Positions 1 to 64,000 of a stretch of DNA of 64,000 nucleotides are shown here, piece by piece. The notes beneath the pieces are model-generated. The model had not been told where the DNA came from, ran no database searches, and saw only the letters and a list, made by a program, of their open reading frames with translations. Position 1 is the first letter of the stretch, and every line of letters begins with the position of its first letter. Made by a program: the position numbers and the translations under genes. Source of the DNA: an uncultured Gemmatimonadales bacterium. Lineage in GTDB: Bacteria; Gemmatimonadota; Gemmatimonadetes; Gemmatimonadales; GWC2-71-9. The stretch lies in the NCBI GenBank assembly GCA_963697435.1, contig CAVOOB010000002.1:587681-651680 (forward strand), given 5' to 3'.

Positions 1-21
1 CTTTCCGGCGGTCGTCGACGA

Positions 22-723
22 ATGACTCCTGAACTGCTTGCCGCCACCCGCATCGTGCGTCGCGGGCAGGTGCTCACTGTCCTCGGCCTGCTCGCCTCTG
101 CGGCGGTGTACGTGATCGCGCTTTGCTATACCCCGGTGGAAGTGCGCCAGGGGTTGGCCCAGAAGATCTTCTACATCCACGCCCCGGCGGCGTGGGGGGC
201 CCTGGTCGCCTTCGCCGTCGTTGGCATCGTGAGCATTCTCTATCTCTGGTTGCACGACGAGCGGCTGGATCTGTTCGCCGCCAGTTCGGCGGAGGTCGGG
301 ATTGCCTTCTCCCTCGTGATGCTCACCACCGGTCCCATCTGGGGAAAGACGGTCTGGGGCACCTGGTGGACATGGGACGCACGGCTCACCCTCACGCTCT
401 TTCTCTTCTTCCTCTTCGTGGGGTACCTGGCGCTGCGGGCCGCCGTGCAGGACCGCGGCGAGCGGGCCCGGTTCAGCGCCGTGGTGGGCATCATGGGCCT
501 GGTGCTCGTGCCGTTCATCCACCTGAGTGTGTACCTCTTCCGGACGCTGCATCCGCAGCCGGTCCTCCTCAAGCCGAGCGCGCCGTCAATGCCGCCGGAG
601 ATGCTCCGTGCGTTGCTGTCGGGAATGGCGGCGTTCACGATCCTCTACATCGGGTTCGTCGTGCTGCGTTACGGGCTGGCGCGGCTGGAGAACCTGCGCG
701 AAGGAGCCGGCGATGCCCTTTGA
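22..723 (+). CDS. ccmC: Heme exporter / cytochrome c biogenesis protein CcmC
   Basis: Multi-TM protein with conserved His (FYIHAPAAW), the WWD motif WGKTVWGTWWTWDARLT and C-terminal RTLHP. Confidence 0.93.
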   Translation: MTPELLAATRIVRRGQVLTVLGLLASAAVYVIALCYTPVEVRQGLAQKIFYIHAPAAWGALVAFAVVGIVSILYLWLHDERLDLFAASSAEVGIAFSLVMLTTGPIWGKTVWGTWWTWDARLTLTLFLFFLFVGYLALRAAVQDRGERARFSAVVGIMGLVLVPFIHLSVYLFRTLHPQPVLLKPSAPSMPPEMLRALLSGMAAFTILYIGFVVLRYGLARLENLREGAGDAL

Positions 724-869
724 AACTCCGCAGAACGGCGGTTTCCTCACCGCTGCGTACATTGTAGCGGCGGCGATTTATGTTGCATACGCCGCGAGCT
801 TGTGGGTCAGGGCAAGTCGCGCGATGCGCGAGGCGGGGCAGGCGGGGCAGCGGGGCAGCGGGGCCGTAG
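713..869 (+). CDS. Probable CcmD-like small single-TM protein (stop reached only via a +1 frameshift)
   Basis: ATG 713 overlaps the ccmC 3' end, with AAGGAG upstream. MPFETPQNGGFLTAAYIVAAAIYVAYAASLWVRASRAMRE is a hydrophobic helix plus basic tail in the ccmD position. The nearest TAG before the terminator (867-869) is in the +1 frame. Confidence 0.6.
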
Positions 870-897
870 GGGCGCGGCACCGCGGTTCAGAAGAACG

Positions 898-927
898 AAC
901 GGCCCCCGGCAATCGCCGGGGGCCGTT
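898..927. terminator. Bidirectional terminator hairpin between convergent ccm and aquaporin genes
   Basis: Perfect 13-bp stem AACGGCCCCCGGC / GCCGGGGGCCGTT with loop AATC. Confidence 0.8.
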
Positions 928-951
928 GGTCGTTCGGGTGCCGCGCCCGCG

Positions 952-1623
952 TCAGTCAGTCGGCTTCGGGAAGAGGACCTTCTCCCAGAGGAACGCGGCC
1001 ACGAGGGCCCCGAGGATCGGCCCCACCCAGTACACTCCCTGGCTGACCCACTGCCCGGAGGCGAATGCCGGGCCAAAGGCCCGCACGGGGTTCAACGCGG
1101 CCCCGGTGAGCGGACCCCCGAACAGGACACCAATGAAGAGGGTGAGCCCGACGGCGAAGCCGGCGACCTTCGGGGCCTGCGCCGAAACGGCCGTGCCGAG
1201 GTAGGCGCTCATCAGAAAGAAGGTCAGGATTGCCTCGATGGCGATCGCCTTCCCGAGCGTGATCGTCGCGGCGATCGCTGGCGTGCCGACCGCGAGCACC
1301 TTGGACACCCCGCTGGGGAGGAGGAACTTGAGCACGAAGCCGGCAGCGACCGCCGCCAGGATCTGCGCAAGAATGTACAAGGCCGCCGACTTTGCGTCGA
1401 TGCGGCGGATGGCCAGCATCCCGGCCGTGACCGCCGGGTTCAAGTGACCACCGGAAATTGCCATCGTGGCGGTGACGCCGATGGCCAGGGCGATGCCGTA
1501 GGCAAACGCGATCCCGAGAACGCCAAACCCCCCCTTGGGGAAGTTCGTGGTCATCATGGCGCCTGCGCCGAAGAACACGATCATGAAGGTGCCGAAGAAC
1601 TCGGCGACCAGCCGACGGGACAT
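952..1623 (-). CDS. Aquaporin / MIP family channel
   Basis: AEFFGTF start, SGGHLNPAVT and ALNPVRAFGPA (NPA/NPV motifs), YWVGPILG; six TM segments. Confidence 0.93.
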   Translation of the reverse strand: MSRRLVAEFFGTFMIVFFGAGAMMTTNFPKGGFGVLGIAFAYGIALAIGVTATMAISGGHLNPAVTAGMLAIRRIDAKSAALYILAQILAAVAAGFVLKFLLPSGVSKVLAVGTPAIAATITLGKAIAIEAILTFFLMSAYLGTAVSAQAPKVAGFAVGLTLFIGVLFGGPLTGAALNPVRAFGPAFASGQWVSQGVYWVGPILGALVAAFLWEKVLFPKPTD

Positions 1624-1685
1624 AGGATGCATCCAGCTACCTCACGAATCGGGGAAGAGGGCCGTCCAGTTGGCGGCGAATCTAA

Positions 1686-2932
1686 TCAGTCGGCGCGGCG
1701 CAGCACCAGCGCGGCGTTGATGCCGCCGAACCCGAAGGAATTGCTGAGCATGAACTCGGGCGCTGCCGTGCGACCGCCGCCCGCAAGATAGTCGAGGTCG
1801 CAGGCGGGGTCGGGAGCCTGGAGATTCAGGGTCGGGGGGAGCCAGTTCCGATGGCTGGCCAGCGCGCAGATGGCCGCTTCGATGGCGCCACTCGCCCCGA
1901 GGGCATGCCCGTAATAGCCCTTCGTTCCACTGATGGCCATCCGGCGTGCATGCTCGCCGAAGACCTGCTTCAGCGCTGCCGTCTCGGTGGAGTCGTTGAG
2001 GGGGGTGGATGATCCATGGGCGTTGACGTAGCCGATGCTGGAGGGGTCCACGTGCCCCTCGGCGAGGGCCAGCCGCATGGCCCGCGTGGCCTGCGCACCG
2101 TCGGGCCGCGGGGCGGTCATGTGATGGGCGTCGTTGGTCAGGCCGAATCCACAGAGCTCAGTGTAGATCCGGGCGCCCCGCGCGAGCGCGTGCTGTCGCT
2201 CCTCCAGCACCAGGACGGCTGCGCCTTCCCCCATCACGAACCCATCGCGGCCGGCATCGAAGGGCCGGCTCGCCGTGCCCGGGTCGTCGTTGCGGGTGGA
2301 CATGGCGCGAATGATGGCGAACGCCCCGAAGCTGAGCGGGGCCAGGGGCGCCTCGGCGCCTCCGGCAATCATCACGTCGGCATCGCCCACGCATGATGGC
2401 GCGGAACCCGTCCCCGATGGCGATGGTGCCAGAGGCGCAGCTCATCCCGTTGGTGCTGTTGGGGCCGGTGACTCCGAACGCGATGGCGACGTTGCAGCTC
2501 GCCGCGCCCGCGAACACCATCAGCGCCAGCCCCGGGTCGACCGCGCGGATGCCTCCCTCGACATACCGCCCGTGCTCCTCTTCCGCCATCCCGATCCCGC
2601 CGAGTGCGGTCGCCCATCATGACGCCGACGCGGTCGCGATCTTCCTTGCCCAGATCGAGTTCCGCGTCGGCCAGCGCCATGCGGATCGCGGCGACGCTGA
2701 ACTGGCCGAACCGGTCGATCCGCCGCGCCTTCCGCTCCTCGATATGGTCGGTGGCGTGGAAGTCGTCCACCTGCGCGGCGATCCGGGTCCGGAACGGAGC
2801 AGGATCGAACCGGGTGATTTCACGCACCGCCGACACACCCCGCCGCAGCCCCGCCCAGAGGCCCTCGACGCCGATTCCGATCGGCGTGATGGCGCCGATC
2901 CCGGTGATGACGACTCGCCGCGCGTCAGCCAT
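1686..2932 (-). CDS. FabF-like beta-ketoacyl-ACP synthase (two apparent +1 frameshifts, ~2611 and ~2387)
   Basis: Three frames join into one KAS II: RRVVITGIGAITPIG..., NGMSCASGTIAIG (catalytic Cys), YVNAHGSST and KGYYGHALGASG (two His), SNSFGFGGIN. Confidence 0.88.
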
Positions 2933-3390
2933 CGGTCGGCCTCCACGGCCCGCGCGAGGCCGGCCAGCGTGCGCGACGCGATGCCGTGCACGAAGATCGG
3001 ACCGATGACCCATTCGGCGGCGGGCACGCGTATCAGCGGCCACGCGGGGCCTTCCCAGGTGTGCACGATGGTCACTTCCGTTTGCTCGGCCCCGTGCGGA
3101 ACCACGCGCCAGACGACGTCCATGCCGGCGGTGATCCCGCGGACGTGGCGATACCGCACCTCGCGGCGTGCCGCGTCGATCCACATCTCCGATTCCCACC
3201 AGACCGGCCAGGCCACCGGTCCGAAGGGACGCACCGCGGCCATCTCCACCACCCCGCCGTCGGCACGCCGCTGGTTGAAGCGCACCCAGCGGTAGTGCGG
3301 CAACCGCGCCGGCCAGCGCTCCACGTCGGCCGCGGCGTCGAACATGGCGTCCGCCGCGGCACGAACGATCATCCGGTCCACTGTACGCAT
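2925..3390 (-). CDS. SRPBCC / polyketide cyclase-dehydrase family protein
   Basis: FDAAADVERWPARLPHYRWVR...YRHVRGITAGMDVVWR...IGPIFVHGIASRTL. The expected stop (TGA in ATGGCTGA overlapping the ketosynthase start) is one base out of frame. Confidence 0.78.
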
Positions 3391-4103
3391 CAGGAGGTGC
3401 TCCAGTACGCCACGAGACGGAATCCCGGCCGGCGGGCGACGCGGGCCGACTGACCGGCGCGGGTTGCGAGTGCCGACAGTTCCCCGGCATGGTACCCCCG
3501 GCGCACCGAGGTGATCCCGTCAGCCCGGGTCACCGGGTCGAAGCCGAGGAGTGCGCTGCCGACTCGAAAGCCGGCCACGGCCAGTTCCGATCGCCTCAGG
3601 TCGGCCACCACCACGCCGATCCGCGCCACGCGGCTTGCGGTGCGGAACAGGTCGACCACCGCGTTGGCCGCGAGATGATGCGCCACCTGGCTGATGAGCA
3701 CGATATCCACGCCGTTCTCGCGCACCGGCAGGTGGCCCGCGCAGCCGAGCATGGTGGGGAGGTCGCGTTGGGTGGCGAGGGTGGCCGCGACCGGACTCCG
3801 CTCCAGCCCGATGGCGCGCAGGTGGCGGCCGCGTCGCGCCGCCCATCGCACCGCCGCCATCGGCAAATCACCCGCTCCCGTGCCGATGTCGAGCAGTGTC
3901 AGGGGCACGGTGCGCGCTGCCCCGACCGCATGCTCCCCGGCGTCCCGAAGCAATCGTTCAATGCCCCATAACACCGCGGCGCGGCCGCCAAACCACCAGT
4001 TGGCGCGCGCGATGTTGGCAAGCGACCGGCCGACGACGGCCGGATCGGCGCCGGGATCGTCGAGGAGTTCGGTGCCCAGCGGAGCGACGTGGGGAGAGGT
4101 CAC
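3390..4103 (-). CDS. SAM-dependent methyltransferase
   Basis: ELLDDP N-terminus, LLDIGTGAGD motif I, SQVAHHL, DGITSVRRGY; GTGA overlap with the upstream gene. Confidence 0.87.
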   Translation of the reverse strand: MTSPHVAPLGTELLDDPGADPAVVGRSLANIARANWWFGGRAAVLWGIERLLRDAGEHAVGAARTVPLTLLDIGTGAGDLPMAAVRWAARRGRHLRAIGLERSPVAATLATQRDLPTMLGCAGHLPVRENGVDIVLISQVAHHLAANAVVDLFRTASRVARIGVVVADLRRSELAVAGFRVGSALLGFDPVTRADGITSVRRGYHAGELSALATRAGQSARVARRPGFRLVAYWSTS

Positions 4104-4588
4104 CCGTGGTTCAGTCCGGTGTAGCCGCCGCGAAAGTAGACCAGTGGAGTCCCATCCGCGGCGCTGCCACGCAGCACGCGCCCGACCACGATCGTGTGGT
4201 CGCCGGCCGGGAAGGTGGCGTGCGGGCTGCATTCGATCGATGCCAGGACGCCGTCGAGGATCGGCTGTCCCTCGGGGGAGGTGTCGTAGCCGATGCCATC
4301 GAAGCGGTCGAGATGTTTCGTGGCGAATCGTCGTGAGAGCGTTTCCTGCGATGCTTCGAGGATGTTGATCACGAACCCGGGCGCGGCCAGCAGCGCGTCA
4401 TACAGCTCGGCGGCGTGGTCGATGCAGACCAGCAGGAGCGGCGGGTCGAGCGAAACGGAGGTGAGGCTGTTGGCGGTCATGCCCGCCGGCTGGCCATCGG
4501 GCAAGGTCAGCGTGATGATGGTGACGCCCGTGGCGAAACGACCGAGGAGTTGGCGGAACTCTGCGGGGTCCAGGTTGGTCGGACTCAT
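4100..4588 (-). CDS. Flavin reductase family protein (HpaC/RutF-like)
   Basis: FRQLLGRFATGVTIIT, GMTANSLTSVSLDPPLLLVCI, AGDHTIVVGRV, PLVYFRGGY. Confidence 0.93.
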   Translation of the reverse strand: MSPTNLDPAEFRQLLGRFATGVTIITLTLPDGQPAGMTANSLTSVSLDPPLLLVCIDHAAELYDALLAAPGFVINILEASQETLSRRFATKHLDRFDGIGYDTSPEGQPILDGVLASIECSPHATFPAGDHTIVVGRVLRGSAADGTPLVYFRGGYTGLNHG

Positions 4589-5802
4589 AGGATCATCCGG
4601 GTCAGGAACTGCGGGTTGAGGACGCGGTTGGCCGGTACGAAGTCGCCGGTGACGCCGATCAGGGTATGGGCCATCTCCGGGTGCCGGCCCAGCCGGCCGA
4701 CCACGCGATCGAACACCGCCGGAAGGTACATCCCATACCCGATGAGCCGTTCGACCATCCACTTCCCGGCAAAGGCCCGCCGTCGAAGCCGACGATAGGG
4801 CGCGAGCGCCGCCGCCGAGAGAATGCCCGGGTCGCGCAGCGCCATGTGCGCGGTCTCGGCCGCCATCTCGGCGCCGCGAAGCGCGGAAGAGATGCCCTGG
4901 CCGGTGAAAGGATCGAAAAAATCGGCGGCGTCGCCCACCAGCAGGGCACCGGCGGTCGTGACACGCCCGGCCCGGGAAGAAAAGGGCCCCGTCACCAGAA
5001 CCTCGCGTTCCAGCCGCGAGGGGTCGATGCGTCCGCGCACCCCGGGAAAACTCTCCAGCGTGGCGAAGAAGTACCTGGTCGCATCCCCCCGGGCGCCTGC
5101 CGCTCCCCTCTGGGGCACCACGAGCGCCACGTTGTAGAGATCGGCACCGATCCGGTTGAGTCCTACGTACCCGCCGTCGCCCACGTGCATCTCGGCGGTG
5201 GCCCCCATGCCACGGACCCCGCTCAGGTGCGCCACGAAGGCCACGCGACGGGGGAGGGAGCTGGCGCGCCGCCCGATGCGGCGCGCCACCAGCGAGCCGA
5301 GTCCGTCGGCGCCAATCGTGAGGCGAGCGCGTATCGGCGCATGCCGCCCATCCGGGTTCCGTATGAGCACGCCCGCCACCGCACCCTGATCGTGGAGCAG
5401 TCCCTCCACCCGCGTGCGCTCCCGAACGTCCGCACCTGCATCCCGGGCGGCCTGAACGAGCCGCGCGTCGAGTATCCGCCTCGGCAGGGAGAGCCCCGCC
5501 GGGCGGAACGGCCGCGGGATCGCCTCCTGAAACAGCCCCGTGAGACGGCTGCCGCGGGGGGCGACCACGGTCGTACCGGCCAGGGCGACGGCGCCGGCGG
5601 CTTCGAGATCGGGCACGACACCAAGCCGATCCAGCAGGCGGACTGCCTCGGGGCTCATGTACTCGGAACAGGGCTTCTCTCTGGGGAACGCGGCGCGGTC
5701 GACCACGACAACCCGCCACCCAGCACGGGCCAGGTGAACAGCGGCGGCACTGCCGGCTGGTCCGGCACCGGCAATCAGGACATCCGCGTCTGTCGCGGTC
5801 AC
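4585..5802 (-). CDS. FAD-dependent oxidoreductase (geranylgeranyl reductase / aromatic hydroxylase-like)
   Basis: DVLIAGAGPAGS Rossmann motif, FPREKPCSE, IGADG, LVGDAADFFDPFTGQGI. Confidence 0.9.
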   Translation of the reverse strand: MTATDADVLIAGAGPAGSAAAVHLARAGWRVVVVDRAAFPREKPCSEYMSPEAVRLLDRLGVVPDLEAAGAVALAGTTVVAPRGSRLTGLFQEAIPRPFRPAGLSLPRRILDARLVQAARDAGADVRERTRVEGLLHDQGAVAGVLIRNPDGRHAPIRARLTIGADGLGSLVARRIGRRASSLPRRVAFVAHLSGVRGMGATAEMHVGDGGYVGLNRIGADLYNVALVVPQRGAAGARGDATRYFFATLESFPGVRGRIDPSRLEREVLVTGPFSSRAGRVTTAGALLVGDAADFFDPFTGQGISSALRGAEMAAETAHMALRDPGILSAAALAPYRRLRRRAFAGKWMVERLIGYGMYLPAVFDRVVGRLGRHPEMAHTLIGVTGDFVPANRVLNPQFLTRMIL

Positions 5803-6569
5803 AGCAGCCGAGCCCCGAGGGCCCACGCGGCCCAGCCGGCAGCCGTGGCGCCGGCGGTGGCCAGCGCATTCACCCCGTCATTGGTCATCCAGGCCGATCC
5901 CCCCAGCAAACGGGTGCGGTGCCCACAATGGTGGACGTGTTGTTCACTCTCCGTGTGGCAATGCGCGCAGCGGAATCTACCCTGCAGACCGGCACCGAGG
6001 ATCGCATCGAGCAGCATACCGCCGATCCCGAGGCCGAGGGCCACCAGGCTAGTACCCCACCCCAGGAGCGGAAGTGCCGAGGCCGCCACCAGGGCCGCGC
6101 CGATACCGGCTCCTGCCGTGCCGAGCGGCGTGATGCCACCGCTGGTCCCGGGGGGTACCGCGTGGCCGCTCAGGATGCCTCGCGGATTGACCCCGCTGTG
6201 GGCGCCCATAGCGGTGCCCCAGGTATCGGCGGCGGCGGCCGAAAGACCCGCCGTGAAGGCCAGCAGGGCACCGGGGCCGCCGATGAGGAGCGCCAGCACT
6301 GGCGCCCCTCCATTGGCCAGCACCTGCCAGGCGTCGCGTCGGTCGCCCTTCTGGTCGAGTGTGGGCACCGGCGGGGGCCAGAGGCGGGAAATGGCGGAGC
6401 TGGGCAGGAAGAAGGCAATCAGGATCACCCCGGCCGGCCATCCCCCCGCGGCGAGCGTCACGGCGCCGAGGGATGCCGCCGCGAGGGCTCCCGATCGGCT
6501 CAACGCCCTGGCGCGCCAGGCGAGGGCCGCGACGGCACCCGCAACGAGGGCGGCCTGCACGGCTCCCAC
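5799..6569 (-). CDS. DUF92 / TMEM19-family membrane protein
   Basis: RDAWQVLANGG, AAADTWGTAMG, VPPGTSGGITPLGT, DAILGAGLQ, NDGVNALAT; includes a CAHC...HHCG metal-binding insert. Confidence 0.88.
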   Translation of the reverse strand: MGAVQAALVAGAVAALAWRARALSRSGALAAASLGAVTLAAGGWPAGVILIAFFLPSSAISRLWPPPVPTLDQKGDRRDAWQVLANGGAPVLALLIGGPGALLAFTAGLSAAAADTWGTAMGAHSGVNPRGILSGHAVPPGTSGGITPLGTAGAGIGAALVAASALPLLGWGTSLVALGLGIGGMLLDAILGAGLQGRFRCAHCHTESEQHVHHCGHRTRLLGGSAWMTNDGVNALATAGATAAGWAAWALGARLL

Positions 6570-6571
6570 GT

Positions 6572-6820
6572 TCAGGTCGGGGGGGTGCTCCGGAGCGATT
6601 GCCGGATCCGGGCGACGACGGCGTCGGGGCAACGCACACCCTTGGCCGCACGCTCGAGCGCCGCAAGGAAATTGCGCTCGAAATGGGCATGCTGGAGGCA
6701 GTGACCACAGGCGGAGAGGTGGCTGGCCACCCGCGTCTCGTTGTCGGGCGTCAGCTCCTCCTTCAGGTAGTCCTGGAGGAGGGCCAGCGCCGCCGCGCAA
6801 TCGAGATTCTGGTTGTTCAT
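6572..6820 (-). CDS. Zinc-binding anti-sigma factor (zf-HC2)
   Basis: LDCAAALALLQDYL...HLSACGHC (HxxxCxxC); 82 aa, soluble; ATGA overlap with the ECF sigma gene. Confidence 0.87.
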   Translation of the reverse strand: MNNQNLDCAAALALLQDYLKEELTPDNETRVASHLSACGHCLQHAHFERNFLAALERAAKGVRCPDAVVARIRQSLRSTPPT

Positions 6821-7434
6821 GATTCCTTCCCGGGGCGCACGACACCCGTCTCGATCGCGTACTCCAGCAGGGTGTGCTGCAGTTGCTTCCGGGCGCGGAA
6901 GAGCCGCGACTTCACCGTACCCACCGGCACGCCGACCGTCTCGGCGATCTGGGCGTAGCCCAGCCCCTCCACGTCGCTCAGGACCACCACCTCGCGGAAT
7001 TCCTCCGGCAGGGCGTCGATCGCGGCGAGGATGCGCTCGTCGACCAGTTCGTGGAAGAACTCCCCCTCGGGATCCCGTCCCGCCTGCTCGTGGACGAGGG
7101 CGTGCTGCTCCGCCACGTCGATGTCGACCGTGACCGGAGTCCGGCGCCGCCGGCGGTAGTCGTTGATGAAGGTGTTCCTCAGGATGGTCAACAGCCAGCC
7201 GCGGGCGTTGGTTCCCTGCCGGAAGGTGTCCCAGGCACGGAAGGCCTTGAGCACGGTGTCTTGCACGAGGTCTTCGGCGTTGGCCGGTTCGCCGGTCAAC
7301 CGCAACGCCACCCGGTACATCACGTCGAGGTGCGGGAGCACATCGCGCTCGAAGGCCGTATCGGTCGAAGGAGTGGTGGACACCGATGGAATGTCCCCGG
7401 TCGCCTGGACCGGGCGCAAGCGCCTCTGGTTCAT
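6817..7434 (-). CDS. ECF sigma-70 factor (SigH/SigR-like)
   Basis: AEDLVQDTVLKAFRAWDTFRQGTNARGWLLTILRNTFIN (region 2); LGYAQIAETVGVPVGTVKSRLFRARKQL (region 4). Confidence 0.94.
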   Translation of the reverse strand: MNQRRLRPVQATGDIPSVSTTPSTDTAFERDVLPHLDVMYRVALRLTGEPANAEDLVQDTVLKAFRAWDTFRQGTNARGWLLTILRNTFINDYRRRRRTPVTVDIDVAEQHALVHEQAGRDPEGEFFHELVDERILAAIDALPEEFREVVVLSDVEGLGYAQIAETVGVPVGTVKSRLFRARKQLQHTLLEYAIETGVVRPGKES

Positions 7435-7465
7435 GAGGCGGTCCGTGGGTAACTTCTGCCCGTCT

Positions 7466-8133
7466 ATGTCTGAGGACTCCCTGCCGTATCCCATGCCGAA
7501 GGTGACCGACGCCGGTGGCACGCCGGCTATCGTGCCGCTCAGCCTGCTCGAGGCGCTCCGCAACCTCGACACGCCCGTCGGCGACGGGCTCGATGAACTG
7601 GCCGGGGAGATCGTGGCCAAGCGCTTCGGGCTTGAGCGCGACCGTGGCCGCGCAGATCCAGCGCTATCAGGAGGCCGATCGGCGGGGCGCCGGCGGTGCC
7701 GCTGGACGAGACGGTCGGGGTCTTCCGCCTGGTCGGCCGTCGCCCCGACGCGGCGCTGGTGTACGCCGATGCCGGCCGCCGAGCGGCGCGATATGCCGCG
7801 CGCGGGGTCTCCCTGCCGGTGCGTTCCCTGATGCGCGCCACGCCACGATTCATTCGATGGCGGGTCGGGGCCGGCGCCGCCACCCGGGCCTCCCGGGGGA
7901 TTTTCGGCGCGCGGCTGACCATCCGGGGCCGCTCCGCGGACGCCGTGATCGGAGACCCATTGTCCTTGCACGCCCTCCCCGACGGGCAGGCGTGCTCCTA
8001 TTATGGCGCGGCGCTCGCTGAGTTGCTCCGCGTCCTCACCGGGTTCGAAGGCGCCATGGTGCACGAGCGCTGCCGCGGCCGGGGAGATGGCACTTGTCGG
8101 TGGCAGGCCGCCGCCGTGGAGGGGTACTCATGA
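7466..8133 (+). CDS. V4R-like domain protein (two apparent +1 frameshifts, ~7631 and ~7692)
   Basis: Three frames join: PLSLLEALRNLDTP...KRFG / LSATVAAQIQRY / VPLDETVGVFRLVGRRPDA. C-terminus CSYYGAALAELL...HERCRGRGDGTCRW has the V4R C/E/C/C pattern. Confidence 0.65.
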
Positions 8134-9314
8134 CCGCCCATGCCTTGCCGGATCGCAAGCAACTGGCCGACGGACTCGACGCGGTCGGGGCCGACGGCTG
8201 GCTGCTCTTCGACTTCCATGGACTCAACCCGGTGGCCGGCCGCGTGCTCGGGCTGGGGGGGATGGGGAGCCGGCGGCTCTTCGTCCTGCTCCCCCGGGAG
8301 GGCGAACCGGTGGCCGTGGTCCACAAGATCGAGATGCAGCCGCTCGAGGGATTCCCGGGCAAGCTCCTGCCGTACGCGAGGTGGGAGGAACTGCATGCGG
8401 CCCTCGGCTCGATCGTGAAGGGGCGGACGCTGGCGATGGAGGTCTCCCCCGACGACGCCGTGCCGTACCTGGACCGCGTTCCTCATGGGGTGATCCAGCT
8501 GATTACGAAGCTCGGGGGGACGGTGGTCCCCTCGTCGTCGCTGGTCACCCGGTTCGCCTCCCGGTGGAGCGCCGAGGAGCTGGCGGATCACCGGTATGCC
8601 GCCGAGACCCTGGCGGACATCGCTCGAAGCGAGCTCGCGTGGGCGGTGACGCAGGGGGGGACGGGGCTGACGGAGACGGCGTTACAGGCCCGGGTGGTCG
8701 CGGCCATGGAGGCGCGCGGCCTCAAGCTGACCACGCTGCCGATCGTCGGGTTCGGGGCCAACGCCGCCAATCCGCACTACGAGCCGGAGGCGGGCAAGGA
8801 CGCCACGCTGGCGAAGGACCAGGTCATCCTGCTGGATCTCTGGGGCGGGAAGGGCAGTACGACGACGGTCTTTGCCGACCAGACCTGGATGGGCTTCTCC
8901 GGGACCGAGGTGCCGGAGGAGGTCGAGGGGGTCTGGCGGACTGTCCGCGACGCCCGGGACGCCGCCATCGCGGCGATTCAGCAGGGCGCTCGTGAGGGGC
9001 GGGCGGTGGCGGGGTTCGAGGGGGACCGGGCGGCCCGCGGGGTGATCGAGAAGGCGGGCTACGGGGAGTACTTCGTCCACCGGACCGGGCACTCGATCGA
9101 CCGGGACCTCCACGGCTCCGGGCCCCACCTGGACGACTACGAGACCCACGACGACCGGGCGCTGATGCCCGGGGTCGGGTTCTCGGTGGAGCCCGGTATC
9201 TATATATCCGGCCGGATCGGCGTGCGGAGCGAGATCAACATGTACTGGGGTCCGGAGGGGCCGGAGGTGACCCCGGCGGCGCCCCAGCGGAACCTGATCA
9301 AGATTGGGGGGTAG
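8130..9314 (+). CDS. M24 family Xaa-Pro aminopeptidase
   Basis: NPHYEP, LLDLW...ADQTW, HRTGHSI, FSVEPGIY, GVRSE metal-ligand motifs. Confidence 0.92.
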   Translation: MTAHALPDRKQLADGLDAVGADGWLLFDFHGLNPVAGRVLGLGGMGSRRLFVLLPREGEPVAVVHKIEMQPLEGFPGKLLPYARWEELHAALGSIVKGRTLAMEVSPDDAVPYLDRVPHGVIQLITKLGGTVVPSSSLVTRFASRWSAEELADHRYAAETLADIARSELAWAVTQGGTGLTETALQARVVAAMEARGLKLTTLPIVGFGANAANPHYEPEAGKDATLAKDQVILLDLWGGKGSTTTVFADQTWMGFSGTEVPEEVEGVWRTVRDARDAAIAAIQQGAREGRAVAGFEGDRAARGVIEKAGYGEYFVHRTGHSIDRDLHGSGPHLDDYETHDDRALMPGVGFSVEPGIYISGRIGVRSEINMYWGPEGPEVTPAAPQRNLIKIGG

Positions 9315-9454
9315 CCCCCCCCTTCCCAAATCCGGAATCGAGGGATAAGCTTGTCGGGGCGAGGTGGTGGCCGCACCGCTTCGCATCGCTCCATCCCGGT
9401 TTGTTGCATTCAGTTACAGCGGGACCCTGTCGCATTCTGATTCGTGACAGTTCC

Positions 9455-9483
9455 TTGACACGTGATTTCGGTCACGTCATATT
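9455..9483 (+). promoter_or_regulatory. Sigma70-type promoter with a CRP/FNR-like palindrome in the spacer
   Basis: TTGACA (9455-9460), 17 nt, CATATT (9478-9483); the palindrome ACGTGA-tttcgg-TCACGT occupies 9460-9477. Confidence 0.6.
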
Positions 9484-9680
9484 AATGAACCCGACCGGGC
9501 CGCGGTCGGAGGTCTCGATTTCATCGCAGCACCCTCGTGTGGTTTTCTCCCGCCGGCTTGTCCGGCGTATCCGCAGTCGCATTCCCCAACTCGGCGCTTG
9601 AGGCGCAAGGAGGGAAGCGCGTGCATTTCGTTGTTCGATTCGCAGGCAACACTGGGTTCACACCTTTGGAGGACGTGTCC

Positions 9681-12600
9681 ATGAAGCAAAGTTGTGTGAG
9701 CGCCTTCACCCGTGCGGCGCGCTATATCGCGCTGACGGCAGTCGTTCTGGCGACGGGAGCCTCGACGCTCTTCGCCCAGGCCTCGACTGGTAAGATTGAA
9801 GGCAAGGTGCGCGACCAGCAGGGCGCGCCAATCGCGAACGTGCAGGTCATCATCGTCGGCACCAAGTTCGGTGCACAGACCAACGCCGACGGCTACTACT
9901 TCATCAACCTTGTGCCCGCCGGTTCCGTCACGCTGCAGGCCTCGTTCATCGGCTACAAGAAGACGCAGGTCACCGACCTTCGCGTTCTCTCCGGCCAGAC
10001 GATCACGGCCGACATCACGATGGAGTCCACGCCGGTCGAGGTGACCGAGATTACGGTCGTCGCGGCGCAGAACGAATTGGTCCCCCGAGACGCGGTCACC
10101 ACGAAGCAGAGCGTCCAGGGTACCTACACGGACAAGCTGCCGGTCGACCGGATCTCGAACGCCCTCGCGCTGCAGCCGGGTGTCGTGGCCAGCACGGGTG
10201 GCACGACGCTCTCGATTCGCGGCGGCCGGACGGACGAACAGGCCACCTACGTCGACGGCGTGCCCACCGGCGCCGGCAACCGCGGCGGCGGATTCGTCAC
10301 TGCGGGCGGCAACCAGCTCCAGATCGGCACCAACGGCTTCGAAGACGCCTCCATCACCACGGGCGCCTCCTCCGCGGCCTTCGGTGGTGCGCAGTCCGGC
10401 ATCATTTCGATCTCGACCCGGACCGGCGGCGACAAGTTCAGCGGCGCGGTCGGCTATGAGTCCGACGGGCTCCTCGGCAACAGCGTGAGCCTCGGCTTCA
10501 ACCGCGTCACCGCCAGTCTTGGCGGCCCGATCGTCAACAACCTGTCGTTCTTCATCAGCGGCGCGCTCGAAGGGTACGCGAGCCAGGGTGCGGGCCAGAA
10601 TCGCGCCAATTCGCCGTACTTCTCGCGGGCAGGCACCGACACGGTCGTGGCCGTCCCGAGCGCTCTCGGCGACCCGGTCTCCGACACGGCGTACGTCGCC
10701 GTCGACCAGTTCGCCGTCTACACCGGCAAGTGCGACGAGACCATGACGTACGCCGGGATCAACATCCAGAACAGCAGCAATCCTGACATTGCCAACAACT
10801 ACGGCCTCGACTGCCAGGGGATCCGCCTGCCGGGAACCGCGAACTCGAACTACGCGATCCAGGGCAAGCTGAACTACACCTACGGCACCGGCTCGCGCAT
10901 CTTCCTGAGCGCGAACGCCAGTCAGGCCCAGGGGCGCAATTTCACCTACGCGAACCTGTACAACCCGCAGCAGATCTTCGGGAACAACGGCAAGAACAAC
11001 GTCTACACCCTTGGCTGGACGCAGAACCTGGCCAAGTCGTCGGCGCGCGCCCTGGCGCTCGACGTGTCGTTGTCCTACCAGACGGACGAATTCATCCAGT
11101 CGCCGCTGACCCGGCAGTCGGAAGTCGACAGCCGCAGTCCGTGGGGCGGCTTCATGATCTCGCCGCTGGATTTCCAGTTCGATTTCGACAACTTCCCGCT
11201 GAACCAGGAACTGCTCGATAACTTCCAGCAGAACAAGGCGGGCAGCCGGCGCTCTCCGTACGACCTCGAGAACACCGCGCAGTACGCCCTGGTCGACAAG
11301 TGGCGGAACAACGCCTACGGCCTCCTCGGCTTCTCCGAGGCCGGTGGCCCGACGGGCCGGCTCTTCCTGAACCAGGAAAACCGCTTCATCGGCGCGGCGG
11401 CCCTCGACTGGCAGGTCGACCGCTACAACCGCCTCAAGATCGGTGGCGGCTTCACCAACTTCGACATCAAGTCGTACTCGTCGCAGCTGGTCAGCCAGGC
11501 CTTCTCGGATTTCTATATGGAGAAGCCGACCTCGTGGACTGGTTACGCCGAAGACCGCCTCGACCTCGGTGACGTGGTCCTCGTGGCGGGCCTCCGGTAC
11601 GACTACTACAACTCGAATGCCTCACACCCGCAGTACTGCGACTCCACCGGGTGCCAGCCGACCGTCCGTATCTCGAGCAATCCGCTCTGGGATCCGAACG
11701 ACGTGCAGGGCTCGCTCGACACCATTTACACCCCGGACTCGTCGCACGACTACCTGTCGCCGCACATCCAGGTGTCCTTCCCGGTGAGCGACCGCACCAA
11801 CATGCGGTTCTCCTATGCCCACCAGGTCCAGCCACCGGACTTCGCGCTGGTGCTCGGCGGGATCAACACCGACCTGGCCGTGACGAACACCAACCACGTC
11901 TACGGGTCGGACCTCGACTTCGGCACGACGATCACCTTCGAGTTCGGCATCCGGCACGCCTTCTCGGATGACTTCGTGCTCGACTTCTCGGCCTATAACC
12001 GCGACGCCCAGTCCAACCAGGCTGGCCGTCTGCTCTCGCTGTACGATCCGCTCAAGCTGCAGAATCAGGACGTCCGGATGATGACCAACCAGGACTACGG
12101 CAACTACCGTGGTTTTGACATCCGGATCGACAAGCGGATCGGGAGCCTGTTCAACGGCACGCTGGCGTATTCCTTCAGCGACGCCAAGAACACCGGCTCG
12201 GATCCGTTCACCTACATCAACTTCGGTTCACGGATCGTCAACCAGATCAGCGGTGGTAACGACCCGCCGCCGTCGGCCTACCTGCCGACGACCTACACCC
12301 GGCCGCACAACCTGGCCGGCTCGTTCTCCATGACCTTCCCGAACGAGTGGAACGCCGGGTCGACGATGGGCAGCATCCTCGAGAACGTCGGCATCTTCGC
12401 CACGTTCCGTGTGGCCAGCGGCACGGCCTACACCCGCTGCCCGGTGGAAACCGGCAACGAGTCGGTCATCTCCCCGGGCGTCTGCGCCCGGCAGTTCGAG
12501 GGCGACGTCAACGGCTCGCGGCTGCCCACCTTCCGGAACACCGACCTTCGGGTCACCAAGGGCTTCCGGTTTGGCGGCGTGGACCTGACGGGGTACGTCG

Positions 12601-12998
12601 ACGTCCGCAACCTGTTCAACTTCACCAACACCACCCAGGTCTTCGCCGAGAACAACAGCATCGAGAACACGGTGGAGCTCGACGAGACCTGGTCGGGCGA
12701 CTCCGCGGGGTACGCGGATGAAGCCAGGGCGTCGGCGGCCTATGACGCCAGTTCCGGCGACATGTTCCTGCCCAGCACGGGCGGTTGCGGTAACTGGGTG
12801 ACCCAGGACGGCAAGGCGGCCGCGCCGAACTGCGTGTACCTGATCCGGGCCGAAGAGCGTTTCGGTAACGGTGACGGCACGTTCACGCAGGCGGAACAGC
12901 GCCGCGCGTCGGAGGCGAATTACTACACGAACCGCAGCGAAGCGAGCTTCACGGCCGCCCCGCGGCGGATCCGACTCGGCTTGGAGTTGAATTTCTAA
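9681..12998 (+). CDS. TonB-dependent receptor with N-terminal carboxypeptidase-regulatory-like domain
   Basis: GGAGGA RBS, signal peptide LFA/Q, GKIEGKVRD...TNADGYYFI, plug motif LSIRGGRTDEQATYVDGV, AGLRYDYY, C-terminal PRRIRLGLELNF. Confidence 0.92.
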   Translation: MKQSCVSAFTRAARYIALTAVVLATGASTLFAQASTGKIEGKVRDQQGAPIANVQVIIVGTKFGAQTNADGYYFINLVPAGSVTLQASFIGYKKTQVTDLRVLSGQTITADITMESTPVEVTEITVVAAQNELVPRDAVTTKQSVQGTYTDKLPVDRISNALALQPGVVASTGGTTLSIRGGRTDEQATYVDGVPTGAGNRGGGFVTAGGNQLQIGTNGFEDASITTGASSAAFGGAQSGIISISTRTGGDKFSGAVGYESDGLLGNSVSLGFNRVTASLGGPIVNNLSFFISGALEGYASQGAGQNRANSPYFSRAGTDTVVAVPSALGDPVSDTAYVAVDQFAVYTGKCDETMTYAGINIQNSSNPDIANNYGLDCQGIRLPGTANSNYAIQGKLNYTYGTGSRIFLSANASQAQGRNFTYANLYNPQQIFGNNGKNNVYTLGWTQNLAKSSARALALDVSLSYQTDEFIQSPLTRQSEVDSRSPWGGFMISPLDFQFDFDNFPLNQELLDNFQQNKAGSRRSPYDLENTAQYALVDKWRNNAYGLLGFSEAGGPTGRLFLNQENRFIGAAALDWQVDRYNRLKIGGGFTNFDIKSYSSQLVSQAFSDFYMEKPTSWTGYAEDRLDLGDVVLVAGLRYDYYNSNASHPQYCDSTGCQPTVRISSNPLWDPNDVQGSLDTIYTPDSSHDYLSPHIQVSFPVSDRTNMRFSYAHQVQPPDFALVLGGINTDLAVTNTNHVYGSDLDFGTTITFEFGIRHAFSDDFVLDFSAYNRDAQSNQAGRLLSLYDPLKLQNQDVRMMTNQDYGNYRGFDIRIDKRIGSLFNGTLAYSFSDAKNTGSDPFTYINFGSRIVNQISGGNDPPPSAYLPTTYTRPHNLAGSFSMTFPNEWNAGSTMGSILENVGIFATFRVASGTAYTRCPVETGNESVISPGVCARQFEGDVNGSRLPTFRNTDLRVTKGFRFGGVDLTGYVDVRNLFNFTNTTQVFAENNSIENTVELDETWSGDSAGYADEARASAAYDASSGDMFLPSTGGCGNWVTQDGKAAAPNCVYLIRAEERFGNGDGTFTQAEQRRASEANYYTNRSEASFTAAPRRIRLGLELNF

Positions 12999-13010
12999 CG
13001 TGAATGATCC

Positions 13011-13062
13011 ACGGTGGATGAGGGGGCGGCGCGCCGAACGGCGCCGCTCCCGCATCTCACCG
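13011..13062 (+). promoter_or_regulatory. Intercistronic stem-loop without U-tract
   Basis: CGGTG/CACCG, GATG/CATC and GGGGGCGGCGC/GCGCCGCTCCC nested pairings. Confidence 0.55.
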
Positions 13063-13089
13063 AACAGTATTCATCTGAGAGAGGATGCA

Positions 13090-16000
13090 ATGCACTCACC
13101 ATTCCGTAAGAGGGGCGTCATTCTGGCAAGCCTGCTGGCGCTTGCGCTGGCGGCGGCGCTGCCGTCGCACGCGTCGGCTGAGCCGGAGCCGGGAGCCAAG
13201 AAGGCCACTGGATTTCGGCTCTTCGCCCGGCCGCTGGGCGCCATGACTATCAACCGGATCTATTGCGGCCTGTCATCCGACGGCCAGATCTGCGTTGACT
13301 CGACCAACTCGTCCACCATCGGTGGCGGCTACTGGCCGAAGGGCACCGCCGACCAGTACATCTTCAACACCGGCCTCCAGTTGGCCGGCATCGTGGGTAC
13401 GGACGGTGGTCCCTGGGCCGGCGATACCACGGGCGCGTTCTTCTTCGACCCGAAGGGCACGACCCAGCACGGCACCCAGGTGGAACCGATCTACAACATG
13501 GCCGGCACCGCGGATTACAACACGGTGTGCAACCCGGACGTGACCGACGTCTGCCAGGGCGGCAGTATCGATGCGGCCTTTGTCCCCTTCGGGGACGAGT
13601 CGGCCGACATCTTCAGCAGCCTGCTGACCGGCAGCCCCGGCAACCGCAAGGCGCAGGCGTCGCAGGGTGACGTCTGGTGGATGTCCTGGGACGGCGACCC
13701 GGCACTGAACGCCGGCCGCAGCCACCCGCTCGGCGTCGTCGTCGAGACCCGCGGCATGGGGTGGAACTTCCCGTCGGGCAACGAAGACATCATCTACTTC
13801 ATCTATACGTTCTATAACATCACGACGACCAACCCGGCCGACTACGCCGCCGTCCGGCCGGAAATGCAGTCCATCCTGCTCGACAAGGCGCAGGAGTTCC
13901 AGGCCAAGAACAACGCCACGTTCGGCGTCAACCTGCCGACGGGCGGCTACACGATCGATGACCTGTACGCCGCGTTCGGCACCGACATGGACGTGGCCTC
14001 GGCCGGCACCAACTACGCCAGTGTCAACCTGCCGTTCGCGCTGGGTTACACCTACGTGCAGAGCTTCGCGGGTACGACCGGGTGGACCTTCGATCCGGGC
14101 GGCACCACCTTCCAGGCGCCGTTCTTCGAGGGTGCCGGCTTTGCGGGCATCAAGTACCTGAAGAGCCCGGCCGGTCCAGGCGCCATTCAGCTCTACTCCA
14201 ACACCATCAACGGCTCGCCGTTCCCGGGGGCGTTCAACGACCCGCAGAACACCATCCAGCTCTGGCGCTACCTGTCGGGCAACATTTCGGTGCCGGCCGG
14301 CGACCAGCCGTGCAACACCGGCAACCCGACCGTCAGCAAGATCTGCTGGATCAACAACACCACGGCCGCCGACATGCGGTTCTACCAGTCCTCCACCGGC
14401 TTCTCACTGCCGCCGGGCGGGCAGGGCTCCATCGTCGTCGCGTACATCTTCGCGGCGCCCGTAGCGGTCCCCGGCTGTCCCGCCGGTGGCGCGGTCTGCG
14501 GTGGCGGCAACCTCAAGCCGGGTAACCCGACCATCCTCGGAGATCCCGTTGCCATGGCGGGTGGCGTCAACCTGGTCGACAGCATCTCCGGGTACATCAG
14601 CGCCACCGACCTCGACGGGAGCGGCGTGTACGAACAGGCGGGCACCATGGGGCCGGAATGGACCGTGGTACCGGGCTCGCTCCTCGGCAAGTCCTACACG
14701 GCGCAAGCGGTGTTCGACGCCGGGTTCCTCCTTCCGTTCGCCCCGGTTCCGCCATCGTTCTTCCTGATTCCAGGTGACAATCAGGTGACGATCATGTGGC
14801 AGCCGTCGACGTCGGAAATCGAAGGCGACCCCTACTATTCGATCGCCTCCGACCCCGCCAGCGCGCTTTACGACCCGAACTATCGTCAGTTCGACGTCGA
14901 GGGCTATCGGATCTATCGGGGCCGCACCGACAACCCCGACGGTCTGTCGCTCATCGCATCCTTTGACTATACCGGCACCGTCTTCAATGACTACGACGGC
15001 GTGATCAATCCGGTGAAGACCTGCGCACCGGAACTCCTGATCCCGGACCCGATGGCGACGCCGGACTGCCCGGTGCTCTTCGATCCCGTCGCGCCGGGTG
15101 TGCCACGTACCACGGCCAATACGGTCAATATCGTGAGCCCGTTCGTCACGACGAAGTTCGGCGGCCGGCTTGAACTGGCCACCGGCGACGCGATCCTGAC
15201 CCAGGTGGACACCGTGGTGACCGGCGGGGCCTCCGGCCTTCCGCCGATGACCAACAGCGGCGTCCCGTTCGTGTTCGTGGATAACGGGGTGCGCAACAAC
15301 TTCCGTTACTTCTACGTGGTCACCGCGTACGACGTGAACTCGTGGTCTTCGGGTCCGACCAGCCTCGAGTCGCCGAAGGCGTCGACCATCTCGGTCACGC
15401 CGCAGGCACCGGCGTCCAACTACGAGAACAGCGCCGTCCTGAGCAGCGGCATCTATGGCCGTGATGTGGCGCTGGACTACCAGGCGCCGTTCCCGGCCAT
15501 CGATGGCAGCCACGGGCCGGTTTCGCCGGCCCGATGCCGGCGGCCGACGCCTGGACGGTGGGCTTCCAGGACTTCGTCCAGCAGGTCATCAGCGCGCCGG
15601 GCAACTTCGCGGTGAAGCTCGACAGCATCACCCTGGGGTCGTCGTACGACGGCATCCCGGTGGAGTACCACATGACCGCCGTCAGCGGTCCCAACTCCGA
15701 GTCGTTCACCGTTTCCATGGCGCAGGTTTCCACGGAAGGCACGGTCACGGCCTCGGGAGCGTTCAACGCGGTCCAGATCGACGGCACCCTCGCGTCGATT
15801 TACGGAGGAAACAGCAACTACTTCCTCAAGGGCGAAGCCAGCATGACGCTGTATGGCACCTACCACACCGGCGGGTACGGCCGTGGTTGCGTCAACAGCG
15901 CCACCGGCTTCGGCAGCACCCGCGAGTGCGCCTACAACGGCCCACGCTGGTTTGCCGGCCCGTCGCCGCAGAACAACGAGACGAAGGTGGACCCGCAGGC

Positions 16001-17110
16001 TACGGCAACCCCGCCAACTTCACCACGCAGACGGTGGATGTGACGCTGCCGCTCAGCGCCGGCTGGAACAACGCCGGCGAACTCCCGGGCGTCCTCGTGG
16101 TCCACAACCCGCAGTCGTATGAGACCATCCAGACGACCTTCCGCCAGATCGAAGGGATCGGGTCGGGAGCCAAGCGGGCGGCGGATTACAACGTCTACTG
16201 GGGCGCAGCCGGCAAGGTTGACTCGGTGATCGACATCACGCACAATGTGCCGGTGCCGTTCAACGCCAACACCTACCGTGGCGGCTGGGGTATCCTGAAC
16301 GCCGCGGCGGCGAACAACCTGACCAGCTACGACACCCGGCTGCAGCTCACCTATGCTGACGTCGGCTGCGTGGAACCGTATAAGTCGATCGCCGGCGCGC
16401 AGGCACTGATACCCTGCCCCGGTCCGGCGTACGCGCTCAGCCAGACGGCCATTCCCGGCCCGACGGCGTTCATCACGACCTCGTTCGCCAACGCCACCTG
16501 GGGCGCCAAGAACGCGCCCGTCGCCGCCAACCCGGGCTTCATCATGCTGCTCGGTGGCGAGATCTACCAGTTCATGCTCGATGCCGCCGGCACGCTGCCG
16601 GCCGCGGGCACGGTCTGGTCGGCGCGTGACTACATCGGCGCCATCCAGGGCGGTAACGGATTCGGCGGCAACTACGGGCCGTACATCTTCACCACGGCGA
16701 GCGGAGACGATCCCAGCAAGCCGACCCGGACCTTCAGCGCGGTTGGTGCGGAGCTTCGTGCCAACTACGATGTTGTGAACCAGGTCAACTCGGTGTCGAA
16801 CCTCGACCTGACCAAGATCCACACGGTGCCGGATCCCTACTACGTCACGAATGAGTACGAAGTCGACTACACGTCGAAGATCATCAAGTTCGTGAATCTT
16901 CCGACGCAAGCGACGATCCGTATTTACTCGTCGAGCGGCATTCTGGTCCGGGTGTTGAATTATGAGTCCGCCGAACTGGGCGGCATGCTGGACTGGAACG
17001 TCCGTAACCGGAACAACCAGGTTGTCGCAAGTGGAGTGTACTTCTATCACGTCGAATCGGGCGATGCGCGCTTCATCGGGCGCATGACCATCGTCAACTT
17101 CGCCAAGTAG
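13090..17110 (+). CDS. Large secreted protein (~1340 aa) with FN3-like domain and T9SS-type/FlgD-like C-terminal domain; frameshifted near 15505, 15521 and 16000
   Basis: Signal peptide; FN3-like PGDNQVTIMW...EGYRIYR...FVDNGVRNNFRYFYVVTAYD; C-terminus IHTVPDPY...IKFVNLPTQATIRIYSSSGILVRVL...WNVRNRNNQVVASGVYFYHVE...GRMTIV. ORFs 13000, 15534 and 15455 join with consistent codon usage. Confidence 0.78.
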
Positions 17111-17171
17111 CCACGCCGGGGGTGGGGGGAACATCTCCCCCCACATCCCGCATCCAGGAGACAGAATACTT

Positions 17172-18293
17172 ATGAAGCGGCACACTGCGCATGGGTTGGC
17201 CCTGGCGGCGCTGCTGATCGGCGGGTTGCCCGTGGCCCTTGCGGCCCAGGCATCCGAGATCAACGCGGACAACACGCCATACGGTACGACGTCGGGAGAG
17301 TTCCTTCTCCTCGGCGCCAGTGCCCGAGGCGCCGCCCTCGGCAACGCCTTTCAGGCGATCGCCAACGACGTTTCGGCCCTCTATTACAATCCGGCTGGCG
17401 TCGCCATGATGGAGCGCCCCGGAGTCCTCATCTCGACCTATTCGTACGTGGCCAACACCACGTACAGCTGGGGTGGTATGGCCTTCCCGTTCTCGGGCGG
17501 TGCCCGGGCGGTCGGCCTCCACCTCGGGACCTTCGGGTTCAAGGACCAGCCGGAATACACGGTCGAGCTCCCTGACGGCACCGGCGGCGTCTATTCCGTC
17601 AGCGAATCGTATCTCGGCCTCACCTATGCCGAAAACTTCTCGGATCGCTTCTCGGCCGGTATCACCGCCAAGGGCGTCTTCGATCAGCTCGGCGAGGTCA
17701 GCGGGAGCGCGTTCGCGGTGGACTTCGGCACCAATTTCCATTCGGCGCTGAACAATCACCCGATCAAGTTCTCGTTCGTCATCCAGAACCTCGGCACCAA
17801 CCTGAGCTACAGCGGCGACGCGCTGAACGTGGGCGTTCCGCGGACTCCGGTCGAGGGCGAAGATGACGTGCCGAACAACCCACAGCCGGGATCCTACCGG
17901 ACCAAGGCGTTCGCGCTGCCGACCACCTTCACGGTGGCCGTGGCCTACGACATCATCGCCAAGGCCAACACCCGGTGGACCATCCTGGCCGACTTCAACC
18001 AGCCGAACAACACCAGCGCTGGCTACGTCTTCGGCACGGAGTTCGCCTTCCCGCAGATGGGTGGCAGCAACTTCAACGGCTCGGTCCGCGGCAGCTACAG
18101 CTATGCCTCGGCCAACTCCGGTCAGGACGTGAGCGGCAGCCAGCTGAACGAAGAGCAGAGCTACCAGGGCACGGCCTTCGGCGGCGGGCTCAGCTACACG
18201 ACGGAGTCGTTTAACCTCGGGTTCGACTATGCCTGGAAGTACATGGGCATCCTCGGCTCGACCAACTTCTTCACGTTCAGCATCGGCTGGTAA
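17172..18293 (+). CDS. PorV/PorQ (UPF0164)-family outer-membrane beta-barrel
   Basis: Signal peptide LAA/Q; EFLLLGASARGAALGNAFQAIANDVSALYYNPAG (FadL/PorV N-terminal motif); AFAVDFG; aromatic C-terminus FTFSIGW. Confidence 0.85.
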   Translation: MKRHTAHGLALAALLIGGLPVALAAQASEINADNTPYGTTSGEFLLLGASARGAALGNAFQAIANDVSALYYNPAGVAMMERPGVLISTYSYVANTTYSWGGMAFPFSGGARAVGLHLGTFGFKDQPEYTVELPDGTGGVYSVSESYLGLTYAENFSDRFSAGITAKGVFDQLGEVSGSAFAVDFGTNFHSALNNHPIKFSFVIQNLGTNLSYSGDALNVGVPRTPVEGEDDVPNNPQPGSYRTKAFALPTTFTVAVAYDIIAKANTRWTILADFNQPNNTSAGYVFGTEFAFPQMGGSNFNGSVRGSYSYASANSGQDVSGSQLNEEQSYQGTAFGGGLSYTTESFNLGFDYAWKYMGILGSTNFFTFSIGW

Positions 18294-18343
18294 TCGGCGT
18301 GATGCGACGGCAGCGACTCCGGTTGCTGCCGCCCAGGAGCATA

Positions 18344-19783
18344 ATGGTTCGTTGGTTTTCGCTGGCCCTGGCGGCCGGCGTCCTCGTCGCCCCGACCCGG
18401 ATCGGGGAGCGACAAGCCGAAGATGTGATGGCGGTCCGGGCGGTTCGGTTTTACCGGGCCGATAGCCGCCAGACATTGGTCAAGGCGTTCGTCCAGATTC
18501 CGTACGTCGGGTTCTCCAACGACGGCGGCAGCGAAACCAGGAACCAGGTTACGTACTTCGTGACCGTGAAGGTGTCCGACTCGACTGGGCTCGGACTGTT
18601 GCAGGAGGGTTGGACCAACCACGTCGCGAGGGCCCTGGCGGTTCCGGGCGTGGTCGGGTTGGAAATGCTGGAGTTCCCTGTCCTCCCCGGCCAGTACGTG
18701 CTGGACGTGACCGTGGAAGACAGTGTGACGGGGTGGAAGGCATTCGCCACCACCGCCATCGAGGGATTCCGGTCGCCGCCACCGGTGTCAGACCTGCTGC
18801 TCTCTCCGGAAATTCGGATGGCAGCCCCGGGAGACACGGTGCCACGGCCGGGAGAGTTGCGGATCGGGACGTTGCTGGTGACCGGGGCCGTCGAACTGCA
18901 CCTGACGCCGCTCGAGAGCCAGGCCTACTACCTGATCGAAGCGTACAGCGAAGCGGCAGCCAACGGCACGCTGTCGGCCACCATCCGCGACTCGCTGGGG
19001 AAGACGATCTTGAAGACGCCGCCGGCGGCGGTCAGCGTGCCAGCCGGGGGAGGAGTCCTGAAGGGTCAGCTGGACCTGACGGGGTTGCCCGAGGGAGAGT
19101 ACACCATGGCGGTGTCGGTGGACCTCGGTGGAGTCACGTCGGAACGGACGCAGCCATTTTCCATGGCGAATCTCGAGGAGACGCTCGCCAAGGAAGCGGC
19201 GAGGGTGGAGCAGGAACGACGGACCGATGCGGGCTACTTTGCCGCCATGAACGAGGCGCAGTTGGACAGCGCCGCCGGCCCGCTCCTCTACCTCGCGACG
19301 CCAGACGACGGGCTGAACTTGTACAAGGACCTGAGCGTCGACGCGAAGCGCCGTTGGCTGACGGAATTCTGGACTCGCCGGGACTTGAGTCCCGGGGTGG
19401 CACGGAACGAGACGCGAGAGAATTTTTACGAGGCGGTCGCCTACGCCAACCGGCAGTTCAAGGTCGGCGGACGACGCACCACTCCAGGGTGGCGCACCGA
19501 CCGGGGCCGGATCTACGCGAAGTATGGCCCGTACGACGAATACCTCGACCGCGTGTCCCAGGGCCAGGCACCGCCCTACCAGGTCTGGCGATACACGCAG
19601 CAGAAGGACCGATATTTCATCTTTGTAGACCGGAACAATCTGGGCGAGTTCCTGTTGATTCACTCGAACGACCTCACCGAGGTCTCCAGGCCGGACTGGC
19701 AGGAAATCCTGACGGCCGATGGGGTGATTGATGTGGGGCGCTGGCTGGGCGTGAACTTCTTCCCGACATCGGGCGTCCAGTAA
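18344..19783 (+). CDS. GWxTD domain-containing exported protein
   Basis: AGGAG RBS; WLTEFWTRRD...NETRENFYEAVAYANRQF...PGWRTDRGRIYAKYGP...YQVWRY...YFIFVD. Confidence 0.9.
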   Translation: MVRWFSLALAAGVLVAPTRIGERQAEDVMAVRAVRFYRADSRQTLVKAFVQIPYVGFSNDGGSETRNQVTYFVTVKVSDSTGLGLLQEGWTNHVARALAVPGVVGLEMLEFPVLPGQYVLDVTVEDSVTGWKAFATTAIEGFRSPPPVSDLLLSPEIRMAAPGDTVPRPGELRIGTLLVTGAVELHLTPLESQAYYLIEAYSEAAANGTLSATIRDSLGKTILKTPPAAVSVPAGGGVLKGQLDLTGLPEGEYTMAVSVDLGGVTSERTQPFSMANLEETLAKEAARVEQERRTDAGYFAAMNEAQLDSAAGPLLYLATPDDGLNLYKDLSVDAKRRWLTEFWTRRDLSPGVARNETRENFYEAVAYANRQFKVGGRRTTPGWRTDRGRIYAKYGPYDEYLDRVSQGQAPPYQVWRYTQQKDRYFIFVDRNNLGEFLLIHSNDLTEVSRPDWQEILTADGVIDVGRWLGVNFFPTSGVQ

Positions 19784-19867
19784 TCAAGTTCTGACTTTCA
19801 AGGGAGTTTCACTGCAGGACGCCGGAAAGAGCCGCTTTCCACCGTCTTCCGAGAACGAGGTACAAGT

Positions 19868-20923
19868 ATGACACGTATGATTCGTGGTTCGGTCGTGCTC
19901 GCCGCCTGTGTCGGAGTTTTGTCATGCACGGGGGGCGACCCCACATCCGGTTCGCCGGGCGTGCCGAACAATATCGTCGCGCTGCCGGCCATCGTGAACA
20001 TCAGCGCCAATGCCACGGAGCTGATCGGCTTCCAGCTTGTCGATGACAACGGCGGCCAGATCCCCACCACCTGGTCGATCGGGGCCACCCCGGCCGGGTT
20101 TTCGGTCGTCATCGATTCGAGCTTCCGCCCGGTCTACAATTCGGACGGGACGCTCACGCTGCCGAGCGAGCAGACGGAGATTCGGGCCACCATTTCCGGC
20201 CTGATCCCGAGCAGTGGATCGTTCACTGTCTCCGCGAGTGGCAAGTCGATCACCATTCCTGTCACGGTCATCAACGACGCCCTGCCGGCCACCTTCAACA
20301 CCACCACCCCCAACATCGGGCAGCCACTGGTGGTCACCATGCCGGCCGGCCTGACCCTCAACGCGGACGCCACCTACGCCTTCGATGGCGCGGATGCCCC
20401 GATCGTCGTCTCGCAGGCGGCGGACGGCAGTTCCGTCACGCTCCTCGTGGCGCCTGGGACGGCGGCCCCGCTCGATGTCGCCGGCATCACGGCCGACTAC
20501 GCGCCCACGCTGACCCTGACCTTGAGCACCACCGAGACGATCACCGCGACGGGCACGTCGGATTACGTCGGGACGGACGATCCCTCCACGGCGCCGGAAA
20601 TCGCCTTGCCGACCGTGGTCGGGGGATCGGTGTCGTTCTATGACATTCCTTCTGCGGTCGACCAGTTCTACAAGATCGTGCTGACTGCCCCGAGCACCAT
20701 CACGGTCGGCACCGATTGGGCCGATCACGCAGCGGATATCGACCAGCTTTGGCTGGACGGCACGTTTGCGCTGATCCCGCCGTTTACCGCGGCGACCGGC
20801 TCGGCGCCCGAAGCCTCCACGGCGGTGTTTGCGGCCGGAACGTACTACATCTACGTCAACCAGTACGATGGCGATCCGGGTGCCTGGTACAAGATTACGA
20901 TCACGCTGGACTCGCAGCCGTAA
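19868..20923 (+). CDS. Lipoprotein, Thr/Ser-rich with Ig-like and PPC-like domains, function unknown
   Basis: Lipobox GVLSC; beta-rich sequence; C-terminal DQFYKI...ADID...AAGTYYIYVNQY...YKITITL. Confidence 0.7.
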   Translation: MTRMIRGSVVLAACVGVLSCTGGDPTSGSPGVPNNIVALPAIVNISANATELIGFQLVDDNGGQIPTTWSIGATPAGFSVVIDSSFRPVYNSDGTLTLPSEQTEIRATISGLIPSSGSFTVSASGKSITIPVTVINDALPATFNTTTPNIGQPLVVTMPAGLTLNADATYAFDGADAPIVVSQAADGSSVTLLVAPGTAAPLDVAGITADYAPTLTLTLSTTETITATGTSDYVGTDDPSTAPEIALPTVVGGSVSFYDIPSAVDQFYKIVLTAPSTITVGTDWADHAADIDQLWLDGTFALIPPFTAATGSAPEASTAVFAAGTYYIYVNQYDGDPGAWYKITITLDSQP

Positions 20924-20955
20924 GGCGTGAGGCACCAGCGGGTCCCGTACGACCG

Positions 20956-20985
20956 AACGCCCCCTGCCGACCGGCAGGGGGCGTT
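20956..20985. terminator. Terminator hairpin between convergent genes
   Basis: 13-bp stem AACGCCCCCTGCC / GGCAGGGGGCGTT followed by TG. Confidence 0.75.
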
Positions 20986-21039
20986 TGTCATTGGGGCTGC
21001 GCCGGCCGTGCCGGTGGCCATTGACGGGTGGGGCGGCAC

Positions 21040-22434
21040 CTAGCGCGTCGGCTCGCCCCTGCCGGCGGTGTAGAGCGACGTCAGTCGCTGCGCACGGAAC
21101 ACGTACCTGCCGTCGAGCCCGGTCAGCTCCCAGGTCCGGTTTCCCGCCGGATCCACCTCGATGACACGGCCGGCCCGCCCGAAGGACACCGTCGCGTGGC
21201 CGTCCGGGTGAAACTGGGTGGCCCCTCCCACCACGGTCCATGTGGTCGGCGCGTCGATCGCCTGCCATTCGAGCGCGGCGTTGCCGGCGGCGGGGTTCAT
21301 GAGATAGCGTACGAGCCGACTGGGCGCCGCCAGACCATTGTCCAGGAACTGGACATGCCCGGGGCCGGCCAGCCGGACGCCGTGCTGCCGCTCGAAGCTC
21401 CCCTTCGGGTCATTGAGCAGGGTGAATTGGTTCCGCAAGCCGCCGAAGCGCCAGATGACCGCGCCTGTGACCCGATCGACCTTGGTGACCTCGCTCAGGC
21501 TGCGGAAACCGAGGAGCAGGTTGCCGTCAGTGTCGAAACCGAGCCCGTTGCCGTGTGTGAAATTGACGTTTGGCCCCGTCCGATCGATCAGGGGCAGATC
21601 GGTGATGTCGAAGTGGTCGAAGGCATTCCATTCCCACAACAGCGCACCGCTCGCAGACAAGTGCTGAACGACCGTAGCCATCACCGACGCGGCCGCGTCC
21701 CCCCCGACGCCGCTCAGGTCCATCACCCGGGTCTCATCGCAGAGCATCCATGCGTCACCCCCGGCATCGACCAGGACCTCATGGAAGCGGGTCGGGCGCC
21801 CCGCGCAGGTCAGAGTGCCCGTTTGCTCGCCGAGGGCATTGAGCACTCGAAACTCCGTCTCCGGGGCTCCGCTGCCCAGAATCGTATAGACCCCGGCCGG
21901 GTGCGCCTGGAAGGAATTCAGGACACCGTTGGGGGAATGGTGGTACCAGACCACCTTCCCGGAGTTGTCCACCGTGACCGCGCCGTCCGGCAGGGAGAGC
22001 GCGACGTAGCCCGCCTGCGACGAGGTGCCGAGGCTCCCGATCGCGGGAATCCAGCCCGGGAGTGATCCGGTGGTGAAGACGAGAGAATCGACCGTCCGCT
22101 CCGCCGCCCCCGCCAGCATCAAGACGACCCGAAACGTGTATGCGGTGGCGGTGTCGAGCCCAAGGACGGGGATTCGCACGGCCGTTTCACCTGCAAACCC
22201 GATTGCTGGAGTGCTGGCGGGCGGGCTGCCGGCACTTCCCTGGTACTCGATGTAGGCGCTGTCGTACCCCACGGCTCGGACCATCACAGCCGCCGAGATG
22301 GCGTTTTCCGGAATCTGCTGGACTTCCGCCCCTTGGTACTGCTGGGCGGTGGGAGCCTGCGTGTCTCCATCGATGCATCCGGCTACCGCGATCAACGACA
22401 CGGCGGCGGTCAAGCCGCGAGAATAGCTGGTCAT
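21040..22434 (-). CDS. Arylsulfotransferase (ASST)-family lipoprotein
   Basis: Lipobox AVAGC; VRIPVLGL N-domain; WEWNAFDHF, FTHGNGL, FERQHGVR, YVFRA beta-propeller motifs. Confidence 0.82.
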   Translation of the reverse strand: MTSYSRGLTAAVSLIAVAGCIDGDTQAPTAQQYQGAEVQQIPENAISAAVMVRAVGYDSAYIEYQGSAGSPPASTPAIGFAGETAVRIPVLGLDTATAYTFRVVLMLAGAAERTVDSLVFTTGSLPGWIPAIGSLGTSSQAGYVALSLPDGAVTVDNSGKVVWYHHSPNGVLNSFQAHPAGVYTILGSGAPETEFRVLNALGEQTGTLTCAGRPTRFHEVLVDAGGDAWMLCDETRVMDLSGVGGDAAASVMATVVQHLSASGALLWEWNAFDHFDITDLPLIDRTGPNVNFTHGNGLGFDTDGNLLLGFRSLSEVTKVDRVTGAVIWRFGGLRNQFTLLNDPKGSFERQHGVRLAGPGHVQFLDNGLAAPSRLVRYLMNPAAGNAALEWQAIDAPTTWTVVGGATQFHPDGHATVSFGRAGRVIEVDPAGNRTWELTGLDGRYVFRAQRLTSLYTAGRGEPTR

Positions 22435-22469
22435 GAGGTCCTCAGGTGTGCATTGGCGTTCGCAGGAGG

Positions 22470-24284
22470 TCAGGCGTTGGCGGCGACCCGCTCCAGCTCG
22501 GCGTCGCCGTTCCTGAATTGCCGTTGGTAGAGCCGGGCGTACAGCCCGCCCCGGGCCAGGAGATCGGCGTGGGAGCCCTCCTCCACCACCCGCCCATGGT
22601 CCAGGACCACGAGGCGGTCGGCCCGGCGGACCGTGCTGAGGCGGTGGGCGATGATCAGGGTGCTCCGCCCGACCAGAAGCTTTGCCAGGGCGTCTTCCAC
22701 CAGCCGCTCGCTCTCGGTGTCGAGGCTGCTGGTCGCCTCGTCGAGAATGAGGACCGCCGGGTCCTTCAGGACCGCCCGGGCGATGGCAATCCGCTGCCGT
22801 TGGCCTCCGGAGAGCTTGACCCCCCGTTCCCCCACAATCGTCTCGTAGCCGTCCGGGAGCCGCTCCACGAACTCATGGGCGTGCGCCGCCCGGCCTGCCC
22901 GCTCAACGTCGGCCTCAGAGGCCTCTGGGCGCGCATAGGCGATATTCTCGCGCACGGTCCCGCTGAACAGAGCCGGTTCCTGCGGAACCACACCGATGGC
23001 ACCCCGAAGCTCCGTGAGCCGGAGCTCCCGGACATCGGTCCCGTCCAGCCGAACAGACCCCTCCGCGACGTCCCAGAACCGGGGGAGGAGGCTGATCAGG
23101 GTGGTCTTTCCAGCCCCGGAGGGCCCCACGATCGCGACGACCTCACCGGGGGCCAGGGAGAGACTTACCTCGCGCACCGCCCACGGGGCCTCGGGGTGGT
23201 CCAGATAGCGGAACGACACCCGGTCGAATTCCACTTGCCCCTTGATCGGGCGTGGCAGGGGGGTCGGCGTGGGCGGGTCGGCAATCGGGCTGCTGGTTTC
23301 CAGGAGCTGGAAGACCCGCTCGGCGGCCCCCACCGACTCCTGGAAGTTGCCGAAGAACGACGCCAGGGCACCGACAGAGGCCGCGATGGTCACCGTGAGC
23401 AGGAGGAAGCTGACGAGCGTTCCGGCGGTCAGGGAGCCGTTCAGGACCAGCCGGCCCCCTTGCCAGAGCACGATGACGATCCCCGTGAACGTGCTGAAGG
23501 TGATGGCGCCGAAGAACACCCCCCGGACCTTGGCCCGGATCAGCGCGGCCCGGACCACTTCACCAATCAGTCCGCCGTATCGCCCGCGCTCCGCCGGCTC
23601 CTGCACGAAGCTCTGCACCGTGCGGATCTGGCTGAAGGCCTCCTCGGCCACCGCGGTGGCCCCCGCCATCTTGTCCTGCACGCCGGTACTGATCCGGCGG
23701 AGGCGGCGGCCGAAGAAGAGGGCGGTACCGACCGCGACCGGCACCACGGCCAGCGCCGTCAGGGTCAGCTGAGGTTGAATCCAGGTCAGGAGCAGTATGC
23801 CCCCGACGAGGGCCAGGATCTGCCGGGTGAACTCGGCAATCTGATTGCTCAGGACCCCCTGGAGGAGCCCGATATCGATGGTGAGCCGGCTGGTCAATTC
23901 GCCGGTCTTTCGGTCGGCGAAGAACCCCGGGGGCATGTCCAGCAACTTGGCGAACAGCTCTTCCCGGAGGCCGGCCACCGCGCGCTCGCCGGTGGCACTC
24001 AGCAGATAGGTCTGGGCGAAGTTGAGCAGGGCCTGGATCAGGAAGAGCCCCGTCAGCCCCAGCGCCACACGGTCCAGGAGGGAGCGGTCCTGGTCCACGA
24101 AGGCGGCGTCGAGGAGGCGCCCGACCACCAGGGGAAAGGCCAGGCCGATGGCGGCGCTCAACAGGAGCGCGACCGAAGCCAGCGCCAGCGCGCCGCGGTG
24201 AGGTCGAATCCGCGGCCAGAGTCGGGCAAGCTGCTTCGGGGAGGGGATGCGGCGGCGCGCAGCTGGCTTGGTCGGCGTCGTCAC
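22470..24284 (-). CDS. ABC exporter, fused TMD and ATPase (MsbA-like)
   Basis: Six TM helices; GPSGAGKTT Walker A, LSGGQRQR signature, LILDEATSSLD Walker B. Confidence 0.93.
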   Translation of the reverse strand: MTTPTKPAARRRIPSPKQLARLWPRIRPHRGALALASVALLLSAAIGLAFPLVVGRLLDAAFVDQDRSLLDRVALGLTGLFLIQALLNFAQTYLLSATGERAVAGLREELFAKLLDMPPGFFADRKTGELTSRLTIDIGLLQGVLSNQIAEFTRQILALVGGILLLTWIQPQLTLTALAVVPVAVGTALFFGRRLRRISTGVQDKMAGATAVAEEAFSQIRTVQSFVQEPAERGRYGGLIGEVVRAALIRAKVRGVFFGAITFSTFTGIVIVLWQGGRLVLNGSLTAGTLVSFLLLTVTIAASVGALASFFGNFQESVGAAERVFQLLETSSPIADPPTPTPLPRPIKGQVEFDRVSFRYLDHPEAPWAVREVSLSLAPGEVVAIVGPSGAGKTTLISLLPRFWDVAEGSVRLDGTDVRELRLTELRGAIGVVPQEPALFSGTVRENIAYARPEASEADVERAGRAAHAHEFVERLPDGYETIVGERGVKLSGGQRQRIAIARAVLKDPAVLILDEATSSLDTESERLVEDALAKLLVGRSTLIIAHRLSTVRRADRLVVLDHGRVVEEGSHADLLARGGLYARLYQRQFRNGDAELERVAANA

Positions 24285-25279
24285 CGGCCGAGGGGACCGG
24301 CCACGGGAGCCGGCTGGTCAAGAATGAGCACCTCGGGGGTCTCCGCCTGCGCCTCGCGGGGGAGGGTCCGGTCCACGCTCATTGCCACGAAGAGGAGCGC
24401 CAGGTAGGCCAGGGAGTACTTGTACATCTTCCAGGCGGTGGGGGTGACCCCCTCCTCACGGAGCAGCTGGAAGTTGTACCAGAGAAACCGGCCGCCGAGG
24501 GCCAGTGCGGTGACCGCGTAGAGGAGGCCGAAGGCGCCGAAGAGCGCCGGGAGAATGGTGAGCGGGATCAGGATGAGGGTGTAGATCAGCATCTGCACCT
24601 TGGTCTCCCGCTCGCCGCGGACCACCGGCAGCATCGGGATGCCTGCCTTGGCGTACTCGCCCTTCTTCAGCAACGCCAACGCCCAGAAGTGCGGGGGCGT
24701 CCAGTAGAAGATGATGGCAAAGAGGTAGAAGGCGGTCAGGTCGAGGTGCCCCGCCATGGCCGCATACCCGACGAGCGGTGGAAAGGCGCCCGCCGCCCCT
24801 CCAATGACGATGTTCTGAGGGGTGGATCGCTTCAGCCAGACGGTATAGACCAGCACATAGAAGAGGAGACCACCGAGCGCCAGCCAGGCACTCAGGGGAT
24901 TGGCGAACCGCCAGAGGATGGCGAAGGCCAGCGTTCCCAGTCCAATACCGAATGCCAGCGCCGCCAGGGGGGCCACTCGCCCGGAGGGGACGGGGCGCAG
25001 CCTGGTCCGGGACATAAAATGGTCGATGTCCTGATCGAACCACATGTTGATGGCGTTGGCGCCCCCCGCCATCAGGAAGCCCCCCAGCAGTACCCATCCC
25101 ACGAGGGAGAGGGGCGGGGCGCCGAGGCCGGTGATGTACATCGGGGCCACGGCGGTCACCAGCAGCAGGGAAATGACCCTCGGCTTGGTGAGGGCGACCA
25201 GATCCCGTCCAAGGGAGGGGCGAGCCAGTCGCTCGCCCCTGACCGGGGTTGGATCCGTCCTGTCCTGCGGCACGCCCAT
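24281..25279 (-). CDS. cyoE: Protoheme IX farnesyltransferase (heme o synthase)
   Basis: LTKPRVISLL, NMWFDQDIDHFMSRTRLRP, LKRSTPQNIVIGGAAGAFPPLVG, WTPPHFWALAL. Confidence 0.95.
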   Translation of the reverse strand: MGVPQDRTDPTPVRGERLARPSLGRDLVALTKPRVISLLLVTAVAPMYITGLGAPPLSLVGWVLLGGFLMAGGANAINMWFDQDIDHFMSRTRLRPVPSGRVAPLAALAFGIGLGTLAFAILWRFANPLSAWLALGGLLFYVLVYTVWLKRSTPQNIVIGGAAGAFPPLVGYAAMAGHLDLTAFYLFAIIFYWTPPHFWALALLKKGEYAKAGIPMLPVVRGERETKVQMLIYTLILIPLTILPALFGAFGLLYAVTALALGGRFLWYNFQLLREEGVTPTAWKMYKYSLAYLALLFVAMSVDRTLPREAQAETPEVLILDQPAPVAGPLGR

Positions 25280-25366
25280 TCCTGCTCCGGGTCACTGGGA
25301 AAGGGGAAAAGAAACGGCCTCCGGAGGGTCCTTGTCAAGCGGAGTCGAGGGGCGCAAACTGCACTG

Positions 25367-26740
25367 ATGCAAACATCGAACACTGAAACGGGCGTCCGCG
25401 ACGCCTGGGGTGAGCGCCTCCCCCGCCGCCTCGGCCTCATGAGTGCCGTGGCGGTTCTGGTCGGCTCGACCATTGGCAGTGGGATCTTCCGGGTCCCGGC
25501 CAGCGTGGCGGGGAGGATCACGGAGCCCGGCCCCTTCCTCTTCGCCTGGGCCCTCGGCGGGGCCATCGTGCTGTGCGGCGCGCTGACCTACGCCGAACTT
25601 GCTGCCGCCCTGCCTCGGTCCGGTGGGGTGTTCGCATACATCCTCGAGGCGTTCGGTCCTCTCCCGGCCTTCCTGTTCGGATGGTCCACGCTGGCGGTGA
25701 TTCGAGCCTCGGCGCTCGGCGCCATCTCGACGATCTTCGCGGAGTACCTCGGGTACTTCGTTCCACTGACCGGGACGCAGGTGCAATACGTCGCGGCCGG
25801 GGCAATCATCCTGGTGGGGCTGTTCAACTACTTCGGGGTCAATGTCGCGGCGGTACTGGTCAACCTGTCGACCGTGGTCAAGTACGGGGCGCTTGTGGCG
25901 CTGGCGGGACTGGCCTTTCTGATCGGCGAAGGCACCACCGCCAACTTCGCTCCGGTGTGGGGGGGCGGCGTCCAGCTGTCCATCATGGGGACCGCCCTGA
26001 TCTCGATCATGTGGACCTACGACGGGTGGGCCGACCTGGCCTATCTCGGTGGGGAGGTGAAGGACCCCGCGCGGAACCTGCCGCGCGCGCTGGTGCTGGG
26101 CACCCTGGCCATCATCGCCATCTACCTCGTGGTGAACATGGCCTACGTCTACCTGGTGCCCCTGCCGGAGATGGCAGGCTCCGCGCTGGTTGCCGCGACG
26201 GCGGCCGAGCGGATCCCGCTCTTCGGGGGTGGGGGTGGCGGTGCCGCCATCGCGGCCGTCGTGATGATCTCCACGTTCAGCGCGCTGCTCGGTTCGATGA
26301 TGACGGGGCCGCGGGTCTTCTTCGCCATGGCCGACCGGGGCCTCTTCTTCAACGCCATTGCGCGGGTCAGCCCGCGGTACAAGAGCCCCTCGGTGGCCAT
26401 CCTCCTCGCCACCGGGCTTGGTGTGGTCTACGTCCTCCTCAATGATTTCCAGCAGCTGGCCGACAAGTTCATTCTCGGTATCTGGCCCTTCTACGCCCTG
26501 GCGGTCGGGGCGGTGTTCGTCCTGCGGAAGAAGCAGCCTGACCTGGTCCGTCCCTACCGGACCTGGGGGTACCCGGCCGTCCCCCTGCTGTTCATGGCGG
26601 CGTCCATTGCGATCATCCTGAACGCCCTCTGGACCGACCCCATCAACACCGGCCTCACATTCGGGATTATTCTGGTCGGAGTTCCGGTCTACTTCGTGTG
26701 GCGGCGGACGCACCGTCCGTCCGGGAACGCCGAGTCCTGA
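25367..26740 (+). CDS. APC-family amino acid permease (LAT/SteT-like)
   Basis: LPRRLGL, GSTIGSGIF, YAELAAALPRSGG, WTYDGW, RPYRTWGYP. Confidence 0.92.
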   Translation: MQTSNTETGVRDAWGERLPRRLGLMSAVAVLVGSTIGSGIFRVPASVAGRITEPGPFLFAWALGGAIVLCGALTYAELAAALPRSGGVFAYILEAFGPLPAFLFGWSTLAVIRASALGAISTIFAEYLGYFVPLTGTQVQYVAAGAIILVGLFNYFGVNVAAVLVNLSTVVKYGALVALAGLAFLIGEGTTANFAPVWGGGVQLSIMGTALISIMWTYDGWADLAYLGGEVKDPARNLPRALVLGTLAIIAIYLVVNMAYVYLVPLPEMAGSALVAATAAERIPLFGGGGGGAAIAAVVMISTFSALLGSMMTGPRVFFAMADRGLFFNAIARVSPRYKSPSVAILLATGLGVVYVLLNDFQQLADKFILGIWPFYALAVGAVFVLRKKQPDLVRPYRTWGYPAVPLLFMAASIAIILNALWTDPINTGLTFGIILVGVPVYFVWRRTHRPSGNAES

Positions 26741-26868
26741 GGTCGGATTGGGCTCCTTGACCCCGGGCTGGCGAAGCGTAAGTTTTTCGGCCATCATAGC
26801 CGTTGTATCGCCTGATGCCGAAGTCCCTGTCTGACGTGCGTCTTTTTCACTCCAGTCGAGGTGTCCCT

Positions 26869-29800
26869 ATGCAGTCATGGTTTCGTCGGGTAGCGACCGC
26901 GACGGCCGCAGGCGTGCTGTTGACGCTTGGCGCCGGCACTCTGTTCGCGCAGGGCGTCACGACGGCGGCAGTGACCGGGACCGTCACGCAGGAATCGGGG
27001 GCGCCGGTCGAAGGCGCCGTCGTCACGCTGACCAATCGCGGCACCGGCGCGAAGATCACCGCGACCTCCCAGGGGAACGGCAAGTTCTTCATGGAGAACG
27101 TGACGGTCGGCGGCCCGTACACCATCGAGGCCCGCGCCATCGGCTTCGAGGCGGCGCGGCGCGACAACGTGATGCTCTCCCTCGGCCAGCGTTTCGTGTC
27201 CAACTTCACGCTGCGGCAGCAGATCGTGGAACTGCAGGAGATCGCGGTCAACGCCGAGACGGGCGACCCGGTCATGAACACCGCCAAGACCGGCGTGGCC
27301 CAGTCGATCGGCGACACCGCCATCAACCGGCTTCCGATTCTCGGCCGCAACTTCCAGGACCTTGTGGCCACGACGCCGCAGGTGGCGAACGTCGGCGCGG
27401 GCGTGTCGGCCGGCGGCCAGAACAACCGCTTCAACAGCATCCAGATCGACGGTGGCGTCAATAATGACCTCTTCGGCCTCGGTGCCAGCGGTGTGCCGGG
27501 CGGCCAGGCCAACGCCAAGGCCATTTCGCTCGAGGCGGTCAAGGAGTTTCAGGTCCTCATCGCGCCATACGACGTGCGGCTGGGCAATTTCGCCGGCGGC
27601 CTGATCAACGCGGTCACGCAGTCGGGCACCAACAAGTTCGGTGGGTCGGTGTTCGGGTATCTGCAGAACCAGGACCTGGTCGGTACGGACGTCAACGGAG
27701 AAAAGTCCGCCGACTTCCGGGTGCTGCAGTATGGCGGCACGCTGAGCGGCGCCATCATCAAGGACAAGCTCCACTACTTTGCCGCGGCCGACATTCAGCA
27801 GCGGACGACGCCGTTCGACGGGATCACGTATGCGGAATCCGGTGCCGATCCCGGCGATGCCGACCGGATGATCGCGCACCTGAACTCGCTCGGCGCCGAG
27901 CAGTGGGGCGGGGCGGGGGATGCCGGGGGCTTCACCATCGAGAACCCGAACCCGACGTATTTCGGGAAGCTCACCTGGTCGCCGGCCCCGAACCAGAACG
28001 TCTCGCTGTCGTACAACAACGTCGAGGCGTCGGTGGATGTCATTTCCCGCCGCCAGAACGGCCAGTGGCAGATGACGTCGGGCGGGTACCAGATCCAGAA
28101 CAACACCAATTCGCTGCGACTCATCTGGAGCGGCGTGTTCAGCGGGAAGTACTCCAACGAGTTCATTGCCGGCTTGCAGTCGGTCCGGGACAAGCGCGCG
28201 CCGACCACCACGTACCCCACGATCCTCATGAACTCCGGCGGGACCGGCACGCAGCTCGTGGCCGGCGCGGAGCGGTTCTCGCAGGCCAACTCACTCGACC
28301 AGGACATCTACGAACTCACCGACAACCTGACCGTCGGTATCGGCGATCATCGTGTCACCATCGGTACCCACAACGAGTTCTTCGGCTTCAATAACGTCTT
28401 CTTCCCGCAGAGCATCGGGCAGTGGACCTTTGCCAACATCGACTCCTTCGAGAACAACGCGCCGGTCCGGTTCGACCGCGCGCTGCCGCTCCGTGAGGGT
28501 GGCCCGACGGCCGACTTCAACGTGAACCAGTGGGGCCTGTACGTCCAGGATCAGTTCAATCTCGGGCCGGTGGTGCTGACGGCCGGCATCCGGTGGGACA
28601 ACCCCATTTTCCCCGATGCCCCGGCCTACAACCCGGTCCTCGATTCGGTCACGTCCGATCCAAACCTCTGGACCGGTGGCACCATCAACACCAGCGTGGT
28701 GCCGAGCGGCAACGCCACCTGGTCACCCCGCCTCGGCTTCAACTGGGATGTGAACGGCCAGGGAATGACCATCGTGCGCGGCGGCGTCGGCTACTTCGGG
28801 GGCCGCCCGGCCTATGTGTGGATGGCGAATGCGTACGGCAATACCGGCATGGAACAGACCCAGCTGACCTGTCGCAACGACAACGCCGATCCGCTCGACG
28901 ACGTCCCGACCTTCTCGCTCGATCCGAACCAGCAGCCCACCACCTGCGCCGGGGGCGCCGGGCCGCGCCAGTCGACGCCAACCATCAACTATTTCGACCC
29001 CAGCTTCAAGTTTGAACAGAACATGAAGCTGTCCTTGGGCATGGACCAGCGGTTGCCATGGGGGATGGTCGGCACGATCGACCTGATCTATACGAAGTCC
29101 CAGAACACGCTCTATATCCAGGACAACAACCTGGTCGGCGTGGTGGACGAGAGCACGCTCACCTACGCGACCGGGGAAGGCAACCGGGCGCGCTACGGGG
29201 TGAACTCCCTGAGCAGCGGCTCGGCCACGCCGAACCGCCAGACCTCCGTGGTCGGGCCGGTGCTGCAGCACCTGAACAAGTCCGAGGACCACGTCTTCAG
29301 CGGCACCATCCAGCTGCAGAAGCGCTTCTCGAATGGCATCGAGTTCAACGGCGGCTACACCTACAGCGACGCCCAGGACGTGATGTCGCTGACCTCGAGC
29401 ATCGCCTTCTCGAACTACGGTTTCGCCACCCTGAACGGTCTCCTGAACGAGCGCGACCTGACGACCTCCACCTTCAGCCGCCCCCACCGGGTGGTCCTGA
29501 GCGGCACGGTCAACCTCCCCGGCGACTTCGACTTCTCGCTGATCTACTCCGGCGTGTCGGGCTCGCCGTTCGGGTACGTAATCAACGGCGACGCCAACGC
29601 CGACGGCGTCGGCGGCACCAACCGCGAATTGAACGACATGTTCTACATTCCTCGGGACCAGGACGACATCACGATGTACGGCCCGACCCCGAGCGCGTCG
29701 TACGACTCGTTGGCGAATTTCATCAACAGCCAGCCGTGCATGCGCAATCAACGGGGCCAGATCATGGAGCGGAACAGCTGCCGCAACCCCTGGATCAACA

Positions 29801-30075
29801 TGCTCGACGCCCGGCTCCAGAAGGTGGTCCCGACCTTCAACGGGCAGATGATGATCCTGTCGCTCGACGTGTTCAACCTGCTGAACATGATCGACAGCGA
29901 CTGGGGGCTCGTGAAGCAGACCAGTGGTTTCGAGGGTGTGAGCGCGGTTCGCCTCCGTGGGTGGGACCCGCTCAACAACCGGGGCATCTACAGCCCGTCG
30001 CTGCCCACGCTCAATCGGGTCGACCCCAACGCCTCGGTCTGGCGGATCCAGCTCGGCGGCAAGTACATCTGGTAG
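26869..30075 (+). CDS. TonB-dependent receptor, Oar-like
   Basis: Signal peptide LFA/Q; LPILGRNFQDL, GQNNRFNSIQIDGGVNNDLFGL, ISLEAVKEFQV, GGLINAVTQSGTN; C-terminus WRIQLGGKYIW. Confidence 0.92.
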   Translation: MQSWFRRVATATAAGVLLTLGAGTLFAQGVTTAAVTGTVTQESGAPVEGAVVTLTNRGTGAKITATSQGNGKFFMENVTVGGPYTIEARAIGFEAARRDNVMLSLGQRFVSNFTLRQQIVELQEIAVNAETGDPVMNTAKTGVAQSIGDTAINRLPILGRNFQDLVATTPQVANVGAGVSAGGQNNRFNSIQIDGGVNNDLFGLGASGVPGGQANAKAISLEAVKEFQVLIAPYDVRLGNFAGGLINAVTQSGTNKFGGSVFGYLQNQDLVGTDVNGEKSADFRVLQYGGTLSGAIIKDKLHYFAAADIQQRTTPFDGITYAESGADPGDADRMIAHLNSLGAEQWGGAGDAGGFTIENPNPTYFGKLTWSPAPNQNVSLSYNNVEASVDVISRRQNGQWQMTSGGYQIQNNTNSLRLIWSGVFSGKYSNEFIAGLQSVRDKRAPTTTYPTILMNSGGTGTQLVAGAERFSQANSLDQDIYELTDNLTVGIGDHRVTIGTHNEFFGFNNVFFPQSIGQWTFANIDSFENNAPVRFDRALPLREGGPTADFNVNQWGLYVQDQFNLGPVVLTAGIRWDNPIFPDAPAYNPVLDSVTSDPNLWTGGTINTSVVPSGNATWSPRLGFNWDVNGQGMTIVRGGVGYFGGRPAYVWMANAYGNTGMEQTQLTCRNDNADPLDDVPTFSLDPNQQPTTCAGGAGPRQSTPTINYFDPSFKFEQNMKLSLGMDQRLPWGMVGTIDLIYTKSQNTLYIQDNNLVGVVDESTLTYATGEGNRARYGVNSLSSGSATPNRQTSVVGPVLQHLNKSEDHVFSGTIQLQKRFSNGIEFNGGYTYSDAQDVMSLTSSIAFSNYGFATLNGLLNERDLTTSTFSRPHRVVLSGTVNLPGDFDFSLIYSGVSGSPFGYVINGDANADGVGGTNRELNDMFYIPRDQDDITMYGPTPSASYDSLANFINSQPCMRNQRGQIMERNSCRNPWINMLDARLQKVVPTFNGQMMILSLDVFNLLNMIDSDWGLVKQTSGFEGVSAVRLRGWDPLNNRGIYSPSLPTLNRVDPNASVWRIQLGGKYIW

Positions 30076-30100
30076 GGTTGAGACGGCAGCACGCATGACG

Positions 30101-30131
30101 AAACGGCCCCCGGGATTCCGGGGGCCGTTTT
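30101..30131. terminator. Bidirectional intrinsic terminator
   Basis: AAACGGCCCCCGG-gatt-CCGGGGGCCGTTTT between convergent genes. Confidence 0.85.
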
Positions 30132-30156
30132 GCGCTATGGTTTCCATGCCGTGGCT

Positions 30157-31242
30157 CTACGTCCGCACCCGTTTCAGCAGCACCAGCGCCGCGCCCAGAA
30201 AGAGGACGTTCGGGGCCCACGCCGCCACGAGGGGATCGATGATGCCGCCTCGGCCGATCGCCTTGGCCAGGTTGATGATGAGAAGGAACAACACCGTCGT
30301 GGCCAGGCTGATGGCAATGCCGTACGCCGCGCCGGCCCGCGGGGAGCTGAGGCTGAGCGGCGCGCCGAACAGGGCGATAATGAGGCAGGTGACGGGGATG
30401 GCGATCTTCAATGCCCGTTCGACCCGCAGCTTGTTCACGTCGTTGCCGGAGCGCCGGAGCCCTTCGATGTACTCCCCCAACTCCCCGTAGCGCATTTCCG
30501 ACGGCGCCTTGGAGGCCGCCAGCAGCTGGCTCGGCCGTTGTGAGAGGGCGCGGAGGCGCATCTCCTGCGCGGTGAACACCGGCTGGTCCAGCCCGCCGAA
30601 AATGACCCGGCTCGTGCCCCCCCAGAGCTTCCAGGCGGCCGCGGTGCTGTCGTAGGTGGCGCTGTCGGCGCTGACGGCGAGGTACGGGTAGGTGGTCCCG
30701 TTCCCCTGCCGGACGAAGACGGGGTCCCGGAGCACGCGGTTGGCCACGTCGAGCGTCCGGATGGTGTAGACCCAGTTGGCGTCGGCGCCGTACACGAAGT
30801 TGTATCGGAAGGTCGTCGCCCGCGCTTGCCGGGCCTTCTGGAGCTCCAGGGACTTGCTGGACGCGGCCACGGAGATCTCCCCCACGGCGAATGCCAGGAG
30901 GGCGGCCGCCGTCGCCGCCAGGAAGATCGGCCGGGCCAGTCGGTGAAAACTCATCCCGCCGGCATGCGCCGCCACGACCTCCGAGTTCCGGCTCATGGCA
31001 CCCAGGGTGAACACGGTGGCGAAGAACACCGAGGCGGGCATCACCATGGCGATCTCTTCCGGCAGCACGTAGAGATAGCTGCGGACGATCTCCGCGACGG
31101 TCAGCCCATTGCTGAGGAGCCGCCGCATGTTGTCGGTGATCTTGATCAGGACCGACACGACCGGGAAGCCGAAGGCCGTGAGCACAAAGATCCGGATCCA
31201 CGAGCGCAGGATATACCGGTCGAGAATGCTGAGGCCGATCAT
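30157..31242 (-). CDS. lptG: LPS export permease LptG
   Basis: ILDRYILR, MSRNSEVVAAHAGGMS, PSEMRYGEL, AAWAPNVLF. Confidence 0.88.
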   Translation of the reverse strand: MIGLSILDRYILRSWIRIFVLTAFGFPVVSVLIKITDNMRRLLSNGLTVAEIVRSYLYVLPEEIAMVMPASVFFATVFTLGAMSRNSEVVAAHAGGMSFHRLARPIFLAATAAALLAFAVGEISVAASSKSLELQKARQARATTFRYNFVYGADANWVYTIRTLDVANRVLRDPVFVRQGNGTTYPYLAVSADSATYDSTAAAWKLWGGTSRVIFGGLDQPVFTAQEMRLRALSQRPSQLLAASKAPSEMRYGELGEYIEGLRRSGNDVNKLRVERALKIAIPVTCLIIALFGAPLSLSSPRAGAAYGIAISLATTVLFLLIINLAKAIGRGGIIDPLVAAWAPNVLFLGAALVLLKRVRT

Positions 31243-32837
31243 CCGCGCCTCCACTGTGCCACCCGGCGCCGCACCATCTCGGTCAGTTCGGCGAGGTCGC
31301 CCCCGCGCGTCGAGCCGAGTTCGCGGTTGACGCGGAGCAGCCCAGCCACCCCGAGGAGGGTGAAGATCACATTGGGCGCCCACATGACCACCGCCGGCGG
31401 GAGGATGCCGGCGTCGGCCAGCGGTTCACCCGCGGTCAGGCTGACGTAGTAGAGCGCAAAGATGCCGAGGCCGCCGCCGAGGACCAGGCCCATGCCGCCG
31501 CGGGGGAAGCGAAGGGCCAGCGGGATCCCCACCAGCACGAAGACCAGGCACGCCGTGCTGATTGCATACTTCTTGTGCACCTCGACGAGGAAGCCGTCGG
31601 CGGTCCGCCTGGCCGACTTGATCCCCTCTGCCGTGTTGGCGACGTCGACCCACGACGAGAGGGTGACCGAGCGGGAGACGCCGTACCCAGCCAGGTCGTC
31701 GGCGCCCGGCCTCGCCCTCGATACGGCCGGGGGAGGGGCCGCGCTGTCCTGGCTCGACACTCTGAGCTTCCGGTTGAGCCGGTCCCGCCGCCATTGTGGC
31801 ATCGTCTCGCTGGTGACGCTGGGGTCCTGCTGTGCGGGATCCTGCGCCTCCACCGTCTCCGGGAGGAACCGACGGCCCAGCGACCGGAACCAACGGCACC
31901 ATGGCGCCCCGCTTGTTCGCCCGCTGTCCGGCATCGCCGCGGGGCCCGGCGGCACCCCGAGCAGATTGCGGAGGTCCTGCTCCACCCGGTCGGCGCGCAC
32001 CAGGGTGAGCGATCGCATGGCTGAGGTGGTGTCGTGCACCGTATCCAGCATCTCACACGTCGTCATCTCCCGGTCGCTCTTCGGGACGTCCCCCTCGGTG
32101 CGGGTCAGGGTGTTGCCGACGCTCCGGACCCGGATGGTATTGACGGTGAAATAGGTCAGCTGCAGCAGCCCGGGGTCGGCTCCCTTGAATTGCATGATCG
32201 AGCCGTCGTAGAGGGTCAGGTAGAGGTCGTTCTGGTTGACCTCGAAGCCCATCCGTCCGCTGTCGGCGTAAATCACCTGGCGCCCCTGCTGGCCCGACAT
32301 GTCGAAGATCGTGACGTCCCGGAGTCGACCGTCCGCTGGCTCGATCCGCCCCGCCCGGAGGAAGAGGTTGGACGGAGGGACGTCGTTCAGCGCCTGCTCC
32401 CGGAATTGGATGGTGGGCCGTTTGCGGCCGATGTCAAAGAGGAGGGCCTTCAGCCGGAGGTTGGCGGCAGGCAGCCCCTGGTCGACGAAGACGAAATCGG
32501 CCACCGTCAGGAGCACCGCCGCCAGGAACACCGGGCGCAGCAGCTGCCCGATCGAGATCCCGCTCGCTCGCATGGCGGTAATCTCGTTTCCTGCGGCCAG
32601 CGTCGTGAAGGCATAGAGCACCGCGAGGAGCACGGCCATCGGCAACGTCATGGCCACGATGAATGGCAGGCTCAGGAGGAAGACCTCCCCGATCAGGCTC
32701 CAGGGCAGGCCCTTGCCGACCAGCGCACCGAACCGCTTGGCGATCTGGTTCAGCAGCATGATGCTGGTCAGCGCCGCCACCGCGAACACGAACGGGGCCG
32801 CCAGCTGCCGGAGCACATATCGGCTCAGCAGGCGCAT
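31239..32837 (-). CDS. lptF: LPS export permease LptF with a long periplasmic insertion
   Basis: LLSRYVLRQ, TLPMAVLLA, NEITAMRASGIS, VEVHKKYAI, MWAPNVIF; 532 aa. Confidence 0.88.
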   Translation of the reverse strand: MRLLSRYVLRQLAAPFVFAVAALTSIMLLNQIAKRFGALVGKGLPWSLIGEVFLLSLPFIVAMTLPMAVLLAVLYAFTTLAAGNEITAMRASGISIGQLLRPVFLAAVLLTVADFVFVDQGLPAANLRLKALLFDIGRKRPTIQFREQALNDVPPSNLFLRAGRIEPADGRLRDVTIFDMSGQQGRQVIYADSGRMGFEVNQNDLYLTLYDGSIMQFKGADPGLLQLTYFTVNTIRVRSVGNTLTRTEGDVPKSDREMTTCEMLDTVHDTTSAMRSLTLVRADRVEQDLRNLLGVPPGPAAMPDSGRTSGAPWCRWFRSLGRRFLPETVEAQDPAQQDPSVTSETMPQWRRDRLNRKLRVSSQDSAAPPPAVSRARPGADDLAGYGVSRSVTLSSWVDVANTAEGIKSARRTADGFLVEVHKKYAISTACLVFVLVGIPLALRFPRGGMGLVLGGGLGIFALYYVSLTAGEPLADAGILPPAVVMWAPNVIFTLLGVAGLLRVNRELGSTRGGDLAELTEMVRRRVAQWRRG

Positions 32838-32852
32838 GGCGGGCCCGGACGG

Positions 32853-32881
32853 TTGAACCGGAATTTTTCGCGCGCTATATT
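32853..32881 (+). promoter_or_regulatory. Sigma70-type promoter for sprA in the 88-bp divergent lptF/sprA gap
   Basis: TTGAAC, 17 nt, TATATT. Confidence 0.6.
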
Positions 32882-32925
32882 GCCGTGGTCCCTCTCCACC
32901 ATCGCCTCTCATCTCCCGGACACGC

Positions 32926-35900
32926 GTGGCCCGTCTCGCTCTTGCCCTCGGGTTCCTGTTCCTGTTGCTGCCCGTCGCGGCGTCCGCCCAGGACGCGCCG
33001 GGAGAACCCGCCGTTCGTGCGTCCTTTAATGTAGCGCTCCCATCGCTCCAGCAACCGCTGGAAGCCCGGGCGGCCTGGCTCGGGGCGCCCGGGGTGACCC
33101 CTGCCCAGAGGGGGGCGCGATGGCAGCGGCAGCTCGATGCGCGGCGCCTCCGGGAGCAGGCCGCCTCGACGTCGGCCAGCCTCATGGCCGCGCTCTATGG
33201 CGCCAACAGCCTGCAGGTCCAGTACGCCAACGCGGCCATCGAGGATCGAAAGAGCATTCTCGGAATCCCGTCAAAGTATGCCGATCTCCGCATCGACGGA
33301 TCGGTGTTCCTCGAAATCCGGTCGGACCGCCTCCGGAATCTCACCTGTACGCCGGCGCAGCTCCTCGACCAGAACTCCGGCTGCCGGGGCGGCTTCAAGG
33401 CCCCCCGGCTGGACAACGAATTCAACGCGAAAGTCGGGGGACTGATCGGCAGTCGTCTCCATGTGAACGTGGACTACGATTCCCGCCGGGAGTTCAACGC
33501 CAACAACGACATTCAGGTGTACTACCAGGGCCTGCAGGACGAGATCCTGCAGCGCGTGGAAGTCGGCACCGTGTCGTTCCGCACGCCGCCCTCGCGGTTC
33601 CTGACGGCGGCGATTCCCGCCAACAACTTCGGCATCAACGCCACGCTCGAGTTCGGCGCGTTCACGCTGCAGGGGATGATGGCCACGCAGGAAGGGAGCG
33701 TGGTGGGCCAACGGGTGTACACCGTCGGTGCCACGACCAGCGAGCCGCAGGACCGTCTGGTCCGCGACCTCGATTTCGAGTCGGGCCGGTTCTTCTGGGC
33801 CGTGGACCCGGTGACGCTCCCGAACTATCCCTTCATTGATATCCTCAATCTCGATGCGGTGGCCATTCCGCCGGCCCTCCAGCCGGCGGACGCGCAGGTC
33901 CGGGTGTACCGGTACCGCACCGGTGTGGGCAGCGGGCTCAATCCGAATCTCGGCGGGATCACCGCCCTCGGGTTCCGGCCCGATGGACCCGAGCGGGTGG
34001 AGGGCACCTGGCAGCTGCTGTTGCAGGGCGCCGATTACTACCTCGACCCCTCGGCCACCTGGTTTGCCCTGGCGACCCGCCTCGACCAGAACGACTATCT
34101 CGCCGTCAGTTACGTCACCGTGAACGGGACGAGGGTCGGAACCTTCCCCTCCGCGGAAAACCCGGCGGTGACCGACAGTCTCTTGCTCGTCGCCATCCCG
34201 CTGCAGGGTCCGACGGAGCAGACCTTCCGGCACGAGATGCGCCAGGTGTACCGGGTGTCAGGCACCGACCTCGAGAAACAATCGCTCCGGGTGACGGTGT
34301 CCCTCAACCAGTCCGAACGCCCCAGCAGCGGGGAGGCGCAGACGTATCTCGCCTTCTTCGGGCTGGCGATCCCCCCGGATCCGAACATCTTCGACACCGA
34401 CAACCGGCTCTTTCCGCGGACCCGCGATCCGGGGGCCGATCTCGTCCTGCGCGAGTCGTATATCGCCTATCCGACCCTCAAGCCGTTCGTCGATCCCCGC
34501 CTCCAGCCGAATGAACGGGCGGATTCCATCTACCAGTCGCCGGTGTACCTCCTCCTGACGCCACAGGGTCCTCCGTCCCGGTTCCAGATGCGGTTGAAAT
34601 ACGAAGCTGCCGGGGGCACCGACGCCGGAAGCCTCAACCTCAACGCGCTCCAGATCCGGCGCGGCTCCGAGCAGCTCATTGCCGGGGGGCGCGTGCTTGA
34701 ACGGGGCGTGGACTACGAGATCAACTACGACCTCGGGCAGGTCACCTTCAACAGCCCCGCCACCCTCTTTCCCTCGGGTGTCGGGACGGTGACCGCACGC
34801 TTCGAGGAGCGGGGTATCTTCGCCGTGGCGCCGACCTCCATCCTGGGCGGAACGCTGGGGTACTCCTTCGGCGAGGTCGGGTCGGTCAACCTCGTCGCCA
34901 TGTACCAGAAAGAGCAGTCGGTCTTTACCCGGCCGACGCTGGGTTTCGAGCCGACCTCGAATTTTCTGACCGGCATCACGACCGACCTCAAGTTCCAGGT
35001 GGACGGAGTCAGCCGGTTCTTCGACAAGCTCACATCCCAGGACGTGACGGCGCCCTCGCGCCTCGACATCCGGGCGGAGTACGGGACAACCCATCCTGAC
35101 CCGAACATCACCGGCCTCGCCTATCTCGAAGACTTCGAGGGGGAGTCCTTCATTCCAGTCAGTCTGCTGAATTCGCGCTGGGAGTACGGGAGCGTCCCCC
35201 AGTCGCCGGTGGGCGTGGAGGGACTCGGGTTTTCGGCTGGCTTCGATTCGCTCTGGGCGGTCCAGCTGAGCTGGCAGAACCTCATTCCCTCCTGCAGCGG
35301 CTGCCCGCCCGTCGAGCTCTACCCCCAGGACATCGACCCGACGATCATCACGAACGGGACCGGGAGCGTGAACGAGACGGTGCTGTATCTCACCTTCCAC
35401 GCCGACACGGCGGGCGGGATGGTCCAGCAGAACAACCGGTCCCTCTGGTCGCAGCCCGCGCAGCCGTTCACGCCCCGCTGGCGTTCGCTGGTGACGCCCC
35501 TCTCGCAGACCGGCCTCGACCTGTCGCGGGCGGAGTATTTCGAATTCTGGGTCTTTCAGGGCGGCGAGAAGTCCGTGGACTCCGCCGGCATGCAAATGGT
35601 CCTTGATCTCGGCACGGTCAGCGAGGACGCGATGTCGGTGACACCGGACAGCCTGACCGTCGTCGGGTCCGACAGCCTCTACACCGGTCGACACTACTCC
35701 GGTGTGGGCGTCCTGAACAGCGAGCGGCAATCCACCGGCATTTACAACGCCTCCAACGACGATATCGGCATCCTCCTCGATCGCGTGGATTCGCTCTTCG
35801 TCGATGGCGCGGTCGTCAAGGACGTGCAGACCTGCACGGAGCTGCTCTCGGAGACGGTGCCGATCTATCCCTGGGGTGACCTGAGCAGCCGGTGTTCCAA

Positions 35901-38900
35901 CGGCAACGGGTTCCTGGACACCGAAGACCTGAACGGCGACAATCGCCTGAACGCCCAGGGGGCCAACGACAACGTCCTGCGCTGGGTCATCGAGCCGAAC
36001 CAGCTCTCGCAGTACTATGTCCGCACCGGCGCCACCTATACCAATACGCAGGGCGAAACCTCGACCTGGACGCTCTACCGGGTTCCGCTTCGGGTGCCGG
36101 AGGCCACCATCGGCACCCCCAATCTCCGGCTGATCCAGAGTATGCGGGTGACGATGGTGGCGCCCGACATGCCGGAGCCGGATGTGGTGGCCCGGTTTGC
36201 CCTCGCGCGGATGCGGTTTATCGGGGCCCCGTGGGTCCGGCGCGCCGACACGCCGCTGATCGGCATCGGCGGTTCGGTAGCCAGCCCGACCGGGACGATG
36301 TTTGCCGCGGTCATTTCCACCGAGGATGTGGCGCTGGGGTACACCTCACCACCCGGCGTCGTCAACGAGCCTGCCCGGAATGACAACAGCCAGCAGGTGC
36401 AGGGGCTCCAGATCAACGAAAAGTCGCTGCGGATCGTGGCCACGTCGCTCGAGCTTGGCCAGCGGGCGGAGGCGTACCAGCGCTTCCCCTCCGGCCCGCA
36501 GAGCCTGCTCAAGTACGAACAGATTCGCGTCTGGTTCCGAGGGCGCGGCGATGGATGGGAAGGTGGCGATCTCAACGCCTTCTTCAAGGTCGGGAGCGAC
36601 GACAAGAACTGGTACATGTTCCTGAGGCCCGCCAGCAGCGTGGCGTGGGTGCCGGAGGCACAAATCAGCATTTCCGTGTGGCGGCAGCTGCGTGCAGAGA
36701 TCGAGCAGCGCTGGCTGCAGGGACTCCCGCCCAGCGGATCGGTCGACTGTGGCATCGGCGACCCCGCGGCGTACGTGGCCTGCGACGGGTCCTATGTGGT
36801 GCAGGTGGCCGACCCGGGTGTCAATCCGCCGAACCTCGCCTCGGCGCAGGAACTCGCCGCCGGCATCTATCGGGTGGCTGATACCGAGGTGCTGACCACC
36901 GTCGAATTGTGGGTCGACGACATCCGGCTGGACAATCCGCTGACCGAGTCCGGCTCCTCGATGGCGCTGGATGCCCGGCTGGCCGCGGCCGATGTGGCGG
37001 ACTTCTCCATCAATTACGTGCGGCAGGATGGCCTGTTCCAGCAGATCGGGCGCGACCCGACATACCGGACCACCGGTGCGCTGGTCCTCGGCACCAACAT
37101 CCGTGTGGACCGGTTCCTCCCTGCCTCGCTCGGCATTTCCGTCCCGATGTCCGTCAACCACACCTATACGTCGGCCGATCCGATTCTCATCGGGGGCACC
37201 GACATCCTGGCGGCCGACATCCCCAATCTCCGACAACCGTCCAGCGGGCTGACGCAGTTCAACATCGGCATCCGCCGGACGAAGCGCGGAACGACGACAC
37301 TCGAACGGGGCCTGCTCGATCCGCTCTCGTTCAGCGCGTCGTACACCACCGGCCAGGCCCAGACCGAGCTCTCGTCAAGCAACACCTCGGCGACCTTCTT
37401 CAACCTGACCTACCTGCTGGTGTTGCCGAAGACGGGGCCGAGCATCTCGCTCGGCGGCGCGGTGGACCAGCTCCCGCCCTGGCTGGCGAAGAGTGAAGGG
37501 TTGACCGCCTCGCGCACGACTCAGTTCAACCTGGTGCCAGGCGCGGTCCGCCTCGGCAGCCAGCTGACACGGGCGGAGAGCGACTTCACCGGCTACCTCG
37601 TGCCGGTGCTCCGGCCAGGCGATGCCGCGCTTCAGCCGGTCGTCTCGATGACCAACCTCTGGCGCAACAGCGCCGGATTCACCTGGCAGCCGATCGGGCT
37701 CATCACCTTCAACGCCGACCTGGCGAGCACCCGGGATCTCCGGGAATATGACGACACGACCTCCATCGGTCGGCTCACCGACGCCTCCCGGAAGGAGTTC
37801 CTCGGCCTGGATGTCGGCGTCGAGCGGGACCGGAACTTGAACACCTCCATCTCGATTGCGCCGCGCCTGACCTCCTGGCTGCGCGGGCGGTTCAATACCA
37901 TCAGCAGCTTCGTGTTGTCCCGCAGCCTGACCAGCCGGGCGCCCATCCAGCAGTACGGCGACTCTGGTGCCTACATCCTGCCTCAGACGCTTAACAATCT
38001 GCGCACTCGCGAAATCGGGATCACGCTCGATCCGCCCCGTGGCTTCCGGCAGTTGCTCAAGGACTCCAGCACCGCCAGCCGGGCCCTCCTGGGGCTCAGG
38101 GTGATCGACTTCTCGTATCGGACCACCCTCAGCTCCACCTTCGACCTCGCGACCTTTTCCCCGGGGCTGGGCTACATGCTGGCTCGAGGCGGGCTGGACG
38201 ACTTCCTGACCCAGGATGGGGACTCCGCGCTCAGTGCCGTCGAATCCTCCACCGTCACGGTCGGGGGAGGCGCCGACCTCCCGCTCGGCATCACGGCCAG
38301 CCTCCAGTATTCCGAGTCGAACATCGATCGCTACGCACAGGCGAGCAACGCCTATCTGCGCACCGAGATTACCCAGAAGGAATGGCCAATCTTCCAGGCG
38401 CGATGGACGCAGACCCTGCGGAAGGGACTGCTCACGGTGATCAGCCTCTCCACGAACCTGCGGAAGCGGTCCGGCCAGACCGTGCTCCCCTCCACCGCCG
38501 CCAACGCCCTGTCCCTCACCGAGACGTCCACCTGGAGCAACGATCTCCAGCTGACCTTTCGGAAGGGGTTCAGCCTCAGCCTGGGCTATGGCGTCACGAA
38601 CGACGAACGCCAGAGCAACGGCACCACCACCCTCGGCAACGGGGAAGACCTCACGGCCAACCTGATCTATCTCTTCCGGCTCCCGGGCAAAATCAGCAGT
38701 GCGCGCAAGCAGGTACGGGTATCGATCAACGCCCTCTCCAGCAAGGCGGAAGCGTGCCTCGATCTGCCGGACGAGGACGAGTGCATCGGGGTGTCCGATA
38801 CCCGCAGGAAGACGCTGCGCGCCGGGATTGACACCGATCTGCTGTCGATTCTGACCGGCGGCTTCCAGGCCGCCTATGTGCTCAACGACATACGACAGCT

Positions 38901-38970
38901 GAACCGCAAGACGGAGCAATTGACGCTCAGCCTGACCTTCCAGCTCTCTCTCTTCTCTGGAGACTATTGA
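32926..38970 (+). CDS. sprA: SprA/Sov-like type IX secretion outer-membrane translocon
   Basis: 2014 aa with signal peptide ASA/Q. N-terminal block GLIGSRLHVNVDYDSRREF...IQVYYQGLQDEILQRVEVGTVSF...NFGINATLEFG; LERGVDYEINYDLGQVTF; AYLEDFEG; EYFEFWV; DLGTVSED; LDTEDLNG; ELWVDDIRL; long C-terminal amphipathic beta strands. Confidence 0.85.
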   Translation: MARLALALGFLFLLLPVAASAQDAPGEPAVRASFNVALPSLQQPLEARAAWLGAPGVTPAQRGARWQRQLDARRLREQAASTSASLMAALYGANSLQVQYANAAIEDRKSILGIPSKYADLRIDGSVFLEIRSDRLRNLTCTPAQLLDQNSGCRGGFKAPRLDNEFNAKVGGLIGSRLHVNVDYDSRREFNANNDIQVYYQGLQDEILQRVEVGTVSFRTPPSRFLTAAIPANNFGINATLEFGAFTLQGMMATQEGSVVGQRVYTVGATTSEPQDRLVRDLDFESGRFFWAVDPVTLPNYPFIDILNLDAVAIPPALQPADAQVRVYRYRTGVGSGLNPNLGGITALGFRPDGPERVEGTWQLLLQGADYYLDPSATWFALATRLDQNDYLAVSYVTVNGTRVGTFPSAENPAVTDSLLLVAIPLQGPTEQTFRHEMRQVYRVSGTDLEKQSLRVTVSLNQSERPSSGEAQTYLAFFGLAIPPDPNIFDTDNRLFPRTRDPGADLVLRESYIAYPTLKPFVDPRLQPNERADSIYQSPVYLLLTPQGPPSRFQMRLKYEAAGGTDAGSLNLNALQIRRGSEQLIAGGRVLERGVDYEINYDLGQVTFNSPATLFPSGVGTVTARFEERGIFAVAPTSILGGTLGYSFGEVGSVNLVAMYQKEQSVFTRPTLGFEPTSNFLTGITTDLKFQVDGVSRFFDKLTSQDVTAPSRLDIRAEYGTTHPDPNITGLAYLEDFEGESFIPVSLLNSRWEYGSVPQSPVGVEGLGFSAGFDSLWAVQLSWQNLIPSCSGCPPVELYPQDIDPTIITNGTGSVNETVLYLTFHADTAGGMVQQNNRSLWSQPAQPFTPRWRSLVTPLSQTGLDLSRAEYFEFWVFQGGEKSVDSAGMQMVLDLGTVSEDAMSVTPDSLTVVGSDSLYTGRHYSGVGVLNSERQSTGIYNASNDDIGILLDRVDSLFVDGAVVKDVQTCTELLSETVPIYPWGDLSSRCSNGNGFLDTEDLNGDNRLNAQGANDNVLRWVIEPNQLSQYYVRTGATYTNTQGETSTWTLYRVPLRVPEATIGTPNLRLIQSMRVTMVAPDMPEPDVVARFALARMRFIGAPWVRRADTPLIGIGGSVASPTGTMFAAVISTEDVALGYTSPPGVVNEPARNDNSQQVQGLQINEKSLRIVATSLELGQRAEAYQRFPSGPQSLLKYEQIRVWFRGRGDGWEGGDLNAFFKVGSDDKNWYMFLRPASSVAWVPEAQISISVWRQLRAEIEQRWLQGLPPSGSVDCGIGDPAAYVACDGSYVVQVADPGVNPPNLASAQELAAGIYRVADTEVLTTVELWVDDIRLDNPLTESGSSMALDARLAAADVADFSINYVRQDGLFQQIGRDPTYRTTGALVLGTNIRVDRFLPASLGISVPMSVNHTYTSADPILIGGTDILAADIPNLRQPSSGLTQFNIGIRRTKRGTTTLERGLLDPLSFSASYTTGQAQTELSSSNTSATFFNLTYLLVLPKTGPSISLGGAVDQLPPWLAKSEGLTASRTTQFNLVPGAVRLGSQLTRAESDFTGYLVPVLRPGDAALQPVVSMTNLWRNSAGFTWQPIGLITFNADLASTRDLREYDDTTSIGRLTDASRKEFLGLDVGVERDRNLNTSISIAPRLTSWLRGRFNTISSFVLSRSLTSRAPIQQYGDSGAYILPQTLNNLRTREIGITLDPPRGFRQLLKDSSTASRALLGLRVIDFSYRTTLSSTFDLATFSPGLGYMLARGGLDDFLTQDGDSALSAVESSTVTVGGGADLPLGITASLQYSESNIDRYAQASNAYLRTEITQKEWPIFQARWTQTLRKGLLTVISLSTNLRKRSGQTVLPSTAANALSLTETSTWSNDLQLTFRKGFSLSLGYGVTNDERQSNGTTTLGNGEDLTANLIYLFRLPGKISSARKQVRVSINALSSKAEACLDLPDEDECIGVSDTRRKTLRAGIDTDLLSILTGGFQAAYVLNDIRQLNRKTEQLTLSLTFQLSLFSGDY

Positions 38971-39872
38971 TGCGCGTCTTTCGCGCGCCCGTGCTCGGGG
39001 CTGTCCTGCTCGTCGCCTGTACCCCCGCGAAGCCTCCCCGTCCATTCGACGGGGCGGCGGCCCTCCGCGCCGTCGAGGCCCAGGTGGCCTTCGGCCCCCG
39101 GATCCCGGGCACGCCGGGCCACGCGGCCGCGGCCGCATGGCTCGACAGTCTCCTCCTGCCCCTGGCCGACACCGTGATCGTGCAGCGCTGGACCCACGTG
39201 ACGGTGGCCGGCGACTCCCTCCCCCTCGTGAACTTCGTCGCCCGGTTCAACCCGGGGGCGGGGGAACGGATCCTCTTCCTGGCGCACTGGGACACTCGGC
39301 CCCGCGCCGACGGACCCGAGAGCCGGGACAGCTCCGCCGCCGTCCCAGGCGCGAACGATGGCGCGTCCGGGACCGCCATCCTCCTCGGCGTCGCCGCCGC
39401 TCTGCGGCAGGCACCGCCGACGGTCGGGGTGGACCTGCTCTTTGTCGACGGTGAGGACTACGGCGTGTTTGACGACAAGGCGGATGTCCTCCTCGGCTCC
39501 CGGTACTACGCGGCGAACCCCGCCCCAGGCCCCCCGCCGCTGTACGCGGTGCTCTTCGACATGGTCGGTGACCGGGACCTGCAGATCTACCAGGAGGGCA
39601 ACTCCGTGACGGGTGCCCCCGAGGTGGTGGACCTGGTCTGGCGAGTGGCACGAAAGGCGGGGCACGGAAATGCCTTCATCCCGACCCTGCGCTACACGAT
39701 CACCGACGACCATCTGTCGCTGCAGGCCAAGGGCATCCGGGCCATCGACGTCGTCGACTTCGACTATCCCTACTGGCATACCCCGGAAGACACGCCGGAC
39801 AAGGTGAGCGCGCAGAGCCTCCAGGCGGTCGGGGAAGTGGCGCTGGCGCTGGTGGCAAACACGGAGGACTGA
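38970..39872 (+). CDS. M28-fold lipoprotein, glutaminyl cyclase-like
   Basis: Lipobox LLVAC; AHWDTRP, GANDGASG, DGEDYG, LGSRYY, LFDMVG, ITDDH, YWHTPED; TGATG overlap with sprA. Confidence 0.82.
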   Translation: MRVFRAPVLGAVLLVACTPAKPPRPFDGAAALRAVEAQVAFGPRIPGTPGHAAAAAWLDSLLLPLADTVIVQRWTHVTVAGDSLPLVNFVARFNPGAGERILFLAHWDTRPRADGPESRDSSAAVPGANDGASGTAILLGVAAALRQAPPTVGVDLLFVDGEDYGVFDDKADVLLGSRYYAANPAPGPPPLYAVLFDMVGDRDLQIYQEGNSVTGAPEVVDLVWRVARKAGHGNAFIPTLRYTITDDHLSLQAKGIRAIDVVDFDYPYWHTPEDTPDKVSAQSLQAVGEVALALVANTED

Positions 39873-39944
39873 CCGCGCGAATGGGCTCCGCCTGGCGCTC
39901 GTGCGATCTCGCCGTACCCGGTCGGCCCTGGCATCCTCAAGGGC

Positions 39945-40589
39945 ATGGAACCGACCGAGCGCCGCGCCATCACCTTGCTGCTCCTCCTGGGGGTGGTGGG
40001 GCAGGGGGTCCGCTGGTGGGCCGGTCGGCCAGGGGAGCCGCCGGGGCAGGTAGCGCTGATGCCAGTGGAGCGGCGCGGATCCCCGACGGCGCACCGGGAC
40101 AGCGCCCTCGCCGCGGCACGGCCGATGGAGCCGGGTGAAACCCTCGACCCCGACCGCGCGACGGTGACAGAACTCCTCCGGCTCCCACGGGTTGGGCCGG
40201 CACTGGCCCGGGCCATCGTCGCGGACCGCCAGGCCAAGGGTCCCTTCCTGAACCCACGGGGGCTCGACCGCGTCCCAGGGATCGGCCCGAAACTCCTCGA
40301 GTCCCTTGGGCCATATCTGGCCTTCTCCGGGGACCTCGCCGCCGGTGGAGGCGGGGAGCCCACCAGGCGGCGCTGCGACCTTGCCGCGGCCGGCTGCCAG
40401 CTGGATATCAACGCCGCGACGGCGGGGGAACTCGAGGCACTCCCCGGAATCGGCCCTGCCCTGGCCGGCCGGATCGTGTCATACCGCGAATCGCACGGTG
40501 CCTTTGCGGACATCGGTGAACTTCGCGCGGTCAGCGGTATCGGATCCCGGCTTCTCGAACGGCTGGCGCCACTTCTGACATTACGTTAA
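39945..40589 (+). CDS. comEA: ComEA-family DNA-binding protein with two helix-hairpin-helix modules
   Basis: N-terminal TM; LLRLPRVGPALARAIV...RVPGIG and DINAATAGELEALPGIGPALAGRIVSYR...VSGIG. Confidence 0.85.
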   Translation: MEPTERRAITLLLLLGVVGQGVRWWAGRPGEPPGQVALMPVERRGSPTAHRDSALAAARPMEPGETLDPDRATVTELLRLPRVGPALARAIVADRQAKGPFLNPRGLDRVPGIGPKLLESLGPYLAFSGDLAAGGGGEPTRRRCDLAAAGCQLDINAATAGELEALPGIGPALAGRIVSYRESHGAFADIGELRAVSGIGSRLLERLAPLLTLR

Positions 40590-40641
40590 ACCCATATATA
40601 GCAATGGTTTGAGTTGTCAGGTGAGGCATGAATGCAATACA

Positions 40642-40657
40642 TGGCACGGGAATGGCA
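40642..40657 (+). promoter_or_regulatory. Sigma54 -24/-12 promoter of pilB
   Basis: TGGCACGGGAATGGCA (GG-N10-GC), preceded by an AT-rich IHF-like stretch TAGCAATGGTTTG. Confidence 0.62.
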
Positions 40658-40720
40658 ACTCGCCCCACCGGCTACTCCTGTCCACTTCGATGACCTCCAC
40701 CCCCGAGGGGCTGCGCGAGC

Positions 40721-42433
40721 ATGACGACTACGATGGGCGCCGCACGTGAGCCGCTCGCCGACGCACTTCTCCACGAGGGGCTGCTGACGCCTGCCAAGTA
40801 CGACCAGGCCGTCGCGGAGCAGCGCTCCAGCGGCCATCGGCTGGGCTACATCCTCGTCAAGTTGGGGTTCGTGCAGGAACTGGACATCACCAAGATCCTC
40901 GCCCGGCTGCACCGGATGCCGGCGGTGGATCTCTCGCGGTTCGAAGTGGACCCCAAGGTCCTCAAGCTGATCCCCGGCGATCTGGCCAGCAAGAACATCG
41001 TCCTGCCGCTCAAGCGCGAAGGCCGCACCCTCACGGTGGCCATGGCGGATCCGACGAACATGGGCGTGATTGATGACCTGAAGTTCATCACCCGCTACGA
41101 TGTGTTCCCGGTCCTCGCGGGGGAGCAGACCCTCCGCGGCATCATCGACCGGCACTACCAGGGCAGCGACCAGCAGCTCCAGGACATCCTGAAGGACATG
41201 GAGGGGCAGGCCGACGACGTCGAGATCGTCGAAGAGCTCGAGGACGAGGCCGCCACGCAGGCGCAGATCGACGATGCGCCGGTCGTCAAGCTGATCAACG
41301 GCCTGTTGATCGACGCGGTCCGCCGCGGCGCGAGCGACATTCATATCGAGCCGTTCGAGTTCGAGATGCGGGTGCGGTACCGGATCGACGGTGCCTTGCT
41401 CGAAGTCATGAAGCCGCCGCTCAAGATGAAGGCGGCCCTCACCTCGCGCATCAAGATTCTCTCGCAGCTCAACATCGCAGAGCGGCGCGTGCCGCAGGAC
41501 GGCCGTCTCAAGCTGAAGATGGGCAACCGGGTCATCGACTTCCGTGTCTCGGTGCTCCCGGTGCTCTTCGGCGAGAAGATCGTGCTCCGTATTCTCGACA
41601 AGGGCAACCTGACGCTGGACCTGACCAAGTTCGGGTTCGAGAAGAAGGCGGAAGCAGACCTGATGGCGGCCATCCTGAACCCCTACGGCATGGTGCTGGT
41701 GACGGGGCCGACGGGCTCGGGCAAGACGACGACGCTCTACTCGGCGCTTTCGCGCATCAACACGATCGAATCGAACATCATGACGGCCGAGGACCCGGTC
41801 GAATACAACCTGATGGGGATCAACCAGGTGCTGGTCCGGAACGAAATCGGGCTCACTTTCGCGGCGGCGCTCAAGGCGTTTCTGCGGCAGGACCCCAACA
41901 TCATCATGATCGGCGAAATTCGAGACCTGGAGACGGGCAGCATCGCCATCAAGGCGGCGCTCACCGGCCACCTGGTGCTGTCGACCTTGCACACCAACGA
42001 CGCCCCAAGCACCATCACCCGTATGATCGACATGGGCATCGAGCCCTTCAACGTGGCGAGCGCGGTCAATCTCGTGGTCGCGCAGCGGCTGGTCCGGCGG
42101 ATCTGCAAGGATTGCGCGGCCCCGGCCACCTACAAGCCGGAAGAGATCAAGAGCCTCGGGCTGACGCCCGAGGAAGGGAAGAAGATGAAGTTCATGAAGG
42201 GGAAGGGGTGCGACACCTGCTCCGGCACCGGCTACAAGGGCCGCGCCGGGTTGTACGAGGTGATGGCGCTTTCGCCGGAGCTGCGTCGGATGATCCTGCG
42301 CAGCGCGTCCATCGCGGACATCCAGTCGACGGCGGTCAAGGAAGGCATGCTCACCCTGCGGATGGACGGGCTCGTGAAGATCGAGCGCGGGGTCACCACT
42401 CTCGAGGAAGTCGTGAAGGAGACTGCAGCATGA
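40721..42433 (+). CDS. pilB: Type IV pilus assembly ATPase PilB
   Basis: MshEN-like N-terminus, ASDIHIEP, ERRVPQDGR, GPTGSGKTT, LRQDP, CxxC...GCDTC zinc motif. Confidence 0.95.
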   Translation: MTTTMGAAREPLADALLHEGLLTPAKYDQAVAEQRSSGHRLGYILVKLGFVQELDITKILARLHRMPAVDLSRFEVDPKVLKLIPGDLASKNIVLPLKREGRTLTVAMADPTNMGVIDDLKFITRYDVFPVLAGEQTLRGIIDRHYQGSDQQLQDILKDMEGQADDVEIVEELEDEAATQAQIDDAPVVKLINGLLIDAVRRGASDIHIEPFEFEMRVRYRIDGALLEVMKPPLKMKAALTSRIKILSQLNIAERRVPQDGRLKLKMGNRVIDFRVSVLPVLFGEKIVLRILDKGNLTLDLTKFGFEKKAEADLMAAILNPYGMVLVTGPTGSGKTTTLYSALSRINTIESNIMTAEDPVEYNLMGINQVLVRNEIGLTFAAALKAFLRQDPNIIMIGEIRDLETGSIAIKAALTGHLVLSTLHTNDAPSTITRMIDMGIEPFNVASAVNLVVAQRLVRRICKDCAAPATYKPEEIKSLGLTPEEGKKMKFMKGKGCDTCSGTGYKGRAGLYEVMALSPELRRMILRSASIADIQSTAVKEGMLTLRMDGLVKIERGVTTLEEVVKETAA

Positions 42434-43569
42434 GCGTGAACTTGCGGGCCCTGCTGGAGGAAGTGATTGAGCGGGAGGCTTCCGACCTGCACATCACGGC
42501 CGGCGAGTGTCCGAAGCTCCGGATCGACGGCGACATCACCAACAGCACCACGACCTACGTGATGTCGCCCAAGGACACGCTCCAGTTGGCCTATTCCGTC
42601 CTGACGGAAAACCAGAAGAAGCGGTTCGAGACGGAAGACGAGCTCGATTTTTCCTTCGGCATCCAGAACCTGGCCCGCTTCCGCGGCAACTGCTTCAAGC
42701 AGCGCGGCTGCGTCGGCATGGTCATCCGGATGATCCCGTTCAGCCTGAAGACGTTCAGCGACCTCGGTCTGCCGCCGATCCTGGCCAAGCTCGCCGAGAA
42801 GCCCCGCGGCCTGGTGCTGGTGACGGGGCCGACCGGCTCGGGCAAGAGCACCACGCTTGCCGCGATGATCGACAAGATTAACAAGGAGCGGAAGGGTCAC
42901 ATCATCACGGTGGAAGACCCGATCGAGTTCATCCATCGCCACCAGTCGTGCATTGTCAATCAGCGCGAGGTCGGCACCGACACGAAATCGTTCTCCACGG
43001 CGCTGAAGTATGCGCTCCGGGAAGACCCCGACGTCATCCTCGTCGGCGAAATGCGGGACCTCGACACCATTTCCGCGGCGCTCACGATCGCGGAAACGGG
43101 TCACCTGGCCCTGGCCACCCTGCACACCAACTCGGCAGCGGAGTCGATCAACCGGATCATCGACGTTTTTCCGTCGAACCAGCAACAGCAGGTGCGGGCC
43201 CAGCTCGCCTTCGTCCTGGAGGGCGTCGTCACCCAGGTGCTCCTGCCCAAGGCCAAGGGCCGGGGCCGGGCGATGGCGTGCGAAATCATGGTGGCCACGC
43301 CGGCCATCCGCGCCCTGATCCGCGACGACAAGGTGCACCAGATCCAGAGTGCCCTGCAGTCGGGCAAGAAGCACGGCATGCAGACCATGAACGACGCGCT
43401 GTACCAGCTGTACATATCGCGCGAAGTGGTGCGCGACGAGTGCCTGCGCGTGTCGGGCGATCCAAATGAGTTCCTCCGGATGATCGGCGAACGGCCGCTG
43501 GAGGAGCAGGAGATGGCGATGATGGATTCGAAGGACTCGAAGGGCGGCAAGTCCGCGCTGCGCCGCTAA
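42430..43569 (+). CDS. pilT: Type IV pilus retraction ATPase PilT
   Basis: ASDLHIT, GPTGSGKSTT, ALREDPD, AETGHL, AIRALIRD, GMQTM. Confidence 0.95.
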   Translation: MSVNLRALLEEVIEREASDLHITAGECPKLRIDGDITNSTTTYVMSPKDTLQLAYSVLTENQKKRFETEDELDFSFGIQNLARFRGNCFKQRGCVGMVIRMIPFSLKTFSDLGLPPILAKLAEKPRGLVLVTGPTGSGKSTTLAAMIDKINKERKGHIITVEDPIEFIHRHQSCIVNQREVGTDTKSFSTALKYALREDPDVILVGEMRDLDTISAALTIAETGHLALATLHTNSAAESINRIIDVFPSNQQQQVRAQLAFVLEGVVTQVLLPKAKGRGRAMACEIMVATPAIRALIRDDKVHQIQSALQSGKKHGMQTMNDALYQLYISREVVRDECLRVSGDPNEFLRMIGERPLEEQEMAMMDSKDSKGGKSALRR

Positions 43570-43590
43570 CACACAGGGGAGATCGATACT

Positions 43591-44796
43591 ATGCCGCTCT
43601 TCGAATATACAGCCAAGAACGCCTCCAGCGGTCAGATCATGAAGGGCCAGATGCAGGCCCAGAACCGCGACGAGGTGGTGGGCCACATCCGGAAGAATCG
43701 CCTGATCCTGGTGAACATCCGGGAGGCGCCGAAGCAGATGAGCTTCAGCTTCGGCAAGGCGCCCATCAAGACCCGGGATATCGTCATCTTCACCCGGCAG
43801 TTTGCCACGATGATCAACTCGGGCCTGCCGCTGGTGCAGTCGCTGTCGATCCTGGCGGCCCAGACCGAGAACAAGTCGCTGAAAGACGTCACCAAGCAGG
43901 TGGTCTTCGACGTGGAGGCCGGTAACACGCTGGCCGACGCGTTCAGCCGGCATCCCAAGGCGTTTACGGGCCTGTTCGTGAACATGGTGGCCGCGGGCGA
44001 GGCCGGCGGTATTCTCGACACCATTCTGCTCCGGCTCGCCACCTTCCTCGAAAAGAACGACGCGCTGATCCGCAAGGTGAAGAGCGCCATGGTCTACCCC
44101 GCCGTCATCATGAGCGTGGCCGCCATCGCCATCACCGTGCTCCTGATCTTCGTCATCCCGGTGTTCCAGAGCATGTTCGCGTCGGTCAACATGGAACTGC
44201 CGCTGCCGACCCGCGTCGTCATCGGCATGTCGGAATTCCTCATTGGCTACTGGTGGGCCATTCTCGGTACCATCGGCGCCGTGGTCTTCCTGGTCCGGCA
44301 GTACTACAAGACCCCGGACGGGCACAAGAACATCGACAAGCTGATGATCAATTCGCCCGTCCTGGGCGATGTCATCCGGAAGTCGGCTGTCTCGCGGTTC
44401 ACCCGGACTCTCGGCACCCTGATCAGCTCCGGCGTGTCGATTCTCGACGGCCTCGAGATCACCGCCAAGACGTCGGGCAACCGCGTCATCCACGACGCGG
44501 TGATGGAGTCCAGGGCCTCGATCGCCGGCGGTGAGACCATCGCCGCCCCGCTCGAGCGCTCCAAGGTGTTCCCGCCGATGGTCATCTCGATGATCGCGGT
44601 CGGCGAACAGACCGGCGGTCTCGACGAGATGCTCTCGAAGATTGCCGACTTCTACGACGAAGAAGTCGACGTCGCGGTCGGTACCCTCCTGAGCCTCATG
44701 GAGCCGGTGATGATCGTCGTCCTCGGTGTCGTGGTCGGTGGCATGGTCGTCGCCATGTACCTGCCGATCTTCGACATGATGAACGCGATTCAGTAG
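43591..44796 (+). CDS. pilC: Type IV pilus platform protein PilC
   Basis: FTRQFATMINSGLPL, AGEAGGILD, SAMVYP, GEQTGGLDEML, AMYLPIF. Confidence 0.95.
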   Translation: MPLFEYTAKNASSGQIMKGQMQAQNRDEVVGHIRKNRLILVNIREAPKQMSFSFGKAPIKTRDIVIFTRQFATMINSGLPLVQSLSILAAQTENKSLKDVTKQVVFDVEAGNTLADAFSRHPKAFTGLFVNMVAAGEAGGILDTILLRLATFLEKNDALIRKVKSAMVYPAVIMSVAAIAITVLLIFVIPVFQSMFASVNMELPLPTRVVIGMSEFLIGYWWAILGTIGAVVFLVRQYYKTPDGHKNIDKLMINSPVLGDVIRKSAVSRFTRTLGTLISSGVSILDGLEITAKTSGNRVIHDAVMESRASIAGGETIAAPLERSKVFPPMVISMIAVGEQTGGLDEMLSKIADFYDEEVDVAVGTLLSLMEPVMIVVLGVVVGGMVVAMYLPIFDMMNAIQ

Positions 44797-44837
44797 GCTG
44801 GGCAGGGGGGCAGGGGGGCAGCGGGGCTGCGGGGCAG
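44797..44837 (+). repeat. GGGGCAG-type G-rich low-complexity tract
   Basis: gggcaggggggcaggggggcagcggggctgcggggcag directly after the pilC stop; related tracts at 833-864, 46050-46080, 56880-56923 (reverse) and 62551-62572 (reverse). Confidence 0.65.
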
Positions 44838-44845
44838 TCCCGCCC

Positions 44846-44873
44846 CGTCACCCCGGCGAACGCCGGGGTCCAG
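44846..44873 (+). repeat. REP-like palindrome
   Basis: CGTCACCCCGGCGAACGCCGGGGTCCAG, nearly identical to the copy at 56800-56827. Confidence 0.72.
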
Positions 44874-44983
44874 TCTTGCGGCGGGCGGTCCTTCGGGGCC
44901 GCCCGCGTCGCGTTCAGGGCTTCCGAATCCTCGATCGCAGGGACATCGTAGGGTCTGGACTCCCCAACCAGTCGGAGCCCTGC

Positions 44984-45505
44984 ATGTCACGAGCGTTGCG
45001 CCTTTCCCTGCTGCTGCTGCTCCCCGCTGCCGTCGGGGCCCAGGAATCCAGCCCCGCTGCCCCCCCGCCTCCCCCGGCCCAGCCGTCCTATGCGAGCGAT
45101 TCCGCCGCCATCCACCAGATGGTGACGGCCCTGTTCGACGGCATGCGGACCCGCGACACGGCCGCGATGCGTGCCCTCTTCCATGAGCCGATGGCCATGC
45201 GGAGCGCGTACGTTCGCCAGGGTGTGAATACCATCAGTACCGATGGCCTTGAGGGGTGGTTCAAGGGTGTCGCCGGCGCGCCTGACACGCTCCTCCTCGA
45301 CGAGCGACTCGGCCCGCCCGACATCCGGGTGGACGGCAACCTGGCCTCGATGTGGGTCTACTACGAGTTCTACACCAGCGACAACTTCTCCCACTGCGGC
45401 GTGGACAGCATCCAGTTCGGCCGGACCGACGACGGCTGGAAGATCATCCTGCTGTCGGACAGCAAGCGCCGGGCGGACTGCGCCAAGTCGCTCCCCAAGT
45501 CGTAA
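44984..45505 (+). CDS. Exported NTF2/SnoaL-like protein
   Basis: Signal peptide VGA/Q; LFDGMRTRDTAAMRALF, IRVDGNLASMWVYYEF, HCGVDSIQF, GWKI. Confidence 0.82.
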   Translation: MSRALRLSLLLLLPAAVGAQESSPAAPPPPPAQPSYASDSAAIHQMVTALFDGMRTRDTAAMRALFHEPMAMRSAYVRQGVNTISTDGLEGWFKGVAGAPDTLLLDERLGPPDIRVDGNLASMWVYYEFYTSDNFSHCGVDSIQFGRTDDGWKIILLSDSKRRADCAKSLPKS

Positions 45506-45670
45506 CCTGCGGGGTCGGGGGCAGGGAGGCGGCAATGGAATACGAGGGAAACCCGGAAAGCAGCCGGAAGCGCGGGAAACTGCTCGATGGGGGTGTCCAC
45601 ACTCCCGAAAGCAGTTCTTCCGCGCTTCCCTCGTCTGCTGTGTATGCAAAGGTGACTCGTGGCGAGGGTC

Positions 45671-45698
45671 TTGACATATCAACGATTCTTGATATGTT
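45671..45698 (+). promoter_or_regulatory. ars promoter with ArsR operator
   Basis: TTGACA -35; TATGTT -10 (45693-45698); perfect inverted repeat ACATATCAA-cgattc-TTGATATGT (45674-45697). Confidence 0.85.
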
Positions 45699-45704
45699 GA
45701 GTCC

Positions 45705-46049
45705 ATGCCAGCGCCCGTGAAACTTCAGCCCGCCTCTGCCGCCGCCACCCGAACCCGGGTTGCGCGCCTCTTCCAGGCGCTCTCCGACCCCACTCGGCTC
45801 CATCTCGTCGAGCTCCTTGCCGACGGGGAGCACTGCGTTTGCGACCTGATGGCCGCCGTCGACGCCGCGCAGAGCCGCCTCTCCTTTCATCTGAAGACGC
45901 TCAAGGATGCCGGTCTCGTGACGGACCGGAAGGAAGGGCGTTGGGTGCACTACCGCCTGCGGCCGGAGGCGCTCGAGGAGATGGCCGACGCACTGCACCT
46001 GGTGCGCGAGGCCCGTCCCGGCGCCTGGCGGAGCATTACCTGCTGTTAG
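45705..46049 (+). CDS. arsR: ArsR/SmtB arsenic-responsive repressor
   Basis: FQALSDPTRL, EHCVCDL, QSRLSFHLKTLKDAGLV, C-terminal CC. Confidence 0.93.
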   Translation: MPAPVKLQPASAAATRTRVARLFQALSDPTRLHLVELLADGEHCVCDLMAAVDAAQSRLSFHLKTLKDAGLVTDRKEGRWVHYRLRPEALEEMADALHLVREARPGAWRSITCC

Positions 46050-46105
46050 AGGCGGGGCAGCGGGGCAGCAAGGCAGGCGGACACTCAATCGAAGGGGAAG
46101 CAAAC

Positions 46106-46981
46106 ATGTCGGACAGCATCAAGCAGATCGTGAGAGAGAAGTACGGTGCCGCGGCGCTGCGCGCCGCCACGGGGCAGGGCAGCTCCTGTTGCGGAGGCAG
46201 CGAAGGCTGCGGCACCGCCGACCCGATCACCAGCGACCTCTATGAGGCGGCGCAGGTCGCCGGCATTCCCGCCGGGGCGGTGCTGGCCTCCCTCGGCTGC
46301 GGCAACCCGACCGCCCTCGCGGAGCTGAAGGAAGGCCAGGTCGTGCTTGACCTCGGCTCCGGCGGCGGGATCGACGTGTTGCTCTCCGCGCAGCGTGTGG
46401 GCGCCACCGGCAAGGCGTACGGGCTGGACATGACCGACGAGATGCTCGCCCTCGCGCGCCGCAACCAGCAGGCCGCCGGCGTCACCAACGTGGAGTTCCT
46501 CAAGGGGGACATTGAGCATATTCCGCTGCCGGACGCATCGGTGGACGTGATCATCTCGAATTGCGTCATCAACCTTGCCGCCGACAAGCGGAAGGTCTTC
46601 GCCGAGGCGTTCCGGGTCCTGAAGCCGGGTGGCAGGTTCGCCGTGTCCGACGTGGTGGTGCGTGGCGAGGTGCCGCCGGAAGTCCGGCGGAGCATGGAAC
46701 TCTGGGTCGGCTGTGTCGCCGGCGCGCTCGAGGAGCAGGAGTTCGAGGCGTGGCTCCGCGAGGCGGGCTTCGAGGCGCCGACGCTGGAGCCGACGCGCGT
46801 CTACAAGGTGGAAGACGCCAGGCAGTTCCTCTCGGAGGCGGGGCTGGACCCCGACACCGTCGCCGCGGAGATCGACGGGAAGTTCATGGCGGCGTTCGTG
46901 CGGGCCACCAAGCCGATGGCCTCGCCGGTGGGCGCCACGGACGATGCAAGCCCCTGTTGCGCCCCGGGCTGCTGCGCATGA
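46106..46981 (+). CDS. arsM: Arsenite S-adenosylmethionine methyltransferase
   Basis: SLGCGNP, VLDLGSGGGID, ISNCVINL, WVGCVAGA; Cys-rich termini. Confidence 0.94.
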   Translation: MSDSIKQIVREKYGAAALRAATGQGSSCCGGSEGCGTADPITSDLYEAAQVAGIPAGAVLASLGCGNPTALAELKEGQVVLDLGSGGGIDVLLSAQRVGATGKAYGLDMTDEMLALARRNQQAAGVTNVEFLKGDIEHIPLPDASVDVIISNCVINLAADKRKVFAEAFRVLKPGGRFAVSDVVVRGEVPPEVRRSMELWVGCVAGALEEQEFEAWLREAGFEAPTLEPTRVYKVEDARQFLSEAGLDPDTVAAEIDGKFMAAFVRATKPMASPVGATDDASPCCAPGCCA

Positions 46982-48114
46982 CCGAAGGAGTGACCGACGG
47001 GGGCGTCGCGCACGGTGGTGCTCCCGTCCTGAAGCGCCTTTCGACGCTGGACCGCTTCCTCCCGCTCTGGATCTTCGCGGCCATGGGGCTGGGCCTGCTC
47101 CTTGGACGGCGCTTCCCCGACCTGGGAGCCCTCCTCGATCGGGTACAGGTGGCCGGGGTGTCCGTGCCGATCGGGCTCGGGCTTCTCTGGATGATGTACC
47201 CCGTGCTCGCCAAGGTTCGCTACGAGGCCATCGGGTCGCACGTGGCGGACCGGCGGCTGATCGGGACGTCGCTGGTGCTCAACTGGGTCATCGGCCCTGT
47301 GGTGATGTTCGCGCTCGCCTGGTGGCTGCTGCCCGACCTCCCGGCCTATCGCAACGGACTGGTGATCGTCGGGCTGGCCAGGTGCATCGCCATGGTGCTC
47401 ATCTGGAATACCCTCGCGGGCGGATCGGGTGAATTGGCCGCGGTACTCGTGGCGTTGAACTCCATCTTCCAGGTGCTCACCTACTCGTTGCTCGGCTACC
47501 TCTTCCTGACGGTCGTACCCGGCTGGCTGGGAGGGAGCACGGCGTCGCTCGACGTCTCGATGCTCGACATCGCCCGCTCGGTGCTGATCTTCCTCGGGAT
47601 TCCCCTGTTGGCCGGGTACTGCACGCGTCGCACCCTCGTGCGGCGGCGCGGCGTCGCGTGGTACGAGGAATCATTCCTTCCCCGGATAGGCCCGACGGCC
47701 CTGCTCGGCTTGCTGTACACGATCGTCCTGATGTTTGCCATGCAGGGCGACCGGATTCTCGAGCGTCCCTGGGATGTGTTCCGGATCGCGCTGCCGCTCC
47801 TGCTCTACTTCCTCGTCATGTTCGGCACGTCGCTGCTGCTCACGTGGCGCCTGCGGTTCCGGTATGAAGAGGCCGCCGCCGTGTCCTTCACCGCCGCCGG
47901 CAACAATTTCGAGCTCGCCATCGCCGTGGCCATCGGCACCTTCGGCATCGCCTCGGGTGAGGCGCTGGCCGCGGTCGTCGGGCCGCTGATCGAGGTGCCG
48001 GCGCTGATTGCCCTGGTGTACGTGGCGCTCTGGGCGCGGCGGTTCTTTCCTTCCACTTCGGGTCCCACGCCGGAGGCTGCCTCGTCGGCGCCGCTGGGGG
48101 CCTCCCCGCAATGA
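46978..48114 (+). CDS. acr3: ACR3-family arsenite efflux transporter
   Basis: LSTLDRFLPLWIF, MMYPVLAKV, ARCIAMVLIWN, GNNFELAIAV, GPLIEVP. Confidence 0.95.
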   Translation: MTEGVTDGGVAHGGAPVLKRLSTLDRFLPLWIFAAMGLGLLLGRRFPDLGALLDRVQVAGVSVPIGLGLLWMMYPVLAKVRYEAIGSHVADRRLIGTSLVLNWVIGPVVMFALAWWLLPDLPAYRNGLVIVGLARCIAMVLIWNTLAGGSGELAAVLVALNSIFQVLTYSLLGYLFLTVVPGWLGGSTASLDVSMLDIARSVLIFLGIPLLAGYCTRRTLVRRRGVAWYEESFLPRIGPTALLGLLYTIVLMFAMQGDRILERPWDVFRIALPLLLYFLVMFGTSLLLTWRLRFRYEEAAAVSFTAAGNNFELAIAVAIGTFGIASGEALAAVVGPLIEVPALIALVYVALWARRFFPSTSGPTPEAASSAPLGASPQ

Positions 48115-48596
48115 CAGGAAGCGGCGCGATGCGCATTCTCGTCCTGTGTACCGGCAACTCCGCGCGAAGCCAGATGGCCGAGGCGCTGTTCGCCACGAAG
48201 GGCAGGGGGCGGGTCGAGGCGGCCAGCGCCGGGTCCCGACCCGCCGAACGCGTCAACCCACTTGCCGTGGACGTCCTGGCCGAGGCCGGCATCGATTGGC
48301 AGGGCAAGGTGCCGCGTGGCATGGACGGGTTGGAGCGGGAGCACTGGGATTTCGTGATCACCGTCTGCGACCGTGCCAAGGAGAGTTGTCCCTACTTCCC
48401 CGGGCAGCCGATGCTCGCGCACTGGGGCATGCCCGACCCGGCCGACGTGGAGGGGAGCGACGAGGCCAAGCGGGCTGCCTTCCGCGACACCTTCGTCACA
48501 CTCGGGCGTCGGATCGATCTCTTCCTCGCGCTGCCGATCGAGAAGCTGGAACGGCTGGCACTCGAACGCCGTGTCCAGGAGATCGGCGCGCAGTGA
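48111..48596 (+). CDS. arsC: Thioredoxin-coupled arsenate reductase (LMWP fold)
   Basis: LCTGNSARSQMAE P-loop, ITVCD...SCPYFPG, HWGMPDP. Confidence 0.93.
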   Translation: MTGSGAMRILVLCTGNSARSQMAEALFATKGRGRVEAASAGSRPAERVNPLAVDVLAEAGIDWQGKVPRGMDGLEREHWDFVITVCDRAKESCPYFPGQPMLAHWGMPDPADVEGSDEAKRAAFRDTFVTLGRRIDLFLALPIEKLERLALERRVQEIGAQ

Positions 48597-49216
48597 GCGA
48601 CGGCGCCCCGCGCGAACACCGGATTACCGTAACACGCTCCGCACGCGCCTACGCCCGGGGTGGGGAGGCAGCCTCGGAGGCGTGGGTGCTGCTGCACGGC
48701 TATGGCCAACTCGCCTCGCGATTCCTCCGCGGGTTCGAGTCGCTCGCGCAGCCCTCCCGGCTGCTCGTGGCACCCGAGGGGCTGTCCCGGTTCTACCTCG
48801 AGGCGGGGACGGGAAGAGTCGGGGCGTCCTGGATGACGAAGGAGGATCGGGCGCATGAGATCGACGACTACCTGGCCTTCCTGGATCAGGTGCGCGCCGA
48901 ACTCGTGAAGCCGGTGCCCCTCACCGTGCTCGGGTTTTCGCAGGGGGTGGCAACGGCCGCGCGATGGGCGGTCGCCACGCGGCCCGCCGCGGCGAGACTG
49001 ATTTGCTGGGGAGGGTTGGTGCCTGAGGAGATCGACGCGGCACAACTGGGAGGCATGCGCCTGACCTTCGTGGTTGGAGAGCAAGAGGAGTGGGCCCCTC
49101 CGCCAGCGGTGGAGGCACAGGCGGCCACCTTCCGGGCCGCCGGAGTCCCGGTCGACATGATCCGGTTCGAGGGTGGTCATGAGATCCGGCCCGAAGTGGT
49201 CACGCTGCTCGCATAG
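48593..49216 (+). CDS. Alpha/beta hydrolase (phospholipase/carboxylesterase-like)
   Basis: LLHGYGQ, PEGLSRFY, GFSQG nucleophile elbow, FEGGH; GTGA overlap with arsC. Confidence 0.85.
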   Translation: MSDGAPREHRITVTRSARAYARGGEAASEAWVLLHGYGQLASRFLRGFESLAQPSRLLVAPEGLSRFYLEAGTGRVGASWMTKEDRAHEIDDYLAFLDQVRAELVKPVPLTVLGFSQGVATAARWAVATRPAAARLICWGGLVPEEIDAAQLGGMRLTFVVGEQEEWAPPPAVEAQAATFRAAGVPVDMIRFEGGHEIRPEVVTLLA

Positions 49217-49324
49217 ACGGGCCGGCCTGAGACGAAGGGCACGAATGCCATGCCATACATCATGCATAAAACGTTACCTAACAAAGATTTACGCGTTTCC
49301 GTCCCGCATGGGAATTTCCTCTGC

Positions 49325-49354
49325 TTGACTTGTGCTAACTAAACAGTTAATTAG
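49325..49354 (+). promoter_or_regulatory. Putative promoter/operator of the TetR-efflux operon
   Basis: TTGACT followed by the imperfect AT-rich palindrome CTAACTAAACAGTTAATTAG abutting the start codon. Confidence 0.55.
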
Positions 49355-49990
49355 ATGGCCATGGACACCGCCTCCGATTCCCGTACCGGCATCCTCGACG
49401 CCGCCGAGCAGCTCTTTGCCCGGCGGGGGTTCCGGTCCACCACGATCAAGGCGATCGCCGGCGCGGCGGGCGTCAACACCGCCCTCCTCTACTACTACTT
49501 CCCGGACAAGCAGGGGCTCTACCACGCCGTCCTTGAGCGCGCGTTCGGAGGGTTGATCGGTGAGGGCGAGGATCGACTCAGGGGCGATCACGATCCCGAG
49601 CAGGCGGTCCGGGCATTCGTGGCGCTGCAGGCGTCCTACTTCGGGCGACATCCCAACCGCCCCCATCTCTTTGTCCGCGAGCTCCTCGACCACGGGGCGG
49701 AGCACGCGGCCGGCCAGCTGACGCGGCTCGCCGCCACCCTCTTCCGGCGCCTCTGTGACATCATCGAGCGAGGCCAGGCCGCCGGCCAGTTTCGTCCCGA
49801 TCTCGATCCACGCCGGGCCGCCATCTCTGTCATCAGCCAGGTCGCCTGGTTCCAGGTCGCCCGCCCCGCCATCGGGATCCTGGTCGGCGCTGGTACCGCC
49901 GGCCCCACGCCCGGCTGGTCCGATGCGTTCGCCGCGCACGCGGCCGACTTCGCCGTCTCCGCGCTTCGTCCCACGAGGATCCCATCATGA
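49355..49990 (+). CDS. TetR/AcrR-family regulator (CecR-like)
   Basis: ILDAAEQLFARRGFRSTTIKAIAGAAGVNTALLYYYFPDKQGLY helix-turn-helix. Confidence 0.92.
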   Translation: MAMDTASDSRTGILDAAEQLFARRGFRSTTIKAIAGAAGVNTALLYYYFPDKQGLYHAVLERAFGGLIGEGEDRLRGDHDPEQAVRAFVALQASYFGRHPNRPHLFVRELLDHGAEHAAGQLTRLAATLFRRLCDIIERGQAAGQFRPDLDPRRAAISVISQVAWFQVARPAIGILVGAGTAGPTPGWSDAFAAHAADFAVSALRPTRIPS

Positions 49991-50967
49991 TGTCTGCTCG
50001 CACTCTCCTGCTCGCCACGATCGTTGCGCTCACAGCTTGCGGTCGCGATACGCCCGAGGACGTCGTCGCGACCGGCACGCTGCAGGTCGATGAGGTGGAT
50101 ATCGGCCCGATCGTCGCCTCCCGCGTGGTTCGGGTGTTTGTCGAGGAGGGCGACTCCGTCTTCCCGGGTGACACGCTCGCCACGCTGACGCAGGCGACGC
50201 TCGGCCCCGACCTCGCCATTCGCGAGGCGCGCCTCCAGGCGGCGCAGGCCCAGTTGCTCGACCTGGAGCGGGGCGCCCGGCCGGCGGAACTGCAGCGGGC
50301 GACGGCGCAGCTGGATGCTGCCGCAGCCGAAGCGGAGCGGACGGCGGTCGAACTGGTGCGGGCGCAGCGGCTCATGGAAGCGGGCAACATCAGCCAGCAG
50401 CAGCTCGACAATGCACAGGCGACCGCCACCTCCGCCGCCGCGACGCGGGATGCTGCCGACGCGACCCTGCAATTGTTGCGGGAAGGTGCGCGTGTGGAGC
50501 AGGTCAGGGCCGCGCGCGCCGAGGTGGCGAGCGCCCGCGGAGCCGTGGCCGCGGTCCAGGCAACCGTCGAGGAACTGGTGTTGATCTCGACGGTACCCGG
50601 GGTGGTCTCGGGTCGGCATGTGCAGCCGGGCGAAGTGGTCGGCGCCGGCCAGTCCGCCATCACGGTCGCGCGCGCGCAGCGACCGTGGGCACGCATCTAC
50701 GTCGCGGAACGCGCGCTGCCGTTTGTCCGCGCCGGGCAGGAAGTCGTCGGGGTGCTCGACGGTGTCGACGCGACGCAATTCGCGGGAACGGTCGACCATA
50801 TCAGTACCAGCGCGGAATTCACGCCGCGTGTGGCGCTCACGGAGCGGGAACGCGCAGACCTGGTCTTTGGCGTCAAGATCTACTTCGACCCCGACCCCTC
50901 CGGCCTCCTCAAAGCGGGGCTGCCGATCACGGTCACGATTCCGGTGACGGCGGCCGGGACGCCATGA
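49987..50967 (+). CDS. HlyD-family periplasmic adaptor (YbhG-like), lipoprotein
   Basis: LTAC lipobox, FVEEGDSV, coiled-coil hairpin, AEFTPR...VFGVKI. Confidence 0.9.
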   Translation: MMSARTLLLATIVALTACGRDTPEDVVATGTLQVDEVDIGPIVASRVVRVFVEEGDSVFPGDTLATLTQATLGPDLAIREARLQAAQAQLLDLERGARPAELQRATAQLDAAAAEAERTAVELVRAQRLMEAGNISQQQLDNAQATATSAAATRDAADATLQLLREGARVEQVRAARAEVASARGAVAAVQATVEELVLISTVPGVVSGRHVQPGEVVGAGQSAITVARAQRPWARIYVAERALPFVRAGQEVVGVLDGVDATQFAGTVDHISTSAEFTPRVALTERERADLVFGVKIYFDPDPSGLLKAGLPITVTIPVTAAGTP

Positions 50968-51710
50968 ACGACCATGTGGCCATTCACAGCGAGGGCCTTC
51001 GCAAGGTCTTCGGCGACCTCGCTGCCGTGGAGGGACTCGACCTCACCGTGGAGCGGGGTGAAGTCTTCGGGTTGCTGGGGCCGAACGGGTCCGGAAAGAC
51101 CACCACCATCCGCATGCTGACCGGGCTGATGGCGCCCACGAGTGGTCGCGCCTGGATCGATGGCGTGGACGTGACCGCCTCGCCGGAACAGGTGCGCCGC
51201 CGGATCGGCTACATGTCGCAGCGGTTCGGGCTCTACGACGACCTGACCGTCGAGGAGAACATGCGCTTCTACGCCTCCGTGTACGGTCTCCGGGGGGCCG
51301 CCCGCGCCCGCCGGCTGGAGGAGCTCGTGGAGGAGCTCGGGTTCGGCGAGCGCATCCACCAGATGGCCGGAACGCTGAGCGGGGGGTGGAAGCAGCGCCT
51401 CGCTTTGGCCTGTGCCACCGCGCACCGTCCGCGGGTGCTCTTCCTCGATGAGCCGACGGCCGGCGTGGATCCTGCCGCGCGCCGGCAGTTCTGGGAGTTG
51501 ATCTACGAGTTCGCCCGGCGGGGCATCACGATCCTGGTCACCACCCACTACATGGACGAAGCGGAGCGATGCCACCGCCTGGCGTTCCTGTCACGGGGGC
51601 ACCTCATCGCCGTCGGGACGGCGGACGAGGTCCGCAGGCAGTTTGACCAACCCAGCATCGAGGACGTCTTCATCGAGCTGCAGCGCCGCGACGAGGGCGC
51701 GACCGTATGA
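50964..51710 (+). CDS. ABC transporter ATP-binding protein
   Basis: GPNGSGKTT, LSGGWKQR, LFLDEPT, TTHYMDEAE. Confidence 0.93.
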   Translation: MNDHVAIHSEGLRKVFGDLAAVEGLDLTVERGEVFGLLGPNGSGKTTTIRMLTGLMAPTSGRAWIDGVDVTASPEQVRRRIGYMSQRFGLYDDLTVEENMRFYASVYGLRGAARARRLEELVEELGFGERIHQMAGTLSGGWKQRLALACATAHRPRVLFLDEPTAGVDPAARRQFWELIYEFARRGITILVTTHYMDEAERCHRLAFLSRGHLIAVGTADEVRRQFDQPSIEDVFIELQRRDEGATV

Positions 51711-52837
51711 GCCTCCGCCAGCGGATCGCCGGCTCCACCATCTGGCCGATGCTCTGGAAGGAATTCATCCAGATGCGTCGCGACCGCCTGACCCTCGGCA
51801 TGATGCTCGGAATTCCGGCCATCCAACTGGCCATGTTCGGCTACGCGATCCAGACCGAGGTGCGCCACCTCCCCACCGTTGTCCTCGATGAATCACGCAG
51901 CGCGGAAAGCCTGGCACTGGTCGACCAGCTTCGGAGCACGGGGAACTTCAACATCGTCGGATATGTGGCGGACCGGAAGGCACTGGACGATGAGATCCGC
52001 GGCGGGCGCGCCATGGCTGGCGTCGTGATCCCGCCGACCTATCTGACCGATCTCCGGCGCGGACGGACGGCACAGGCCCAGGTCATCGTGGACGCCGCGG
52101 ATCCCCTCGCCTCCAGCTCCGCCATGGCGGGCGCGGCCCAGGCGGGGGCGGCCCGCTCCACCGCGATCCTGGCCCGGACGACCGGCCGCGCCCCGCCGCT
52201 CGAGATCCGGGTTCGCCCCTGGTACAACCCGGGGCTCCGGAGCGCGGTCTACATCGTGCCCGGCATCATCGGCGTGCTGCTGTCGGTCACCATGATCCTC
52301 ATCACGTCGATGTCGATCGTGCGCGAACGGGAGCGGGGCACGTTGGAGCAGCTCATCGTCACGCCGATCGACAAGACCAGTCTCATGGTGGGGAAGATCG
52401 TTCCCTTCATCATGGTCGGCTACGTGCAGATGTCGGTGATCCTGATCCTCGGGTTCCTGCTCTTCGATGTCCCCATCCGCGGGAGCCTGCTGTTGCTGTA
52501 CGCTCTGACCTTCGCCTTCATCGTGGCCAGCCTCGCCATGGGGCTCTTCATCTCCACCGTGGTCCGTTCCCAGGCGCAGGCGATGCAGCTCGGCTTCTTC
52601 TTTCTCCTCCCGAACATCCTTCTCTCCGGATTCATGTTCCCGCGCGAGGCGATGCCGGTGGCCGCGCAGTGGATTGGGCTGGTGCTGCCACTGACCCACT
52701 TCCTGAAGGTGCTCCGTGGAATCATCCTGAAGGACATCGGGATCGTCGAGCTCTGGAACCCGACGCTGGTGCTCGTCTTCCTGGCCACGGTCTTCCTGGT
52801 CCTCAGCGTCCGGCGCTTCAGCAAGCGGATCGACTAG
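51707..52837 (+). CDS. ABC-2 permease (YbhR/S-like)
   Basis: KEFIQMRRD, WYNPGL, RERERGTLEQLIVTP, LSGFMFPREAMP. Confidence 0.92.
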   Translation: MSLRQRIAGSTIWPMLWKEFIQMRRDRLTLGMMLGIPAIQLAMFGYAIQTEVRHLPTVVLDESRSAESLALVDQLRSTGNFNIVGYVADRKALDDEIRGGRAMAGVVIPPTYLTDLRRGRTAQAQVIVDAADPLASSSAMAGAAQAGAARSTAILARTTGRAPPLEIRVRPWYNPGLRSAVYIVPGIIGVLLSVTMILITSMSIVRERERGTLEQLIVTPIDKTSLMVGKIVPFIMVGYVQMSVILILGFLLFDVPIRGSLLLLYALTFAFIVASLAMGLFISTVVRSQAQAMQLGFFFLLPNILLSGFMFPREAMPVAAQWIGLVLPLTHFLKVLRGIILKDIGIVELWNPTLVLVFLATVFLVLSVRRFSKRID

Positions 52838-52840
52838 GGA

Positions 52841-53584
52841 TCAAAACCGCCGTTTCCGTGCTGGCAGCCCCAGCGCGTCATTCAGCCACCGCACCAGCGG
52901 CCGCAGCGCGAGAAAGTCCCTGGCCAGCGTCGCTGGCAGCCGGGGGCTCGTCACCATCGCCGTGGTGAGCGCCCGCGACACGATGAACGACTTGTAGCGC
53001 AGCCACTCCTCCGCCTTGTGCCCGGGCGCGTAGCCGCGCGGGAGCCGCTTCAGCATCGCCTCCTCGCTCAGCCGTCCATACTTGCGGCGGAACGCGGGTG
53101 CCCGGACGATGCTGGCAAAACCAGCCGGGTCTTTCGCGAGCGCGGTCCGCAGCCTGGCGAGCGCCCCGGCGCCGGGCATCCAGATGCCTCCGGCCACGAA
53201 GCAGCCCGCCGGTTCCAGGTGGACGTAGTAGCCGGCGCCCCCTTCGCCATCCTGGCCCACGCCACGTCCGGCGTCCTGGTGGTAGAACCAGCATCCGGTG
53301 TTGGTCTTGTAGGGGGACTTGTCCTTCGAGAAGCGCACATCGCGGTGGATCCGGAACATCGAGCGGCGCGGGTCGCCGATGATCTCTGGCGCGATGGAGG
53401 CGAGGCGAACATCCATCTCTTCCACGAGGGCTGCCATCGGTCGCCGCAGACTCTCCTCGTACCGCGTCCGGTTGGCGGTGAACCATTCCCGGTTGTTGTT
53501 GCGCGCGAGCGCGCGGAGGAAGGCAAGGCTATCGGGGCCGAGGACGGCCGGCTGGCCGCGCCCTGGCGCAGGCTTGCTTGGCAT
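52841..53584 (-). CDS. DUF2461 (TIGR02453) family protein
   Basis: FLRALARNNNREWF, FRIHRDVRFSKDKSPYKT, LKRLPRGY. Confidence 0.9.
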   Translation of the reverse strand: MPSKPAPGRGQPAVLGPDSLAFLRALARNNNREWFTANRTRYEESLRRPMAALVEEMDVRLASIAPEIIGDPRRSMFRIHRDVRFSKDKSPYKTNTGCWFYHQDAGRGVGQDGEGGAGYYVHLEPAGCFVAGGIWMPGAGALARLRTALAKDPAGFASIVRAPAFRRKYGRLSEEAMLKRLPRGYAPGHKAEEWLRYKSFIVSRALTTAMVTSPRLPATLARDFLALRPLVRWLNDALGLPARKRRF

Positions 53585-53703
53585 GAGTGGCACTCTCCTT
53601 TGTCGGATCGCTTGCCCTCGACGTGCATGGCGTCCTACAATTATGCCACGGATCGCCGCTGTGCGCCGACGGCGCCGAGTTGCCCCCTCCCCGATGAGGT
53701 GTC

Positions 53704-55404
53704 ATGGATTCCGCTCCACCGCCCGCCGCTGACGTGACGCCAGTGGCCGTTCCCGCGGGGCGGCGCGGACTCGGGTGGGCACTTCCCTCCCCGCGACGGC
53801 TCATCGCCTGGCTCTTCGCGGCGCGGATGGTGCTGGCGGTGGCCACGCTGCTCGGCGCCTCGCTCTCCTGGACCCGGTCGCCGGACGTCTCGTTCATCGT
53901 CACGATCTCGGTCCTCTTTGCCTTCACCGTCACCGCCTACGGCTGGTGGGCGGTCTGGATCAAGAACCGGGATGCCGGTCCGGTGTTCCTCACCGTCCAG
54001 GCGGTAGTGGATCTTGGGCTCGTCACCACCCTCGTCCACTTCACCGGAGGGGCGGAGAGCCCGCTCTCCGCGCTCTATGTGGTGGTGCTGGCTGCTTACG
54101 CCGTGCTGTTGCCGCTCTGGGCCGGGATTATGGTCTCACTCCTGGCCAGCGCACTCTATTTCGCGGCTGGCATGCTCGGTGGTGGGGGGCTCGGCCTCCC
54201 CTTCTGGGGCCAGGTGGTCATCTTCAACACGGTCTTCGGGATCGTGGCCGCGCTTGGAGCGCGCCTCCGCCAGGCCGGTGCGGAGCAGGACACGCTGGAA
54301 TTGGAGTTGCGGCGCGTCCGCCTCGAGGCAGACGACATCCTGCTCAATATCAGGTCCGGGGTGCTGACCGTGGACGGATTCGGGCGACTCGCCTTCATCA
54401 ACCCGACCGCCGAACGTTTGCTCGGCATCGACGGGGGAACGCAAGTCGGCCTGCCGATCCTCGACCACCTGAAGTCCAAGAGCTCTGAGTTGTGGGCATG
54501 TCTGGTGGCGGGCATCCGCAGCGGCCGCAAGGTGAATCGCGCCGAGGGGATCGTCTTTCGCGAGGACGGGAGTTCCTTTCCAATCGGCCTCATGACAACG
54601 ACGTTTGCTCGCGATACCTCTCAGCACCCTTCGGTCACGGCGCTCTTCAACGATATTTCGGAGAGCAAGCACTTGCAGGAACTCCACCTGCGCGCCGAGC
54701 GGCTGGAGGCGGTGGCCTCGCTGAGCGCGTCGCTGGCGCACGAGATCCGGAACCCCCTCGCCTCCATCCGCAGCTCGGTGGAGCAACTCGCTGCGGCGAC
54801 GGGCGCTGGGGAGGACGAGCGGGTGCTCGCCGCACTCATTGTGCGGGAGGCCGACCGGCTCAGCCGGCTCCTGAACGAGTTTCTCGACTTTTCCCGCGTG
54901 CGCGCGGCGCGGCGAGAACCGGTGGACCTGCGGGAGATCGCGACGGCCGCGGTGCACCTGGTCGAGGCACACCCAGAGTGCCACGCCGATTCGGTGTTGC
55001 AGGTGACCGGTCCCGCGACCATGATCGACGCGGACGAAGACCTCCTGCATCGGGTCATCGCCAATCTCGTCCTGAACGCGGTGCAGGCCGCGGCGGGGCC
55101 GGTGCAGGTCACGGTGACGATCGGCCCCGCCATGCAGAGCGACGTGCCGAGGGGCAGCGGGATCGAATCACCCATCCGTCTCGACGTGAGCGACGACGGT
55201 CCGGGGATCCCGGAGGATCTCACCGACCGCCTCTTCCAGCCCTTCGTGAGCGGCCGTCCCGGCGGCAGCGGGCTCGGTCTCGCAATTGTCCAGCGCGCGG
55301 TGGAGGCGCACCGGGGTTTGATTACGGTTGCCTCGACGGTAGGCGAGGGAACCACTTTCACCATATTCCTGCCCGCCAAATGGTCGGCCGAGGAAGACGA
55401 ATGA
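53704..55404 (+). CDS. PilS-like membrane sensor histidine kinase (PAS-HisKA-HATPase)
   Basis: About six TM with TGGAESP; PAS; LAHEIRNPL; NLVLNA; DDGPG; GSGLGL. Confidence 0.9.
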
Positions 55405-56781
55405 GCACCCAGCCCACATTGTTGATTGTCGATGACGAGTCCGGCATTCTCGACACGCTGCGCATCCTCCTGAAGAAGGAAGGGTTCGAGGTGACCACTG
55501 CCCAGGGGGGCAAGGCGGGCCTCGAGGCGATCCGCACCGGTCAGTTCGACATCGTCCTGAGCGACGTGCGCATGCCGCAGGTGACCGGTATCGACATCCT
55601 GCAGGCTGCCCGCGACCAGGACCCGATGACGCCCGTCATCCTGATGACCGCGCAGGCCTCACTCCAGACCGCCATCGGCGCGGTCAACGCCGGTGCCTTC
55701 TACTACATCCAGAAGCCGTTCGCCAACGACGAACTGCTGGCCATTCTCCGGCGGGCCGCCGAGTTCCGCTCGGTCCGGGTCGAGAACAAGCAGCTCAAGC
55801 AGGAAATCAAGCGACGGGATCGGGGGGGTGTCACCCGGCCGATCGGGAAATCCAAGCGGTTCCTCGATGTGCTCAAGCTCGCGGAGCAGGTGGCGCCGAC
55901 CGACTCCACCGTGCTCATCGGCGGGGAGAGCGGCACCGGCAAGGAAGTGGTGGCGCGGCATATCCATTTCCTGTCCGACCGGGCCGAGGGGCCGTTCTTC
56001 AGCATCAACTGCGGGGCGCTGCCGGAGAACCTGCTGGAGAGCGAACTCTTTGGGCATGTGAAGGGATCGTTCACCGGCGCGGTGCGCGACAAGCAGGGCC
56101 TCTTCGCGGCGGCCCGGGGGGGCACCTTCTTCCTCGACGAGGTCGGCGAAATGCCGCCGTCGCTGCAGATCAAGCTGCTCCGCGTGCTCCAGGAGCGCGA
56201 AGTGATCCCGGTCGGCGCCACGGAGGCGATTCCGGTGGATGTGCGGATCGTCGCCGCCACGAACCGGGAACTCGAGGAGGAGATCCGGCGGGGCACCTTC
56301 CGTTCGGATCTCTTCTATCGCCTCAACGTCATCGCCCTCGATCTGCCGCCCCTGCGCGACCGCCGCGACGACCTGCTTCTCCTGGTCGAGTGGTTCCTCC
56401 AGGGGATGGCCACGCAGGCTGGGACGCGAGCCGAAGGCGCTTTCGTCCGAGGCGCTCGACGCGGTGATGGTCTACGACTGGCCCGGCAATGTGCGCGAGC
56501 TCGAGAATGCGCTGGAGCACGCCGTCGTGCTGACGCGCGGCAATCTCATCGAGCCTCAGCACCTCCCCGAACGGATCACCCGGCGGCGGAAGGAACCGCT
56601 GGTCACCGATCGTTCGTACAAGAATCCGGCCCTGGATGTGATCGAGCGGGCCTACATCATGTGGGTGCTGCAGGCAGAGGGGGGGAACAAGACCCGGGCG
56701 GCGGAGGTCCTGGGGATCGATCCCTCCACCTTATATAGGAAGCTGAGCCGGTACGAGGAGACGGCCGCGCCGGCGGAATAA
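55401..56781 (+). CDS. PilR-like sigma54 response regulator (+1 frameshift near 56418)
   Basis: Receiver domain (IVDDE, DVRMP), [22 protein letters not shown]; the next frame continues with [12 protein letters not shown] and the Fis-type [23 protein letters not shown]. Confidence 0.88.
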
Positions 56782-56799
56782 CGTCACCCCCACCCCGAT

Positions 56800-56867
56800 C
56801 GTCACCCCGGCGAAAGCCGGGGCCCATGGTTTCGGGGAAAATGGATCCCGGGTGCGCCGGGATGACG
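56800..56867. repeat. REP doublet (two inverted REP-like palindromes)
   Basis: CGTCACCCCGGCGAAAGCCGGGGCCCAT, 13-nt spacer, then the reverse complement of CGTCATCCCGGCGCACCCGGGATCCAT. Confidence 0.75.
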
Positions 56868-57026
56868 GCCGGCCGCCCTTCTGCCTCCCTGCTCCGCCTC
56901 CCGCCTCCTGCCTCCCCCCGCCCTTGCAAAATCCCCCTCCGATGCCTTGCAAGCCGCCATGCAAGCCTTGGCATGCTCGTCCATAACTTCATGTAATTAA
57001 ATCGGTTACACCGTCAACCCTGTGGG

Positions 57027-57041
57027 TGGCATAGTCGTTGC
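57027..57041 (+). promoter_or_regulatory. Sigma54 -24/-12 promoter of the major pilin
   Basis: TGGCATAGTCGTTGC (GG-N10-GC); AT-rich tract at ~56983-57010 and repeated TGCAA motifs at ~56924-56965 upstream. Confidence 0.8.
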
Positions 57042-57128
57042 CCTTCCATCGGCCCGGGAAGGAATTTGAAGGGACCGATCACGGTCAGCAGCACAGTGCA
57101 GGAATCATTCTCTCTGGAGGTTGTACCC

Positions 57129-57539
57129 ATGTTGAACCGCAAGGGCTTTACCCTGATCGAGCTGCTGATTGTCGTGGTCATTATCGGCATTCTGGCAGCC
57201 ATCGCGATTCCGAAGTTCGCGAGCACGAAGGAGAAGGCGTACCTGGCCTCGATGAAGTCCGACCTGCGCAACGGCGCGACCGCTCAGGAAGGCTACTTCG
57301 CCGACAACCAGGTTTACCTCAGCGGCGCCGCCAGCAACCTGGCCGGCGTGGCCACCCCGCTCGTCGCGATGGGCAACTACGTCCCGTCGGCTGGCGTGAC
57401 GGTGACCTTTACCGCGACTGCGGGTACCGGTTGGAGCGCGGTTTCCACGCACACCGCGACCGCGAAGACCTGCTCGATCTTCATCGGTGTCGCGGCGGTT
57501 GCCCCGGCCACGGTTGAAGGCGAGCCGAAGTGCACCTGA
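57129..57539 (+). CDS. pilA: Major type IV pilin
   Basis: GGAGG RBS; MLNRKG/FTLIELLIVVVIIGILAAIAIPKF; C-terminal Cys pair. Confidence 0.9.
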   Translation: MLNRKGFTLIELLIVVVIIGILAAIAIPKFASTKEKAYLASMKSDLRNGATAQEGYFADNQVYLSGAASNLAGVATPLVAMGNYVPSAGVTVTFTATAGTGWSAVSTHTATAKTCSIFIGVAAVAPATVEGEPKCT

Positions 57540-57572
57540 GCCTAGCTTAGGCTCTCCAGGGCACCTTGAATC

Positions 57573-57604
57573 GGGGCGGCGGTCTAAGGGTCGCCGTCCC
57601 TTTT
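57573..57604 (+). terminator. Intrinsic terminator after the first pilin
   Basis: GGGGCGGCGG...TCGCCGTCCC stem followed by TTTT. Confidence 0.7.
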
Positions 57605-57629
57605 CACACCCTCTCACGGGATCTCACCC

Positions 57630-58091
57630 ATGCGCGAAGACATCCGGCAGGACATGAAGAACCGGGCCGCAAGCTCCACCGAGGCGAGCCGTGGGTTCGC
57701 ACCGGCGGGCCGGGCCGGCTTCACCCTGATCGAGCTGCTCATCGTCGTGGTGATCATCGGGATCCTGGCCTCCATCGCGATCCCGAAGTTTGGGAGCACG
57801 AAGGAGCGCGCCTACCTGGCCAAGATGAAGGGCGACCTTCGCAACCTGGCCACGGCGCAGGAGTCGTACAACACGGACAACCAGACCTACTACGGCGGGG
57901 CTGTGCCGAATGCGATTCTGGCGTACAACCCGTCGAGCGGCACCTCGATCACCATCACCGCGGCTAACGCCGGTGGCTGGAGCGCCACGGCGACCTACAC
58001 CGGGACCGCCAAGACCTGTGCACTCTATTTCGGCAGTGCCGCCCCGGTGGCGCCGGCCACGAGCGAGGGGCAGGTCGCCTGCGACCCGTAA
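57630..58091 (+). CDS. Second type IV pilin (paralogue of the first)
   Basis: RAG/FTLIELLIVVVIIGILASIAIPKF; KTC...EGQVAC; start codon uncertain. Confidence 0.88.
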   Translation: MREDIRQDMKNRAASSTEASRGFAPAGRAGFTLIELLIVVVIIGILASIAIPKFGSTKERAYLAKMKGDLRNLATAQESYNTDNQTYYGGAVPNAILAYNPSSGTSITITAANAGGWSATATYTGTAKTCALYFGSAAPVAPATSEGQVACDP

Positions 58092-58104
58092 CGGGGGCCG
58101 CGAC

Positions 58105-59299
58105 GTGACCCGCGGATCGGGGCCGCCACACGACGGGCCGCCTGGCGGCCTGCCGGGCGGCCCGCTTCGTTCGCTCCGGACCGAGCTGCTCTTCAACCTG
58201 GCGTTCCTGACTTCGGCGGCGGTGGTCCTCGCCAGCCTGACGACCCTCCTGGTCGCCTCGCTGGATCCGGACGCCGCCGTTTGGACGCTCTGGATTCTCT
58301 GGGCCGCGAGCACCGTGCTCTTCGTGCTCTTCGGCCGCCACCTGGTGCGGCGACTGGTCCTCACGCCACTCGGTGAGCTGTCGGCTGAGGCCGATCGTCT
58401 GGCCAGCGGCGACGTCTCCGCACCGCCGCGGGCCTTCGAGACCCGGGAATTGGCGCACCTCGCCGACCGCTTTCACTCGATGGCCGAACAGCTCCTCGAC
58501 GTGCAGAGCCAGGCGGTACGCGCCGAGAAGCTGGCAGGCGTCGGACGCCTGGCCGCCGGGGTCGCGCACGAGATTCGAAATCCTCTCGGCGCGTTCGGTA
58601 CCTACGTCGAGGTGCTCCGGCAGCGCGGGGCCGATGCCACTCTCGTCGAGGGGATGCGCCGCGAAGTGGCGCGCATGGATCGCATTGTCGAAGGGCTGCT
58701 CGACTACGCGCGGCCGGGCGCGCCGTCGGGCGACGCCTCGCTGGCGGAGATCGCACGAGATGTGGTCGGCTTCCTCGGTGACCAGGGCGCGCTCAAGGCC
58801 CACGAGGTTGTGCTCGAGGTCAGCGACTCCCTGCGTCCCGTGCGCGGCGATCGGAAGGCGCTCGAACAGGTGCTCGTCAACCTGATGCTCAATGCCCGCG
58901 ACGCCTCCCCCGAGGGGGGGCGGATCTGGGTCGGGGCCGTGCCGAAAACCTTTGTTCCTCGCAACGTGCCAGAGCTTCGGGCGGGGGACGGCAACGGGGC
59001 CGGGGGAACGCCAGACCGCCCCGGAGCCGCTGGCCGGCGTCCCTGGCGGCCGGACCTCCCCGCGGGGACCGCCGGGGGGCTGTTGTACGTGGCCGACGAG
59101 GGCCCTGGTGTGCCCGAGGATGAGCGAGAACGCATTTTCGACCCCTTTTACACCACCAAGGACCCCGGCAAGGGCACGGGGCTCGGTCTGGCCATCGTGG
59201 CGCGGACTGTGCATGACGCGGGTGGTGTAGTCTGGGTCGACCGCGCCCGAGAGGGCGGGGCGGTCTTCAAGGTTTTCCTGCCACAGGCAGAGGCGGTTG

Positions 59300-59319
<20 letters not shown>
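58105..59319 (+). CDS. HAMP sensor histidine kinase
   Basis: Two [34 protein letters not shown]...GTGLGL. Confidence 0.9.
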
Positions 59320-60682
<1,363 letters not shown>

Positions 60683-60809
60683 TGTCGGTCATTCTCCCTC
60701 CCCACGAGGTGGAGAGGGAGCCAGGGGGTGAGGCGAATACCGCGTGCATGGGCTCCCATGCGCGCGTTTTGTATTGCGGTCGACGGCGCGACGCACGCTA
60801 TGCTCACGC

Positions 60810-61223
60810 ATGCACCCCCTCCTTCTCTCCCACGCCAGCCATGCATGCCCGCACCGCCGGTGCCGCCGCCGGGGATTCACCCTCCTTGAGGTGATGATCG
60901 CGAGCCTCCTTCTCACGGCAGGGGTCGGGGCGCTGCTTGGTACCGCGGCGCTGACGATTCGCCTGACCGCCCGCGGTCGCCAATCCACACGTGCGCTGGA
61001 GGTGGCCATGGCACAGCTCGAATCGATGCGGGCCGAGGCGGCCCGTGCACCCACCTATTGCGGCGGCCTCAGCGGCGGCGCCGACTCGGCGGGCGACGGC
61101 ACGGTGTGGCATTGGGCGGTCGCATCCGTCGGGGCACTGCAGGAGGCGTCGGTGGTCGTATCGGTGCCGGTCCCTGGCGGGCGCGACACTGACACGCTCC
61201 GCGCGTCGCTCTGGTGTCCCTGA
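60810..61223 (+). CDS. Minor pilin, PilV-like
   Basis: RRRG/FTLLEVMIASLLL prepilin motif. Confidence 0.78.
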   Translation: MHPLLLSHASHACPHRRCRRRGFTLLEVMIASLLLTAGVGALLGTAALTIRLTARGRQSTRALEVAMAQLESMRAEAARAPTYCGGLSGGADSAGDGTVWHWAVASVGALQEASVVVSVPVPGGRDTDTLRASLWCP

Positions 61224-62083
61224 TGCCTCGTGCACGCCGGGGCATCGTGCTGGTGGAGCTGGTCGTCGCCCTTGTGCTGCTCACACTGCTTGCAGCGGCC
61301 ATGCTTCGCGTTTCGCTGACGTTTAGTCGGCACGCCATTGCCGTGACTGAGCATGCGGCGGTGCAGGCCGGCGTGCGCACGGGTATGGTGCTCGCGCGCG
61401 CGGAACTGCGTGAGCTCGGCAGCGACTTCACCGGTGCCGACCTGATCAGATTCGACGCCGACTCCATCACGTTTCGGGCCGCCCGTGGGTTCGGGGTGAC
61501 CTGCGCGGTGTGGGCATCGCAGGTCCACATCCTGGACGCGCCGCCACTTCCGTTCAGCCGGCTGCGCGCCCCCTCGCCCGGCCGCGACAGCCTCTGGTTG
61601 TTCGTGGAAGGCGACTCCACGACGTCAATCGATGATCGGTGGATCGTCTTGCCGGTGCTCTCCGTCGGGGCCGGCTCCTGTGGAGGCGCTCCCGCGCTCG
61701 CCCTCGGCACCGTCGACATGACCCCCTTCCTCCCCTCGGGTGACCTCGCGGATGTCGGGGAAGGCGGGCCGGTGCGCACCTTCGAGGTCAGCCGCCTCGC
61801 GGAGTATGCCTCCGGCGGTCAGCGCTGGCTCGGCCTGGCGTCGGTGAGTGGCGGGGAGTCGATTCAACCGATTGCCGGGCCACTCACCGGTGAGGGGCTG
61901 CGCCTCGAGTATCTGGATGGCACCGGTGCGGAAGTCGTCGATCCAGCGGCGGTGCGCAGCATCCGGATCACCCTCGTGGGTGCGAGCGAGCGCAGAGCAG
62001 CCATCGGCTGGACCGGCGGGCCCAAGGCGTTCGTCGCCGAGACGGTCTCGACCCGGCTCTTCCTCCGCAATGTTCAGCGGTGA
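61223..62083 (+). CDS. Minor pilin, PilW-like
   Basis: RRG/IVLVELVVALVLL; C-terminal VRSIRITL...LFLRN. Confidence 0.8.
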   Translation: MPRARRGIVLVELVVALVLLTLLAAAMLRVSLTFSRHAIAVTEHAAVQAGVRTGMVLARAELRELGSDFTGADLIRFDADSITFRAARGFGVTCAVWASQVHILDAPPLPFSRLRAPSPGRDSLWLFVEGDSTTSIDDRWIVLPVLSVGAGSCGGAPALALGTVDMTPFLPSGDLADVGEGGPVRTFEVSRLAEYASGGQRWLGLASVSGGESIQPIAGPLTGEGLRLEYLDGTGAEVVDPAAVRSIRITLVGASERRAAIGWTGGPKAFVAETVSTRLFLRNVQR

Positions 62084-62090
62084 TCGACCG

Positions 62091-62549
62091 GTGACAGCGA
62101 AGCACGCCCGGGGAGAACAGGGCTTTGGCCTCTTGCTGGTCGTCGTGATGCTCGCGGTGCTGGGATTCCTGTCGCTCACCACCTTCGGCATTGCGCGGCG
62201 CGAGTTTCGGAGCGCGACCGACCTCGGCTACGCCGCCGAGGCGTTCGAGGCCGCGGAATCCGGGCTGGCCGCCGCCGCCTCCACCGCGGCGGGATTCCAG
62301 GGCGCTCCCCTTCGGGTGCCGCAGCTGGGCCCCGGGATGCTCGGAAGCCGGACACGGTTCGCGACGACGGTCATCCGGCTGACGCCATCGGTCTTCCTCC
62401 TCCGGTCGGTGGGCGAACGGCTCGATGGAGCGGGGGAGGTGCTCGCGCGGCGGCGGCTGGGACTGCTCGGGAGGCTCGTCACACCGCCGGGCTCGCCCGT
62501 CTCCCGATTCCTGCAACTGCAATCCCGTGGCTGGGTGCAGTTGTATTAG
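62091..62549 (+). CDS. Minor pilin, PilX-like
   Basis: EQG/FGLLLVVVMLAVL lacking Glu5; AFEAAESGL; C-terminal GWVQLY. Confidence 0.75.
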   Translation: MTAKHARGEQGFGLLLVVVMLAVLGFLSLTTFGIARREFRSATDLGYAAEAFEAAESGLAAAASTAAGFQGAPLRVPQLGPGMLGSRTRFATTVIRLTPSVFLLRSVGERLDGAGEVLARRRLGLLGRLVTPPGSPVSRFLQLQSRGWVQLY

Positions 62550-62657
62550 CCCCTCTGCCGCTCTGCCCCGCTGTTCTGGCGGAACCCCTTCCAAATTCCC
62601 GTTCAAGGTGTGAGATCGGCAGCTTGCCGAGGCCACGGCGCGGGGTAGGTTTTGGAC

Positions 62658-63230
62658 ATGACCACCGACCCGCACACCATTACCAATCTGCTCGGGAAGT
62701 GGAGTGAGGGCGACGCGGAGGCCTTCCCGAAGCTCGTCGCGCTGGCCTACGACGACCTGCGTGCCATCGCGCACCGCCGCCTGATGGCGGGCGGGGACGG
62801 CGACCTGGCCACCACGGCACTGGTGCACGAGGTCTTTCTTCGCCTGGTCGGCAGTGAGGGCGGGGAGTGGCAGAGCCGCGCGCACTTCTACGCCTTCGCC
62901 TCCAAGGCGATGCGGCACATCCTGGTCGATCACGCCCGCCGCACCCAGGCCCAGCGACGGGGCGGGGGCGCGGTGCGACTCGCCCTCGATGAGAACACGG
63001 TGGCCGCCGACCAGGGCTTCGAGGACGTCCTCGGCGTGAACGAGGCGCTCGAGCGGCTGGCCACGCACAATCCCCGAATGGCCAGCGTGGTGGAGCTCCG
63101 GTTCTTTGGCGGGCTGACCATGGATGAAGTGGCCGTCGTGCTGGACACCTCAACCCGGACCGTGGAGCGGGAATGGACGCGCGCCAAGGCCTACCTGCTC
63201 GAATCGCTGGCCGGAGATGACGGCCGATAG
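62658..63230 (+). CDS. ECF sigma factor of the Ser/Thr-kinase-associated type
   Basis: ITNLLGKW, YDDLRAIAHRRL, TTALVHEVFLRL, VVELRFFGGLT, TVEREWTRAKAYL. Confidence 0.9.
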   Translation: MTTDPHTITNLLGKWSEGDAEAFPKLVALAYDDLRAIAHRRLMAGGDGDLATTALVHEVFLRLVGSEGGEWQSRAHFYAFASKAMRHILVDHARRTQAQRRGGGAVRLALDENTVAADQGFEDVLGVNEALERLATHNPRMASVVELRFFGGLTMDEVAVVLDTSTRTVEREWTRAKAYLLESLAGDDGR

Positions 63231-64000
63231 CCCGCTGCTCTGGAAGCGCTGGGACGAGGTCGACCGGTTGCTGGCGGAGGCGTTGGATCACCCTGCCGCC
63301 GAGCGTGTCGCCTATGTCCGCCGTGCCGCGCAGGGTGACGACGCGCTCCGTGACCTGGTCCTTCGACTTCTCGACCGATTGGACTCCGACACCGGGCGCT
63401 TGACGTCTCCATCCGATCCCGTCGTGCTCGGGGCGTTCGCAGCGGATGCGGGCGGGGGCGACACCGGCGCGCTGGCCGCGGGCACCGAAGTCGATCGCTA
63501 CCGCGTCATACGACACCTGGGCCGGGGTGGCATGGCCACCGTGTATGAGGCGGAGCGCGCGGATGGGACGTACCAGCAGCGCGTGGCCTTGAAGGTGCTG
63601 CGCCGCGGGCTGGATACCGACGACCTCATCCGCCGCTTCCTAATCGAACGGCAGATTCTCTCTTCGCTCTCCCATCCCAACATTGCGCGGCTGCTCGACG
63701 GCGGTTCCACCGCCGACGGTCGGCCGTACCTGGTGATGGAACTGGTGGAGGGAAAACCCATCACCGCATGGGCCGATGCGCATCGGCTCAGCGTGCGGGA
63801 TCGGCTGCGGCTCTTCCTGGAAGTCGCGGACGCGGTGCAGTCGGCCCATCGCCAGCTCGTGGTCCACCGGGATATCAAGCCCTCGAATATCCTGGTCGGC
63901 GCCGATGGCCGCGTGAAGCTGCTGGACTTCGGCATCGCCAAGCTGCTGGAGGATGACGTCGGGGAGACGGATGTCGGCGGGCGACCGCTGACCCCCACCT
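63217..64000 (+). CDS. Hanks-type Ser/Thr protein kinase (3' end outside the window)
   Basis: Read manually from ATG 63217: LGRGGMATVY, VALKVL, HPNIARLLDGG, VHRDIKPSNIL, KLLDFGIAK. Confidence 0.92.
   Translation, partial: MTADSPLLWKRWDEVDRLLAEALDHPAAERVAYVRRAAQGDDALRDLVLRLLDRLDSDTGRLTSPSDPVVLGAFAADAGGGDTGALAAGTEVDRYRVIRHLGRGGMATVYEAERADGTYQQRVALKVLRRGLDTDDLIRRFLIERQILSSLSHPNIARLLDGGSTADGRPYLVMELVEGKPITAWADAHRLSVRDRLRLFLEVADAVQSAHRQLVVHRDIKPSNILVGADGRVKLLDFGIAKLLEDDVGETDVGGRPLTPT

Follow-up and report, generated by a model that had tools for sequence, protein, structure and literature searches.

In this work, a DNA stretch of 64,000 nucleotides (the window) is interpreted as carrying one half of a type IX-like export route, that of the outer membrane, which has been reduced secondarily to a dedicated single-cargo system with no detectable motor, a reading to which we give a probability of about 0.55. 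The host is a Gemmatimonadales MAG from soil or sediment, and its genome is 90.5% complete in 9 contigs. All five genes named in the preliminary description were found in the sequence where it had placed them (Table 1). They had been presented as one system within 30 kb, which does not hold, since they fall into two units about 13-14.6 kb apart and split by unrelated genes. The gap of about 13 kb is occupied by an arylsulfotransferase-like gene, an ABC exporter, a UbiA prenyltransferase, an amino-acid permease, a second barrel of Oar-like type and lptFG. Homology, fold or synteny indicate that the sprA homologue shares a transcript with a glutaminyl cyclase gene and that the operon encoding the C-terminal domain (CTD) protein and the PorV-family barrel is separate. 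The best 80 SprA loci all belong to records named Gemmatimonadales, Gemmatimonadota, Gemmatimonadetes, Gemmatimonadaceae or Gemmatimonas, except for one "bacterium" and one Gaiellaceae, and this origin agrees with the earlier assignment of the genome to a probable Gemmatimonadota.

Table 1. Features of the two units and of the genes beside sprA, in window coordinates
Feature	Position	Strand	Matches
TonB-dependent-receptor-like outer-membrane protein (SusC/Oar-like), 1153 aa, first gene of the cargo operon	9537-12998	+	CarboxypepD_reg, Plug
Cargo gene, ~1370 aa: signal peptide, large N-terminal part without known family, T9SS-type CTD	13000-17110	+	
CTD of the cargo	about 16808-17107	+	TIGR04183, PorZ tail, fold model
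PorV/PorQ-family outer-membrane barrel, 373 aa, predicted CTD receptor, shuttle or anchor	17172-18293	+	NF033709
GWxTD-domain protein, 494 aa, secreted	18299-19783	+	TIGR04514 74.4 bits, cut-off 28
Predicted lipoprotein, 351 aa, no known family, last gene of the cargo operon	19868-20923	+	Cys lipobox
Second barrel, Oar-like	26803-30075		OMP_b-brl_4, 181 bits
lptG and lptF, LPS export permeases	30157-32837	-	LptF_LptG Pfam 224.8 bits; TIGR04407/04408
sprA/sov homologue, 2014 aa, putative outer-membrane translocon	32926-38970	+	TIGR04189, PDB 6h3i_A
Glutaminyl cyclase lipoprotein (M28 fold)	38970-39872	+	Peptidase_M28 115.6 bits

The 2014-aa SprA homologue claimed earlier is confirmed by the SprA/Sov equivalog model TIGR04189, which scored 468.9 bits (cut-off 200) and covered model positions 130-1725 in three stretches of the protein. 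The Pfam model SprA_N matched with 47.3 bits, and the F. johnsoniae SprA structure (PDB 6h3i_A) was matched with an E-value of 2.9e-30. The signal peptide ends ASA|Q, the 2014-aa frame is intact and without stops, and a profile scan of the same genome returned this single SprA locus. The ATG of the cyclase gene shares one base with the TGA stop of sprA (TGATG), an overlap that indicates translational coupling. The product has an N-terminal LVAC lipobox and resembles solved bacterial glutamine cyclotransferases (6qro at the top with 175 bits, then 4fuu and 6qql), so the description of a QC-like lipoprotein joined transcriptionally to sprA was correct. sprA is succeeded by the cyclase gene in 66 of the 80 Gemmatimonadales loci, and likewise in f11 and f12, two deep families. 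On its other side, sprA diverges from lptF, with 88 bp between the lptF start codon (32837) and the start of sprA. Among the 80 Gemmatimonadales loci, 74 and 65 have these permease genes next to sprA, and so do all 17 diverse loci compared, down to the deepest families. They count as conserved neighbours of sprA rather than as established parts of the system.

The cargo gene is split over three frames in the present assembly (13060-15525, 15522-15995 and 16064-17107, with the intact 1368-aa orthologue of the relative G053 as reference), whereas its orthologues in G053, G083, G115 and G023 are intact single ORFs of 1307-1368 aa. Contigs from four of four other runs have two bases fewer near 15508-15524 and two fewer near 15996-16001, and the cargo frame is continuous in them. 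The absence of both 2-base insertions from all of these runs fits consensus errors of the assembly, although the two shifts could also mean that the gene is a pseudogene in this very strain. TIGR04183 scored 19.3 bits on the window CTD, just below its curated cut-off of 23, and 16.6-22.2 bits on the CTDs of the four orthologues, while the PorZ tail model gave 30.3 bits on the window CTD. In each of the four intact orthologues the match to TIGR04183, the PorZ tail or CHU_C lies at the extreme C-terminus. The predicted structure of the domain (pLDDT 82.9) models as a T9SS beta-sandwich, with PorZ 5m11 (E 1.8e-5, TMq 0.68) and PorU 6za2 as the best PDB folds in Foldseek, and it also fits the NucA CTD in a T9SS complex (8glk_D, TMt 0.71). 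Look-alikes of the cargo in the Atlas are solely unnamed proteins. Thus, the sequence score stays below the cut-off, and it is the fold, together with the docking reported below, that bears out a large secreted protein ending in a CTD-like domain which models as a T9SS CTD.

The barrel encoded next to the cargo belongs to the PorV family by NF033709 (132.8 bits, cut-off 90) and matches the PDB PorV chain 6h3i_F with an E-value of 1.7e-5, but it misses the PorV equivalog level (41.7 bits, cut-off 250); the earlier assignment to the PorV family stands. Docking of the CTD on this barrel had been named beforehand as a test, and the prediction came out in its favour. The complex reached an ipSAE of 0.88 in three of three runs (best of three controls 0.00), with a contact agreement of at least 87% and a partner pLDDT of at least 78; since PorV-CTD complexes have already been solved (8gl6-8gln series), the score may reflect likeness to them and not binding of this pair. 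Of 80 solved complexes, 58 attained the mark applied, as did 2 of 110 mismatched pairs; these counts are only a rough guide here because own alignments were used. The order of cargo gene and PorV-like gene is kept in G053, G083 and G115, and also in 3 of 12 PorV loci of deep families, seen through flanks of only 1.5 kb.

The remaining genes of the operon frame this pair. The 1153-aa receptor at its head carries a carboxypeptidase-regulatory-like N-domain (CarboxypepD_reg, 68.5 bits) and a Plug domain (28.6 bits), is weakly similar to the SusC/RagA N-terminus (50 bits) and had no match in a PDB sequence search. A gene of this type stands immediately 5' of the cargo gene in G053, G083 and G115 alike. 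The GWxTD protein, also anticipated in the preliminary description, scored well above the TIGR04514 cut-off, and its model (pLDDT 91.0) consists of a pair of Ig-like sandwiches, a helical part and the GWxTD domain, for which a fold search returned generic tandem-Ig matches only. Its gene adjoins a PorV_fam gene in at least 15 sampled genomes; paralogues of the family occur elsewhere too. Pfam and NCBIfam scans of the terminal 351-aa lipoprotein gave no match, and the gene is partly kept 3' of the GWxTD gene in the same three relatives.

The T9SS of Flavobacterium johnsoniae and Porphyromonas gingivalis comprises SprA/Sov, PorV, PorU/PorZ/PorQ and GldKLMN/PorKLMN. With these systems the window shares the giant SprA/Sov barrel homologue, a PorV-family barrel, a Sec-exported cargo whose Ig-like CTD is modelled like those of PorZ, PorU and NucA, and a glutaminyl cyclase of Bacteroidota type. 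It differs in that the GldL/M motor, the GldK/N ring, the PorU sortase and PorP/SprF were not detected, in that one or two CTD proteins are encoded instead of tens to hundreds, in that the PorV-like gene shares an operon with its cargo, and in that sprA forms an operon with the cyclase gene, head to head with lptFG. In the same genome, Bacteroidota-trained models of GldK, GldL, GldM and GldN had no match at E <= 0.01, PorU gave nothing beyond a 15-bit match to a CTD tail, and TIGR03519 (PorP/SprF) had none. The MotA/ExbB family yielded two matches, both stators of the ExbB/TolQ type. Hence gldK/L/M/N and porU are undetected not only in the window, as had been noticed earlier, but also in the rest of the genome by family-level search, no remainder of a full canonical T9SS was found elsewhere, and the system is stripped down as far as the searches reach. 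In the phylum, matches over cut-off were likewise zero for GldM (0/121 and 0/401 genomes), GldL (0/121 and 0/371), GldN and GldK (0/121 each) and for the more general Pfam model GldM_1st (0/121), with models uncalibrated on a T9SS-bearing genome, so that very divergent GldLM or GldKN homologues could escape them.

Across the phylum, SprA was found in 97 of 121 genomes at about 2000-2600 aa, and it tracks PorV. When the two phylum scans of these genomes were read against each other, PorV_fam at E <= 1e-17 was present in 95 of 97 SprA-positive and 2 of 24 SprA-negative genomes, and the joint losses are scattered across several genera and families. PorU exceeded its cut-off in 18 of the 121 genomes, every one of them in the deep families f10-f12, where porU lies beside porV. 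A genome of these families holds 4-17 PorV_fam matches and has CTD proteins numbering from 13 to 43 or more, compared with 0-2 CTD proteins and no PorU in the window's class (one genome, G105, has 6). The window's own genome has one such protein by a lineage-specific CTD profile, and by TIGR04183 the cargo and one small protein with nothing but signal peptide and CTD. With SprA retained in 97/121 genomes, a 2014-aa translocon with one or two cargoes is an odd pairing. The window's class and f10-f12 share the neighbourhood of lptFG, sprA (with the cyclase gene), comEA and pilBTC, the type of CTD and its succession by a PorV-like gene, and GldL/M/N are undetected in both; the window's class, however, lacks the porU-porV pair and the expansions of PorV_fam and CTD proteins. 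Because porU-porV and CTD proteins by the dozen persist in f10-f12, the window lineage looks secondarily reduced. Thus, of the stripped-down or ancestral variant T9SS proposed earlier, the first part stands to the extent of the searches and "ancestral" finds no support from within the phylum.

It is conceivable, though unlikely in our view, that the T9SS is functionally complete, its motor and ring being too divergent for TIGRFAM and Pfam models trained on Bacteroidota, non-homologous, or located in the unassembled 9.5% of the genome. The missing calibration of the GldK/L/M/N models would allow for this, and families f10-f12, with PorU, PorV, SprA and 13-43 CTD proteins, resemble a working T9SS, in which an absent energiser is surprising; in f10, moreover, proteins with the FGE-sulfatase domain (the GldK/PorK fold) are abundant (11-23 matches per genome). 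Incompleteness of one MAG does not account for the missing motor, since the sample includes many genomes that are 97-100% complete, nor was the first-pass search blind, because weak candidates of 15-21 bits were scored. The best GldK-like genes of two f10 genomes precede a CTD cargo and serA and not gldLMN-like genes, the window's own genus has no FGE-sulfatase match (0/3 genomes), and no conserved pair of unknown membrane proteins accompanies sprA in the 17 diverse loci. That the T9SS-like genes are instead a decaying relic without present function in this strain is very improbable. The three frames of the cargo gene would agree with decay, as would the fragmented PorV-adjacent cargo copies in the few-contig assemblies G023 and G045 and the loss of PorU and nearly all cargoes relative to the deep families. 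However, the frameshifts are missing from the other runs as assembly errors would be, G023 carries a second, intact cargo copy, sprA is intact and widely kept, and the genes of the PorV-like barrel, the GWxTD protein and the cyclase are conserved as well as intact.

A further explanation, which we consider quite improbable, links SprA to LPS transport, as a factor serving outer-membrane biogenesis or export in general and not as the way out for the CTD protein; the cargo operon would then be self-contained, with the TonB barrel exporting or partnering the cargo and the PorV-like barrel only anchoring it. The conserved head-to-head lptFG, the presence of only 1-2 CTD proteins in the genome and the receptor gene directly 5' of the cargo in three of three relatives would suit this arrangement. 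There is also a precedent, as far as the excerpted text of PMC6434023 goes, for a TonB-dependent transporter required for protein secretion: Oar is reported to be needed for PopC secretion in Myxococcus. Here, too, a TonB-dependent-receptor-like barrel with a carboxypeptidase-regulatory-like N-domain lies beside a secreted protein, but that protein has a T9SS-type CTD and a PorV-like neighbour, and the barrel shows no sign of exporting. The synteny with lptFG is no argument against a secretion role, because it is also found in the PorU-bearing deep families with many cargoes. Furthermore, PorV is the partner of SprA in solved Flavobacterium complexes (by their PDB titles), and the joint retention and loss of SprA and strong PorV_fam matches is what a working SprA-PorV pair predicts.

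A T9SS "outside Bacteroidota" is not new as such, since T9SS genes in Gemmatimonadetes are mentioned in one sentence of the portion of PMC11285876 at hand. Pairing of a cargo with its own barrel also has a parallel: in the available part of PMC9143113, the type B CTD cargo SprB has its cognate PorP/SprF-like anchor SprF encoded alongside. Compared with that account, the cargo gene is again followed by its expected surface-holding barrel, one barrel per cargo, whereas the barrel here is of the PorV/PorQ family and not PorP/SprF (TIGR03519: 0 matches), and type A models (TIGR04183, PorZ tail) score the CTD a little higher than CHU_C does. As for the Q-rule, the passages of PMC5837995 at hand regard its link to the T9SS as a phyletic coincidence within Bacteroidetes, and "Gemmatimonad" occurs 0 times in the paper. 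By its matches to 6qql and 6qro, the window's cyclase belongs to the QC family discussed there; unlike what those passages describe, its gene is translationally coupled to sprA, in a phylum that goes unmentioned in that paper. In the window's own genome, Gln is the commonest residue past predicted signal-peptide cleavage sites, with the motif in 177 of 553 signal-like N-termini by a crude scan, and both SprA and the PorV-like protein have A-x-A|Q.

We hypothesize that the reduced single-cargo route works as follows. The cargo would cross the inner membrane via Sec, and the cyclase would cyclise N-terminal Gln residues laid bare by signal peptidase, SprA and the PorV-like protein appearing to be Gln-first. 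According to the modelled complex, the cargo CTD would bind the PorV-like barrel, which would then dock at the lateral opening of SprA, so that the cargo passes through the SprA barrel. Without a detectable GldLM/PorLM motor or GldKN/PorKN ring, the cargo would have to leave SprA either unpowered or with another system supplying the drive. Since there is no PorU sortase, the CTD is expected to remain uncleaved and the cargo to be held on the cell surface by its PorV-like partner. As gene order suggests, the surface cargo would probably act in capture or degradation for the adjacent TonB-dependent transporter. Moreover, the small number of cargoes and the phylum-wide synteny of lptFG with sprA could mean that SprA has another, more general task in these bacteria.

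All five genes named in the preliminary description (sprA, a PorV-family gene, a cargo gene encoding a C-terminal sorting domain (CTD), a GWxTD gene and a glutaminyl cyclase gene) were identified in the window as it had stated. They had been taken for a single system within 30 kb but were found to form two units, the cargo operon and the sprA operon, with about 13 kb of unrelated genes between them (see the table). Between the secretion genes and the minus-strand ASST-like, ABC exporter and UbiA genes (21040-25279), no tie was found. The G+C content of the window is 64-70%, and many of its long ORFs are shadows because of this high value. Two plus-strand ORFs (21028-22065, 22446-24407) and one on the minus strand (42232-44493) appear spurious, as they are Arg/Gly/Pro-rich and have real genes on the opposite strand. 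The initial ~590 bases of the permease ORF overlap the ubiA gene on the opposite strand.

Features of the window around the cargo operon and the sprA operon
Feature	Coordinates	Strand	Evidence or remark
TonB-receptor-like barrel (CarboxypepD_reg + Plug)	9537-12998	+	family scans
Large secreted protein with C-terminal CTD (cargo)	13000-17110	+	family scans
PorV/PorQ-family barrel	17172-18293	+	NF033709, 132.8 bits vs cut-off 90
GWxTD protein	18299-19783	+	TIGR04514, 74.4 bits
Lipoprotein, no family match	19868-20923	+	family scans
Arylsulfotransferase (ASST)-like gene	21040-22434	-	between cargo operon and sprA
ABC exporter	22470-24284	-	between cargo operon and sprA
UbiA prenyltransferase	24281-25279	-	between cargo operon and sprA
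Amino-acid permease	24689-26740 (ORF as scanned)	+	permease domain from about residue 248
Oar-like barrel, 1090 aa	26803-30075	+	CarboxypepD_reg + OMP_b-brl_4 (181 bits); between the two units
lptG + lptF	30157-32837	-	family scans
sprA	32926-38970	+	TIGR04189, 468.9 bits vs cut-off 200; PDB SprA 6h3i_A, E 2.9e-30
M28-fold glutaminyl cyclase (QC)	38970-39872	+	family scans
comEA (HHH_3), pilB (T2SSE + MshEN), pilT-like ATPase, pilC (T2SSF)	39945-44796	+	family scans

The assignment of SprA held in the HMM search, where the TIGR04189 equivalog was passed, and by both this score and the match to the solved SprA the protein corresponds in sequence to the SprA/Sov outer-membrane translocon of a canonical type IX secretion system (T9SS). 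The best 80 SprA loci in a collection of species-representative genomes all came from metagenome-assembled genomes (MAGs), the closest being 94% identical, and except for one "bacterium" and one Gaiellaceae they were titled Gemmatimonadales, Gemmatimonadaceae, Gemmatimonadota, Gemmatimonadetes or Gemmatimonas. In the Gaiellaceae-titled locus (L077, Actinomycetota by name), sprA is Gemmatimonadaceae-like, with 33% identity over residues 116-2014, which is likely the result of a binning error rather than of transfer. The public sequencing runs each contained under half of the sampled words, and the RNA runs at most 0.07.

The sprA stop codon overlaps the ATG of the cyclase gene (TGATG), and lptF starts on the opposite strand 88 bp from the sprA start. 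Among the best 80 Gemmatimonadales sprA loci, many of which have short flanks, tblastn within 10 kb of sprA detected LptF in 74, LptG in 65, the cyclase in 66, ComEA in 55 and PilB in 52. The Oar-like outer-membrane protein lies within the same distance in 39 of these 80 loci. In a set of 16 diverse loci plus the window, LptFG stood beside SprA in 17/17, ComEA in 16 and the cyclase in 6, and no pair of unknown membrane proteins was conserved there; the neighbour clusters of these loci contain antisense shadow ORFs, and only the SprA, LptFG, ComEA, QC and Pil counts were used. Locus maps showed the order lptG-lptF / sprA-QC-comEA-pilBTC down to the deep families f11 and f12, and the cyclase was absent from the sprA neighbourhood in f10. 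The order sprA-(QC)-comEA-pilBTC is maintained even in the phylum's deepest families.

The window cyclase is by sequence a type II (animal-like) bacterial QC, with an M28 fold and close to characterised bacterial QCs; its nearly full-length matches to solved bacterial glutamine cyclotransferases scored 175 bits (6qro_A), 170 bits (4fuu_A) and 157 bits (6qql_A). In a crude scan of signal-peptide-like N-termini of the same genome, made without a trained predictor, Gln followed the predicted cleavage site more often than any other residue (44/359). Of 553 signal-like N-termini, 177 had the motif [AVSTILG]-x-[AGS]-Q, the highest count among the 20 residues, with Ala second at 143, and both SprA (…ASA|QD…) and the PorV-like protein (…LAA|QA…) match it. 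This preference for Gln resembles the Q-rule of Bacteroidetes and suggests that a rule of that type may operate in a Gemmatimonadales genome. The co-occurrence of the Q-rule and T9SS in Bacteroidetes was called striking in the available part of one account, which argued against a mechanistic role in targeting (PMC5837995). The sprA-cyclase operon turns this link, until now just phyletic, into a genomic one.

Compared with the intact 1368-aa orthologue in G053, a genome of the same genus, the window cargo is split over three frames (13060-15525, 15522-15995 and 16064-17107). In four genomes (G053, G083, G115 and G023), its orthologues are uninterrupted ORFs of 1307-1368 aa. The contigs from four other public runs, belonging to three studies, are each shorter than the window by two bases near 15508-15524 and by two near 15996-16001; these contigs are 90-99% alike, apart from one X2 contig below 90%. 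With the two 2-base extras gone, one continuous cargo frame is restored, and the breaks are assembly errors or a quirk of this strain, in a gene family that is intact. There are hints of systematic consensus errors at both sites (15508-15524, 15996-16001). Fragmented cargo copies are also carried by the few-contig assemblies G023 and G045.

The gene order TonB-receptor-like, cargo, PorV-like, GWxTD, lipoprotein recurs in two genomes of the same genus (G053 and G083) and in one of a different genus (G115). With a CTD-type profile, a CTD-bearing ORF was observed directly upstream of the PorV-like gene in three of 12 PorV loci fetched with 1.5-kb flanks only (L091, L095 and L096, all from deep families). 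The N-terminal part of the cargo matched no Pfam or NCBIfam family and had only unnamed proteins as Atlas look-alikes, and the TonB-receptor-like protein had no match by sequence in the PDB. In its own genome, the cargo was the sole protein found with the CTD-type profile, also when this was widened, and TIGR04183 added a second, small protein on contig C3 at 23.7 bits, just over the cut-off. This small protein, encoded at L129 (G000:C3:318011-318523) between selB and clpB, has nothing but a T9SS type A CTD behind its signal peptide (…ATA|Q). At L128 (G000:C1:277235-283740), a 1875-aa ORF without family precedes the gene of a weak PorV-like barrel that stays below the NF033709 cut-off (40 bits), and this pair may be a second cargo-anchor module whose CTD is missed by both profiles.

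The cargo CTD scored 19.3 bits with TIGR04183, below the cut-off of 23, and the last ~100 residues of the four intact orthologues scored 16.6-22.2 bits. The same C-termini gave 23-33 bits with the PorZ CTD model and matched CHU_C in 3/4, always at the extreme C-terminus. The assignment as a CTD, made in the preliminary description, was supported by the predicted fold: the AlphaFold model, built on an 8-row alignment (pLDDT 82.9), has seven strands, and its top PDB matches were PorZ (5m11, E 1.8e-5, TMq 0.68) and PorU (6za2). Lower in the list came FlgD Ig-like domains and the CTD of NucA as solved in a T9SS substrate complex (8glk_D, TMt 0.71). The PorV-like barrel reached the cut-off of the family model NF033709 but neither that of the PorV equivalog NF033710 (41.7 vs 250 bits) nor that of PorQ (64.9 vs 220). 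The predicted complex of this barrel (7-row alignment) with the cargo CTD had an ipSAE of 0.88 in 3/3 runs, against 0.00 for the best of three controls, with a contact agreement of at least 87% and a partner pLDDT of at least 78. The docking mark, which this pair passes, is reached by 58/80 solved complexes and 2/110 mismatched pairs and is rough here, where our own alignments were supplied. Because comparable complexes have already been solved, this predicted docking shows likeness to PorV-CTD complexes and not binding of this pair.

SprA and the PorV family go together across the phylum. PorV_fam was present at E <= 1e-17 in 95 of 97 SprA-positive genomes (exceptions G081 and G118) and in 2 of 24 SprA-negative ones (G048 and G087), four of the latter 24 being inferred from per-family tallies. 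The joint absences are spread over several genera of at least three families; this co-occurrence is a pattern and not a statistic, since genomes that are related do not count as independent observations. Eight genomes of family f1, drawn from six genera (G115, G045, G108, G023, G057, G053, G019 and G025), have sprA and the PorV-like gene on one contig at a distance of 14-17 kb, and the spacing in the window is equal. With 5958 cluster representatives at E <= 1e-3, the GWxTD family is large, and it occurs in 104/121 phylum genomes with several paralogues. It does not track the distribution of SprA, as SprA-less genomes have it too. In at least 15 sampled genomes, a GWxTD gene directly adjoins a PorV_fam gene, and this conserved companion of PorV-like genes is a candidate for a new accessory component. 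Besides the GWxTD domain, the model of the GWxTD protein (pLDDT 91.0) has two Ig-like sandwiches and a helical region; the fold search returned generic tandem Ig-like matches only (RbmA, transglutaminase C-domains; TMq <0.2), and no literature was found under the name "GWxTD".

The GldL/M motor, the GldK/N ring and the PorU sortase of the canonical T9SS were not found by profile search of the genome that carries the window. In this genome (2.92 Mb, 9 contigs, completeness rated 90.5%), GldK, GldL, GldM and GldN gave no match at E <= 0.01 and PorP/SprF (TIGR03519) gave 0 matches, in both cases with models that had no positive control, and PorU gave just a 15-bit match on the cargo CTD. In the phylum sample, SprA was present in 97/121 genomes (96 over cut-off). 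GldM (TIGR03517) was found in 0/121 and over cut-off in 0/401, with two 15-18-bit matches, and the Pfam model GldM_1st in 0/121; GldL was over cut-off in 0/121 and 0/371, with a few ~20-bit matches in long ORFs; GldN was found in 0/121, likewise without positive control. GldK was over cut-off in 0/121, and matches to its FGE-sulfatase domain only occurred in 66/121, none of them in the window's genus. The GldK operon reading of the best FGE-sulfatase genes in two f10 genomes was rejected, as a CTD cargo gene and serA lie downstream and nothing gldLMN-like. The phylum counts include the unpublished genomes G057 (SprA, GldL, PorV_fam, GldK, GWxTD and CTD counts) and G097 (GldK count); G057 is also among the eight genomes with the 14-17 kb spacing and among those with GWxTD beside PorV, and its omission changes no conclusion.

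The phylum falls into two grades. PorU was over cut-off in 18/121 genomes, all in the deep families f10-f12 and none in the window's class (f1-f9), where the PorU model gave CTD-tail matches only (at most 30 bits). These 18 are among the 19 f10-f12 genomes, and in the 19th PorU is split over two contigs; PorU adjoins the PorV gene in at least six of them. There were 13 to at least 43 TIGR04183 matches per genome in f10-f12 vs 0-2 in f1-f9 (one f1-f9 genome with 6), and 4-17 PorV_fam matches vs 1-5. In genomes of f10-f12 such as G002, G005 and G011, FGE-sulfatase-domain genes number 11-23 and PorV_fam matches reach 17, and some FGE-sulfatase genes of these families lie directly upstream of CTD cargo genes. 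Because f10-f12 hold PorU, many CTDs and more PorV_fam, the gene content of the window is best read as a further reduction of a phylum-wide set that already looks motor-less, and not as an ancestral minimum. Of the "stripped-down or ancestral variant" proposed earlier, the first half thus stands as far as these searches reach, with motor, ring and sortase not found, and the second is not supported, given the richer deep families.

We hypothesize, at a probability of roughly 0.55, that the window encodes part of a type IX-like route in reduced form, with no sortase and apparently no motor, for one or two cargoes, in which the PorV-like barrel would serve as both cargo receptor and surface anchor. 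The incompleteness of one MAG does not explain the missing parts, because the phylum-wide samples agree. The main rival is that a divergent energiser is present but went undetected, which we regard as unlikely. No gldKLMN-bearing genome served as control, so the motor and ring absences are without a positive control; the searches for PorU, PorV, SprA, CTD and FGE-sulfatase recovered both weak and strong matches, and the phylum search for PorU doubles as its own internal control. Only two stators of the MotA/ExbB/TolQ family were seen in the window's genome. If a divergent motor turns up, the finding reduces to an ordinary, reduced T9SS outside Bacteroidota. Beyond the reduced, motor-less route of the window itself, a Gemmatimonadota-wide export of CTD proteins via SprA/PorV-type barrels without the GldLM/PorLM motor or the GldKN/PorKN track is a more tentative proposal, which we hold to be possible. 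It would mean that the deep families export dozens of cargoes, with PorU, and that the window is an end point with one SprA, one PorV-like anchor, one cargo and a QC in the sprA operon. Export would then be unpowered or draw on a different energiser, for example TonB-ExbBD or Tol.

In the available parts of the sources, current models hold the proton-driven GldLM/PorLM motor and the GldKN/PorKN ring or track to be indispensable and the T9SS to be specific to one phylum (PMC4793230, PMC5837995, PMC12635249). A moving track with disulfide-attached outer-membrane proteins is central to energisation in the portion available of one of them (PMC12635249). The TXSScan survey, as far as its text was accessible, reports T9SS in Bacteroidetes only (PMC4793230), and its T9SS model is expected to reject a set of just SprA and a PorV-family gene. 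A 2024 review mentions the FCB superphylum in general terms (PMC11205867), and T9SS genes in Gemmatimonadetes receive a one-sentence mention in the accessible part of another paper (PMC11285876). In the literature found on T9SS and Gemmatimonadota, the missing motor, the cargo-PorV-GWxTD operon and the sprA-cyclase operon are not described for this phylum.

The weight of the finding lies in the phylum-wide absence of the motor, an absence still without a positive control. A lineage with translocon, shuttle barrel and tagged cargo and with no detectable motor would offer a direct test of what the energy serves, and the simple one-cargo version would lend itself to genetics and structure determination in relatives of Gemmatimonas that can be cultivated. 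A motor-less lineage would also hint at the order of evolutionary assembly, with the outer-membrane module first. If the phylum-wide reading is true, this module of type IX secretion predates the Bacteroidota motor and is separable from it.

Follow-up and report, generated by a model that had tools for sequence, protein, structure and literature searches.

In Bacteroidota, SusD and surface glycan-binding lipoproteins fill the substrate-capture role. The PUL core of these bacteria, SusC/SusD (RagA/RagB), consists of a transporter of ~1,100 aa with a carboxypeptidase-regulatory-like N-terminus and a surface-exposed partner whose gene adjoins; a genome carries many diverged copies, near which regulators and hydrolase-like genes lie, and sequence divergence is faster in the partner than in the transporter. 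In the T9SS attachment complex of Porphyromonas gingivalis, the CTD surface proteins PorZ and PorU retain their CTDs and are anchored on cognate PorV-family barrels (PorQ and PorV, respectively), and cargo builds up PorV-bound in porU mutants, according to excerpts of two reports (PMC5562754, PMC10202324). Excerpts of PMC9143113 and PMC10202324 describe type-B CTD proteins on PorP/SprF-like barrels, for example SprB–SprF, in which a dedicated barrel paralogue lies beside its T9SS substrate. In the Bacteroidota BAM complex, the extracellular loops of a FadL/PorV-like barrel, BamG, anchor the surface lipoprotein BamH, as stated in parts of PMC12611786 and PMC12578637.

Here we describe a cassette in the window (the whole stretch of 64,000 nucleotides analysed, from an uncultured Gemmatimonadales bacterium), in which genes for a TonB-dependent transporter, a large FN3/CTD protein (Big) and a PorV-family barrel lie side by side (Table 1). 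With moderate confidence, we read the three proteins as an outer-membrane module for surface capture and uptake; the triplet, of which a literature search found no description, appears to be a hitherto undescribed design for nutrient-capture machines that does without SusD. It resembles SusC/SusD in all of the features listed above. However, its transporter falls below the cut-off of the SusC model, no SusD was found for it, its partner is not a TPR-type lipoprotein but a beta-rich protein of 1,100–1,340 aa that carries a T9SS CTD and a signal of the signal peptidase I type, and each unit adds a third gene, for the PorV-family barrel. The likeness to PorZ–PorQ and PorU–PorV lies in a CTD surface protein with a cognate PorV-family barrel and an uncleaved CTD (tethering of Big being predicted), in the CTDs themselves, which are structurally the nearest to that of Big, and in the adjacency of the two genes, as for porU and porV in Glassbacteria genomes. 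In contrast, Big has nothing detectable in common with PorZ or PorU outside the CTD, and Big–PorV is multi-copy and linked to a TonB-dependent transporter; PorU–PorV and Big–PorV occur together in Glassbacteria genomes, whereas no PorU was detected in this genome. Like SprB–SprF, the cassette has a barrel gene beside that of a T9SS substrate, but the barrel is of the PorV/PorQ family and not PorP, the Big CTD is type A-like, and a transporter belongs to the unit. BamG–BamH shares the PorV-like barrel with a surface-exposed partner and differs in that its surface protein is a lipoprotein and its barrel part of the BAM complex, with no CTD, SprA export or transporter partner.

Table 1. Positions of the cassette genes, their parts and associated features in the window
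Feature	Position	Strand	Remarks
Sigma-70-like site	9455-9483	+	TTGACA-17-CATATT, 10/12 match; upstream of receptor gene
TonB-dependent transporter, 1,105 aa	9681-12998	+	Signal peptide, carboxypeptidase-regulatory-like N-terminal domain, plug, barrel
Big, ~1,338 aa	13090-17110	+	FN3/CTD protein with further beta domains, read in three frames
Big frame-1 part, residues 1-809	13090-15516	+	Signal peptide, beta super-sandwich, FN3 with large insertion
Big beta super-sandwich	about 13222-14733	+	In frame-1 part
Big FN3 with large insertion	about 14734-15414	+	In frame-1 part
First frame break, frame 1 to frame 3	15517-15521	+	2 letters absent within 15508-15524 in contigs of the 3 covering runs
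Big frame-3 part, residues about 810-969	15522-16001	+	Beta-rich; 92.5% identity to residues 809-968 of orthologue P0001
Second frame break, frame 3 to frame 2	16002-16003	+	2 letters absent within 15996-16002 in contigs of 4/4 runs
Big frame-2 part, 368 aa	16004-17110	+	Stop included, coding to 17107; T9SS type-A CTD at end
Big T9SS type-A CTD	about 16811-17107	+	Fold and borderline sequence match
PorV/PorQ-family outer-membrane barrel, 373 aa	17172-18293	+	NF033709, 132.8 bits (cut-off 90)
GWxTD-domain protein, 494 aa	18299-19783	+	TIGR04514, 74.4 bits (cut-off 28)
Lipoprotein candidate, 351 aa	19868-20923	+	...VLSC lipobox, read by eye
G+C-rich hairpin and T-rich tail	20957-20992	+	12-bp G+C hairpin at 20957-20984, then TTGTCATT; likely intrinsic terminator
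SprA (T9SS translocon) homologue, 2,014 aa	32926-38970	+	TIGR04189, 469 bits summed; one 2,037-aa open frame

The five co-oriented genes of the preliminary description are all present on the + strand, in the order transporter, Big, barrel, GWxTD protein and lipoprotein candidate, with short gaps of 91, 61, 5 and 84 nt. One promoter and one terminator had been ascribed to them. A strong hairpin (folding of the region, -69.6 kcal/mol, z = -4.0) lies 34 nt downstream of the last stop and, with its T-rich tail, is likely to be an intrinsic terminator; a terminator scan made no call on the + strand. The promoter-like site is weak evidence, because three sigma-70-like sites were found in the region against 1.8 expected by chance.

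The receptor contains a CarboxypepD_reg domain (PF13620, 68.6 bits) and a Plug domain (PF07715, 28.7 bits; cut-off 23.9). The SusC model matches only its N-terminus (50.1 bits; cut-off 368), and on these profiles the transporter is classed as having a SusC-like N-terminal domain, yet as lying outside the SusC family. A profile built from 32 cassette receptors matches PfeA (5out, E=3.7e-16), and PirA, Cir and PhuR as well. The original suggestion of a SusD-free complex is supported: SusD (PF07980) was detected in none of six genomes of the genus and none of 13 genomes of the Glassbacteria family, with a positive B. thetaiotaomicron control.

Both domains first noted in the large protein, FN3 and T9SS CTD, are confirmed by fold comparison; by sequence the CTD scores only borderline. 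In the structure model of the frame-1 part (pLDDT 85.9), the N-domain matches 1lf6 (Z 18.6; 233 aligned, rmsd 2.8) and 1ulv (Z 18.2), GH15 and GH94 N-domains overall at Z 15–18.6, and YidC at Z 11.9; as modelled, it is a galactose-mutarotase-like beta super-sandwich of the type found in sugar enzymes. The FN3 domain has structural matches at Z of about 12; the frame-3 part, barely covered by the comparisons, yielded none. Big might accordingly be pictured not as a passive lid but as a surface enzyme acting on a polymer by cleavage or modification, with the transporter importing the products and with the same triplet and export route. The nearest N-domain folds all come from glycoside hydrolases, phosphorylases and mutarotases, hydrolase-like genes stand beside some triplets, and several acidic, His and Arg columns (D194, D299, D428, H212 and R210) show little or no variation in 49 sequences. 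However, the super-sandwich is the non-catalytic N-domain of the matched enzymes, the model has no counterpart of their (alpha/alpha)6 catalytic domain, and neither the window copy nor any of six intact homologues matched a catalytic family of Pfam or NCBIfam; the initial statement that Big has no recognisable catalytic motif agrees with both the domain and the fold searches. Since the super-sandwich occurs in enzymes and in YidC, and the roughly 440 residues at about 800–1240 have no fold assignment, a catalytic role retains some probability, though we consider it unlikely.

The nearest structural match of the Big CTD is the PorZ CTD (5m11; Z 13.6, 92 aligned, rmsd 1.9, 26% identity), followed by that of PorU (6za2; Z 10.6–10.7), and ordinary cargo CTDs score lower (Z 7.7–8.9). 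Its sequence match to TIGR04183 is borderline (19.3–22.4 bits, with 19.3 for the frame-2 part of the window copy; cut-off 23), the C-terminus of the PorZ model matches the frame-2 part with 30.3 bits, and Big is one of only two type-A CTD matches in this genome. The cassette PorV, in turn, is the only strong match to its family in this genome (runner-up, 31.8 bits), and matches F. johnsoniae PorV (6h3i_F) with E=1.7e-5. A complex of PorV and the Big CTD was predicted with a score of 0.88 (runs 0.89, 0.87 and 0.88). Among solved complexes 58 of 80 attained this mark, as did two of 110 mismatched pairs, and the best of three controls scored 0.00. At least 81% of the contacts are common to the runs, and the pLDDT of the partners is at least 76. 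Because such complexes have been solved already (e.g. 8glk), this result may reflect likeness rather than binding by this particular pair. The PorZ/PorU-like fold and the predicted complex, which passes its controls, favour the tethering by an uncleaved CTD that had been proposed; that each large protein has a PorV paralogue of its own is seen in Ca. Glassbacteria, with one paralogue per copy, but not here, where a single strong PorV match exists.

The genome has one SprA translocon, whose gene lies 12 kb downstream of the cassette; it is presumably the export route for Big. All 61 Big-positive genomes among 151 sampled are SprA-positive, and within the family to which the window belongs the 13 SprA-negative genomes all lack Big; these counts overstate the support because kin are not independent. 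The GldL, GldM and PorP models gave no match, in searches run without a positive control. In the mechanism that we propose, Big would be exported by Sec, would then cross the outer membrane via SprA and would be captured through its CTD by the cassette PorV. With no PorU sortase detected in the genome, Big would stay attached to PorV on the cell surface by non-covalent contacts; there it would bind a polymer, most probably a glycan, and hand it to the neighbouring transporter. Four points of this scheme are inferred: that Big leaves through SprA, that it stays on PorV permanently, that it touches the transporter, and what substrate it binds.

The gene-neighbourhood survey suggested at the outset gave a positive result: receptor–Big–PorV is conserved across Gemmatimonadales and amplified in Ca. 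Glassbacteria. The order is kept in 56 of 79 Gemmatimonadota rows with a usable Big (78 loci and the window), and in 12 further rows a receptor is present and the contig ends before PorV could appear. Of 71 genomes sampled in the family to which the window belongs, 30 have no Big. At 16 places sampled in six Ca. Glassbacteria genomes, a cassette-type receptor lies directly upstream in every case and a PorV paralogue directly downstream in 14. Five Ca. Glassbacteria-type genomes contain 10–23 PorV-family genes each. In genome G010, whose 23 PorV genes include at least 16 that belong to triplets, a Big-like gene precedes PorV in 18 of 21 places examined, 16 of which are full triplets. The proposed co-evolution analysis was likewise positive within this one genome: across 12 complete triplets, the distance matrices of receptor, Big and PorV correlate with r = 0.95–0.97, which none of 1000 permutations reached, and the median p-distance is 0.55 for Big versus 0.47 for the transporter. 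Coupling that goes further than synteny is also indicated by a Big and PorV segment duplicated in two genomes and by an old paralogue clade that keeps receptor and Big (both described below). Adjacency and co-duplication point to a shared history and probably a shared function, not to a complex. Conservation, amplification, co-divergence and folds speak in part for the three-part capture machine first suggested, in which Big would take the lid position, but not for a spare PorV paralogue in this genome.

Alternatively, Big and PorV could be a surface-coat, adhesin or secretion housekeeping pair like PorZ–PorQ, with the transporter a mere syntenic or co-regulated neighbour handling an unrelated substrate. 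The PorZ-like CTD and the lone strong PorV match in this genome would fit such a pair, as would the synteny of the whole surrounding region in the family (including M24 peptidase, ABC transporter and UbiA genes), a 5.2-kb segment of exactly Big and PorV that is present twice in two genomes (DNA identity 93.7% and 97.7%), and Big paralogues (L062, L064 and L066) that have no adjoining receptor or PorV and lie beside MATE transporter genes. This explanation is nevertheless improbable: Glassbacteria genomes already have a true PorU adjoining its own PorV, and a PorQ-like gene, and still carry 10 or more extra triplets; the receptor is never missing from the sampled Glassbacteria places and co-diverges with the other two proteins; and an old paralogue clade (L038, L043, L048 and L051; support 99 in the Big tree, and 100 in the receptor tree for the full-length receptors of L038, L048 and L051) retains receptor and Big, beside a Ser/Thr kinase, without PorV.

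Both frame breaks in Big are most likely assembly errors, judging from contigs of four public runs from three studies (90–99% alike), which lack two letters at each break, three of the four covering the first. Although the two frame changes fall inside 500 nt and the large gene is likewise interrupted in the closest of the relatives compared (L067, 91–98% identity over most cassette proteins), a true pseudogene with two frameshifts, and with it a cassette that is non-functional in this organism, is the least probable explanation, as the three pieces are all open, colinear with the intact 1,337-aa orthologue P0001 and 88–93% identical to it with no residues lost, the run contigs lack the extra letters, and the Big family, with over 1,000 homologues, is strongly conserved.

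The five-gene unit first envisaged did not hold up as a module; it comprises three genes, because the amplified triplets lack the GWxTD and lipoprotein genes. The GWxTD gene lies downstream of PorV in most canonical loci and is missing from 16 Glassbacteria triplets. The lipoprotein candidate has no family match and is poorly conserved (27–47% identity; 67% in L067). These two are lineage-specific accessory genes of the three-part module. The flanks of the Glassbacteria triplets contain genes for response regulators, a sigma-54 activator, beta-helix proteins, a GDSL/TPR protein and an AXE1/S9-like hydrolase.

The receptor, the adjoining FN3/CTD protein of about 1,338 residues (hereafter Big) and the PorV-family barrel of the cassette are best read as a modular outer-membrane unit that combines a TonB-dependent transporter, Big and a PorV-family anchor. 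All five genes of the cassette, which also includes a GWxTD-domain protein and a lipoprotein candidate, are co-oriented on the + strand at 9681-20923, as the preliminary description had stated, and the single promoter and single terminator that it proposed find counterparts in a promoter-like site and a hairpin with a T-rich tail. The G+C content of the window is about 67%, and the source genome (2.9 Mb in 9 contigs) is estimated to be 90.5% complete. Apart from two loci, one entered as Acidobacteria and the other as 'uncultured bacterium', the public relatives carry the labels Gemmatimonadales or Gemmatimonadota.

Features of the cassette and the SprA gene in the window
Feature	Position	Strand	Evidence
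Promoter-like site	9455-9483	+	Promoter scan
Receptor, 1,105 aa, outer membrane	Cassette gene 1	+	Signal peptide, carboxypeptidase-regulatory-like domain (68.6 bits), plug
PorV/PorQ-family barrel	Cassette gene 3	+	NF033709, 132.8 bits (cut-off 90), model positions 1-324 of 326
GWxTD-domain protein	Cassette gene 4	+	PF20094, 38.5 bits (cut-off 26.9); TIGR04514, 74.4 bits (cut-off 28)
Lipoprotein candidate, 351 aa	Cassette gene 5	+	No Pfam/NCBIfam family
12-bp G+C hairpin with T-rich tail	20957-20992	+	Region fold z = -4.0; not called by terminator scan
SprA homologue, 2,014 aa	32926-38970	+	TIGR04189, 469 bits summed; one 2,037-aa open frame

Judged by its sequence, the cassette receptor is homologous to solved TonB-dependent transporters through both plug and barrel. 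Its Plug domain (PF07715) scores 28.7 bits against a cut-off of 23.9, which places it among the TonB-dependent transporters, and a profile of 32 cassette receptors matched the solved structure of PfeA (5out, E=3.7e-16) over profile positions 132-423 and also those of PirA, Cir, PqqU, YncD and PhuR (positions 608-757); the single receptor sequence gave no match to solved structures. The motif EITVVAA, which follows the N-terminal domain, may be a TonB box, as read by eye against the consensus. Against the SusC/RagA model (TIGR04056, cut-off 368.25) the receptor scores only 50.1 bits, at model positions 2-207 of 981, and two receptors of the Glassbacteria triplets described below score 35.8 and 44.5 bits. 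The suggestion that the complex is SusD-free held up, for PF07980 was found in none of six genomes of the genus (the window's own included) and in none of 13 Glassbacteria-family genomes, whereas it did match the Bacteroides thetaiotaomicron control; the gene next to the receptor on its downstream side is Big.

Searches of Big against Pfam and NCBIfam gave no family beyond weak C-terminal matches, and six intact homologues behaved alike. Big belongs to a large, conserved family. Among 8,000 scored candidates, 1,054 matched Big at E<=0.001, most of them 1,290-1,400 aa long, shorter fragments apart; where names are given, they read either 'hypothetical protein' or 'T9SS type A sorting domain-containing protein'. 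In a 50% representative library 672 clusters match Big, and all 150 matching representatives, among the matches listed, have a high-GC amino-acid composition; near clusters in the Atlas include some that are labelled Ignavibacteriota (0.98) and Fidelibacterota (0.91), by their labels alone.

The folds of Big were analysed with two AlphaFold models built on 49-row alignments, one of residues 1-809 of the window's Big (pLDDT 85.9) and one of P0245, an N-terminally truncated homologue that begins near Big residue 537 (pLDDT 86.0). Foldseek returned low TM-scores (0.14-0.22) for these two 800-residue models, and VIA alignments were more useful. Residues ~45-548 are predicted to form a galactose-mutarotase-like beta super-sandwich, whose best matches are bacterial glucoamylase 1lf6 (Z 18.6, 233 residues aligned, rmsd 2.8) and glucodextranase 1ulv (Z 18.2), followed by GH94 phosphorylases at Z 15-17. 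These matches bear on the main rival to our reading, namely that the module is kept as described but Big is an enzyme. The nearest matches all come from enzymes that act on sugars; the parts of 1lf6, 1ulv and the GH94 enzymes that are matched are their non-catalytic N-domains, and the (alpha/alpha)6 catalytic domain has no counterpart in the model of residues 1-809. The FN3 domain noted in the preliminary description was recovered as a fold match at residues ~549-775, where it carries a large insertion (Z ~12). The part of Big that lies between its FN3 domain and its CTD has no fold assignment: residues ~250-697 of the P0245 model lack a match because matches to FN3 and the CTD fill the lists, and they are not evidence of a new fold.

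The last ~100 residues of Big likewise proved by fold to be a type IX secretion system (T9SS) CTD, as had been proposed: their Ig-like beta-sandwich superimposes on known CTDs in the model of P0245, the homologue on which, rather than the window copy, all CTD fold matches rest. The PorZ CTD matches best (5m11, Z 13.6, 92 residues aligned, rmsd 1.9, 26% identity) and the PorU CTD comes second (6za2, Z 10.6-10.7); both outrank generic Ig-like domains as well as the cargo CTDs of mirolase, NucA, FspA and RgpB at Z 7.7-8.9 (mirolase 8qb1 8.1-8.9, NucA 8glk_D 8.6). By sequence, the CTD scored 19.3 bits against TIGR04183 in one search, 22.4 in another and 23.9 with its frame neighbours (cut-off 23), and the six intact homologues scored 12-21 bits against CHU_C and Por_Secre_tail, all below cut-off. 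Since porU-porV adjacency is classic, we considered whether Big might be a divergent PorU or PorZ. This was rejected because the matches to both are confined to the CTD (PorZ NF052228, 30.3 bits against a cut-off of 260, model positions 684-740 of 757 only; PorU NF033707, 13-15 bits against 420, positions 988-1076; Big profile against PorZ 5m11, E=0.04), because the N-domain has the super-sandwich and not a peptidase fold, and because Glassbacteria have a true PorU besides.

By its profile scores the cassette barrel is a member of the PorV/PorQ family that is assignable to neither named orthologue: it reaches 41.7 bits with the PorV model NF033710 (cut-off 250) and 64.9 with the PorQ model NF033711 (cut-off 220), and it matches Flavobacterium johnsoniae PorV (6h3i_F) at E=1.7e-5. 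The next best PorV-family match in the genome, at 31.8 bits, lies under the family cut-off of 90, and therefore the cassette PorV is the organism's PorV and not a spare paralogue. Thus the 'dedicated PorV paralogue' of the preliminary description does not stand in this genome, but it does in others, where there are extra Big+PorV copies or, in Glassbacteria, many paralogues.

PorU and PorZ keep their CTDs and are anchored via PorV and PorQ, and in porU mutants uncleaved substrates build up bound to PorV, according to passages of PMC5562754; a passage in a review (PMC10202324) puts forward the proposal that cognate PorV-like barrels shield CTDs from cleavage. A two-chain model of residues 27-373 of the cassette PorV with the last 114 residues of Big scored 0.88 (runs 0.89, 0.87 and 0.88), compared with 0.00 for the best of three controls; of 80 solved complexes 58 attain that mark, as do two of 110 mismatched pairs. 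The runs have at least 81% of contacts in common, with a partner pLDDT of at least 76. As solved PorV-CTD complexes already exist, the result demonstrates similarity to these and is not independent proof.

Gene order was scanned in one genome per species at 80 loci, which yielded 79 rows with a usable N-terminal part of Big (78 loci plus the window). The preliminary description had proposed such a neighbourhood survey; receptor-Big-PorV is present in 56 of the 79 rows, and 12 more have the receptor in a sequence that ends before PorV could appear. In most canonical loci the gene after PorV is that for GWxTD, and the lipoprotein gene is usually next, at 27-47% identity (67% in L067, the nearest relative compared). 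Synteny extends to the M24 peptidase, ABC transporter and UbiA genes on the flanks, and therefore conservation within the order is weak evidence when taken alone.

Three observations reach further than simple synteny. At four loci (L038, L043, L048 and L051) the receptor and Big are followed by a Ser/Thr kinase gene, without PorV. The Big proteins of these loci form one old paralogue clade (support 99), as do the full-length receptors of L038, L048 and L051 in the receptor tree (support 100; the L043 receptor is partial), and thus receptor and Big were duplicated together and are still adjacent at ~50% identity. The kinase 3' of the pair in L043, L048 and L051 could be a regulatory link. Two genomes with the full cassette have a further copy of precisely its 5.2-kb Big+PorV segment in another context, with DNA identities of 93.7% and 97.7%, and in a third clade (L062, L064 and L066) Big stands beside a MATE transporter gene, with neither receptor nor PorV adjacent. 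These Big+PorV copies are what a weaker rival, in which the transporter is separate from a Big-PorV pair, would call upon; the receptor+Big pairs duplicated together at the kinase loci, and the whole triplets described next, speak against that rival.

Among the 151 genomes of the phylum sample, full-length Big occurs in 41 of the 71 genomes of the window's family and in none of the 31 and 16 genomes of two other families. Partial matches to Big, at least six per genome and in ORFs of 1,000-1,200 aa, are present in all 13 genomes of a distant family (f10), and the NCBI names for relatives of one of its Big-like proteins include Candidatus Glassbacteria and Gemmatimonadota bacterium. When 16 Big-like places from six f10 genomes were searched with HMMs of the cassette proteins, a cassette-type receptor was found directly upstream on the same strand in all 16 and a PorV-family gene directly downstream in 14, the exceptions being one fragmented Big and one contig end; GWxTD and lipoprotein genes are not part of these 16 units. 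The Big-like proteins carry signals of the signal peptidase I type, their termini are typical of CTDs, and their best NCBIfam match is the PorZ C-terminus.

Five such genomes contain 10, 11, 13, 14 and 23 PorV-family genes. In the last of these (G010) 21 of the 23 places were examined, and 18 of them follow a Big-like gene, as 16 full triplets and two that are cut by contig ends; of the other three, one is at a contig end and two are non-triplet, namely a PorQ-like gene and a PorV adjoining a true PorU. For the 12 complete G010 triplets, the distance matrices of receptor, Big and PorV correlate at r = 0.95-0.97, a level that none of 1000 permutations reaches, and the median p-distances are 0.55 for Big, the most diverged, 0.47 for the receptor and 0.38 for PorV. 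The G010 triplets were duplicated and have diverged as units without partner swapping, which does not imply contact. The genes flanking triplets encode response regulators, a sigma-54 activator, beta-helix proteins, a GDSL/TPR protein, an AXE1/S9-like hydrolase and a weak match to GH123, a layout that resembles a polysaccharide utilisation locus. Genomes G007, G010, G013, G027 and G037 each have one true PorU (555-594 bits), which directly adjoins a PorV-family gene (for example L118 and G010:C186:21483-24707), and the PorU model matches 23-35 times per genome, almost always through its CTD part.

SprA was found in 121 of the 151 genomes. All 61 Big-matching genomes are SprA-positive, and the window's family includes 13 SprA-negative genomes, all of them without Big, in counts where kin are not independent and the positives include one unpublished genome (G062). 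Big is single-copy in the window's genome and is one of only two type-A CTD matches there, and the PorU model matches Big's CTD alone. The other CTD match, at G000:C3:318200-318502 in a 171-aa open frame (21.8 bits, 25.1 with neighbours), may mark the only other T9SS client. Models for GldM, GldL and PorP matched nothing in this genome, its genus or the Glassbacteria genomes, and may not reach this phylum; no control genome rose above the family cut-offs and one matched GldM_1st below its cut-off, so that absence is not implied, and PorU, SprA and tens of CTD proteins are plainly present in the same Glassbacteria genomes.

In the three-part unit that we favour, Big would be exported by SprA as a partner with a binding fold of the glycan-enzyme type, and a PorV-family anchor would hold it by its CTD. 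The genes are encoded and inherited together; that their products form a complex in which Big feeds the transporter is an inference from this. Such a triplet would function as a SusC/SusD pair does, without belonging to that family, and its partner would be held much as in PorZ-PorQ, although Big itself is not PorZ. The unit would thus combine two known kinds of system. Going further, we tentatively suggest, as a possibility somewhat less probable than its contrary, that Gemmatimonadota have a third TonB-dependent polymer-capture architecture, beside the SusC-SusD and the transporter-plus-lipoprotein types, in which a surface partner delivered by the type IX translocon remains permanently on a PorV-family barrel of its own, next to the transporter. 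The triplet would then have multiplied and diversified in the manner of a polysaccharide utilisation locus, to at least 16 copies in a single Ca. Glassbacteria genome, and the small genomes of the window's lineage would have kept SprA and one PorV almost only for this client, without PorU and perhaps without a GldLM motor.

Our full-text literature searches gave no description of a receptor-CTD-PorV unit, a point on which supplementary gene tables may bear, and no uptake loci of this sort from Gemmatimonadota. If the proposal is true, it links TonB-dependent nutrient import with type IX secretion, hitherto studied apart, it makes PorV-family barrels permanent substrate-specific anchors, many per cell, and not only shuttles, and it explains surface binding partners for large transporters in FCB bacteria without SusD. 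A receptor, a Big-like CTD protein and a PorV paralogue together would provide a sequence signature for uptake loci in Gemmatimonadota, and the window's lineage, with one SprA, one PorV, two CTD matches and PorU not found, is a natural minimal case for the needs of SprA.

The window copy of Big is colinear with the intact 1,337-aa orthologue P0001 in three frames (13090-15516, 15522-16001 and 16004-17107), at 88-93% identity and with zero residues lost. We compared positions 15300-16300 with Logan contigs from four public runs of three studies, which are 90-99% alike; the runs contain at most 0.43 of the sampled words, too small a share for a claim on habitat. Every contig spanning a break has two letters fewer (three runs at 15508-15524 and four at 15996-16002), and therefore the window has two 2-letter insertions that its relatives lack. 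Because each of the three pieces is still open and conserved, both breaks more probably stem from assembly error than from a very recent pseudogene, with which the likewise interrupted Big of L067 would agree.

Several minor observations concern the surroundings of the unit. The genome has three GWxTD-domain genes by profile search, the other two being at G000:C2:313378-313686 (521-aa open frame) and G000:C1:13505-13849 (776-aa open frame); a literature search on the word gave nothing, and a single-sequence search of the cassette protein against solved structures gave matches at chance level only. Past the hairpin, a sixth co-oriented ORF (21028-22065, +, 345 aa, no Pfam family) has a counterpart after the lipoprotein gene in eight of the 80 loci, at 33-62% identity. 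At ~7454-8127, ORFs of the relatives' loci L001 and L002 map in two frames, which may reflect a frame break or the antisense shadow of a gene on the - strand (6817-8127). A second large outer-membrane protein (26803-30075, +; CarboxypepD_reg and OMP_b-brl_4, 181 bits) has neither Big nor PorV as a neighbour and differs in receptor type from the cassette receptor. The SprA gene, 12 kb past the cassette on its downstream side, stands back to back with a pair of genes for LptF/LptG permeases (30157-33185, -). After it, at 38967-42433 (+), come genes for an M28 peptidase, a helix-hairpin-helix protein of the ComEA-like kind and a secretion ATPase of type II/IV (T2SSE, 463 bits). Many genomes of the family have SprA and Big on one contig, ~14-27 kb apart.
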